NCBI GenBank assembly: GCA_048213135.1
Contig: PS015261.1
Coordinates: forward strand, 38,905-90,640
Length of the DNA: 51,736 nt
Direction: 5' to 3'
Origin: Reclinomonas americana ATCC 50394
Taxonomy: Eukaryota
Shown here: piece after piece, positions 1 through 51,736 of the stretch
How the letters are laid out: the number at the start of each line of letters is the position of its first letter
Numbering within the stretch: the stretch's first letter is position 1
The notes under the pieces: model-generated
The model's database searches: none
What the model was told of the DNA's origin: nothing
Seen by the model: only the letters and a program-made list of their open reading frames with translations
Made by a program: the position numbers and the translations under genes

Positions 1-19
1 CCCTCTCCCCTCCCGCCAG

Positions 20-336
20 TTGATCCAACACTGGTCGAGTCTCCCCGAGCTCCGCAGCACCCCGAGCCGCTTCTCCTCCTTTGGCGACGCCCGCGCCCTC
101 TCCTCCAACGTGTGGAAGCGCAAGCACGTGGTCGACCCGTCGTCGCTGGTGGTTCGCGAGGACCGTCGCTCCGTCTTCATGGACCTGTTGAATGAGATGT
201 TTGCGGCGTACCGCGAGGAGAAGCGCGACGAGTTGGTGTCGAAGCTGAGCGAGAAGAGCGTGGCTGACATTCAGGCCGCCTCGGCGGGTTCGGCGGCGGG
301 AGCCTCGGGAAGTGGTGCGAGTGGCAGTGGGTCGGG
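20..336 (+). CDS. Internal exon of an unidentified gene, running into an N gap
   Basis: Pyrimidine tract plus CAG acceptor at 17-19, then an open frame with GC3-rich codons (LIQHWSSLPELRS...EEKRDELVSKL); no family recognised. Confidence 0.6.
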
Positions 337-933
337 NNNNNNNNNNNNNNNNNNNNNNNNNNNNNNNNNNNNNNNNNNNNNNNNNNNNNNNNNNNNNNNN
401 NNNNNNNNNNNNNNNNNNNNNNNNNNNNNNNNNNNNNNNNNNNNNNNNNNNNNNNNNNNNNNNNNNNNNNNNNNNNNNNNNNNNNNNNNNNNNNNNNNNN
501 NNNNNNNNNNNNNNNNNNNNNNNNNNNNNNNNNNNNNNNNNNNNNNNNNNNNNNNNNNNNNNNNNNNNNNNNNNNNNNNNNNNNNNNNNNNNNNNNNNNN
601 NNNNNNNNNNNNNNNNNNNNNNNNNNNNNNNNNNNNNNNNNNNNNNNNNNNNNNNNNNNNNNNNNNNNNNNNNNNNNNNNNNNNNNNNNNNNNNNNNNNN
701 NNNNNNNNNNNNNNNNNNNNNNNNNNNNNNNNNNNNNNNNNNNNNNNNNNNNNNNNNNNNNNNNNNNNNNNNNNNNNNNNNNNNNNTGAGGGTGAGGGGG
801 AAGGGTGAGGGGGAAGGGTGAGGGGAAAGGGAGAGGGTGAGAGAGGGAGGGGGAGGGGGAGAGGGAAAGAGAGAGAGAAGAGAGAAAGCGCAAACGTCCC
901 TCACTCACACACATGCACGACAAGAGACGCAAC

Positions 934-1101
934 TGCTTCCGTAGACGGCGCATCAACCAACTGATCCTTCTCCAGCGAATACAGACGCGCCATCAACGCG
1001 CACAGAAACAGAGTGGATTTCTTCGGGTCGCTCCTGCAAAACAACAAACACGGAGAGAGAATGGTCATGCAAAATAATTTCTCCTCAATCTCTCTCTCTC
1101 A

Positions 1102-1153
<52 letters not shown>

Positions 1154-1456
1154 ACTCACACACTCACACACTCACTCTCTCTCACTCACTCACTCACACA
1201 CATACTCACACACACTGACTCATACTCACACACTCAAAAGCACACAAGGATGCACGCAGAGAGAAGAGAGACACACGCACACGTACATGACAAGCCTTGT
1301 GTATGCTTGACTGCGACATGACCGACCATGTCTCTCTCTTTTCCTCTCTCACCTCAGCTGCGTCCACATCTCGAATCCGGCCTCGATGCTCAGCGCGACC
1401 CCGCGGAGCACGCACTGGTCCAACTGCGCCAGCAACTGGCGCTCTTCCGATGACAT
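934..1456 (-). CDS. 5' part of an unidentified gene (exons 1456-1353, 1033-~934), continuing toward the gap
   Basis: CACA-ATG start; AG|GTGAGA donor and TTTTGCAG acceptor join in frame to MSSEERQLLAQLDQCVLRGVALSIEAGFEMWTQLRSDPKKSTLFLCALMARLYSLEKDQ. Confidence 0.55.
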
Positions 1457-2348
1457 TGTGTGGTGTGTGACAATCGTGGACAGACGATGGCGCGGCGGGA
1501 GAGCACCTCTTGTGCGTGTGTTGTGTTGTGCTTCTTCTTTGCACGTGCGTCTCACATTGCGAGGATCAAGTACGCGTACACTCGCATCAAGTGCTTCATT
1601 GCGTACAGTGCGCTCTTTTGCGTCGCGCGATAAAAGGTCTTGCCCCCACATGTGGATGTATCTCGATGGCACTGCCCTGCACTAGTGCCAGCGAGTATGG
1701 GAACACACGTGTGTATGCACACGCAGCATTGACGGCCTGGTGGGTAATCCGTCGGTCGTATGATGCAAGACCGGCAATGATTGTGTGTCGCAGAGCGGTT
1801 CGAAGTCAGAGCGCTCAGGGGCGCTCACATGTACATGTACTGGATGGTGGTGAGTGCGATGGCATGGTGCATGTGTGCATGCTCTGCGATCACGTCGATT
1901 GCAATGTCGTAACCAGAAATGCAGCCTTTGATGATCCCCGTCATTGCAAGGGTCAGGCGTCCGTCGCGATCGTGACGATTGGTGACGACCTCTCTGGGTG
2001 GTGTGTGGCAAAGACTGACAGCGCAATTGCCATTGGTGCCCTCGTGCGGTCATGGAAGAGCCTGAGGCTCTTCGCAGAGAGTGTCATGATCCTTGGGTTC
2101 CGAGCAGCCTGTTAGCACTTTGGCGCCGCGCCAGCCTGCTTCGGTTTGAGGAAGGATGCCATGTTGTCTCCCCTCGCAAGGTGTGTGTTGTTACTTTGTC
2201 AAGCATGCATTTGCCTGGCAGTGACGGACAGCCGGGAGCTAAATCCGGCCCATCACTCCGACAAGGCCATGACGCTGACCGGACGTCGCGATCGACGTCG
2301 CGGCGGCAAGGCGAAGCAAGCGGAGGACATCGACTTTTTATCTATTTC

Positions 2349-2888
2349 ATGCAGCGCGCGGGAGAGGAGGCCAGGAGACTGTACCGGGAGCAGGTCAGGT
2401 TACTGTACCGCGCCTTCATGGGCGAGCCTCTGCTATTCTTTATCGGCATGCACATGCTGTCGGTAGCCCTCGACAACGAGATGGAGCCCGAGCCCAGGAT
2501 GGGCTACGTGGCACTCTCGATCGCCGACTCGTTGATGCACGACGACGATGTTAATGTTGCACTCCGCCTGATGGCCAGGCGGGGGAATGTGTCGCTGATG
2601 AAGCGACAAACGGAGCTCATGATGCGGAGCGACATGTTTTTCTACACCGGGCTGGCCACCAAGTGCAGGGATAGGGATGGCAGGATCACGGATGCGCTGA
2701 TGAACATGTCGGATAGCGCCATGCGCGTACTGTGCCTGCGCATGTCGGTCGACGTGCAGTTTGCCGAGCGCATCCGTGTCAGCGGCGATGGCGTCCAGCA
2801 GAGCGACCTGCCGCACATGGTCAACATGTGCGAGTGCGTCAGTGAGATAGTGGAGAGGGTAATATACACACCCGCAATAGACGATTAA
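2349..2888 (+). CDS. Intronless 179-aa Met-rich hypothetical protein
   Basis: Clean ATG-TAA ORF with non-repetitive, helical-looking sequence and AT-rich flanks; no family recognised. Confidence 0.6.
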   Translation: MQRAGEEARRLYREQVRLLYRAFMGEPLLFFIGMHMLSVALDNEMEPEPRMGYVALSIADSLMHDDDVNVALRLMARRGNVSLMKRQTELMMRSDMFFYTGLATKCRDRDGRITDALMNMSDSAMRVLCLRMSVDVQFAERIRVSGDGVQQSDLPHMVNMCECVSEIVERVIYTPAIDD

Positions 2889-3800
2889 TGAAAAAAGCAA
2901 TATAAATTGCATGTCGACAAATCCCATGCCGACAATGACCTTGGCACACTGCTTATATGCAAGACACATAGTTACTCTCCTCCAACAGTCGTCTTCCCTT
3001 TCTGCAGGCAAAGCCAATCAAACGCGCGCGTTCTCGTGAGCACAAGGAAATCGAGGCTCGATCGCGATCGCAAGATTTGTTGGCGATCTCTCGCGATCGT
3101 TGCTTATTGTCGTGTGCGGAGCAGTGAAGGTTTCTGTAATAGTTGATGATCACCACCGATGCCTGTGTGTCGTGCCTCTGTTAGAGAGGAGAGGAGCGAA
3201 CACTTAGTCGAGGACACCCTGACGATTGCCTCGGGAGCTCCCCTTTCGGTTCGCTTCTGTTGGCTTCCTCTCTTCGGAGAGCAAGCCACCTGGTCGGTAC
3301 TTTACTGTGGTGATCACCCAACCCGCCCGAACCACGGCCGCGCGCTGGAACAGACGAACTCTGTTGATATCGTGCATCTGCATCCGCATGCATTTCCAGA
3401 CTTGGCGAGAGCAAATTCGAACACGCTCACGCGCAGACCGCTCTTCTGCGCATGCTTTCGTCAAGGTTTGCGCTTCTGTCCACAGCCATCAAGACCTCTG
3501 CGCGCTTTCCATGTCGGTGGAGGCACAGCAATAAAAAGATCCCTGCGCATGCGCAACATCAATCCCGCAGCGGACACACGTCATGTTCGAATTCATGATC
3601 ACACCGCCTCTCCGCACACAGTGGCTCTCAGCCTTCACTTCACCAGCGGAAACGCCTGCGAGGCTACCATAGTCTCTCTCAATTGCGGGCTACTGCGCGA
3701 GTACTTGCGCGCGTTGTCCGGATATCGTGGATATCCGAACACGACTTTTTTCCTTTGTTGGTGGAGAGCTCGTACACACCCTCAGGAGAGACTAGAAAAA

Positions 3801-4557
3801 ATGCGGTACACTACTCTCGCTGTCTTGCTGGTACTCTGTGCCAGCGTCCTCTTGTCGGCGCCTGCAGTCGCTCGCGCGCGCCTCTCCGACGACGACCTCG
3901 ACACACTGCTCGAGGAGCTCCAGCTCGACGGTACCGCACACTGCTTGCCATTTCTCTCTCCAATGTGGTTGTGTTGCGCTCTCCCTCACTCTCCTTGCTG
4001 CTGCTACTCCTGGTTGTCGCAACAGATGACTTGGAACGTGAGTGCTGTCGCTTTTCATGCAAGCCCACTGCGGTATGCCTCCTCACCACTCTCCTCCCTC
4101 CTCCCCTCTGCAGTTGCCGCTGTCACCGCAACCAACGGAGCCGCTGCCGTGGCGCACCTGAAGGACCCGACCAACAAGTGGAAGTACAATCCGATCGTCG
4201 TTCCCAAGGTCGGCAAAGGCAAGAAACAGGACTCGGCCGTGGTCGGTGCCTTCGTCGTGGACTACTTCTTCCCCAAGATTGCCAAGGTGCGTGTACACTT
4301 GCCAAGGTGGGCGTACGATCGCAAGAGTGCCGTCTGTGACCGCCCGCATGCGCACGCAGTACCCGCACTGGCACGCCGTGTTGAGCAGTGATGGGAGCTC
4401 GCTGAAGTACCTGGGCTATCACCTCGTTGACGGCACACAGTTCAAGTATGTAGAGGGCGGTGTGGTGAAGTCCACCTGGGCCGTCGACATCAACAACATC
4501 GGCAATGCGACCAACAGGGCCGCCGGCAATGCCCTTCTCACGGCGTTCACCTCTTGA
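3801..4557 (+). CDS. Secreted pre-pro-protein, paralog A (170 aa; exons 3801-3930, 4026-4037, 4114-4286, 4360-4557)
   Basis: GT-AG introns give a 513-nt ORF: signal peptide, acidic segment, Lys-rich domain with PHWHAVLSSDG. Exon structure matches paralog B. Confidence 0.9.
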
Positions 4558-4732
4558 TCATGAGGGTGTCCCTTGCTTTCCTTGAGTGTGCTTTGCACGT
4601 GAAGAATGTATACAACAATGAATCGGCGAATGTGCGACTGCCGGCCGCGCGCGGCGACTTGCCACTGTGTAGCTATTGCATGGTAGCGCGCACGCGCGAG
4701 TGAACGTACGCGTGCAGCGTGTACTCTGTAGC

Positions 4733-4868
4733 TTTCGTCGTTTTTTCCGTGATGTCTGATCATGAGTTTCTGCAGCTGGTGCTCACTCAAGATATCGATG
4801 GTGATCATCATGCAGCTGTGTTGCTGTTTGGATTAGTAAAGTTGTTGTTGTTGCTGTTGTTGTTGTTG
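4733..4868. repeat. Dispersed repeat family, copy A, ending in a (TTG)n tract
   Basis: Aligns by eye with 26616-26700 (agtttctg..ggt.ctc.ctca.gat...gatcatcatgca.ctgtgttg) and with the arms at 5948-5977 and 6380-6436. Confidence 0.7.
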
Positions 4869-5159
4869 CACATGTTGTTCATGCATGCGCATGCGCATTC
4901 ATTGCGATCGTTAACGTTGCAACTTCACCCATGCGCGCGCTGCGCATGTCGCATGTCGCGCGCGCACTCCGGATCCTCGCGCTCACCTGGCACGCTTGCA
5001 TGCGCACCATTGCCACGGACATTGGACAGCCGCACAGGAGCCTACTGTAGGCCCTGCTCGCCAGACACTTACAGCGCGAGCTCGATTTGTGTGCGCGTGA
5101 CTGCGCATTGCGAGTGAGCGGACACACACACGCACATACGCACACACACACACACACAG

Positions 5160-5899
5160 ATGAAACACACAACCCTCGCTGTCTTGCTGGTGCTCTGTGC
5201 CAGTGTCCTCTTGTCGGTGCCCGCAGTCGCTCGCGCACGTCTCTCCTCTGAAGACCTCGTCTCACTGCTCGAGGAGCTCCAGCTTGACGGTACCGATACT
5301 GTGGAGCACCAGTTCTCGCTCTCTCACTCACTGTGGTCCTCGTTGCTGCGTGTCGCGTGTGACAGATAATGACTTGGGTTGTGCGTGACACACACGCACA
5401 CATTTGTGTGCATGCGCAGCGCACCCATTGCTGCCACTTTCTCACCTTTCCCTCCGTTGCAGTTGCTGCTGTCACGGCGACTGACGGAGCCGCTGCCGTG
5501 GTACATCTGCAGGACGAGGCCAACAAGTGGAAGCACAACTCGATTGTCGAACCCAAATCGGGTCAAAAAGGCAAGAAAAATAGTAACTCGGCCGCAGTCG
5601 GTGCCACCACTGTGCTGGACTATTACTTCCCCAAGGTTGCCACGGTACGTATACATTGCAGAGCAGTGGCGCTACGGTGGTGTCGTGTGTAGCTCATAGC
5701 ATCGTAACAGAAACCGCACTGGCACGCTGTGTTGAGCAGTGACGGCAAGAAGCTGACCTATCTGGGTTACCACCTCGCTAACGGCACACAGTTCAAGTAT
5801 ATTGAGAACGGCAAGCTGACCGCCAGGGACATCAACACAATGACGCCCGGCAAGAACAAGGATGCTGGCGTTGCGCTTCTCGCCGCTTTCAACTCGTGA
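5160..5899 (+). CDS. Secreted pre-pro-protein, paralog B (171 aa; exons 5160-5289, 5366-5380, 5463-5644, 5711-5899)
   Basis: 516-nt spliced ORF; exons conserved with paralog A while introns have diverged. Confidence 0.9.
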
Positions 5900-5947
5900 G
5901 GGGTGCGGCCCCACAGTAGTGAACTACAACAACAACAACAATTAATT

Positions 5948-6436
5948 CCAACAAACAAGCAACAGCTGTCTTGATGATCACGTCCAACCAAAGCTCTCTT
6001 TTGTTTCAACCACGCCACCAACTACGACACCACCAGTGCTTTTGGCTTTGCCTGCTTCACGGATCCGGACCCGGCTTTGCTTTGTTTGCCTGGCTTACGG
6101 CCTTTTCCCGAAATTCGATGTGCCGTGTACGATCGCAGAAAACGCTATGCGTCTATGCAAGTGCGTCAAATCCACTGGTCAACCACGCTTATGCGGTGAA
6201 GATCGCAGTTAACGTTCTCGACTTGTTCGGAGCTCCGAGAGCGTATAATAATAGAAAGTTCACTGATCCATACACAACAATGAGCATCTACCAGTGATCG
6301 CCAACAAGTCTCGTGTGCTTTTTTCCTTCTACAACTAAAACTGTTTTAAGTGTGTTGTAACACACACACAAGGAACCTGCTGCTGCCTCAAGATTGGTAA
6401 TGTTGGTCATCAAGACAGCTGTTGCTTGTTTGTTGG
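5948..6436. repeat. Perfect 30-bp inverted repeat pair (5948-5977 / 6407-6436); possible MITE-like element
   Basis: ccaacaaacaagcaacagctgtcttgatga and its exact reverse complement enclose ~430 bp of relatively AT-rich DNA; similarity extends imperfectly ~10 bp outward. Confidence 0.8.
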
Positions 6437-6819
6437 TGAATGAATTGATGGAGTGTTGAGCTGCGGAACACGAAGTCGAGGACAATCCATAAAAACAAAA
6501 CACTTCATTCACCACATTCCAATAATGCGACAAATGTATTATAACTGCGTCCTCTCCTTTAGTTCCTTGCTTCTGTAGGCTTCCTCTCTTACGAGAGCAG
6601 GCCACCTGGTTGGCACTTCCGTGGTGGTGTTGTTTGTTTTTCTGTTCGCACTCGGAGCTTCGAACAAGTCGGGAACTGCGATATCGATGGAAATATCGAT
6701 CGCCAACTGCAATATCGAAAAGAGCAACCACAAACGCAAGTGCAGCGACTATTTCGGATCACCGCATTACAGATACGCATCCGCAGAAATCCAACGCAAA
6801 CAAAGCACACGCAACGGAG

Positions 6820-7667
6820 ATGAGTACAATCACGGACAATGATGACGTGTCCCTTTGAGCGACTCTTTTTCCACTTGTGACACGCAACAAACATGCACTG
6901 GATCCCACTCTCACTCGACAGCGCTGTGCTTGTTGCACATGAGACGGATGAGGTCATTGAGGCGTTTCGGCGGTGTCAAGCAACGGAGATTCAACTCAAG
7001 CCAAAGTCATCAGGAGGTCTCACTCTCACTTTCACAGACTCACACACACACACACACAGCTCTCTCTCTCTCTCTCTGTGTGTGTCGTTCTTGCACACAA
7101 TCTTACAGTCAATCACGATCACTCACTCTCAACTCACTCGCTTTCTCACACACTCGCTCTTGAGTTCTTTCTCTCTCACTTTCTCACTCATACACACTCT
7201 CACTCACACACGCTCACTCACTCACACACTCACTCTCAGTCACGCATTCACTCTCAGTCACACACTCTCCTTCTTTCTCACGCACTCTTCTTGTGTTCTT
7301 CCTCACTCTCACTCTCTCACTCTCACTCTCTCTCACGCTCACACACACACACACTCTCTCTCTCTCTCTCTTACTCTCTCTCTCTCTCTCACTCTCACTC
7401 ACTCTCTCTCTCTGTTTCTCTCACAGAACTCGGCACTTTGTATGCCAGTGAAGAGCTGATTGAGCTCTCTCTGGCGATTGATCTGCGAATTCGGGAGCTG
7501 GAGCGATTCTATCTGGAGAACACCACTGGTGAGTGTGTGTGTTTGTGCGTGAATGTGTGTGAGAGAGAGGGGAAATGTGAATGATGTGCGGACCGATTTC
7601 TGCGATTTGTGGGTCCTTTCTTTGTGTGGTCTCCTTCCGTGCATTCAGGTGGACTCTTTTCGTGCCT

Positions 7668-7715
<48 letters not shown>

Positions 7716-7951
7716 NNNNNNNNNNNNNNNNNNNNNNNNNNNNNNNNNNNNNNNNNNNNNNNNNNNNNNNNNNNNNNNNNNNNNNNNNNNNNNNNNNNNN
7801 NNNNNNNNNNNNNNNNNNNNNNNNNNNNNNNNNNNNNNNNNNNNNNNNNNNNNNNNNNNNNNNNNNNNNNNNNNNNNNNNNNNNNNNNNNNNNNNNNNNN
7901 NNNNNNNNNNNNNNNNNNNNNNNNNNNNNNNNNNNNNNNNNNNNNNNNNNC

Positions 7952-7991
<40 letters not shown>

Positions 7992-10312
7992 CTTCAATCT
8001 CTTTCCTTCTCCCCTCCCTCTCTCCCTCGCCTTCTTCCCTCCCTTTCTTGCGTTTCTGCTCCATGCTTCCCTCTACCTCCACTTCCCTATCGCTTCCCTC
8101 GCACTCTCCTTTGCGCTGGTTATGACATCTCATGGCCTCTGTGTCTCACTTTCTCTCCCTTTCCCTCTCACTTTCTCGGTCTGTCGCTCTCCCTCAACTT
8201 CTTTCTCCAGCCCCCCTCCTCCTCATCACGCTCTCATCAACACATGAGCCAGTGTGTCTCTCATCTCCCACCCTTCCTTCCCCTCTCTCTTTCCCTTTCA
8301 CTGTCACTCTCTCTCTCCCTGTCTCTCCATCTCTCTCTATCTCCCTTCTCTTGCCCTTCTGTGTCTCCGTCTCTCACTTTCCCATCACTTCTCATTTATC
8401 TCTTCGCGTGTTTCCCTCCGCGTCTCCGTCGCTCTCTCGGAGACTGGTTACGCTATCTCATGACCTCTGTGTCTCGCTCGCTCCCTCTTCCTTACTGTCT
8501 CACTGTCTCTGTCTCTTCCTCGCTGCTTCTCTCTTCTCGTCTTAGCTTCTTATCATCTCGCTCAAGTCGACTCGTGAGCAAGGTGTCCCCCCCCTCTTCC
8601 CTCCCCTTTCCCCCTTTCCCCTTCCCTCCCCTTTCCTTACCCTTCCCCTTTCCCCTATCCCCTCTCCTCACCCTTCCCCTCCTTCCAGACGACCGCGCCA
8701 TCATCTTCGAAAAGCAACGCATCAAACTTCGCAAATGCCTCCGCCTATTCTTCCAGCAGTTCCAGCGCGTCGGCGCACCCACCGAGGTGCACTCACCCAA
8801 GCGCGAACGCCCCACCAGCGGCAAGGCGCGTCCGACCTCGGGAAGCGCGCGTGGTGGCGCAACAAATGGCGGCGTGGCCAATGGCAAGCAGGCGACGGCC
8901 TCCGCAGCCGCCCCACCATCCTCGTCCCCGCGCCCCGCGTCAGCCGCCTCGTCCATTAGCTCGTCCCCGCGTGCTGCATCGGCGGTGCGTCACGTAGCGT
9001 CTCCTTTTCTCTTTTTCTTTTGTGGCCCCTCATCACGATCACGCACCACAGAGTCCGAATCGCAGTCGCCCGTCCAGTGCGCGCGGCGAGAACCCGGCAG
9101 CACGCTTCGCGGCGGCGGCACGTGGCGCGGNNNNNNNNNNNNNNNNNNNNNNNNNNNNNNNNNNNNNNNNNNNNNNNNNNNNNNNNNNNNNNNNNNNNNN
9201 NNNNNNNNNNNNNNNNNNNNNNNNNNNNNNNNNNNNNNNNNNNNNNNNNNNNNNNNNNNNNNNNNNNNNNNNNNNNNNNNNNNNNNNNNNNNNNNNNNNN
9301 NNNNNNNNNNNNNNNNNNNNNNNNNNNNNNNNNNNNNNNNNNNNNNNNNNNNNNNNNNNNNNNNNNNNNNNNNNNNNNNNNNNNNNNNNNNNNNNNNNNN
9401 NNNNNNNNNNNNNNNNNNNNNNNNNNNNNNNNNNNNNNNNNNNNNNNNNNNNNNNNNNNNNNNNNNNNNNNNNNNNNNNNNNNNNNNNNNNNNNNNNNNN
9501 NNNNNNNNNNNNNNNNNNNNNNNNNNNNNNNNNNNNNNNNNNNNNNNNNNNNNNNNNNNNNNNNNNNNNNNNNNNNNNNNNNNNNNNNNNNNNNNNNNNN
9601 NNNNNNNNNNNNNNNNNNNNNNNNNNNNNNNNNNNNNNNNNNNNNNNNNNNNNNNNNNNNTCCCCTTCGCTCCTCCCCTTCGCTCTCCCCTTCGCTCTCC
9701 CCTTTCGCTCTCCCTTTCGCTCCCCCCCCCCCCCCCACTCGCACTCTCCCCCCTTTGCTCCCCTCTCGCCCCTCACCCCCCTTCCCCCTCTAACCATTCC
9801 CCTTCCCCCTTCCCCTCTACCCCCTTTTTCCTATTAGTGCCACGAGAGATCCGGCGAACCGGCCACCGGCGACGGTCTGTTCACGATGACCCGCGGCCCA
9901 TACGTCGAGCCAACCACACTGAACAAGCCCGAGGTCAACGCGAAGCGGTGGGTCGGCCAGACGGATTTCAAGACCACCGGACTGCGACAGCCGTCTGTGG
10001 TGGACGAGTCGATGACGGGCACGTTTTCGCGGGAACGCGATCTGCCCCAGTTTATCAACAACGGCGTCGGCTACAGCAGCAACAACCCGCACTTTTTCCC
10101 TGACCAGCTGCGCAAATCCGAGCACCGCGATGGATCGCCCGAGTTTGTCACCACTGTGCCGCGCTCTCGGTACGTCGTCATTCCGTTTATTGGAAGTGTT
10201 TCATGGTCTCTGACTCCCTTGTCGCAACAGAGCTGGCATTGCTTTCCGCACACGCAGCATTGGCGATCTCGCCTTCTCGCCACACCGTTCGCGCAGCAAC
10301 CCTCGTTCGTAA
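6820..10312 (+). CDS. Multi-exon hypothetical protein interrupted by two gaps
   Basis: Phase-consistent exons at ~6820-6849, 6922-7016, 7427-7528, from 8689, 9839-10169 and 10231-10312; RPTSG/RPASA low-complexity segments; linkage across the gaps is assumed. Confidence 0.65.
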
Positions 10313-10431
10313 GCGCGGCGAGTGCGTTGGCCCTGTATGTATGTGTGCCCGTGTGCGCACGTGGTGTACATGAAAAAATGAAACCAAAAACACTCGGAAA
10401 AGAATGTCCACTCATTTGTTTTTATCACTGA

Positions 10432-12609
10432 CTACACTCGCCCGCGTTCTGCCTCCTCCTCCTTGGCCGCGTGCACTGCAGCAATTGTCCTTTGCAGTGC
10501 GTGTACCCATTCACCACGCTATAGAGAACAGATCCAATCAGCATCAAAGAATCCACAGACGTCTGGCTTTCTCTCGCGCACATACAAACCTCCATCTCAT
10601 TCGGTGCCTGCAGCACCACATCGGGGCGGCCGTCGACATGAATGGAAAACTGCGCGTCGGTATTCGGCACCGATCGCACCTCCAACGACGGCTCCTCCAG
10701 CGGAATGGTGTCGGTGACGTGGCGCAGCGCCACTCGTGTGGACCGGTGCAGCGCAATTACGTCGGTGAACAACATGAGATCGGCGTGCTTCAAGCGCGTG
10801 CGATCCGACTTGGCGGCCTTTTGCACGGCGCCCTCCTTGATGAGGCGGCGGTTGTGGGGGCCCGGCTGCGCCACATCACGCATTGTGAGTGCCTCTCATA
10901 ACCACTGCTGCTGCGCGAGTGAGTGCAGAGACACGCACCGGTACATCCATCAAATCCTGCAGCTCGATCACTCGATGAATGTTGTCAAAATCGCGTTTCC
11001 GCTCATTGCAGTAATTCGTAATGTCCTCGACCTCATCCAGCGCCTTGACCACGGTCTGGTAGTGCGGATGCGACTCTTCCATGTGTCGAATAAAGTCCTG
11101 TGGTGATAGGTGAGCTCAGGCGTGGAAGTGGGCAGGTAGATCGGAAAGAGACACTCACCATCAACAGCAACGCGTAGCGTGGCAGTCGCTGAATGGGCTT
11201 CACCAGTTGTCCCTGTAAAGCACGACGACGCAGGTGAGACAGTGTCTTCGCCACCTTCCGTGCGGCGCACAAACCTCGAGTGCCACTCCCTTCAATCGCG
11301 GATCCTTGTTGGCCTCCGCCAAAAATGCCTTGACCTTGCCCTTCTTCTTCTTCTCCGCCAGCGTGAATGTCAGTGCCTCGTACTGGTTCACAAAGGTGGC
11401 GTACTCTCTGCGCACGAAACGAGTCAGGCAACGGAGACAGACGACTGGGGAGAGGGAAAAAAGGAGAGGTGCGCACCGGAATCTCTTGCTATTGGCCACA
11501 AACACAGCCGCAATGTTGAGTTGCAGCGTAGCGTCGTACCATCCTCGCGCATCCAGCTTGCGTCCACGGTCGCGCAGCAGCTCCAGTGTGGGCTGGCACA
11601 TGCGCAGCAGGTCCGACAAGAAGGCCTCGTTGATGTTGCGCAGTTTCTGTGGGGCGGGTGATTGAGGAAGGGTGGCGATGCAAACAGAACAATGGACAAG
11701 AATGGACAAAAGTGGCTTGCCAAACACTGGCTAACACACTCTTCCTCTCACTCTCTCTCTCTCTCACTGAGATCTCGAGATGGCAGGTATTGCAAGAATG
11801 CACGTGTACTCTCTCTCTCTCTCTCTTTCTCTCTCCTCCATCCTTGCAGAGCGCTGAACAAAAAGCACACGCATAATCTTTTTTCAATCTCTCTCTCTCA
11901 CTCTCACACACACAAACACATACACACATACACACATACACACCCTCTACAGACAACTACATCAACTTCCACCTCATTTGTGGAGCAACTAGACAGGTGT
12001 GGAAGGTGCTGTCCTCGACTTCGCTGCATCTTTTTGGTCACTCACTCACTCACTCACTCTGCAAGAAGAATGCGCGACCGATTTCGAGAGAAGACCCTCT
12101 GCGTATCTCTGAACACAACACTGAAGCTGTCATCCTCAGCTCATTCTGCCTCTTTCTCTCCCCCTCTCTCTCTCCCTCCCTCCCCCCCTCTCCTCCTTCC
12201 CCCTTCCCCTTCTTCCCCCTTTCCCTTCATCCCGCTCACCCTCAGCTGGCCAAAAATCAAATCCAACCGCCCATCCTGCATCAACTGCTGCTCCCGCATC
12301 GGCAACTCAAAAATGTCCTCCACCGCGCGCAACGAATCAATGTACGCGCGCTCCGTCTCAATCAGCTCGCGCACCACCTTGGCACGATGCTGCATCTGAT
12401 TATTCTGCGACTGTGTCGGCTGATGATTCGACCCCGGCGAGTACAGACTGTCGGCCGACATGTGCGCCTCCTGCGCCCACCGCTGTCGCCTCTCCTCGCG
12501 NNNNNNNNNNNNNNNNNNNNTTGCGACCACGGGTTCGCCGCGCCTTTGTCGCTCTGCGCGTCCAGCAGTCTCTGGTACGTGTCGGTCTCCGAGGGGGATG
12601 GACTGGCGT
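10432..12609 (-). CDS. Dbl-family RhoGEF (DH-PH)
   Basis: DH motifs RAKVVRELIETERAYIDSL, LVKPIQRLPRYALLL, HPHY..V.KAL and CNERKR; PH motifs RRLIKEG, LMLFTD and EWVHAL; GT-AG introns in phase. Confidence 0.95.
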
Positions 12610-13609
12610 CTGCGTGGGGGGGGAAGGAGAGGAGAGGGAGAGGAAGGGAAGGGGAAGGAGAGGGGAAGGAAAACAGAGGGAAGAGGGGAAGGAGAGGGGA
12701 AGGAGAGGAAGGGGAGGAGACGGAAAGGAGGTGGGAAGAGAGAGGGAAAGGAGAGGGAACACGGATGGAACACAGAGAGAACAGAGATGGAACACACACA
12801 CAAACAGAGACAGAGAGACAGAGAAAGAGAGAGAGAGAGACAGGGAAAACAAACGAGAGGAAGAAGGATGGAAGCAGAGTAGAAGAGACAGAAACATCAG
12901 AAAAAGAGAACGCGACAGCGACAGAAGGAGAGAAAGGGAAGAGGAACGAGAGAACAGAGAGCAAGAGAGAACGAGAGAAGGAGGGGCAGGGAGTGGGAGC
13001 GACAGTGGGGGAAAGAAGAGAAACAGGAAACAAGCGGAAAGCCAAGGAGGAGAGAACAACAGAAGCCGAGAACGACAGAACGAGAGCAAGAGAGTGAGAG
13101 AGAGAGAGAGGAGGGAGAGAGAGAGAGAGAGTGACGTCCGTTAGGTGCACGTCTTACCGAACCCCCGGACCAACAGAGACAAGTCGCANNNNNNNNNNNN
13201 NNNNNNNNNNNNNNNNNNNNNNNNNNNNNNNNNNNNNNNNNNNNNNNNNNNNNNNNNNNNNNNNNNNNNNNNNNNNNNNNNNNNNNNNNNNNNNNNNNNN
13301 NNNNNNNNNNNNNNNNNNNNNNNNNNNNNNNNNNNNNNNNNNNNNNNNNNNNNNNNNNNNNNNNNNNNNNNNNNNNNNNNNNNNNNNNNNNNNNNNNNNN
13401 NNNNNNNNNNNNNNNNNNNNNNNNNNNNNNNNNNNNNNNNNNNNNNNNNNNNNNNNNNNNNNNNNNNNNNNNNNNNNNNNNNNNNNNNNNNNNNNNNNNN
13501 NNNNNNNNNNNNNNNNNNNNNNNNNNNNNNNNNNNNNNNNNNNNNNNNNNNNNNNNNNNNNNNNNNNNNNNNNNNNNNNNNNNNNNNNNNNNNNNNNNNN
13601 NNNNNNNNN

Positions 13610-13940
13610 GGTGACCTCATACTGCATAGCGATTCGCGCACCGACGTTCTTCGAATAGCGGAAGTACAAGACAGCATCACAACAAGGCAAGCAGGCGCAC
13701 AGGCAGCATTGCCCGCACGAATCCCTGCAGCACTGGCAGCACAGACAACACGAGCTGCAAAATCCCAATGAGTGTCGGAAATGAATGAGTGAATAAGTGA
13801 AGGTCGCTCTCTCTGTCTTGCGCTGTGTGTGAGTGTGTGTGTGTGTGTCAGATTGATGCGCACCAGCACGAGCACAACCGATAGCAACACTTGCAGCAGT
13901 GACAGCTCGAATTTGCGCCGTTGCAGCACACGCCTCCCAT
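13610..13940 (-). CDS. Cysteine-string N-terminal exons (MGGVCC...), possibly the 5' end of the RhoGEF
   Basis: CACA-ATG start; TG|GTGCGC...TTTTGCAG|C splice gives 23 Cys in the first 51 aa; runs into gap 13188-13609. Confidence 0.7.
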
Positions 13941-14223
13941 TGTGCGCACGCTCCTCTGCACGTACACACAGCAGTCACAGTGAGTAACACACACACGCAC
14001 ACAGAGAGGTGCGGAAGAACCCGACATGTCCATGTAACCTCTTGTCTTTCCCGCGCGGGCGATCACACAACCGTAGACCTTATCCTTCCTTTCTCTCTCG
14101 CTGTCTTGCACAGGGAGAAGTGCCACGATGCGACAAGACAAGAGAATCGACCCTGCCCCCGCGTTTGCTCACACTCCGCCGTCGGTCGATCCACCATCTG
14201 CCTCGTCCACTTCAATTGCGTTC

Positions 14224-16552
14224 ATGCGCCCTCATGTGATCGCTCCCTCGCGTCGCCGAGGGCCCAGTCCTGCGTGGAGCCACACCTCCAACGAAGACGA
14301 CGATGACGGCGATGGCAGTGCAGATCACGAGAAAGAAGTGCAGAAGAAGACTGCAACAACAAAGACTGCCACACTCACACTGCTTCCGCGTCGCCTGATC
14401 GCGCACGACGGACAAGCCGAGCAAGACGAGGAAGAAGAAGAAGAAGACGAGCGCGAAGAGTTGAGGCACATGCAGATTGGCAAGAGGAGAGAATATAATA
14501 TGCTCATTTCGTTTGTCACAGGTTCCTCTTGTCGCACTTGTCTTCCTCCGGCTCCTCCTCCTCGCCCATGTCGTCGTCCTCATCGCCGACTGTCACGCGC
14601 GGAAGCACGCGAGCTGCACGCGCGGGCGTAATGGGCTCGCCTCCATTGGCCAGTCGACATGCAGCGGGTGGACCACTGTCGGCGACACAGAGGCGCGTGG
14701 CCCGGCTCGTGCGCATGCTGGCAGTGGCTGCTGTTAGCATGCTGGTTTACTTGCCTTGTTATGTCGTTTTTGTGGTGCTGTTTTCCACGTCCTTTTGTAG
14801 CTTATACATGCGTGCGCGCAGATGTGACGCTGACGATGGGTGGCGAGGGATGGGTGTCGCTGGTCGGCTTACCGTTTCTGATCGTATCGATGTCTCTCTG
14901 TTACGCGCCTTTTCTCTCTATCTCGCGCGCTCATGTTGTCGTTGACATGTGCGCTTCTGCACAGTTGGCTGGTGGAGCGATCGATGTCGAGTGCGGTTCG
15001 GCAGGAGGCGACCGTTCATTGTCGCCGGTACAGTCGGCATTACGCTGGCCATTGTCTTCAAGTGCGTCAGCGCCTTTTCTCGTCCCTCTCGCTGGGCGAT
15101 CGGTGCTGAGAGTGTTGTGTGTGCAGAGTGCTGGCCGACATGCTGCCGAGTGGTGCGACAGTGTGGTGCTCGTTGGCGCAGGTGGTGCTGTGGAGTGTGG
15201 CGGCGGGGATGGTGGAGGCGCCGAGTCGTGCACTTGTCGTCGACTTGTTTCCCAGGAGCGATCTCTTTACGCTCAACTCGTTCATGAGGTACGACATGCA
15301 CAACACAAGTTCGATATTCCTTCTCAGTCGCTCATGTGACGCACAGTGGGTGGATTGGTGTGTCGGTGGCCTGTGCGTACGTGCTGTCGAGAATCAACTG
15401 GCAGGCGGTGCTATCGGTCGCCGGCGCCGACACGCTAGGCAGCAGCATTCTCATGGTGCTGGCCATGGTGGCGGTGACGGTGACAGTGTGTCTGGTGGGA
15501 CGGGAAGATGACCAGCAGCAGCAACAGCAGCGGCAGATACCAGCGGCCATCCAGCGATACATGCTGCACCAGGAGCGCGTGCGAGGGTTCTTGCAGACGG
15601 TGCGGTCGGCTCCTGGCGACTTGCCGCGTGCAGCTTGCATATTCTACACCGGGTGGCTGGGTTGTTGCGTCGTCGTTGTCGCACTGAGTTCTTGTCGTGC
15701 TGCGGGTTGACCGAAGTGAATGTGGCAGACTTTAGCTTTGTGACGGCGGCGCCGTCGTGGATCGCCACGCAAGTGTATGGTGGCGATGGCACTGCGCCGC
15801 CAGGTTCACCGGCTTTCGTGGCCTTCGAGGTGCGTGTGTCAAGGAATCGCCTTTATTTGGTTGCACTGTCGCTCACCGCTCCTTCATATAGGATGGCATT
15901 GCGGCTGCAGAACTGGCGTTTGGCATGTCGGGAGTGGTTGCCGCCGTGTGGGCTCTTTTAGTGCTCCCGCAGCTGGTCAAACTGGGATACAGAAGCACGT
16001 TTTTCATCGGCGGCTTCCTCCTCACGGTGCTGTGCGCCTGCACGCTGGTCGTCGGTTCCTCGCGCATTGGTGCGTTGTTCGTGCATATGCTTCTTTGCTC
16101 GTCTCCTAATCGCCTGTCTGCAGTCGCTGTGCTCCTGGTCGCCGCGAGTGGCATTTCGCTAGCCACGCTCTTTGCGTTGCCACATGCCACGGTGGCCCGC
16201 GTCGCCGACAACGCCGCTGGCACTTACCTTGGTTGCGTTGTGCACTCACCTTCTCCCATTGTTCTCGTTCTCACTTACACGTGCAGGCGTTCTCGTCGCC
16301 TTTGGAGCGGCCGCCATCCTCACCTCCAGCCTCATCATCGGTCCACTGGCCGACGCACTGGCCGGCGCAGGCGGCAAGACCCACGACGTCTGGTTCTACC
16401 TGCTCGGTATCGTGCTACTCGGTGGTGGCGCCTCCTCCGCGGCCTCCTTTAGCAGTTGCTGTTTGCTGCCGGCGCAGAGCGTGACCTCCGCCGACAGCGA
16501 ACGTGACGATGATGCCACCGCCGTGACCCGTTATAGAGCATCCATTCAATAG
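14224..16552 (+). CDS. MFS transporter of the sucrose:H+ symporter (SUC/SUT, SLC45) family
   Basis: GWWSDRCRVRFGRRRPFI, EAPSRALVVDLFP, WLGYFSF...WIATQVYGGD and LFALPHA motifs across ~10 exons; acidic N-terminal extension. Confidence 0.88.
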
Positions 16553-17038
16553 CAAGTAAGTAAAGAGGGGAGCTGTGTAGGAGAAGAGGGGAGGAGAAAG
16601 GGAGGAGGTAGGGGAAGGGGGGAGGACGGGAGAAGCTGAGGCAGAGAGAAGAGAGCGCGAGTTCACTGAGAGCTATGGCGAGGATTGAGGGAGAGGCAAC
16701 GAGAAGATTGAGAGACTTCGATTGCGATGTGGAGAACAGGCGGAGGAGCAGAAACAGACGGAGAAATCCAGAATTCAATCGCAGGTGGCGACAGATGCAG
16801 AGAGGGGTGAAGCATGCAGAATGCGTGAACGTCGACGGCGAGACTGAGAAATAGATCTATAGAATGCGGGGGAGGCGTAGAAAAATACAGAGAGTGAGAC
16901 GCCGAGTGAGAAGCTTGCAATGAGGAGCAGCTGCAGACGCAGAGATCGACAGAACTCGGATCGCAGAGTGGATAGAGAAGCAAGTAGGGCAGATATTTCT
17001 CGATGAAAGAGATTAATGAGGAGAAGCACGTGATCGAC

Positions 17039-17234
17039 CTCTTCACAATTCCACAGCTGCACACCCCCTTTCTGCACTGCCCATCCTCCTCCTGCACGGA
17101 GAAGCAAGGAGGAAAGCTGCTTCTCGAGAGGAAACTTCGCGAAGTCGATCGACAGCAAAGTAACCAACCGTTGACATCTCCACAATTCCGCAACTGCACA
17201 CCTCATTCTGCACCACCCATCCTCCTCCCGCACA
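17039..17234. repeat. ~58-bp imperfect direct repeat, 137-bp period, upstream of the COPI-associated gene
   Basis: cacaattcc.ca.ctgcacacc...ttctgcac..cccatcctcctcc.gcac at 17044 and 17181. Confidence 0.8.
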
Positions 17235-17344
17235 CACCACACTCCACATTCCACCGCCACCAAACACAACTTCGACGAGATTGCCTTATTTGGTCATCGG
17301 GACTCCCCGCGTTTATTGCCTCCTCCCACACACACACGCGCACA

Positions 17345-18253
17345 ATGGGATGCACACTCGGCGACTGGCTCTTCACACCCAGACTCCTGCAATGGCTGGT
17401 CAGTCACACACACAAGAAGAGAAGGACGCATGTGTGTCTGCTCACATTCACACTCACACAAAAAAAGGGTTTCGCGGGTGCTCTCATGTGCGTCGGCAAC
17501 GGATTCGCCTCACTCATTGTCGTCCTCCCGTTGCCATATCGACTCGGTGAGTGAGAGTGTGAGAGAGAAGTCGGTTGCATCCTTTATGCTCACTCATTTG
17601 TTATGCAATCAATCAGCGGTCTTGTTTGTAATGTTGATTGTGTTTGGCACGGTGGCATTCCTCGCCGAGCTTAAACTGCCGTTCTTGTACGAGCGAGTGC
17701 CGTTTATGTCGTGGCGCTTTGGACGGTGAACACACACACACACACTCACTCAACGATTGACACATTACACACTATTCGCTCACGCTGTGTGCACTCAGAG
17801 GAGTCGCATATGCGATTGCAGGGTTTGCCTGTGCGGAAAAGTCGTGGTGGGAAGTCGTCACAGCGTTGCGTCTATTTCTCTAACACGCACACAGTCGCTG
17901 TCACCTCGCTGAGCGTTGATTTGCAGTTTGTACTTGCTCGGCCTTGGTCTGTGGAACATCCTGGCACACTTCTTCTACAGCGATCGCTCGGATGAGCTGG
18001 TTGTGGTCAACCCGGATAAGCCGTTTGTCGATGCGCCTCCTCCCACGGCAGCAGCAGGTTTGCGCGCGCGCGCGCGCGAGGGAGTCACGTGCAGTCCATT
18101 GCTCAGTGTGTGCTCGCAGGGAATCGCTCGGCAATGTCGTCTCCGTCGACGACCTCGCTCACTCGCAGCGTCGACGCGTCGAGTCCTACAGGTGCGGCGT
18201 CGATGGCCGCCAAGTACCCGCCGGGAGGATTGCCGGCGGCGTCGCGAGTTTAG
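17345..18253 (+). CDS. COPI-associated / TVP15-like Golgi membrane protein (6 exons)
   Basis: Small multi-pass protein with AELK..F...VPFMSWRFGRGVAYAIAG, matching the family F-x-F-L...GRG-x-x-Y signature. Confidence 0.75.
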
Positions 18254-18391
18254 AAGTGCCTCTGTCTTTCCCTTTCCATTTGCCATTTTTTCTTTCTTTC
18301 CTTTCCTTCCTTTTCTTCCCTCCCCTCGCACGCGTGCGCTAAATGTGGTATAATTTCGAGGTTTTCCCTACTCTCATTGCATTGCGTTTAA

Positions 18392-20802
18392 TCACTTTTT
18401 GCCGTGCTTGTGGAAGGCCGCTGGTTTCTTCTTCAGCGATTGGCCATTCGGTCGAGGCTTGCCGAGTGGCTTCTTTGCCTGCATCGTCGCCTTGCCGCCC
18501 TTCTTGAACGCGCCTGCTGCATCCTCTGTATGCATCGCCGTGTCAGCTTCTGATCGTCATCGCTCACACGAAAAAAAAACTCGACACTCACCACCACGTC
18601 GTTTAGGTGACGGCGTCGCGGCCGCCGTCTTGCTCTTCTTCTTCGGTGGCTCCGGAACAGGCTCCTCTTCCTCCTCCTCCTCGTCGTCGTCATCATCATC
18701 ACCATCCTCCTCCTCGTCGTCCACGACATCGTCGTCGTCGGTGGCATCGCTGACGCCAGCGTCATACTCCTCCTCCTCCTCGTCATCCGAGTCGTCATGT
18801 GCGCGCTTCGTGCCCTTCTTCTTGCCCTTTCTGGGCACGTCCTCCTCGGGCTTCGGGCCCTTGGAGTTCGACAGCTTCTTGATGCGTGCAATGTAGAAAC
18901 CGTCCATGTTGTGTGTGTGCGGGTACACGCGCTTGGTGAGCGCCTGTTTNNNNNNNNNNNNNNNNNNNNAGCGCATAGTCAATGACCGCCTCGTTTTCCT
19001 CCACCGTGACTGTGCAAGTCGAGTAACTGCGATGTGGTGGAGAGAAACTCAGTCACACGCTCCTATGCAAGGATCACCCCGGCGCCCTGCACGCAACACA
19101 AGAATGCCGCCGCTCTTCGAATCTGCGTTCACACTGTCGATCGCGGCGAGGATCAACTCCTTCTGCAGCTGCGAGCAAAACACAATGTCGCGATCCGTCT
19201 GCAGCACGCATCGATGAGTACACGATGCTCATTGCGACAAACGCGACACCCATTCGTACCTTGGAGACTTTGACGGACGGGTCGCGCGAAATGACACCGA
19301 GACCGGAGCACGGGGCGTCGAGCAGACACCGATCAAAGTGCGTCATGTGCTCGGGTATCTTGCGACCGTCGAGATTCGTAATCACCGTGTTGTGCACGCC
19401 TGCCGGACTCAAGAAGTGAGTTGATTGACAAAGACACGCATCGCTCCATGAGCAACAAACCCATGCGCGCCAAGTTGGCCGACACAGAACGCAGGCGCTC
19501 GCGACTCGAATCGTTGGCAATCAGCGTGCCCGTGTTGCGCATCAACGCCGCTGTACAAGGAAGAGAGAGTCAGCAAAATTACAGATCCCCGCTCCTCCAT
19601 CGCCGTCGCTCACCAATGTAGGACGTCTTGCCGCCGGGAGCCGCCGCCATGTCGAGAATTCTCTCGTTCTCCATCGGCTGCAACGCCAGCACCGGGAGGA
19701 ACGACGAAGCGCTCTGCATTCATCACCAACAAATATTATGAGCACCTCCTCTCCCCACACAACTCTTGGGAGACAAGACAAATACCTGCAGCATGTACTG
19801 GCCGGCGAGGTACTCGGGCGTGGCGCCAATCGGCACCGGGCTGTCGAACACTTGCAGACCGACCTTCGACCACTTGTCAATCGGATCGACATTGACACCG
19901 CGCGCAATCAGCGCCTGCGCCAAGTCGCGTCGTCGTGTGCGCAGCGTGTTCACGCGAATGGTGATGGGTCTCGGCTGCTCGTTGGCGTCGAGGAACTCAA
20001 TGAGCTCGTCCGGCGGGAACAACTCGCTGAACTTTTCAATCAGGTACGGCACGTATCCGTAGTAGGTGGCCAGGTCGCGCTGCGCAGTGGTGTGTTGGTT
20101 AAGGAAAGGGGGGAGGGGAAGGGGGCGGGGAGGTAAAGGAGGATGAACCTTCAACATGTCGGTGTACTCCTTGCGAGAGCGGTTCGGATCGCGGCGCTCC
20201 TTGAAATCGGCCAGCACCAGCATGACACGCTGGATGCGATCTTGCACCACGCTCAGGTCCTCGATGAGGAGGCCGTGTTGGGCGGCTGCATAGAGGGCAA
20301 AGGGAATGATGAGTCTCATGAGGAAGAACACGGCCCCGCATTCCACACGCAGATACAAATGGAGTTTCTACCTTGCTCTCTGTCCTTCATTCCGATCCAT
20401 TAAGTTCTCTCATTCACCTTCTCTCATGGCACTCTCAGAGTCTGTCTGTTTCACACCCAGATATAACTGAATGTTTCTCCCTTACTCTTTCTTTCCTGTC
20501 ACATTTCTTGTCACTCTCTCATTCACATTCTCCTCGAGTCTGTCTGTTTCATGGGCAGATACAACTGGAGCCGTCTCATTACTCTCTCTCTCTCTCTCTC
20601 TCTCTCATTCCGTGTCATTTTCAAATCACATTCTCCTTGGCACTCTCAGCGTCTGTCATTTCCACACCCAGATATGACTGAAGCTTGCCCTTTTCTCTCC
20701 CTCCTTCTCTTCCGTTCGTTGTCATTACTTCTCATTCTCCCTCGGCACTCTTGGTGTCTACCATTCCACACGAGAAACTAATGCAGTTTCCCTTTCCCGT
20801 TC

Positions 20803-20833
<31 letters not shown>

Positions 20834-22286
20834 GTCACACACGCACTTACACTCCTTCTCATTCTCCCATGGCACCTTTTTCCACACACGCATCCGACTG
20901 CGGCCTCCCTCACTTTATCGCTCTGTTTTTCTCGCCCTCCTTACTGGTGTCTCTCTTCTTTATTCCTTTTCTCCCTGCGCAGCCCTGCTCATCATTCTCA
21001 CCACCTCTGTCTCTTTCTCTGCCCAACGCACCTTGTGCTGCATGTCTCACTGTCAAGTCGCTGCATACTCACGACGGAGAAGAACAACACAACAAGGAAG
21101 AAAAGCAAGAAGATGAAGGGGAGAGAAGAGAAGAAATAATAGACCAGGAGAAAAAGGAGCAAGAGGAGAGCAACAAAATACACCTCGTCTCCATACCAAC
21201 ACCATCACATCCCCCTCCCTCCGCCACACCTCCCCCCTTCCCCTTGCCCTCTTCCCCCTTTCCCTTGTCCTCTCTTCCCTCTTCCTCACCTTCCGCCGCC
21301 TCCTTCTCCGCATCCATCAAATCCCCCAGCTCATCCTCCGCCTGCTTGGACTCCTCCAACTCCGCCGCCGCATCCTTCTCCTGCTGCTCCATCTCCACCT
21401 CCAGCTTGCGCGCCTTGCGCTCAAACTTGGTCTCCTTCTCCTCCTCCTCCTCCTCCTCATCATCATCATCGCTGTCACCATGATCCACAACCTCATCCTC
21501 GTCCTCATCGTCATCGTCGTCCTCGTCAAACAACGCCGCCTTCTTGCCCTTCTTCGGCTTCAACCACTTCGCGTTCTCATCAGAGAAGCCCGACTTGGCG
21601 GCCTTCTTCGTCTGCTTGGCGTCGGGAGTGGGCGCATCCGGGTCCACATCCTCCTCCTCCTCATCGCTGTCCATGAGCTCCGGCGGCACCTCATACGCAT
21701 CCGTGTCAAACTCATCGACTTCCTCCATAAAGTCATCCTCTGCACATTGAGCAGTGAGCACAAAGAGAGAGACTAGTCTGTGTGCATGCATGATCGCCCG
21801 ACCTGAGTCATCGCTTCCCATGTCGGCCAGCTGCGCCTCAATGCCATCCGCATCCATCAACTCCATGTCGCCAAAGTCATCTCCGCTCGCCTCATCCTCC
21901 TCCTCAGAGGACGACTGGACGACCAACTGCTTCTTCTTGCCCTTGCCTGCAACAGCAGCGGGCTTGGACTTGACAGCAGTCTTCTTGCTCTTCTTCTGCA
22001 CACCAGCCGCTCTGCACATAGCACGAATGAGCAATGTGCACATATAGTGTAATAATGATGAGAGAGGATATGCACTTGGAGGCAGGCGGAGTGGCCACTG
22101 CCGGGCTGCTGCTCGGGTGGGCTGTGCATGTGAATGTGCACATGGCGCACACACACGCACAAAAACAAACACACGAACGCGCGCAATCAGCCGCTGAGGC
22201 AAACAGAGGCGGATAGAGAGAGTGGGGGGTGGCGTACCTCGAGTGCTCACTCGTCGTCGTTGCACTTGCTTGCCACCGCCCTTCAT
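18392..22286 (-). CDS. NOP2: NOP2/NSUN1 25S/28S rRNA cytosine-C5 methyltransferase
   Basis: GFSDENAKWL, DLATYYGY, RPITIRVNTLRTRRRDLAQALIARGV, PIGATPEYLAGQY, ILDMAAAPGGKT, LLDAPCSGLG, VYSTCTV..EENEAV and RVYPHTHNMDGFYIA. Confidence 0.97.
20335..20910. repeat. Degenerate ~100-115-bp minisatellite (5-6 units) in the ~1-kb NOP2 intron
   Basis: Recurrent ttYcacacNcagataYRactgRa core near 20350, 20458, 20556, 20669, 20771 and ~20888. Confidence 0.65.
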
Positions 22287-22361
22287 TGAAATAAGTACGA
22301 ATGAGGACAGAGCGAGCAGCGACTGTCCATCGCCGAGTTCTCGATGTTGCTGAACTCTTGT

Positions 22362-23045
22362 GATCGTACGCTGCAGAAGAGTAGACGAGAGTGCACTGCG
22401 CGATCCGCAGAGAAAGAACGAGCAGGAATTAATTCGAATTGACCACGTGCACTGCATGCGCATGCAGCGTTCGCGATCGAATTCGAATTCTTCGCTCTTG
22501 ACTTTGCTGATCGCTTCTCTCGAAATAACACGCTGTAGAAGTGTATGAGGGGGTGCAGGGCGCGATCAACAGAGAGAAAATGAGAGGGAATTCGTTGTGT
22601 AATCACCGGAAGACAACTGCAATGCCGAAGCGTTTTCTCGTTCCTGCTCCCTTGTCGATCGCTTCTCTTGCATTCCCGTAGTACAGAAGGGAAACGCGGA
22701 GTGCAACGTGCGATTGGAGGCGGAAAAATGACAGCGCGGACGTCGACGTTGAGTAAAGCGAACAGGAACTGTACATCAAACCGTTTTCGCTGCTGCTGCG
22801 CTGTCGATCGCTTCTTTTGCATTCCTATGCTGCAGAAGAGTAAGAGGGAGACTATTGTGCGATCCGAAGCGCAAGAATAGCAACGCATTCGTTGTGTAAA
22901 GCGAACCGGAACTGTACATCGCACCGTTTTCTTGCTCCTGCTTCGCCGTTGATCGCCTTTTTGAATTTCCCGCTGCAGAAGAGTAAAAGGGAGACTATTG
23001 TGCAATCCAAAGCGAAAAAACGACAACGCATTCGTTGTGTAATGA
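22362..23045. repeat. Degenerate tandem repeat, period ~145-149 bp (4-5 units), between divergent genes
   Basis: GATCG at 22362, 22509, 22657, 22806 and 22951; units share gctgcagaagagta, ttcgttgtgtaa, ggaactgtacatc and cgttttc. Confidence 0.85.
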
Positions 23046-23102
23046 CCAGAGGACAGATCCACCGCGAGCAGCATCTGTCCACTGTGACACTCTCTCTTCC
23101 TG

Positions 23103-23515
23103 ATGCGTGCGCCGTCACTGGTGACAGTGGCCGGCATTGCGCTGGTACTCCTCTCGCTCATTGTTCTAATGAGCAACAGCGCAGCGCTGTCACGATGGCG
23201 CTTCTCGGCATCGTCATCGTCGACATGGCCACGCAAACAATCGCCTTCCACGCTTTCGTCATCTTCCGCCTCGTCTTCGCATTCATCGCCATCATCAGCA
23301 GTGAAGAGAGAGACAGGCGCAGCTTCATTAGTTGCAAAGGATGTCGTGCAACCAGGTGACGTCCGATCTCACTCATTGCCTCATACTTACTCTCTGAGAG
23401 AGTTGCACTGTGCTTGTCATGTTGTCCTTCCTCTTTCTCTCTCTCACTCTCTCATTCACTCACTCGCTCACTCTCTCACACTCATATTTCCGTCTCTATG
23501 CGTCACTCATTCACT

Positions 23516-23564
<49 letters not shown>

Positions 23565-24376
23565 NNNNNNNNNNNNNNNNNNNNNNNNNNNNNNNNNNNN
23601 NNNNNNNNNNNNNNNNNNNNNNNNNNNNNNNNNNNNNNNNNNNNNNNNNNNNNNNNNNNNNNNNNNNNNNNNNNNNNNNNNNNNNNNNNNNNNNNNNNNN
23701 NNNNNNNNNNNNNNNNNNNNNNNNNNNNNNNNNNNNNNNNNNNNNNNNNNNNNNNNNNNNNNNNNNNNNNNNNNNNNNNNNNNNNNNNNNNNNNNNNNNN
23801 NNNNNNNNNNNNNNNNNNNNNNNNNNNNNNNNNNNNNNNNNNNNNNNNNNNNNNNNNNNNNNNNNNNNNNNNNNNNNNNNNNNNNNNNNNNNNNNNNNNN
23901 NNNNNNNNNNNNNNNNNNNNNNNNNNNNNNNNNNNNNNNNNNNNNNNNNNNNNNNNNNNNNNNNNNNNNNNNNNNNNNNNNNNNNNNNNNNNNNNNNNNN
24001 NNNNNNNNNNNNNNNNNNNNNNNNNNNNNNNNNNNNNNNNNNNNNNNNNNNNNNNNNNNNNNNNNNNNNNNNNNNNNNNNNNNNNNNNNNNNNNNNNNNN
24101 NNNNNNNNNNNNNNNNNNNNNNNNNNNNNNNNNNNNNNNNNNNNNNNNNNNNNNNNNNNNNNNNNNNNNNNNNNNNNNNNNNNNNNNNNNNNNNNNNNNN
24201 NNNNNNNNNNNNNNNNNNNNNNNNNNNNNNNNNNNNNNNNNNNNNNNNNNNNNNNNNNNNNNNNNNNNNNNNNNNNNNNNNNNNNNNNNNNNNNNNNNNN
24301 NNNNNNNNNNNNNNNNNNNNNNNNNNNNNNNNNNNNNNNNNNNNNNNNNNNNNNNNNNNNNNNNNNNNNNNNNNNN

Positions 24377-24453
<77 letters not shown>

Positions 24454-26311
24454 CCCTCCCTCCACACTCACTGTTCCTCTCCCGGGATTCCTTCCTCTAC
24501 ACAACAGGTTTTACCGAGAGTATGCTCAACTCGGCCTCGGAGGTCGAGAGTCATCGAACAGCAGTCGTACCTCCGTCATCATCCCCGTCATCGTCATCAA
24601 GTGCGTGCTTGGATGCTGTGCAACAAGCGGGATTCAATCGTCGTGTGTACACGTGGATCGCCAAGGCTGTGCGGCACAAGCTCATGTTTCGTTCCGATGG
24701 ATGGCTGCCTGCCGTACTACACTCCTCATGCTCATCCATCATCGCCACCAGTCATCCATTGTTGAGCGAGCTGGCGACGTATGCGCATGGCGATGTGGAG
24801 ATGTGCCCCGAGTCGCTGGAGGTGGTGCAGCAGCGGCTTTTTGAGGGCGACAATGCGCAGGCGATCAATCATATCATGTTGCATTTGTATGGCGATAGTG
24901 CGACGGCGCATCAGGTGCCGCGGGCGCCGGAGAAACAGGAGGAGGTGTTGTCGGTGGGCAAGCAGCTGGGATTCAGTGTGAATCCGTCGTTCCGCGATAG
25001 GTGAGCGCCGCGTATTGCTGCCTCATTGCGGCGGCCAGCTTCTCACTCGCGGCTGTGCAGTCGGAGCGATTTGGATATCACGAGTCTGTCGCCGACACTG
25101 GCTGGCGACTTCCAGGCCCGGCAAGTGTTTGGCGACATGGCAGCCACGGTGCCACTGGGACTGGCGGCGCACTGCTTGACGGCGATGCCCGACTGGATTG
25201 GTGTTCGCCATGCGTCGACACCGGAGCCGCCATGTGACGGATTCGACACGTACGTGTTCCCGTCACCGTCGGCGCTGTCCACGGCCACCAATCAGACGCT
25301 CTTTGTGTGGGCCGCACAACCGCTGCCCGAGCGCGGCAGGGATGTGCAGAGCGAGGATCTGGGGAGGAATGGTGCGCCGTATGTGGAGTACGTCAATGCG
25401 CTAGTGCAAAACATGTTTGAGACGCCGCGGCCTGTGCGGTTACTCCATTTGTCGCGCACGGCGCTCGCCGGGGAGATTCCGCGCGGTGCCACGCAGTTTG
25501 TCGCGCACAAGTCGGTGTGGAGGTGCGAACACTATACGACAAGAGGGGGAGAGAAGGGGGAAGGGAGAGGGGAACATGTGTGTTTGATTGGTGCTCATGT
25601 CTGTGTGGTCAGGGACCTGGCCAAGCTGCACACGTTGTTCTTTGCGTATTTTTACGCGACGACGAATGGCGAATGTCCGTTTACAACACGCGAGCCGCGG
25701 CGGTGCTCGGTGGAGGTGGCGGAGAGGTTATGGCTGGCGTTTGCCATGATGGAGGAGCATCAGGTTTGTTNNNNNNNNNNNNNNNNNNNNNNNNNNNNNN
25801 NNNNNNNNNNNNNNNNNNNNNNNNNNNNNNNNNNNNNNNNNNNNNNNNNNNNNNNNNNNNNNNNNNNNNNNNNNNNNNNNNNNNNNNNNNNNNNNNNNNN
25901 NNNNNNNNNNNNNNNNNNNNNNNNNNNNNNNNNNTCCCCCTTGCTCTCCCCCCTTGCTCTCCCCCTTACCCTTTCCCTTGCTCTTCCCCCTTGCTCTTCC
26001 CCCTTGCTATTCCCCCTTGCTCTTCCCCCCATCTCTTCTCCCTCCCCTCACCCTTTCCCTCATTGCAGCTGGCCATCTTCCACCCCAACGATGTAACATA
26101 CGAACAATGCCCGGTGCCGCGGCAATACTCCGCAGGTGGTTTCACGGAACAGAAACCACACTTTTCACAATCGCTGGTCGATCGCCTCTTTGACGCGCTC
26201 ATGCAATGCAATGAGCTGGCCGCCGCCGAGCATCGCAGCGCCTTCTCCTCCTGGATCTCGCCGCTGGCGAGGTTATTCACACCACAACCGAACCATCACA
26301 AGCAGCCATGA
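23103..26311 (+). CDS. Type II membrane or secreted protein of unknown function (two gaps lie in introns)
   Basis: N-terminal hydrophobic anchor, Ser-rich stem and Cys-containing luminal region; phase-consistent exons from 24508, 25061, 25613 and 26069. Confidence 0.75.
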
Positions 26312-26615
26312 CGCTGGTCTTTCGCCGTTGTTTATTGTAAAGACCTTCGTGGTGCTTGTATTGTAATTAATCGAGGGCTGCGTGATAAGCAAAGGCTGAG
26401 GGGATTGAGGAGATCTTGACGTGCCAGCTGTGAAGGAAGGGTCACAAGATAGTGTCGAGATCACGGTTCTCGTGTCAGGGACTTCCGTCCAGGATCACGC
26501 CAGGGAGCCTGTCGTCGGCCGCCACCACCGTGCTCGAAGTCGACAACCCACCCAACACCTCGAGCTACGAGATCGACAACACGGTGTGGACTGTGGCCGT
26601 TATAGGCATCGATTT

Positions 26616-26700
26616 TTTCCTCGTTTTCTTCGCGACCGACTCAGTTTCTGGTACTCTCTCAGGATGGATCATCATGCAACTGTGTTGTTGTTGTTGTTGC
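26616..26700. repeat. Dispersed repeat family, copy D, ending in a (TTG)n tract
   Basis: Homologous to 4733-4868. Confidence 0.7.
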
Positions 26701-26775
26701 CAGCCCTACAAAAGCCGTTCTGTAAGCCTCGAATTTTGGCGGGAACATCGATCGTTGGCACCGAGAGCGATCGCA

Positions 26776-29700
26776 ATGGTGCACCTCCCTCTCTCCCTCC
26801 CTCTCCCCTGACTCTCATCGCTCACTGCCTCACACAGTTGATCATTCGACGATTGCCATCGTCCCCAGAGGAGCACTGCTCAGTGAGCGTGCGCGAAGAC
26901 AACACATCACACGAGACACTGGTACTCTCACTCTCTCTCTTTCTCACACTCTCTCACACACTCACACTCTCTATCTCCCCCTCACAGGTGGTCACCTCAT
27001 ACCCTCTGCGCACACTTCGCCAATCGGTGCCGGCAATGCCGACCGATCAACAACAACAACAACAAGAGGAGGAGACAGTGATCGCCGCCAACACCCTTCT
27101 TCCTGCACACGCAGGCACACAACACACCAACGAACTGTTTACAGTACCGCTGATCGCCAGCTGGTTGCTTTACACACTGGCACCGACGCAATTCGCCCAC
27201 GAGCTGCGACGACAATCGAGAAACGAGCACGAGTTGTCTGCGTCTGTGTCTGCGGTGTCGAGTGAGATGGTGGACGCGTTGCGCAAACGCGTGGTCGATA
27301 TGCATGTCAAGCACATGTCGCGGGCGTTGAGTGAGGAGCAGCTGGGAATCGTTGAGCAGGCGTTGCAGAGGGATGTGCGCGAGCTGTTGCCGCCGGAACA
27401 AGAGGGATTGGCGGCGATGCTGTCGTGGGTGCGCGACTTTGTCTGCTGCTGTCTGAGCGCAGTCTGGCGTGTTCATCTCTTGTGTGTATGTGCAGCGGAG
27501 ATCGATGAACGAGAATGTGTCGGTCATTACGCGCGTTCGCAAGCTCGTGGAGAGTCGTCGTGCTGCTGGTGCTGGTGGTTCGCCATCGCCGGCGGAGCAG
27601 CTGGCGGTGCATCTGCGTGATATCGTTGCGCGTGGGCCGGCGTGGATTCGTCAGCTGGCGCGTCTGGCCGAGGCGTTGCAGGCGACACAGATGCAGTTGT
27701 GTTTCTTCCTTATATCCTTCCCACTCTTCTCGCTCTCACACCCGCTGGCAGACGAGAATGCCTGAAGCTGATCGCCGAGTTGCAACCCGAAGCACCCTCG
27801 CCACTGGCGTCGGCGAGTCCAGCTGCACCGCGTCGCGCCAGTGCGACTCCATCGACGCCATTCGATGACGAGGATTTTCACAGTGCGCCTTCACGACCGC
27901 AGCAGCGGCCGAGCATCTTGCTGGGTGCGGCGACGCCGACTGGCCTCGACTCGCCGTGGCGCGGGAATGGCGAGGCCGTCAGTACGCCATTCGATTCGCC
28001 GCCGACCTCGGCCAAGGACAGCGATAGCTTGGTGGAGCAGGGCGACAATGCGTCGGGCGATGAACTGCAGATCGATCCCGACGATTTGTTGTCGGGGCGC
28101 TCTCCCGTGCTGGTGAATCCGCACTGGCGTGGCGAGGATCGCTCTCCGTCGCTGCAGACAAGCGACGACGGCGGTTCGGTGTCACCTGTGGGTTTCTCGG
28201 GCGCGCAGTCGCCCGCTGAAGTCAGTGCGGCCATGGTGCCTCCGCTCGGCAGTCTGGCGTCCCTGCTGACCACCCTCGAGGCCGTGTCGCCGTCACAATT
28301 GCCGTCGACCGACCTGTCGCCAGCGCCACCACCCAAGCCACCGCTGCATTCGCCGCCGCGCACCGAGCTGCAGCAGCTGGCGCTGGTGGACGTGCATCAG
28401 CTGTCGTCCTCCTCTGCGGAGCAGCTCAACAGTTCGGTGCGGCGGCGGGCTGCCACTCTGCCGAGCATCGACACCACTGTGTCAGTCTCCTCGCCAGCAC
28501 TGGCAGCTGCAGCGGCAGGCAGTCGTGCATCACCCACTTCGCAGTCACGGGCGTCGCCTCTCGGCAAGCCGCCGCGCTCGCCTCCACCTGTCAGCCGCTC
28601 TGCATCGCTGCCGCCATCGCCGCTGGTGCTGGGCGCGGCGGGGACCGCGAAAGCTGCAGTGGTGCGGCCGCATGACGGTGATGCCATGGTCCGTTCGTTT
28701 GAGGGCTACGTGAGTACGACTCGTCGCTTTCCCCTCAACGCCCCTTGCATCCCCTGACGCCTGTTGTATCAGATCAACGACGAAAAGAATAGTGTGGTGG
28801 CCGCGCTGCAGCGCGAGCTGCGACGCGTAACGCAGGAGCGAATTGACGCGCAGCGGAAAGCGTTTGAGATGAAACAACGGTTCTGTGCAATCGCCAAGCG
28901 GTGATTGACGCGCCACCCTTTGTGCTCACCCTCTCTGCCTCCTCTTTGTAGGTACGAGCAGTATGCCGACGTGCACAAGGTGGACGGCCGCGTTCCCGTG
29001 GATCCCGGCGCGTTTCGAAAAGCCGAGGCGGAGAATGCCGTGGTCGCCGGCAACCTGCAAGTGCTGAGCAAGATGGAGACGCACCTGAAAAAGGCAATTG
29101 CCGACGAGGTGGAGGCCATTAGGAAATTGGAGGGCGAGCGTCACGAGTGGGAGACCAAGGTTGGTGCCATCCATCGCGTGCATGTCTTTGATCGTATGCA
29201 CTCAACTCTCATGCCCATGCACAGCAATTCATCGCCGAGGAGAAGGTGCAGCTGCAGCAGGTGCTGCAGGAGTTGCGCGAGAATCTCCAGCGGCTAGAGG
29301 CGCAGACTGCGCACATGCGCAGCATGAAGGTTCGATCGCCCCGCGCCGAGCGCATGTCGTCCCCCCTGCTCACTGCAATGTAGAATGAGCTGCAACGGCT
29401 GAAAACGGTGCGGGCCAACGAGGAGGCAGAGTTGCGCCGACTGCAGAGCACCTACACGCAGCTGCTGGACAAGGCGAGCGCCATGCAGGAGCAGGATCGC
29501 CGAAGCGCGCCGCTGGGTTTGGAGTCGAGCGCTGACGATGTGGCCGAGGCCCTGGAATCCGACATTGTCACCGTCGATCAGCTGCAGGCCGAGCACGACG
29601 CTCTGCATCAGCAACTCCGCGAACTCACCGAGCAAGTGGCCAGTGAGCGCCAAGTGCGTTGACAATCACTCTCCGTGTGCTTCAACCTCACTCTCACCAA

Positions 29701-32700
29701 CCCACCCACCCACCTGCCATCGCTCACAGACGGTGGAGGAGATGGAAGGCGTCAACAGCAGCCTCCTTAACGAGATCCGGCAAGTGGCGGAGAAGGTTCA
29801 TGTCTTTTCTACCACGCCCTTCAAGGAGCACAGCCGAGCGGCGCTGGCCTCGCCGCCAAGCCCAGTCCGCACTGCTCCTCCCCAGCATTCTACAATGGCG
29901 GTGGCGGCGGCGGCCGCGGCATCGGTGCCTGCAGCGCAATCGGTCGCGACGCTGCTTGCTCAACGCCCCGAGTTTATTGGCCACCATCGCGACTCCAGTG
30001 ACCACATTTTCGGGGCGTTCCCGCGACTGCTGCGTTCGTCGCCACCACCACCACCCGGCATTGGACCGTTGCCGCCGGATCCGTTCTCTCGGACGCACGC
30101 GGCGAGTCACGGGTGGGCGGAGGAGCAGCAGCAGCAACACGCAGGGCCACTGTGGAGCTCGACAGGCGGCACACGCGGCTTGGCTCACCTGTACAATGCT
30201 CAACGAGCCACACCCATACCGCGCTCTATCGACCGCGATGTACAGCAGCTGCTGGGACCGCCGCCTGCTGCGCCCTTTGGGTCGCGGTACAGCGACAATG
30301 GCTCACCGCAGGCCTTCCTCCCCGACGGCAACGGCGACGGCGGTGGCGTGGTCATCACGCACGAACAGGTGCGGGCACGGCCTCGCGCCGCCTCTGCCAG
30401 TGGCCGCGTGCTGTCGACACGATCGTCGCGACCGTCGTCCCCCATGGTGTCACCGCAAAAGGTGAGCGTCAGCGTGCAGACGCAGGCACTTGCAGCAGCA
30501 CCGCCTGTGGCAGCGAAAGCTCCTCAACAGCAGCAACAACAGCAACAGCAACGCGCACCACCTGCTGCTGCACAGGCATCGACAACAGCAACGACGCCAG
30601 CACCAGCCGCCAATGCCGTGGGAGCCCGAAAACCATCGCGCGCCACCCCCGCCGCACCGCCATCACCAGTAGCATCGATGCACGCGGCTGCCGCAGCGGC
30701 GGTGGCTTCCGCGGCCGTGTCACCGGATGCCGCTGCCGCGAGGTCGCGAGCACAACCTTCCGTCGCTACCGCGGCATCACAGCCCGCCCGCCAGGTCGAG
30801 CGTTCGTCCAGCTTGCCGCGACGACGTCCTACCAATGACGAGCGGCCTTCTGATGTGCGGCGGCAACCACAGTCACCACCTCGTGCCACCGCCCCGCAAC
30901 AAATGGCACCTCCACCTCGGCAGCAGTCGCCGCCTCCGCCACCTCCCCAACCTGTTGCGGCTTCTGCGACAGTGAGACCATGGCGCCGACCGCCGGCGAC
31001 CAACGATACCGCACCGTCACCAAAAGCGTCGTCGTCGCCACCCATTGTGGTGATGGAGGGCAAGAAGCGACCGGCGCACGTGCCGCAGCCGTCGTCGTCG
31101 CCACCGCCGGCACGTCCGGGAGTGGCCCGAAAGATGGCCGAAAAGCAGCGATTGGAGGCCAGCGAGACAGATCGTGCGTTGCATGGCGCACATGCACAAT
31201 CATCGCCCCCTCGGCGACCGTCGCCGCCACCCAGCTGTTGCGTACACACCATAGTTTCCACACATGTTTGATTCTTCGCTCATTTTTGCGTAAATCGCAG
31301 ACCTCCGCCACGATGGACACAGCAACGACCATGAATTGCCTCTGGGCGGCGATGACGAGCGTCGACGTGGTGGTACGGATGACACGACGGCGCTGTCGGC
31401 GGAGCACGGGTCGCCACCGTCCCAGTCGTGGATCCCGGAACGCGATTTCTCCTTCATGATGCAGCAGCACGGCTTGTCTTCGCAAGTGCCCACGATGAGC
31501 GACGACGACGACTACAATGTCGTCACTGATGAAGATGCGCAGCCGGTGGAGCCGCAGCCCATCATCCGCCGACCACACCCACCACCGTTCATGTCACCCA
31601 TTGTCGCTGTTCCCGACGACGACGACGATCCCTCGAATGATGGTCGTACGAGGTTTGTCGCAGTTTACGTGTACCTTGTCTGCCGACAACTCGCATGTCT
31701 GACCTGTTGGATGTGGCGCAGTGAGCGTGAGAGTGCAGGCGATCGCACACCCAACAACGACTCGGGTTCCGTGTCCGCCGACAGCCCTCGACGTGGAGTC
31801 CGCGACGTGTCGCCAGAGGAGCAAGCAGGAGAAGGAGAAGACGAAGATTACGAGGAGAGGTACGACGATCGAGAGACTGGTGATGATGGCGACGACGAAG
31901 AGCAGGGGCATTCTGATCCGCGGGAGCGAGGCGACGACGGGGACGGTGACAATGAGGAGGTGGAAGGTCACGGGGAGGACGATGAGGAGTTGATTGTGCA
32001 CCACGCTCCACCGCGGAGACGCACAGGTGCAGTACGGCCGCCTCCACGACTGGCGGTGCAGGAGCGAGAGAGCAGAATAGCTGGTGAGTTGTGCGTGGGG
32101 TGGATGATGAAGTTGCGCACCTCTTGATTCTCACGGGCGAGCTGCAGAGCAACGTGCGGCTGTTCGCAGCGCCAGTGTCGGTGCACGTCGTCGACCAACT
32201 CCAGTGCGAAGTGCGTCGCACGTGGATCCAGTGGTATGCCGAAAGAGCATTGCGCGCACTTCGCTTCACTGCCTCATGTCGCGGTTCGCACAGAATGCAC
32301 GACCCAGCTTCCATGCCTCGTCGGGCAGCATCTCTCCCACGCGTCGCTCGCTGGCTGGTGGCTCCATGCTGTCGGTGGTGAGCTCAGGAACACAGAGAAA
32401 CAGGAGCCGCAGTGGTGCGACGCTCACTTTTTTGTTCAGAACTCGGACACGTCACGTGCGCTGGACCCAGACACGGCTCGCCGACTGGCGCAGCGTCGGG
32501 CTGCGGCGATTCATGTGTGTGACAATGTGCTTCTTGCTCTCGTTGCTCTAGTGGAGGCTCATCCTTTTCTTCGAAAACGTGCAGCGCCAGGAGAAAGAAA
32601 AGGAACGCCTGGAAAAGGTGCGAGAGGAGGAGAAGAGGCGGCGTCTTGCCGAGCTGGATTCACTGCGTGCGGAGATTGCGCGCCAGCGAGCCGACAATAC

Positions 32701-34402
32701 CCATCCACGCGATGTCCTCAATGTGCAGGTCTCGAGAGATGCTGGTGGCGCGCACAGTCAATGTCGATTGCTGTTCTCTGAAAATGGTGTCTCTCAGCAG
32801 GTCCAGCAGGATGCTGAGATTGAGCAAGTGAAGCGCGAGATTGACGAGGAGCGGAATCGCGCAGCCAACATCGCCCGCATGCGGTATGTGCCTGGTTGAG
32901 ATTGGGAGAGTTGCATGGGTGACCGCTAATCATCTTTCCATGCTGCGCAGCGCCATTGCTCGAGCCAAAGCGTTCAGACAAGAACAGGAGGAGCGACAAC
33001 GACAGATGGAGGAGCAGCGCAAGGTCGCAGAGCTGGAGAAGTGGCGACGACGAGACGAGGTGTGCTCGGATTGTTTCTCATGGCAGCTGTGCGCTCTCCC
33101 TCACTTCACGCACGCAGCGCATCAACCAATTCCTGTCGAAGCAACAGGAGGAGTTTGAGCGCGACAAGGGTATGTCGCGTGCTTGCCAAGTGCATACCAC
33201 CCTCACGACCTCACTGAACCCTCGTGCGTTTCGCAGTCAACCTCAACTCCTCCCCCAGCAAGAGCGGTTCTCCACCAGCGACTCCACCGCCTCCTGCATC
33301 CCGATCGCCTCCACCGCGATCGTCACCACCGCCACCACCACCCCGTCGGTCCGCAGCACCACCTGCAGCTGCCTCTCGGCGGTCGCAGTCCCCGGCTGTC
33401 CAGACGCCATCTCCTCCTCCTCCACCACCACCGCAGCCATCACAACAGCCACAGCAGCATGCCGCCCCAGCTTCTGTGGTCGTCCCGTCTCTCGACCTGT
33501 CTGCGACAACAATGGCGGCGACGGCGGCACCTCCGCGAGGCCGTGCCACGAAACCCAAGGCACCCAAGGTCATCAAGACCGATTCAGCCGCGCGCCAGCC
33601 GTACGTCCCCGATGTGGTGGTTCTCATTCCACCACCCAGGCGAGCCTCTTCGCCTCAAGTGCCGCAGCGCACTGACGCCCCTTCTGCCGACGACACTGCT
33701 GTCACGACGACGACGACGACCACCACCACCACCGCTGCTGCGGCATCAGCACCGAGTGTTGTTGCCACGGATGCACCGCCGGCGTCCAACGAAACGGAGG
33801 CTCCACCGGCACCCGCCGCGAAGCGGCCACAGCCGTCCGCAAAGGCACCCACTGTGGTTGCCATCAAGTCGGTGTCGACACCTACTCCTCCTCTACCGAC
33901 AGCGACTGTGGTGGCCACACCTCCTCTTCCTCCTCCTCAGCCGGCAACAGATGCGACCAGCGCTCGAGAGGACCAGGAGAACACGCGTCCGAGTGGAGCC
34001 ACACCACTGCGCAGTCGCATCCCGGTACCTGGTGCCTCGCGCATACCCACACCGTCGTCGACCAATCGTGCGCCGTCGCGGAGCAAGGTGCCGGCGCCAT
34101 CTCCGGGTCCAGCGCGCTCCGCCACCCCCAAGTCCGAATCCAGCATCGACCATCACACCAGCTCGTCGAGTGATGCGGTGTCGGCGAGCGACTCGCGCCT
34201 GCAGGTGTTGTCACCACTCGCTCCGACCGGCAAGACGGCGCATGCGGCGGCGGCAACGGCGACGGCGGCGACGTCGAACACTACGACCTCGGAATTTGTC
34301 GAGCTGGAGAGGGTACTGGCTGGTGAGGGTGCGGTCGGAACGGATTCAGAACCGCTGACCGCCGAAGACCTGCGCTTGCTGGCCGAACTGGACGACCTGT
34401 GA
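26776..34402 (+). CDS. Very large (~2000 aa) coiled-coil plus Pro/Ser/Ala low-complexity protein
   Basis: ATG|GTGCAC first exon; ~19 short introns chain in phase; coiled coils near 28770-29790 and 32585-33170; ends LLAELDDL*. Confidence 0.75.
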
Positions 34403-34470
34403 GTCAATTAATTTATCTCAAAACTAACCCACTCTCATCATCCACAATCATTAGCGGTTTCTCCATTCGT

Positions 34471-37053
34471 TCATCTTCGTCGCGTGGTACGCTTCGGAGG
34501 ACTCATTACTCGTACTCGCTTAGTGGCCGCCACTGCCAGCACTCCCACCGGGTCCGCCCATTCGCCCTCCAGCATTGCTGAGAGAGTCTTGGTGTCGTAA
34601 CGCGACTGGCGCTCCCCGCCAGCTCCTCCGGGCCCGCGTCCGCGGCTCGGCGGTGTGGTGCGCCGGGTTGGGTGGTGTGCGGTCGAAACGAATGCCGGCG
34701 GAGCTTCGGGAGAACCCACTCGACTGTTGCCGGCGGTCGCCGACAGCGGTGGTACGCTGGACGACCTCGTGTGCAGCAGTGTCGTCGGTGAAAAGTGCAC
34801 CGAGTGCTTTGCTCGTCGCGACGGAGACTGCTGGCGAGGCGGCTCTGGCGGCACGTGCACGGCGAGGGTGTCTCGCTCAATCGCTCTGCGCACACCAACA
34901 AGCTGTGAGTCAGCGGAGGAGTTGTGACTAGACGTGAACATGGTCGACTCACTTGGGTTCGGGGCGGGGTGAGTCGGCGGGCGTGTCGCTGGCACTCTGG
35001 CCTGCCGACGTCGCCGCCGAGAGCGCATCGACATTGTCAGCTGGCTGAGCGTCTGCCTCCTTGACAGGCGGCGACGAATGCCGGTGTATTCTGGCGGGGA
35101 GGGTTGGCGTCGGTGGTGGCCTGTCGCCAGGGTCCGCTTCGCCAGTCAAGGTCGTCGTTCGATGCACCAGCGTTGCCTGCACCTCCAGTTGCGCTTGCAA
35201 CCACGCACGTTGTCGCTGCAACTCCTGCACCAGCCGCCTGCACGCGAAGAAGGAATGAGAGGGGGCAGAGGAGATTGACGGTGACGGGAAGATGACGCAC
35301 TCGTATCGCGCGTTCTCGCGTTGCAGATGCTCGACCGCAGGATGGGGTCCGGAGGCTCGCTGTGCAGCGTGTCGCAGGAAGATGACGCTGTCCTCGAGAT
35401 CTCGTACTTGATTATCGCGATCGTCGATGATGGAAACCAGGGCCTCCACGGTTTTGCGGTATTTCTCTGTTTCCAATTCCAGCGCTCTGCGCAGAGCGAG
35501 TAAGGCGACGGTGATGGCTGCTGTTGCGAGAAAAAGGACTCACCGGATGGTCTGCTTCAGTGCGTCGATCTCGCGCCGTCGCTTATCCTGCTCGCGCGAC
35601 AAGTGGAGGGAGTGTGACCGCTGCAGCAATGGCGGTGGCGACGACGACGAAGGCGACGACGAGTGTGATGAGGGCGATAGAGACGAGCCATGCGTGCGAC
35701 CTCGGCGAGTAGCATGCGATGGTGACCACTCGCTGTGCGTTTGTGAACGACTGCGCGCGTGGTTGTGGGTTTCGATGATGCCCGGCGCAGACTGCAAGTG
35801 ATGGATCACTCGTGTCTGGTTCTCCACGTGGTGTTGCAGTCGGCGAAAGATGACATTCGCGAGTTTTCCGAGTGATGGCGAGTTGCGCGAGACCTGCGAC
35901 AGTGGTGTAAACGCGCACGCAAACAAGAGGGTCGACAACGAATGCAGGAAACGCACGTGTTCCAGCATCTCGGTGGTGAACGGTGCAAGGATGTCGATTT
36001 CAAGCTCCACCTTGTCGATGCCACTCGTCGGTGAAGCAGCAGCCAACTCTGTGCGCAGCTGCTGGGCCAATGACTTGGCCAGCGCCGCCACTTGTATCCT
36101 GCGTGATGATTGCATGATCGTCAGTGGCAAGCAGCACAAATGCTGCAGTTCTTCTTCTTGCTCACTCACCGTGTCTCTGCACTCTCCGAATCGTCCTGCA
36201 CGCGAGAGAACATACCAACACACAGTAGGCGAAGCACATGCACCTCCGTTAGGTCACACGAGCGGTCATCGCTGGGAAACGCATGCGTTTCGCGTACCGC
36301 GCTGCTCTTCGCCACTGTTTCCACCTCCTGCAGTCGCTGCAACAACACCTTCAGTGCGGTGGCCTGCGCAACGTCCTCCTCGATCGTCTCGTTGGAGTGC
36401 GATAGTAGCTCTCTGTGGCGATGCGAGGATTGAGGAGCAAGAATCGGAAGCAGTGGAAAACAGTATGCAGGCGCAACACTTGATCCTCCTGTCGCAATGG
36501 AAACTCCCGGCGAAGAGCAGCCACAATGTCGGGCTGCGGGGCCAACAGGTCTTCCACGCCTGTTTCGGCCAAGGCACGGCGTCGAATGCGACTCTCGTCG
36601 GAGAACTGCACACAATTCACAGGGAGAGCGATGTGAGGGCAGCTGAAAACGACGACTTGTGCATCAGCACGACTCACCATTTCGTCGAAACGATTCATCG
36701 CCAAGTGCACAGGGGCGGGGGTGGCGTGATGCGAGAGAGTGGCAGTCGCAGGCTCGTCGAACACCACCGGCGGTGAGAGTGCGTGCACAGGCAGTGAGGC
36801 CCATGCGACAGGATCGCGACAGCCGGCCGGCACAAATCCAGCAACCGCAGGAGCGTACTGCATCAGCACGCTGCTGCCGCCCGCAGCATTCGGTGAAGTG
36901 GGGCTCTTGCGCTGCGCAAGAAAAAGGAGAGTGAGTGAGAGAACACAGATCAGAGCGCGCGAATGGAGTGGTGGAATAAGACACACACACCGGGATTTCT
37001 GGAAAACGCACGGATGCCGCTGTGCGTGCATCTACTGCTGTGGGGCTCGACAT
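34471..37053 (-). CDS. Coiled-coil hypothetical protein with weak resemblance to axonemal dynein light chain p28-like domains
   Basis: About 10 phase-consistent exons; EIDILAPFTTEMLEHVSRNSPSLGKLANVIFRRL loosely resembles the E-x-Y...F-x-ELIRQV...RG-x-LL pattern. The family link is low confidence. Confidence 0.65.
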
Positions 37054-37174
37054 GCCGAGCAGAGACACACACTCTGTGATATGTGGAGGAGGGAGTCCAC
37101 GCTTTTGGTCAATACTATTTGTCTGTTTCTTGGCGGGTCTACAGAAACCGGCGTACATAAATTGATGTATCTCC

Positions 37175-40100
37175 TCACTCCCGATTGCTGTACATCGGGA
37201 GGAAGTGCATGTTGGACGTAATGTCCTCGTCATCCTCGTCGTAGTGGTCGTCGTAGTAGCCGAACTGATCATAGTGACTGTCGTCGTCGTCGTCGTCATC
37301 GTCGTCGTCGAGGTAGTCCCCGTCACCATCTTCCACCATATAGTCGAGATCATGTGGTTGCTCGAGAGGCACGGTTCTGATCAGCATCTTGGGACGGCCT
37401 TGTGCCGGTGCCCATGCAGCTGCCGTGTAGACGTGCATGCCGCTGCCGTCGCCTGACATGGAGCCCTCCAGGTCCTCGAGGGAGTCCACCGAGGGTGCTG
37501 TGCGCGGGAAGGAGTGGGAAGGAGGAGAAGGAGGAGGGGAAGGAGGGGGAAGGAGGGGAAGGAGGGGGAAGGAGGAGAAGGAGGAGGGAAAGAGGGGAAG
37601 GAGGGAAAGAGAGGAAGGGGGGAAGAGAGGGGAAGGGTGGGGGGAAGGGTGAGGGGAAGGGTGAGGGGAAGGGAGGGGGAAGGAGGGAAAGGAGGGGAAG
37701 GAGGGGAAGGAGGGGGACGGAGAAGGGGGAAGGAGAAGGGGCAAGGAGGGGGAAGGGGGGAAGGAGAGGGGAGGAGGGGAAAGAGGGAGAAGGAAGGGAA
37801 GGGGGAGGAGGGGGAAGGGGGGAAGGAGGGGGAAGGAGGGGAAGAGAAGGGGGAACGATAGGGAAGGAGGGGAAGGAGGGGGAAGGAGGAGGAAGAGCGG
37901 GGGAAGAGAAGGGGAAGAGAGGGTGAAGAGAGGGGGAAGGAAGGCAGACGGAAGGAGAAGGAGGTGGCAGGAGGGCGAAGGAGGACAATAGAAGAGAGGG
38001 GAAAGAGACGGAAGAGGGGAGAAGACGAGTAAGCAAGGTCACGTCTTGGTGGTATCCACGCAAAGAGACGCAACGACGATATTCGTCATCCGCTTGGCCA
38101 GCATCATATCGCAGCTGTGCCTCCAACTCGTACGGAGCGCCCACCACGGCATGGCGCAGGGCGAGATACTGGAGCAGTTCGCTCCAGCACGGATCCTGTC
38201 GCAGAAGCCAACCGTTGCCGACGACAATCACCAAATGCTTGGCACTGCGTGCAGTCAGTATTGATGACCAGCAGCAACGACGACAAACGAATGCAGTCGC
38301 CAACGAACCGCGTGATGGCCACATTGAAGCGTTTGGGATTCTTCACAAAGCCGAGCCGGAACTTCTGGTCCACTGTGGCCACCAACTCTGGCTGCGACCG
38401 CACCGTCGACACAATGATAATCGATCGTTCCTGTCCCTGGAACTCTTCTGCGTGGGCGCACTCGTTTCAATGACAACGCCATCACATGTTACACCTCAGC
38501 AGCACTCACTCACCCACACTGCCGACTTTTGGACGCCCAAAGTGCGGTTGGTTGTACACATACTCACGCAGCTTCTGGCATTGTCGGCTGTAGGGCGACA
38601 CAATGCCAACGTCCTCCTCCATGTTGACGTCGCCGCGCATAGCGAGAGCCTCAAGGTACTCGATCACAGCGTTGACTTCGTGGGGATTGTACCACGATGG
38701 ACTGCACACGAAAGAAGTTTGTGAGAGAGATGAGAATCAAGCAGGGCGTGCTGTCGGTGGGGGCATACCTCGTGGCGTCTCGGTTCTCCTGACCGTCGAC
38801 ATGGCGGAAAATCATCGGCACGTCACCGTTCGGAAGCTGCTCCCAGCCAATGAACTTGTCAGTGGCCGCCGGTGGCAGTGAAGCGACGAGCTGCAGAGCG
38901 ATGAAAAATCAGTATTGGGGAGCATGTGAGCGTCATCCTCGTGAGAACACGCACCGTATTGTTGTAAAAGAGGCGCGACGACACGGCGATAATGTCTGGG
39001 TGCGACCGATAGTTGTCGGTGAGGCGCACAATGAGGCTGCTGTTGAACCAGCCGCGTGGATCCACGGCTTGGTACAGCGGGTTGGATTCCACCAGTCGCT
39101 CCAACAGGCTGACACCGTGGTTACCACGCAATGCCAGCGAGGAGTGGATAACGGGTCCTGTGGAGAATGTATGTTGAGTTTTGCAATCACTTACTGAAAG
39201 CATCGTCCTGTTTATCAACACGTACCTAGCTGCTTGGGATCGCCGCCAATCAAGACACGCAGTGGGTGGCGTCGAGAATTGTCATGTGCCGTGTGCAACA
39301 CTGCCATGAGCGGCAGCAGCATTTCGGCCTCGGTGGCGAATCCGTTCTGCGTGAGTGGGCAGAGAGGATTGTCAACAAAGAGGGCATGCAAGAGACACAG
39401 AAGTCCAAACGCACTTCATCAAAGATCAGGTGCGTGAAGCGATCCATGTCGATGCCAATGGATCGCAAGTTGACTGTGTTTCCCCATGACGAAGTCAGCT
39501 TCTCAATGACAAGGCGCACGCTTGGTAGCATTTGCGACTCACATGCGTTTGTGCTGGTGCTGACAATGACTTCGGCATTGTTGATATCTACCACTGGTGG
39601 GATGTAGCACTCGTCGCCCACCACGCGCGAAAACTGCCGCACAACGTCACTCATGTCGGTGGCGAGAGCCGAACGGGATCTGCGCAAGCTTGCAGATGAA
39701 CTTTGTTGCATTTTCTTGGCGACAAAGCAGTGTGGGGGACGCAACACGGCATTGAATCGAAGCAGGCGATTGTGGTTGTGTGGATCGCGGAAGTATTCGC
39801 TCTCCGCAAGCCGCTCAAGCAGCTGGTCGGCGGCACTGAAGGAAGACAGCTGGTGTTTGGAGGAGAAGAAGAAGAAGGAAACATGGATTCGTCGATGGTG
39901 GCCGTACCTATTGGAGGGTGCCACCGCCAAGATGACAACGCCGTCCTCGGGTTTGCGCGGACCACACACGAGCTGCAGAATGATTTCAACGAATACCGAT
40001 GTCTTGCCAGTGCCTGCACACACGAGACGCACAAGCGATTGAGCGAGGATCGGTTGGTTGCCATAGCAGCAACAGACGAGAGAACCTGGTGGACCCCACA

Positions 40101-43036
40101 GAATGAACGGTGTCATGGGCGACTCTGTGTATGTGCAAGTGTGAGTGCAGCGCGCGCATGCGATAGCTTCCATGAGATATTCTCACCGTCGGCTAGAGGC
40201 TGCGTGGCGCTGTCGATGGCTTGTGCTTGCACTGCATTCGGTACGTACCGACCAAAGTACTCGGTCAATTCAGGCAACTGTGCATGCTTTAGTGAGTGAA
40301 GATCCGAAGTGAAGTAGGGAGTGAACAGTGCACCACACCTGTGCACACCACAGCGGTGGCGCATTAGGAAACACAACGGACGAGAGTCTTGCTCGACCCG
40401 CCGGCGTGGTGCGCACATGCTGGAACAGCTTGCAGCTTTCGTACACACTGTGTGGAGAGGCAGGTGAGACTCATGGTGAAGCCAAGAGAGCAGCACTAGC
40501 CACGAACCGTCGAAAGTTGATACGACTCTGCGTGAATTGCACAGTGTACGGCAGAGAGTTGTCAAAAGTGCGCGTGGTCTCGAACAGCACCAAGACGTCC
40601 TTCAGTCGCACAGTGTGCACTCGACCAGACCACACCGAGTCGGAGAGGTGAGCGTGTGCCAGCACAATGTCGCCGCGCACCACAGATGGTCGACCCTCCT
40701 CGAGACCCGGCACCAGCAACGAGTACAAATCCGTGCCGCGAAAGTTCACCTTCCGGAAGGTGACCTGGTCACCAGGGAGGCGGGTTAGTGCAGGGAACCA
40801 AAGAAAGCGACGATAACACGCCAACTGACATGGCTCTGCGTGTACGACAAAAGCTCCTCGCGCTCCGTAATCTCCTCGAATCGCGTCAAGTCGCGCAGTC
40901 GGTCGGCGTAGGCGTCGGCATTTAGGCCGCGGTGCACTGTGTCGGGAGTCAATATCGGCGGATGGAGGAATGAAAACTCATCCACGTCGACGCAACTCAA
41001 TTTGTCCAGTGCTTGCGCTGGTCGAAAGTCGCGCGGAATGCGGTGCTCACCCACAGGAAACACATGCGGCACCTTGCCATACAGTCTGTCCGCCACCACC
41101 ATCACGAAACAAGGTTGAGCTGGGACCAAAGAGCAATACATGGGGGAATTAGCACGCACCCGCATCGCGGCAAGGTCGGTGCCGGAAGCACGTGGCGGTG
41201 GTGGCTCAAGTCGCGGTGAGCGCGAAAGACCACATGGCCGCGGACGGTGATCTTCTGGTTGTTGTTGTCTGGGTCTCGGAACACGAACAGGATCTCGCGC
41301 TCCATGTCGACCGCTGGTTTTGTGCATATTCATCAGCGCGAATGCAACTTGACACAGCAGCAGATCACTTGCTGCTACTCACCGAGTGGATGCAACACAA
41401 GCTTGACAACGACAAAGTGATCGGGCTCAATCACCACATTGTTGGTGAACAGGGCATGCGTGGTCGCATGGCGGAGCTCGGTGCGGATTCGCTGTGGAAG
41501 GATGAGGAGCAGCACTTTGGAAAACTGGAACAGAATAGAAATACACACCGGTCGCAGTTCCACGGCCTCCAGTTCCACCCAGCGGCGTCGGCTATTGCCG
41601 ACAGCTGCTGTAACGTCAACAGGGCGCGCAATCGCCGGAAGTGTGCCGTCTCGCACGGCAGCCAGTTCAATGGTCAGCGCGTTCCCACTGAATGCGGTGG
41701 ACGGATCGCGGTTGGGGAACACCTCCATTCCGTACTGAACTGGTACAGGACCTCGAGGGCGGGCCGGTGGTGGTGGTGGTGGTGGTGGTGCGGCGATCTG
41801 AGGCGGTGGGGGTGGTGGCGGAGGTGGTGGTGGTGGAGGTGGTGGGGGAGGATTCTCTACAAGTGCAGTGTTAGAGATAGGGAGAGGAAGAGAGAGGGAG
41901 GTGGAGGGAGAAAGAGAGAGGGAGGTGGAGGAAGTAGAAGAGTGGAGAGAGATGAGGCAGAAAGAGAGGTGGAGAGAAAGAGTGGTGGAGGAAGGCAGAA
42001 TAAAAGAGAGGTGGAAGGACTGCAAAAGGGAGAGACAGAGATATGGAGACAGAAATGAAAGAAAGGGAAGTGGATGGAGAAAGAGAGAAAGAGAGGTGGA
42101 GGAGGAGAGGTGGAGGACGTGGAAGACAGAGGGGGAGAGAAATGAGCAACAGAGATGTCTGCGGAGAAAAATGAGCTCGAGAGAAAGAGATGTGGAGGAA
42201 GACAGAGAGGCAGAGAGGTGGAAGGATTGCAAGAGGGATAGGGAGAGAGATGGAGACAGAAATGGAAGAAAGGGAGGTGGAGAGAAACAGAAAATGGGAG
42301 GCGGAGGAAGAGGAAGGGAGAGAGGGGGAGAGAGGGGGAGAGGAGAAATGAGAGACGGAAAGGTTGAGGGAGAAAGAGAAAATGGGAGGCGGAGTAAGAG
42401 GGATAAGGAGAGATGGAGAGAAATGAGACAAAGAAAGGGAGTTGGACGGAGAAACAGAGAAGAGAGAAAGAGGAAAGGCACCGACGTGGTTGCGCACTCT
42501 GTTGCACTTTACCAACCAAATCGAACGAGGCGCACAAGCTGCTCGTGTGCATCGTAATGCAGATCCACCAAGCCGGCATTGTGTGCCGCGATCAGCAGCT
42601 GACGCAGCTGTCCGCTAGGCCGTTCTGGCATGCGGCTGCCGACTGACGACCAGCGGACCCAGCCACCAGCATCGTCAGTGGGCTGCTGCTTCTCGACGCC
42701 GCCGGCATCGGCAATCGCCGCCAACAGCGCGAAGAACTTGCTGCTGGGGTACGCAATGTTGGCGCCCTTGCGAACATGCAACAAGCGATACTTGTTGCTC
42801 AGCGCATACAAGAGGTCGCGGAGATGGCCGCAAGTGTATCCTTGGTCACGAAAATGTGCAATCCGTCGCTGCACGGGCGCAGCTGGTGAGAAGAAGCGAA
42901 AGCTGTTGAATCCCACTCCCCCTACACACACCTCATAGTCGACGCGAAGAGCTGGCAGACTGACTTCCTCGTCGAACTCACGCTCCGCATACGACAGAGA
43001 GCACAGCCAGGCAAAGAAGCGCAGCGCGTCTGTCAT
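37175..43036 (-). CDS. MOV10: MOV10/Armitage/SDE3-like SF1B RNA helicase with two N-terminal LOTUS/OST-HTH-like domains
   Basis: [114 protein letters not shown]. Confidence 0.93.
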
Positions 43037-43286
43037 GGTGTCACCACGCTAGCAGTTGGCGGGAAAGAGACTGTGCGGGTCAGGTGAGTAACGAGAGGCC
43101 ACCATGGCACTTAAGCAGTGAGACTCGGTAGTCACTCACTCAGTCTCTCACTTCTCGCAAAATGATGCAAATGCAAGTAAGAAACGGTCGACTTTGTTCG
43201 AATCGGTGCCAGCACTATATATTGCAGGTACTAATCGCAGCATTTTTTCTCTATCGTGTGGCAAAAAAAGCAGTGACCTCACTCAC

Positions 43287-45276
43287 TCACTCCCGTGCAA
43301 CAATGGGGATGAGGGCCATATTGTCGGCATTGTCCTCATCATCGTCGTCAACATCATCACCGTCACCCTCGCCATCGCTCGGCACTCCGTCGTCTCCGTT
43401 CACTGCGCGCACAAGTTAGCTGTGCAAGCAACAAGCCGGTCGCAGTACTGCAAACACACCATGTTCAATCCGACTGTCGTGATCGAGGCGGTCGAGCAAC
43501 TCGCGAGGCGCGTCCACTAGCGCATGCTGGCGGTGCAAGAACAGCAGCAGCTCGCTCCAGCATGCGTCCTGGCGCAGCAGCCAGCCGTTGCCGACCACAA
43601 TCACCAGGTGCTTGGCACTGCAACAATACTCAAGCTTATGAGTGGCAACACTACTCAAAAAGGAAGCAATCCTACGAACCGAGTGATGGCCACATTGAAG
43701 CGCTTCGGGCTCTTGACAAAGCCGAGCTTGAACTTCTGGTCCGCAGTCGACACCAACTCTGGCTGCGATCGCACCGTCGACACGATGATGATGGACCGCT
43801 CTTGTCCCTGGAACTCCTCTGTGCGAGTCACACAAGGCGCGTCAGCAAGCACAACGAACTGGTCACATTGGATTGCGTACGCACCCACACTGCCGATCTT
43901 TGGCCGGCCGTAGCGCGGAATGTTGTACACGCGCTCACGCAGCTTCTGGCACTGCCGACTGTACGGCGAAATAATGCCGACATCGTTGTCCATGTCGACA
44001 TCCCCGCGCGCGTACAGCATTTCGAGGCAGTCGAGCACCACAAGCAGTTCTTCGATGTTGTACCAGGATGGGCTGCGGGCGGAGTCATGAGCACGGAAGT
44101 GGTGGGAAAACTATTGTACCCATGCTTGGCACACCTTGAGGCATCGCGGTTCTCCTGCCCATCAACGTGGTGGAACAGAAGTGGCACATCGCGGTTCGGC
44201 AATTGATTCCAGCCGACAAACTTGTGCGTCGACTCCACCGGCAGCACGGCTTGGAGCTGCAGCATACTTCAGAATCAAAAACGACAAGATGCACAATCAT
44301 ATGTGCACACACACACCGTGCGACTGTAGAAGAGCTGCGACGGTATCGCCACAATGTCGGGATGCGAGCGATAGTTGTCGGTGAGACGCACAATCAGTCT
44401 CTCGTCCAGCTCTCCCAGTTCACTCTCCTGGTACAGCGGGCAGGATTTGGTGAGGCGCTCCAGCATGCTGATGTCGTGGCCGGCACGCAGTGCGAGGGGT
44501 GAGTGGACGACGGGTCCTGGGGAGAGGGAGAGGGAGAGGGTGAGGCGAACGGTGAAGGGAAGGGAGGGAGGAGGGGAGAGACGGGAGGGAGAGGATTGAG
44601 GAGAGACAGAGAGTGAGAGAGGAAATGGGATAGACAAGTCAGAGTGGAGAGATCGAGAGACACACAGACAGCGAATGAGAGTTGGCTGTAGGGAACCCGT
44701 AAGTGCGTGCGAGTCTTTCAGTCCGTCTGTCTTTGTCTCTCTCTCTCCGTGGAACGAAAGACAGAAACTAGCGGAGACTCACACGACCAAGAGAGAGCGA
44801 TAGAACGAGAGTGAGGTACATGGACACCTACCGAGCTGTTTCGGATCACCACCGAGAATGATACGCAGTGGGGGGGAACGCGAATCGGCGGTGCGTGTGC
44901 GCAGGAGTGTCATCAGAGGCAGGAGAGTGTCGGACTCGGTGGCAAATCCACTCTGGTCGTGTTCACAAGAGTAAGGAAGCTGCTGATGACGGCCCGTGAC
45001 GAAAATCACAAACCTCGTCAAGAATCACATGCGTGAAGCGCGAGGTATTGGCTCCCACGGCCCACAGTGTCTCTACGTCGCACTCGATCATCAGTTAACA
45101 GCCGAGAGTCGTGAAAAACAGATGCGTCGTACTCACGTGCGTTGACATTCGTGCAGACCAACACCTGAGCGTGGTCAATTTCGGCCACGGTGGGGATGAA
45201 GCATTCGCCATCTTGCACACAGGAGTGCACGCGAACGATGTCGCTCATGTCAGTTTCTCGCTCAGCCTTGCGAGAG
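43287..45276 (-). CDS. Second MOV10-like helicase paralog, motifs II-VI only (no Walker A upstream)
   Basis: Same intron positions and motifs as the adjacent copy ([42 protein letters not shown]); frame intact; ends NMALIPIVARE*. Confidence 0.88.
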
Positions 45277-45531
45277 CTGCGGGGGATGAGAGGTATGAGG
45301 AAGGAGGGGGAAGGAGGGGGAAGGAGGGGGAAGGAGGGGAAAGGAGGACGGGAAGGAGGGGAAGGAGAAGGGGAAGGGAGGAGGGGAAGGAGGGGAAGGA
45401 GGGGGAAGGAGGGGAAGGAGGGGAAGGAGGGGAAGGAGGGGGAAGGAGGGAGACAGAGAGAGAGAGAGAACAGGGGATTCAGCAACACGACAGATCTCAG
45501 TGCAAGCGAGTGACCACATTGTTGACGCAAC

Positions 45532-46211
45532 GCCGCATTCTGGTTGAAAAAGGCATAATCAAACGAGTGCGTGCACGCATTGTGGTCGACCTCGCGGGCG
45601 AAAATCCCCAGCAGCATCACCGGCACATCGTCGACACTGCGCCGCGCATGCAGATACTCGTTCACCGAGCGCACCAATGCTCGCTCCTGCAACGACGGCC
45701 GCGCCGAGGTACCTCGTCGGAACCGGAAGAAGCCAATCACTCGCTGCGTGCGACATTCAGCGCAACAACGGAGACGGAGAAGAAGATAAGGTGACAGCAA
45801 AAGGAGACCTTGTCCTTGGGGCACTGTGCCAGATGTCGTTCGAATGCGTCCGTGTCCAGCGCAGCACTTGAGCCGTAAAAGCTGTGCAGTGGGCCCGTCG
45901 GCATAATGCCCTCGATGCCTGTGACGAGAAGGAGAGAGGACAAGGAGAAGGGAGTGAATGAGAGGGCAGGATGAGAAGGAGGAGGAGGGAGGAGAAGGAG
46001 GATGAGGTAAAAGAATGAGATAGTGAGAGAGTGAGGCAAAGGGAAGAGGGAGAGAGAAGGAGAGTCGGGAGAGCAAGGAGAGACAACTTGCAGAGATGAG
46101 TGACTGACCGACTTTGATGATATCTGCCGTGTGTCGCGAGTCGGAAAAGTCGGCGCGCTCTGTCGACGTGTGATAGCACGCGGAACCAATCAACAATCCC
46201 TCCTGCAAAAG

Positions 46212-46243
<32 letters not shown>

Positions 46244-46355
46244 AGAAAAGAGTGAGGAATTCATCCGCTGACAACAACAACAACAAGAGAAGAAACGCAA
46301 CAAAGTCGTCATTGTCGGAGGCGCACTCAAACAACAGCGTGGCCAGACTCGGCCC

Positions 46356-46390
<35 letters not shown>

Positions 46391-46587
46391 GCGTGTGTGT
46401 GTGTGAGTATCAACACAACATGGCGCTGCCCACAACACGCCCCAACAACAGCACACACAAGAGCACAAGGAGAGAGAGAGAGTGTGTGTATGCGTGTGGA
46501 AGAGAGAGAGAGAGAGTGCGTGTGTGTGTGTGGACGGACAACATGGCGCGCGCGCACTTGCAACACAACAGAACAGCAGAAGACACA

Positions 46588-46627
<40 letters not shown>

Positions 46628-46657
46628 CATACCATACACGACCACGTCCAAGCTCAT
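45532..46657 (-). CDS. ABRAXAS: Abraxas/ABRO1 (FAM175) MPN-minus domain (exons 46657-46633, 46354-46302, 46202-46109, 45918-45809, 45743-45532)
   Basis: Spliced product has GPSLATLLF...DFEGLLIG...FSDS...LHSFY...VIGFFRFRRGT...SLQE...THSFDYAFF, matching ABRO1 EGFLLG / SFY / VIGWYRFRRNT / THALEYVLF. Confidence 0.88.
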
Positions 46658-46755
46658 TGCACACAAAACGCAGGAACGACGACAAGGTCAGTATCGGAAT
46701 TTTCATCTCCAGCTTCGTTGCTCAGTCTTACACTCACACAGTGTTTCGTGCAACG

Positions 46756-47024
46756 ATGAAGGTGAGCGCGCGCGTGTGTGTGTTTGAGGAAGAGAAAGCG
46801 CACACAGCACGCCGGTGTGCAAAAACAGTGAGAAAGTGCGTGACATGGCGCTGACATGGCTCTTTGTGTGTGTTTAGAGTGTTTTGTTTGTGATTGTTGT
46901 TGTTGTGGTGGCGTGTGCGAGCGTGGCTGTGGCGGCGACTCCGAGTCGACCGGCGTGCTTCAAGCGGCCGGAACATGAGGTGCCGACGCATGTGCTGTCG
47001 CCGGAGCCGCATACGTACTTGCAG
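46756..47024 (+). CDS. N-terminus of a probable cathepsin X/Z-like papain protease (remainder in gap)
   Basis: ATGAAG|GTGAGC then a signal peptide and short propeptide ACFKR...VLSPEPHTYLQ resembling cathepsin X CYR...PRPHEYL; catalytic domain not visible. Confidence 0.6.
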
Positions 47025-48153
47025 GTGTGTGTGTGTGTGTGTGAGAGAGAGGGAGGAGGAGNNNNNNNNNNNNNNNNNNNNNNNNNNNNNNNNNNNNNNN
47101 NNNNNNNNNNNNNNNNNNNNNNNNNNNNNNNNNNNNNNNNNNNNNNNNNNNNNNNNNNNNNNNNNNNNNNNNNNNNNNNNNNNNNNNNNNNNNNNNNNNN
47201 NNNNNNNNNNNNNNNNNNNNNNNNNNNNNNNNNNNNNNNNNNNNNNNNNNNNNNNNNNNNNNNNNNNNNNNNNNNNNNNNNNNNNNNNNNNNNNNNNNNN
47301 NNNNNNNNNNNNNNNNNNNNNNNNNNNNNNNNNNNNNNNNNNNNNNNNNNNNNNNNNNNNNNNNNNNNNNNNNNNNNNNNNNNNNNNNNNNNNNNNNNNN
47401 NNNNNNNNNNNNNNNNNNNNNNNNNNNNNNNNNNNNNNNNNNNNNNNNNNNNNNNNNNNNNNNNNNNNNNNNNNNNNNNNNNNNNNNNNNNNNNNNNNNN
47501 NNNNNNNNNNNNNNNNNNNNNNNNNNNNNNNNNNNNNNNNNNNNNNNNNNNNNNNNNNNNNNNNNNNNNNNNNNNNNNNNNNNNNNNNNNNNNNNNNNNN
47601 NNNNNNNNNNNNNNNNNNNNNNNNNNNNNNNNNNNNNNNNNNNNNNNNNNNNNNNNNNNNNNNNNNNNNNNNNNNNNNNNNNNNNNNNNNNNNNNNNNNN
47701 NNNNNNNNNNNNNNNNNNNNNNNNNNNNNNNNNNNNNNNNNNNNNNNNNNNNNNNNNNNNNNNNNNNNNNNNNNNNNNNNNNNNNNNNNNNNNNNNNNNN
47801 NNNNNNNNNNNNNNNNNNNNNNNNNNNNNNNNNNNNNNNNCTCCTTCCCCTCTCTCTTCTCTGCTGTCTTCTTCTTCTTATTCTTCTTCTTCTTCTTCTC
47901 TTTCATGATCTGCTTGTTCTTCTCCTTCTTCTCCTTCTTCTTGTTCTTCTCCTCCTCCTCCTCCTCCTCCTCCTCCTCCTCCTCCTCTTCCTCCTCCTTC
48001 TTCTTCTCCTCCTCCTCCTCCTCCTCCTCTCTTCTTCATCCCCCTCTCTCACTGTCTCTCTCCTCTATCGCTTCTTCTACCTGCTCCTCCTCCTTTGCCC
48101 TCCCACCCCCCACCCCTCCCATCACTCACCATCCTATCCCCGTTTTCTCACAG

Positions 48154-51100
48154 GGCCGCGTCGAACTGGACATGACTCTCGACTCGCCTGGCAGGGCAGC
48201 GGTCGTCACCGCCGCACCCGCGGTGCTCTCTCCTGCCGAGAAGCGTTGCGTGTGCAGCAATGCAAAGGATAACACACGTGGTGTTGCTCATTATTCCCGT
48301 GGCCTGCAGGGCTTCGCAAGATGCGCCTGTCGGCCCTGCAGCAGCAGCAACGACAATCACCGCCTCGCGAGACCACCGAGTCGTCGCCATCGTCGGCATC
48401 GCGGCACGCGGACGAGAAGCCTCGCCGGCCGTCGCCGCGTGCAGCCTCGGCTGCGTACTACGAGCAGCTGTATGACATGTCGAGTCCAGGTGTGCACACT
48501 CGTTCCCCCGCGCTTGATGGTTTATCTCGTTGTTCACTACGGTCTCGCTGCCCAGCAGAGACCGTCCACCGACATCGCAAGTCTCCACGACAGACCTCGC
48601 CACAAGAGGATGCACAATACTCTGCCGTCACACGCGACATTTATCCGCCTGGCCATCCCGCACGCGCAGACGTGTCGCAGCAATCGGCGTCTCGTCACCC
48701 TACAACCGCCACGAGGACTCCGCCCTCCAGTCCCCCTCCTCCCATTTATTCAGCGTCTCCAGCAGCACCAACACGTACCACGCCCACTGCTGCTGCTGCT
48801 GCTACTGTCACAGTCGGTGCGCCGCGTGTGAGCCCGCCACCCGGCTCGCCTGCGTCTCATCGATCGCTGTCGCCCACGGTGCCAACCGCAGCGGTGCGGA
48901 ACTGTGATGAGTTTCCCCATGAGTGTTGTTGTATGCGTGCCAATTGTGTATCGCTTGTGTAGGCTCTGGCCGATCCAGTGCTGCTTCGGTCGATACACGC
49001 AGAGCTGCAGGATCTGAGTCACCAGCTGCGAGTTGCGTGCCTGCATCACCTCATGCAGTGTCTCACCTCTTGTCCCTCATCTTTGATCTCTCTTTCTCTC
49101 TCTCCTCCCTGGCAGGTTCAGTCGCAGCGGGTTGCGGAGAAAGAGGCGGCAGTGGTGGAGCGTGAGCACCAGTTGCAGCGCGCATTCGAGACCTTGCGCT
49201 CGCGCCAGTTGGATCTGCCCGACATGCGAGCGTCGGAACGCAAGATGCGCGACGAGTTGGCGCACACGGTTGCCGACTGGGAGCGCGCCCTATTGTTTCA
49301 ACAGCAAGAGGCGGCCACGTGGGAGAGCAAGGCGCGACAGTGGAAGGACAGTCATGATCATCTGGCGCAGCAGGTGAGAAGAGGAGAGCACCGTAGACAC
49401 TGCTGGGGCTGCTGGCGATTTATTCCCACCCATGATCACGTAGTTGGAGACGGTGCTGGAGGAGCGCGATGAGCTGCGTCGCCGCTTGCAGATGCAGTCG
49501 GAGATGCTGCTAGCAGTGCCAAGTTCACAGGTGCCGGCAGCTGCCCCGCCGCCGACTGTTGCGGTGACTCGCGGGCCACATGCGGCATCCAAAACCGGTG
49601 GTGCGTCGTGTGTGCGAATGGTGCAACGGAGTCGCGCAAAACCAACACATCTGCTTTCTTTTCTTTCTCTACAGCCTTTTTGGATTTGGCGCGCTCACTG
49701 GAACTCTTGCACGTGCTTCTCGAATCCCTTCTCTCTGCGCCGCCGTCGACCTCGTCGCTGTTGTACCCAGCACAATCGTCGTTCAATCCGCACTCGTTCT
49801 TTGACGGCTCCCTGTCCTCGGCCAGTGTCACCAGCAGCGCGTCGGTGGTGCGCGTCTCGTCGGCCTCTGCGCGCTCCTCGTCTGTCTCTCGAGCCTCCTC
49901 CCGGCGCAAGTCGGCGTCGCCGGCGCGAAGGAAGGCAGCTGGTGCATCGGCATCGTCGTCATTGTCGTCGTCGACCGCAGGCGGCAGCGTCAGGGCACTG
50001 GTGGCCGAGTTACCGCCAGCCACGGCACTCGCTGCCATCGATTGGTCTCGTTATGGATCACGAGTTGCGTCTCGCACAGATCTGCGAAAGACAATATCGT
50101 CTGTGCTTGCTGACGGCCCACGTGCAGTTGGTGCCCTTGATGTGCGATCTGTTGCCGTGCATGGCCGAGCGCGATCCGCACGATCAGAAACTCTTCCTAG
50201 AGTTCTTGTGGACGGCGCTGAGTTATCCGTATTATGCCACGACGGTGGTGCGTGCTGTGGGGGGAGTGGCGGAAGAAAGCAGCGACCCTGTGAAGCCAAC
50301 TATGTTTCCCAATGGTGCAGGAGGGTGTAATTCACGCGGCGACGCTGCGACTGGTCGAGTGTCTCAGCGGTGGCTCGGGGAAGACGTCGCACGTGTACAT
50401 TGGTTCGGGTGATCCGGCAGTGCGACTGCTAAGCAACCTTGCTGTGGCAAAGGTTGGTGACGAGCTGAGGAGAGAAGGATCGTGGGATGATGTTGTTAAC
50501 TATCCGTCCGCCGTTGCAGTACTCTCGCCATCCGGATCGTGTGTGCAACGCGCTTGAGGCCATCCGCAGCGATATCATGTTTGAGGAGGTGCGGCGCTGT
50601 GTCCTCGTTATGCATCTCATCCCACTCCTCGCTCACTCCTCTCTCCGCAGTCCAAGCGATTATTCGTACAATATTATGGGACTGCGGTGGTGTTGCATGC
50701 ACTGTCCACAAGTGTGCCGACGTTTGTGGTGCCGGCGGCCGCCATTATGCTATCCATGTCGATCGATTCCGGTTCGTAGTGTATTCGCCACCTGGGAGGA
50801 GAAAGAGCGAGAGAGCCAGCTAATTCTCTGTGTCTCAGAACACACGCAAAAGTTCCTGCATCAGTGCACTCTGTTGGAGGCGTTCCCGGCGGCGTGCATC
50901 TCAGCTCTGGCGTCGCGCGATCATCGGGTGCAGGAGAGCATTGCCGTTGTGTTGCAAAAGTTGTCGGCATCAAGGTCAGTGACGGCTGGCCAGATAAAGG
51001 AGAGGGAACATCGCCTCACTCACTCTTGTGCATGCAACAGAAAATACCGACATGTCTTCTCCAAGGGCGATCTGCGTGCCGCCCTGACGGAGCTGGTGTT

Positions 51101-51176
51101 TTCTGGAGCCACCGACAACGAGTTTATCGTGATGAATGTCAAGTCCATTCTTTCTAACCTCAAGGACCCACGGTAA
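48154..51176 (+). CDS. CCDC138: CCDC138-like protein (coiled coil plus C-terminal helical-repeat domain); 5' end in gap
   Basis: ALEAIRSDIMFEESKRLFVQY, QESIAVVLQKLSASRKYRHVF and EFIVMNVKSILSNL match the recalled CCDC138 C-terminus (LSIILQKLSKIKSNKKLF...FLCINLNSTLFNL). Confidence 0.72.
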
Positions 51177-51564
51177 AGGCGTCGATTGGTGCTGGTTGTT
51201 CCTCGTCAGCTGTGTCTATCGTCTTCTTGCTGCCGCGCAGCTTCTTGCGCAACGACTTGAGATTCTCCCGTCGACCTCGCCTCGCATCCGTGGAGGAGTG
51301 ACTGGGGAAATCGAATGCCGAGGGTGGATCAAGAGGAGGGGGAGGCGATGGAGGAGGAGGAGGAGGAGGAGGCCGCTGCCGCTGCTTGCTCTGGTCGTCA
51401 GTCGGTGCACGCTGCAGCTTCTGCGCGCGCGGTGGTGGATTCGCATCGAAATCCAAGTCGGACGTGAGCTCGTCTCCTTGTTCCGCGGTATCCACTGCTT
51501 CCGTTTCACACTGTGTATGGCGACGGGTAAGCTCACGAGTGACAGTAGTCTGCATATCGAACAC
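51160..51564 (-). CDS. 3' terminal exon of an unidentified gene entering from the right edge
   Basis: Open frame with acidic, poly-Pro and basic segments, ending DAFTVGP* at 51160. Confidence 0.55.
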   Translation of the reverse strand: MFDMQTTVTRELTRRHTQCETEAVDTAEQGDELTSDLDFDANPPPRAQKLQRAPTDDQSKQRQRPPPPPPPPSPPPPLDPPSAFDFPSHSSTDARRGRRENLKSLRKKLRGSKKTIDTADEEQPAPIDAFTVGP

Positions 51565-51736
51565 ACCTCGTCACTTCGACGAATGAGTGCAGCGAATGCA
51601 CTGGCGGGCAGAAGTGCGGGAGACCAGATGATTTCTGGAGGGTGTCGTGCATTCAGAGTACGCAGACACACAAAGAGGAGAGGACGACGCTCGTCACAAA
51701 CCCAGGGCAGTGCGAGAAGAGTGCGTGAGTGGCGCA

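What the first reader, a model, noticed from the sequence alone, without database searches (positions are those of the whole stretch)
15664..50070. Recurrent atypical 5' splice site GTTGCG(T/C): possible shifted or bulged donor class
Seen: frame logic places donors at GTTGCGT at 15664(+), 16232(+), 17865(+), 19097(-), 31237(+), 39745(-), 46301(-), 48245(+), 49032(+) and 50064(+), and at GTTGCGC at 36477(-). Candidates at 933(-), 38074(-) and 45531(-). Some are fixed by conserved motifs (NOP2 GGILV-YSTC, transporter WLGY-FSF, Abraxas DF-EGLLIG). That is roughly one intron in ten by hand count. The motif equals the common donor here (GTGCGT) with one extra T; GTTGTGT, GTTATGT and GTTACGC also appear as likely donors. 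Known: shifted or bulged U1 pairing (GTTAAGT type) is described as rare in mammals. Inference: this lineage uses the alternative register routinely, perhaps via variant U1/U6 snRNAs.
Basis: partly seen in the sequence, partly recalled or inferred. Interest (0 to 1): 0.72.

Follow-up and report, generated by a model that had tools for sequence, protein, structure and literature searches.

The report
Recurrent GTTGCGT intron start signal
In this stretch of an unsampled eukaryote's genome about one short intron in ten appears to start with GTTGCGT, the usual start signal GTGCGT with one extra T, a type of splice signal that is very rare in humans.

Summary

A gene finder I wrote, which knows nothing about donors except GT, places donors on 6 of 100, 7 of 108, or 5 of 65 stable predicted introns. 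Independent position frequencies predict 0.03-0.09 (p about 1e-10).

One site, NOP2 at 19097, is fixed to the residue. The flanking exons match Pfam RsmB-F positions 103-134 and 136-154, and the split Val codon supplies position 135. A profile of 40 NOP2 homologues also prefers this junction.

The other sites rest on frame logic. Three are in-frame and could be retained, 31237 has a canonical competitor, and 933 and 38074 stay candidates. No RNA data, whole genome or snRNA genes could be obtained.

GTTGCGT donors lack the usual exon-final G (1 of 14 against 43 of 60). They also pair worse with a canonical U1 5' end than random GT sites do.

This fits a one-base shifted register better than a simple bulge. 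The pairing partner is untested. I judge it a real, new variant of a known rare mechanism, pending RNA-seq.

The parts
19027..19097 (-). 71-nt phase-2 intron in the NOP2 gene. Donor GTTGCGTGC at 19097, acceptor CGCAG. Junction GGIL-V-YSTC.
   Evidence: Pfam RsmB-F profile positions 103-134 end the upstream exon and 136-154 start the downstream exon. A profile of 40 NOP2 homologues gives 551.1 bits for this junction. It gives 544.8 for a GC donor 3 nt on, 522.5 for the other gene-finder choice and 504.7 for a GT 2 nt upstream. The gene finder called it.
16232..16286 (+). 55-nt phase-1 intron in an MFS_2-like transporter gene. Donor GTTGCGTTG, branch-like CTCAC, acceptor TGCAG.
   Evidence: Called in all donor-blind runs. 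No same-phase GTNNGT alternative exists. The upstream exon matches MFS_2 positions 263-346 weakly (E 0.009).
15664..15728 (+). Probable 65-nt phase-1 intron in the same transporter gene. Junction WLG-Y-FSF.
   Evidence: This is the best frame-preserving pair by codon score, and no canonical competitor exists. My gene finder instead chose 15653 or 15628 with other acceptors. No homologue was found to settle it.
17865..17926 (+). Probable 62-nt phase-2 intron in a small membrane-protein-like gene.
   Evidence: It preserves the frame and shares its acceptor with the gene finder's choice 17844 (GTGGTGG), which lies 21 nt upstream. There is no homology support.
31237..31300 (+). 64-nt phase-1 intron joining a 611-codon and a 274-codon open frame of a long low-complexity gene.
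   Evidence: Called. Read-through stops after 11 codons. A same-phase canonical GTGCGT at 31174 could use the same acceptor, giving a 127-nt intron.
36413..36477 (-). 65-nt phase-2 intron with donor GTTGCGC in a coiled-coil gene.
   Evidence: Called. It is the top-scoring pair, with no canonical competitor. That gene was dropped in later runs because it overlaps another gene model.
39680..39745 (-). Probable 66-nt phase-2 intron in a MOV10-like helicase gene. It is in-frame and open. Junction RFNA-V-SRS.
   Evidence: It is the only phase-2 GT within reach of the acceptor. Alignment to a MOV-10 protein (P0001) scores 727 spliced and 717 retained. The duplicated copy starts its homologous exon at the same point.
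45277..45531 (-). Candidate 255-nt CT-rich intron joining the Abraxas MPN exon to a partial second helicase copy. It is in-frame and open.
   Evidence: Called. The junction NA-A-SRKAERETDMSD parallels 39745. The donor flank resembles that of 39745, so the two sites may not be independent.
46203..46301 (-). 99-nt phase-0 intron in the Abraxas-like gene, full of CT and GT microsatellite. It is in-frame. Junction DDF-EGLLIG.
   Evidence: Called. No same-phase GT alternative exists. The later exon matches Pfam MPN_2A_DUB_like. The N-terminal exons gave no Pfam match.
48245..48309 (+). 65-nt phase-1 intron in a CCDC138-like gene.
   Evidence: Called. No same-phase GT alternative exists.
49032..49115 (+). 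84-nt phase-0 intron in the CCDC138-like gene. In-frame acceptors 6 and 12 nt further on are also possible.
   Evidence: Called. Alternative acceptors are listed.
50064..50127 (+). 64-nt phase-0 intron in the CCDC138-like gene. Branch-like CTGAC, acceptor TGCAG.
   Evidence: Called. No canonical competitor exists.
37498..38074 (-). Candidate 577-nt CT-rich intron after the helicase domain of the MOV10-like gene.
   Evidence: A phase-1 join to the CAG at 37498 keeps 106 codons open. Read-through is also open for 241 codons. It remains unresolved.
927..933 (-). Candidate donor. The intron body runs into the N gap at 337-786.
   Evidence: A 55-codon open frame ends here, and read-through stops after 10 codons.
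40990..40996 (-). A GTTGCGT copy inside the MOV10-like gene, probably exonic.
   Evidence: A 60-nt in-frame intron is possible, but the gene finder reads through. By eye, the retained length fits the MOV-10 protein printed better. This was not scored.
6809..6888 (-). Two GTTGCGT copies (6809-6815 and 6882-6888) with no supported gene model.
   Evidence: Every splice pair has a low or negative score.

Best explanation
GUUGCGU is a genuine, recurrent 5' splice site of ordinary short GT-AG introns in this organism.

Shown:
- The cut falls before the first G. At NOP2 this is fixed to the residue.
- The heptamer is the most donor-specific word in the window.
- It is far commoner than independent position frequencies allow.
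- These donors lack the exon-final G that other donors have.

Inferred:
- The block GCGU, which sits at +3 to +6 in the commonest donor GUGCGU, is read one base further downstream.
- The early recognition helix therefore forms in a register shifted by one base. The +1 G takes the place normally held by the -1 G, and the second U is left unpaired.
- U6 then has to accommodate one extra base between the cut site and the GU that it pairs with.
- Predicted pairing to a standard U1 end is very weak. Recognition therefore probably also leans on the strong branch and 3' signals of these 55-100-nt introns, or on a changed snRNA.
For: - Counts and chance.
- Donor-blind gene finding: 6 of 100, 7 of 108 and 5 of 65 introns.
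- Expectation under independence: 0.03-0.09, with p about 1e-10.
- Donor specificity: 8 of 16 copies are called donors, against 12 of 67 for GTGCGT.
- NOP2 junction: Pfam continuity 134|135|136, and 551.1 bits against 544.8, 522.5 and 504.7 for the alternatives.
- Competitors: a same-phase canonical competitor exists at 1 of 12 sites only.
- Intron features: a branch-like YTNAY lies near the 3' end in 9 of 12, and all 12 end in CAG.
- Exon-final G: 1 of 14 against 43 of 60 (p 1.2e-5). This fits a shifted rather than a bulged register.
- Base at +7: T matters. 13 of the 16 GTTGCGT are claimed donors, whereas only 1-2 of the 19 GTTGCGC were called as donors.
- Precedent: shifted and +2/+3-bulge registers are proven in human cells (Tan et al. 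2016, introduction and Table 3 read).
Against: - No RNA evidence exists for any junction, because no run was obtainable.
- Only one site has residue-level homology support.
- Three sites are in-frame and open, two are long CT-rich candidates, one has a canonical competitor, and two may be paralogous copies.
- My gene finder was trained on the same 52 kb, and its intron lists contain errors. It missed or misplaced the in-frame introns at the GPPG|TGKT and APSN|SAAD motifs of the helicase.
- With a canonical U1 end, nearest-neighbour energies give no stable helix in any register. All 14 sites are weaker than -3 kcal/mol, with a mean of -1.0 against -2.6 for random GT. The shifted helix is broken by a C opposite U1 position 5.
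- In a shifted register -1 should favour A and -2 should favour C or U. The observed -1 is mostly T or C, and -2 is G in 8 of 14.
- The extra-T form is common only for GCGT, not for GAGT or ACGT. General bulge tolerance would not predict this.
Confidence: 0.55

Rival explanations
1. These are real donors, recognised by a changed snRNA rather than by a slipped register on a standard U1. One possibility is that the organism's U1 carries G instead of U at position 5, which would pair with the common +4 C. Another is a second U1-like RNA with an end complementary to GUUGCGU.
For: Canonical U1 pairs with these sites worse than with random GT sites. C is the commonest base at +4 among the other donors (24 of 65), and it mismatches standard U1. 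Of 16 variants at U1 positions 5-6, those with G at 5 give the best mean pairing to the other donors (-7.3 to -7.7 against -5.6). They also lift GTTGCGT sites from -1.0 to between -5.2 and -7.2, mostly through a contiguous UGCGU helix. The restriction of the extra-T class to GCGT fits a need for a perfect intron-side helix.
Against: The U1 5' end is among the most conserved RNA sequences in eukaryotes (established knowledge). The variants also raise pairing to random sites, from -2.7 to between -4.0 and -5.3. No snRNA of this organism could be examined. This is a fit to 74 sites, not an observation.
Confidence: 0.15
2. These are real donors with no special pairing. In this lineage short introns are defined mainly by length, branch site and 3' end, and the 5' end needs little more than GU. 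GTTGCGT is common for historical reasons, such as a past burst of intron gain from one source, or mutation from GTGCGT.
For: Homology-supported donors in this window include poor matches such as GTTCTC at the GPPG|TGKT junction, GTACGG at APSN|SAAD and GTATTT in NOP2. GTCTCC in the Abraxas-like gene was called by the gene finder. The machinery therefore tolerates weak donors. Intron lengths are tightly clustered at 55-85 nt.
Against: The bodies of the 12 introns share no sequence beyond low-complexity CT runs and short chance matches, so no trace of a common mobile source remains. The heptamer is kept intact, including T at +7, while paralogous canonical donors drift freely between GTNNGT forms. 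That indicates selection on the whole word. The loss of the -1 G preference indicates a different mode of recognition, not just weak recognition.
Confidence: 0.2
3. The finding is largely an artefact of gene-model inference. Apart from NOP2, most of these heptamers are not splice donors, and the true donors or retained segments differ.
For: There is no RNA evidence. Three sites are in-frame and open. My gene finder disagreed at 15664 and 17865. Many frames stay open in GC-rich sequence, so frame logic is permissive.
Against: A gene finder blind to donor sequence converges on this one heptamer 5-7 times, where 0.03-0.09 is expected. All 13 claimed copies lie on the coding strand of their genes, at the end of an open frame. 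Each is followed within 55-100 nt by a CAG, in most cases preceded by a branch-like motif. NOP2 proves that the heptamer can be used.
Confidence: 0.1

Closest known systems
Shifted-register 5' splice sites of human genes (Roca and Krainer 2009, recalled; described in Tan et al. 2016, introduction and Table 2 read)
   Same: The intron-side block that pairs with U1 sits one base further from the cut site than normal. The exon-final G is not needed. Cleavage still occurs at the GU.
   Different: The human sites are a handful with an AAGU block that pairs perfectly with standard U1. Here the block is GCGU, which mismatches standard U1 position 5. The class makes up roughly a tenth of the inferred introns. 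No pairing experiment exists for it.
Bulge +2/+3 register 5' splice sites (Roca et al. 2012, recalled; Tan et al. 2016, Table 3 read)
   Same: GUU at the intron start, where either U could bulge so that downstream bases pair as in a canonical site.
   Different: In humans this class is 68 of 201,541 sites, or 54 after curation. A bulge register should keep the -1 G preference, but here -1 G is 1 of 14.
Strict GTGCG(T/C) donors of Ostreococcus introns
   Same: GTGCGT is the leading donor word, in short introns with a strong branch motif.
   Different: That case is a single rigid canonical-register consensus in an intron-poor green alga. Here the genes are intron-rich, donors are diverse (GTNNGT and worse), and a second word with an inserted T stands beside GTGCGT.
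U12-type (minor) introns
   Same: A second, discrete donor word in a minority of introns. It serves as a model for how a dedicated snRNA could read a separate class.
   Different: The U12 donor consensus RTATCCTT and its branch TCCTTAAC (recalled) are absent. These introns have ordinary YTNAY branches and CAG ends.

Membership tests
U2-type GT-AG spliceosomal intron | GT at the 5' end, AG at the 3' end, and removal restores the reading frame | tested here: met
   All 12 sites with a chosen acceptor meet this. NOP2 meets it at residue precision.
U2-type GT-AG spliceosomal intron | Branch-like YTNAY motif shortly upstream of the 3' end | tested here: met
   Present within the last 45 nt in 9 of 12. 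The other 3 have near-matches such as CTGAG or CTCAA.
U2-type GT-AG spliceosomal intron | Spliced junction seen in RNA | not testable with these tools
Shifted-register 5' splice site | Poor complementarity to U1 in the canonical register | tested here: met
   All 14 sites are weaker than -3 kcal/mol, with a mean of -1.0 against -5.6 for the other donors.
Shifted-register 5' splice site | A clearly better helix with standard U1 when shifted by one base | tested here: not met
   The duplex search allows any register and any bulge, yet finds nothing stable with AUACUUACCUG. A contiguous shifted helix appears only if U1 position 5 is G.
Shifted-register 5' splice site | No requirement for G at -1 | tested here: met
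   -1 G is 1 of 14 against 43 of 60.
Shifted-register 5' splice site | Rescue by compensatory U1 mutations in the shifted register only | not testable with these tools
   This needs an experiment.
Bulge +2/+3 register 5' splice site | UU at +2/+3 with canonical pairing on both sides of the bulge, including the exon side | tested here: not met
   UU is present, but the exon-side G is depleted and no stable bulged duplex is predicted.
U12-type intron | Donor RTATCCTT | tested here: not met
   The donor is GTTGCGT at all sites.
Introner-like mobile intron family | Sequence similarity along the intron body between copies | tested here: not met
   All-against-all blastn of the 12 intron interiors gives only 8-28-nt matches, mostly CT repeats.

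The most novel reading that the evidence does not exclude
The 5' end of U1 has co-evolved with the splice sites in this unsampled, opisthokont-like lineage. Either its U1 has G at position 5, so that GUGCGU pairs fully and GUUGCGU pairs through a perfect shifted UGCGU helix, or it keeps a second U1-type RNA dedicated to GUUGCGU. The second case would amount to a third kind of donor recognition beside U1 and U11.
Probability: 0.15. Interest if true: 0.85.

Novelty: new variant of a known kind. Interest (0 to 1): 0.62.

Why it matters
Non-canonical pairing registers between U1 and the 5' splice site are known from a few per ten thousand human sites, and they matter for predicting disease mutations. 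An organism in which one fixed shifted word serves about a tenth of its introns would be a natural system for three questions. How does the spliceosome fix the cut site when the early pairing is out of register? Does U6 tolerate an extra base? Can the near-invariant U1 5' end change? In practice, gene predictors that score donors with a 6-base position matrix would miss or misplace about one intron in ten in this genome.

Tried and rejected
- Whole genome: none is held.
- Rfam on the window: no family at gathering score. U1 and U6 could not be examined.
- Earlier notes of this scan: none for this genome. A word search found nothing on GTTGCGT.
- Transporter homologues: exon 15892-16230 found nothing among longer proteins and nothing at E up to 0.001 among 1.84 billion representatives. 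PDB searches with the two exons around 15664 gave only chance hits or none.
- PDB search with the read-through helicase frame: no hit.
- Pfam on short exons around 39745, 46301 and 50064: no match at E up to 10.
- First two gene-finder runs, without a length prior: too noisy to use for counts.
- Papers by Roca and Krainer 2009 and Roca et al. 2012: not held. They are cited from recall and through Tan et al. 2016.
- Literature search for GTTGCGT, GUUGCGU and donor: 34 papers hold at least two of the three terms. By title and abstract start, the 10 listed are primer or virology papers, none on splicing.
- Rejected explanations:
  - U12-type introns: wrong donor.
  - Mobile intron family: no shared intron body.
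  - A GC donor 3 nt downstream: costs 6.3 bits in an invariant NOP2 motif.
  - Homopolymer sequencing error: the canonical GTGCGT is intact 67 times, and the -1 base differs systematically.

Full report
**What the window is**

The window is 51,736 bases of intron-rich eukaryotic DNA, about 45-63% G+C, with nine N gaps. Pfam on 268 open frames of 100 residues or more identifies:
- a RhoGEF gene (-, 11-12.5 kb);
- an MFS_2-like transporter (+, about 14.1-16.5 kb);
- NOP2 (-, 18.4-20.4 kb);
- a MOV10-like helicase (-, 38-41.4 kb);
- a second, partial helicase copy (-, 43.3-45.3 kb);
- an Abraxas-like MPN protein (-, 45.5-46.4 kb);
- a CCDC138-like protein (+, 48-51.2 kb).

A conserved NOP2 exon finds 3,755 relatives. 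The best reaches only 78% identity, and there is no self-match. The nearest named hits are early-diverging fungi, fungal allies and Capsaspora. The organism is therefore an unsampled, opisthokont-like lineage whose proteins are not in the searched collection. No whole genome is held, Rfam finds no RNA gene in the window, and no RNA sequencing run could be listed.

**Check of the observation**

Every coordinate is correct. GTTGCGT occurs 16 times on both strands, against 7.96 expected from dinucleotide shuffles (sd 2.78; 1 of 100 shuffles reaches 16). The remaining three are at 6815, 6888 and 40996.

To test donor status without circularity I wrote a small dynamic-programming gene finder. At a donor it requires only GT. 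All other information comes from:
- codon usage trained on the window;
- a hand-set acceptor and branch score;
- an intron-length prior of 50-85 nt;
- in the last run, intron composition.

It predicts 100 introns and 108 introns. Of these, 65 are identical in both runs. GTTGCGT donors among them number 6, 7 and 5. The sites are 16232, 19097, 31237, 48245, 49032 and 50064 in one run, and 16232, 31237, 45531, 46301, 48245, 49032 and 50064 in the other. The GTTGCGC site at 36477 was called in an earlier run.

The window has 5,968 GT positions, 16 of them GTTGCGT. The hypergeometric p is 1.3e-7, 5.2e-9 and 5.2e-7 for the three sets.

Over both runs (141 distinct donors), GTTGCGT is the commonest donor heptamer. 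Half of its copies (8 of 16) are called donors, against 12 of 67 for GTGCGT and 10 of 75 for GTGAGT.

**Homology**

At NOP2 the exon ending ...SGGIL matches Pfam Methyltr_RsmB-F positions 103-134. The exon starting YSTC... matches positions 136-154. The codon split by the intron (GT|T, Val) supplies position 135.

I built a profile from 40 of the 120 listed NOP2 relatives (length 550-760, the first 40 in file order). A spliced model using five predicted introns aligns to it over 260 residues without a gap and scores 551.1 bits. The alternatives score lower:
- 544.8 bits for a GC donor three bases on, which inserts a residue into the invariant motif;
- 522.5 bits for the gene finder's other choice;
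- 504.7 bits for the GT two bases upstream.

So GTTGCGT at 19097 is used, and the cut falls before its first G.

For the helicase, a MOV-10 protein (P0001) confirms two in-frame introns that my gene finder missed or misplaced. They lie at GPPG|TGKT (donor GTTCTC) and APSN|SAAD (donor GTACGG). The same alignment scores the 39745 intron 727 spliced against 717 retained. That is supportive but weak. The second helicase copy begins its homologous exon at exactly that acceptor.

No homologue could be found for the transporter. No Pfam match was obtained for the short exons around 46301 and 50064.

**Frame logic and its limits**

For the 12 sites with a chosen acceptor, I listed every same-phase GT or GC from 90 nt upstream onward that introduces no stop codon. 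Only 31237 has a canonical GTNNGT competitor, the GTGCGT at 31174.

The limits are these:
- 39745, 46301 and 45531 are in-frame and open.
- 15664 and 17865 were not the gene finder's choice.
- 38074 needs a 577-nt CT-rich intron, and 933 runs into an N gap.
- 39745 and 45531 have similar donor flanks and lie in duplicated genes.
- 40996 is probably exonic.

**Anatomy of the class**

Other donors in the stable set are GTNNGT-like: GTGCGT 8, GTGAGT 6, GTTTGT 4, GTTCGT 4, GTACGT 3 and so on. G is at +5 in 49 of 65 and T is at +6 in 33 of 65.

GTTGCGT has C and G at +5 and +6, but G and T at +6 and +7. It is GTGCGT with one T inserted after GT.

The extra-T form is common only for GCGT. One GTTGTGT (27696) and one GTTATGT (14758) were called, and no GTTGAGT or GTTACGT among the 141 called donors. 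The base at +7 matters: only 1-2 of the 19 GTTGCGC were called as donors.

The introns are ordinary in other respects:
- They are 55-99 nt long, plus one of 255 nt.
- 9 of 12 have a YTNAY motif near the end, and all 12 end in CAG.
- Their bodies share nothing beyond CT repeats and short chance matches.

The exon side differs. G at -1 is found in 43 of 60 other donors but in 1 of 14 here (Fisher p 1.2e-5). G at -2 is found in 7 of 60 against 8 of 14 (p 7e-4, uncorrected, and partly explained by phase-2 introns that split Val or Ala codons).

**Mechanism**

In the canonical register the heptamer offers U1 only G1 and U2.

A bulged U at +2/+3 would restore the pairing of GUGCGU and should keep the benefit of -1 G. 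That G is missing.

A register shifted by one base puts +1 G opposite U1 C9, the usual partner of -1 G. It aligns UGCGU with U1 positions 7 to 3, which explains the loss of the -1 G preference.

Both registers are proven in human cells. There the +2/+3 bulge class is 68 of 201,541 sites, or 54 after curation (Tan et al. 2016, PMC4856993; introduction, Tables 2 and 3 and discussion passages read).

Nearest-neighbour duplex energies with the standard end AUACUUACCUG, any register and any bulge allowed, are as follows:
- -5.57 kcal/mol for the 60 other donors;
- -2.60 for 2,000 random GT sites;
- -1.02 for the 14 GTTGCGT/C sites.

All 14 sites are weaker than -3 kcal/mol. They share one word, so they are not independent data points.

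The shifted helix is interrupted by C opposite U1 position 5. C is also the commonest base at +4 of the other donors (24 of 65). Among the 16 variants at U1 positions 5-6, those with G at position 5 pair best with the other donors (-7.3 and -7.7). They also lift GTTGCGT to -5.2 and -7.2, mostly through a contiguous UGCGU helix. Pairing to random sites rises as well, to -4.0 and -5.3. This is a hypothesis generated here, not a result.

**Comparison with what is known, and novelty**

The class works like the shifted-register and bulge-register sites of mammals. It fails one defining test of each family with a standard U1 (see the membership table). It is not U12-type and not a mobile intron family.

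A full-text search for the word together with 'donor' found no paper on it. 34 papers held two of the three terms, and by title and abstract start the 10 listed were unrelated. That concerns the canonical word only, and I did not read the paper.

I rate this a new variant of a known kind. It is statistically solid as a sequence pattern and proven at one junction. It remains unproven at the RNA level and in mechanism.

Noticed in passing
window 43287-45531 (-) compared with 38075-39745 (-): The 3' half of the MOV10-like helicase is duplicated about 5.7 kb upstream. The exons are similar and the intron positions are the same, but the donor words differ. The copy starts exactly at the exon after the 39745 intron, lacks the Walker A half, and sits behind the Abraxas MPN exon. 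It could be a fusion gene, a pseudogene or an assembly join. The 17 bases around the two GTTGCGT donors match at 15 positions by eye.
   Followed up: partly
window 40014-40085 (-) and 39836-39907 (-): Two 72-nt in-frame introns interrupt the helicase motifs GPPG|TGKT and APSN|SAAD. Their weak donors are GTTCTC and GTACGG. Alignment to a MOV-10 protein confirms them. My gene finder missed one and misplaced the other.
   Followed up: yes
window 3801-4557 (+) and 4752-5899 (+): Two tandem paralogous genes encode small proteins with a hydrophobic N-terminal stretch. They share the motif HWHAVLSSDG and have no Pfam match.
   Followed up: no
window 37500-38030, 45280-45480, and about 800-930 (all -): Long CT-rich low-complexity runs (CCTCCTTCCCC-type) follow the three 'candidate' GTTGCGT sites and cross-match each other. 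They stay open in frame as Pro/Ser/Leu-rich text, which misleads frame-based gene finding.
   Followed up: partly
window 19714-19785 (-): The NOP2 intron with donor GTATTTGTC has no G at +5 or T at +6, but has GT at +7 and +8. The ungapped NOP2 profile alignment supports the junction. It may be a two-base offset relative of the same phenomenon, but it is a single case.
   Followed up: no
whole window: C is the commonest base at donor position +4 (24 of 65 stable introns), which mismatches the standard U1 position 5. This prompted the idea that U1 position 5 may be G in this lineage.
   Followed up: partly
window 19786-20079 (-): No protein in the 5.8-billion collection exceeds 78% identity to this conserved NOP2 exon. 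The MFS-like exon has no detectable relative at all. The organism appears to be unrepresented in public protein sets.
   Followed up: partly
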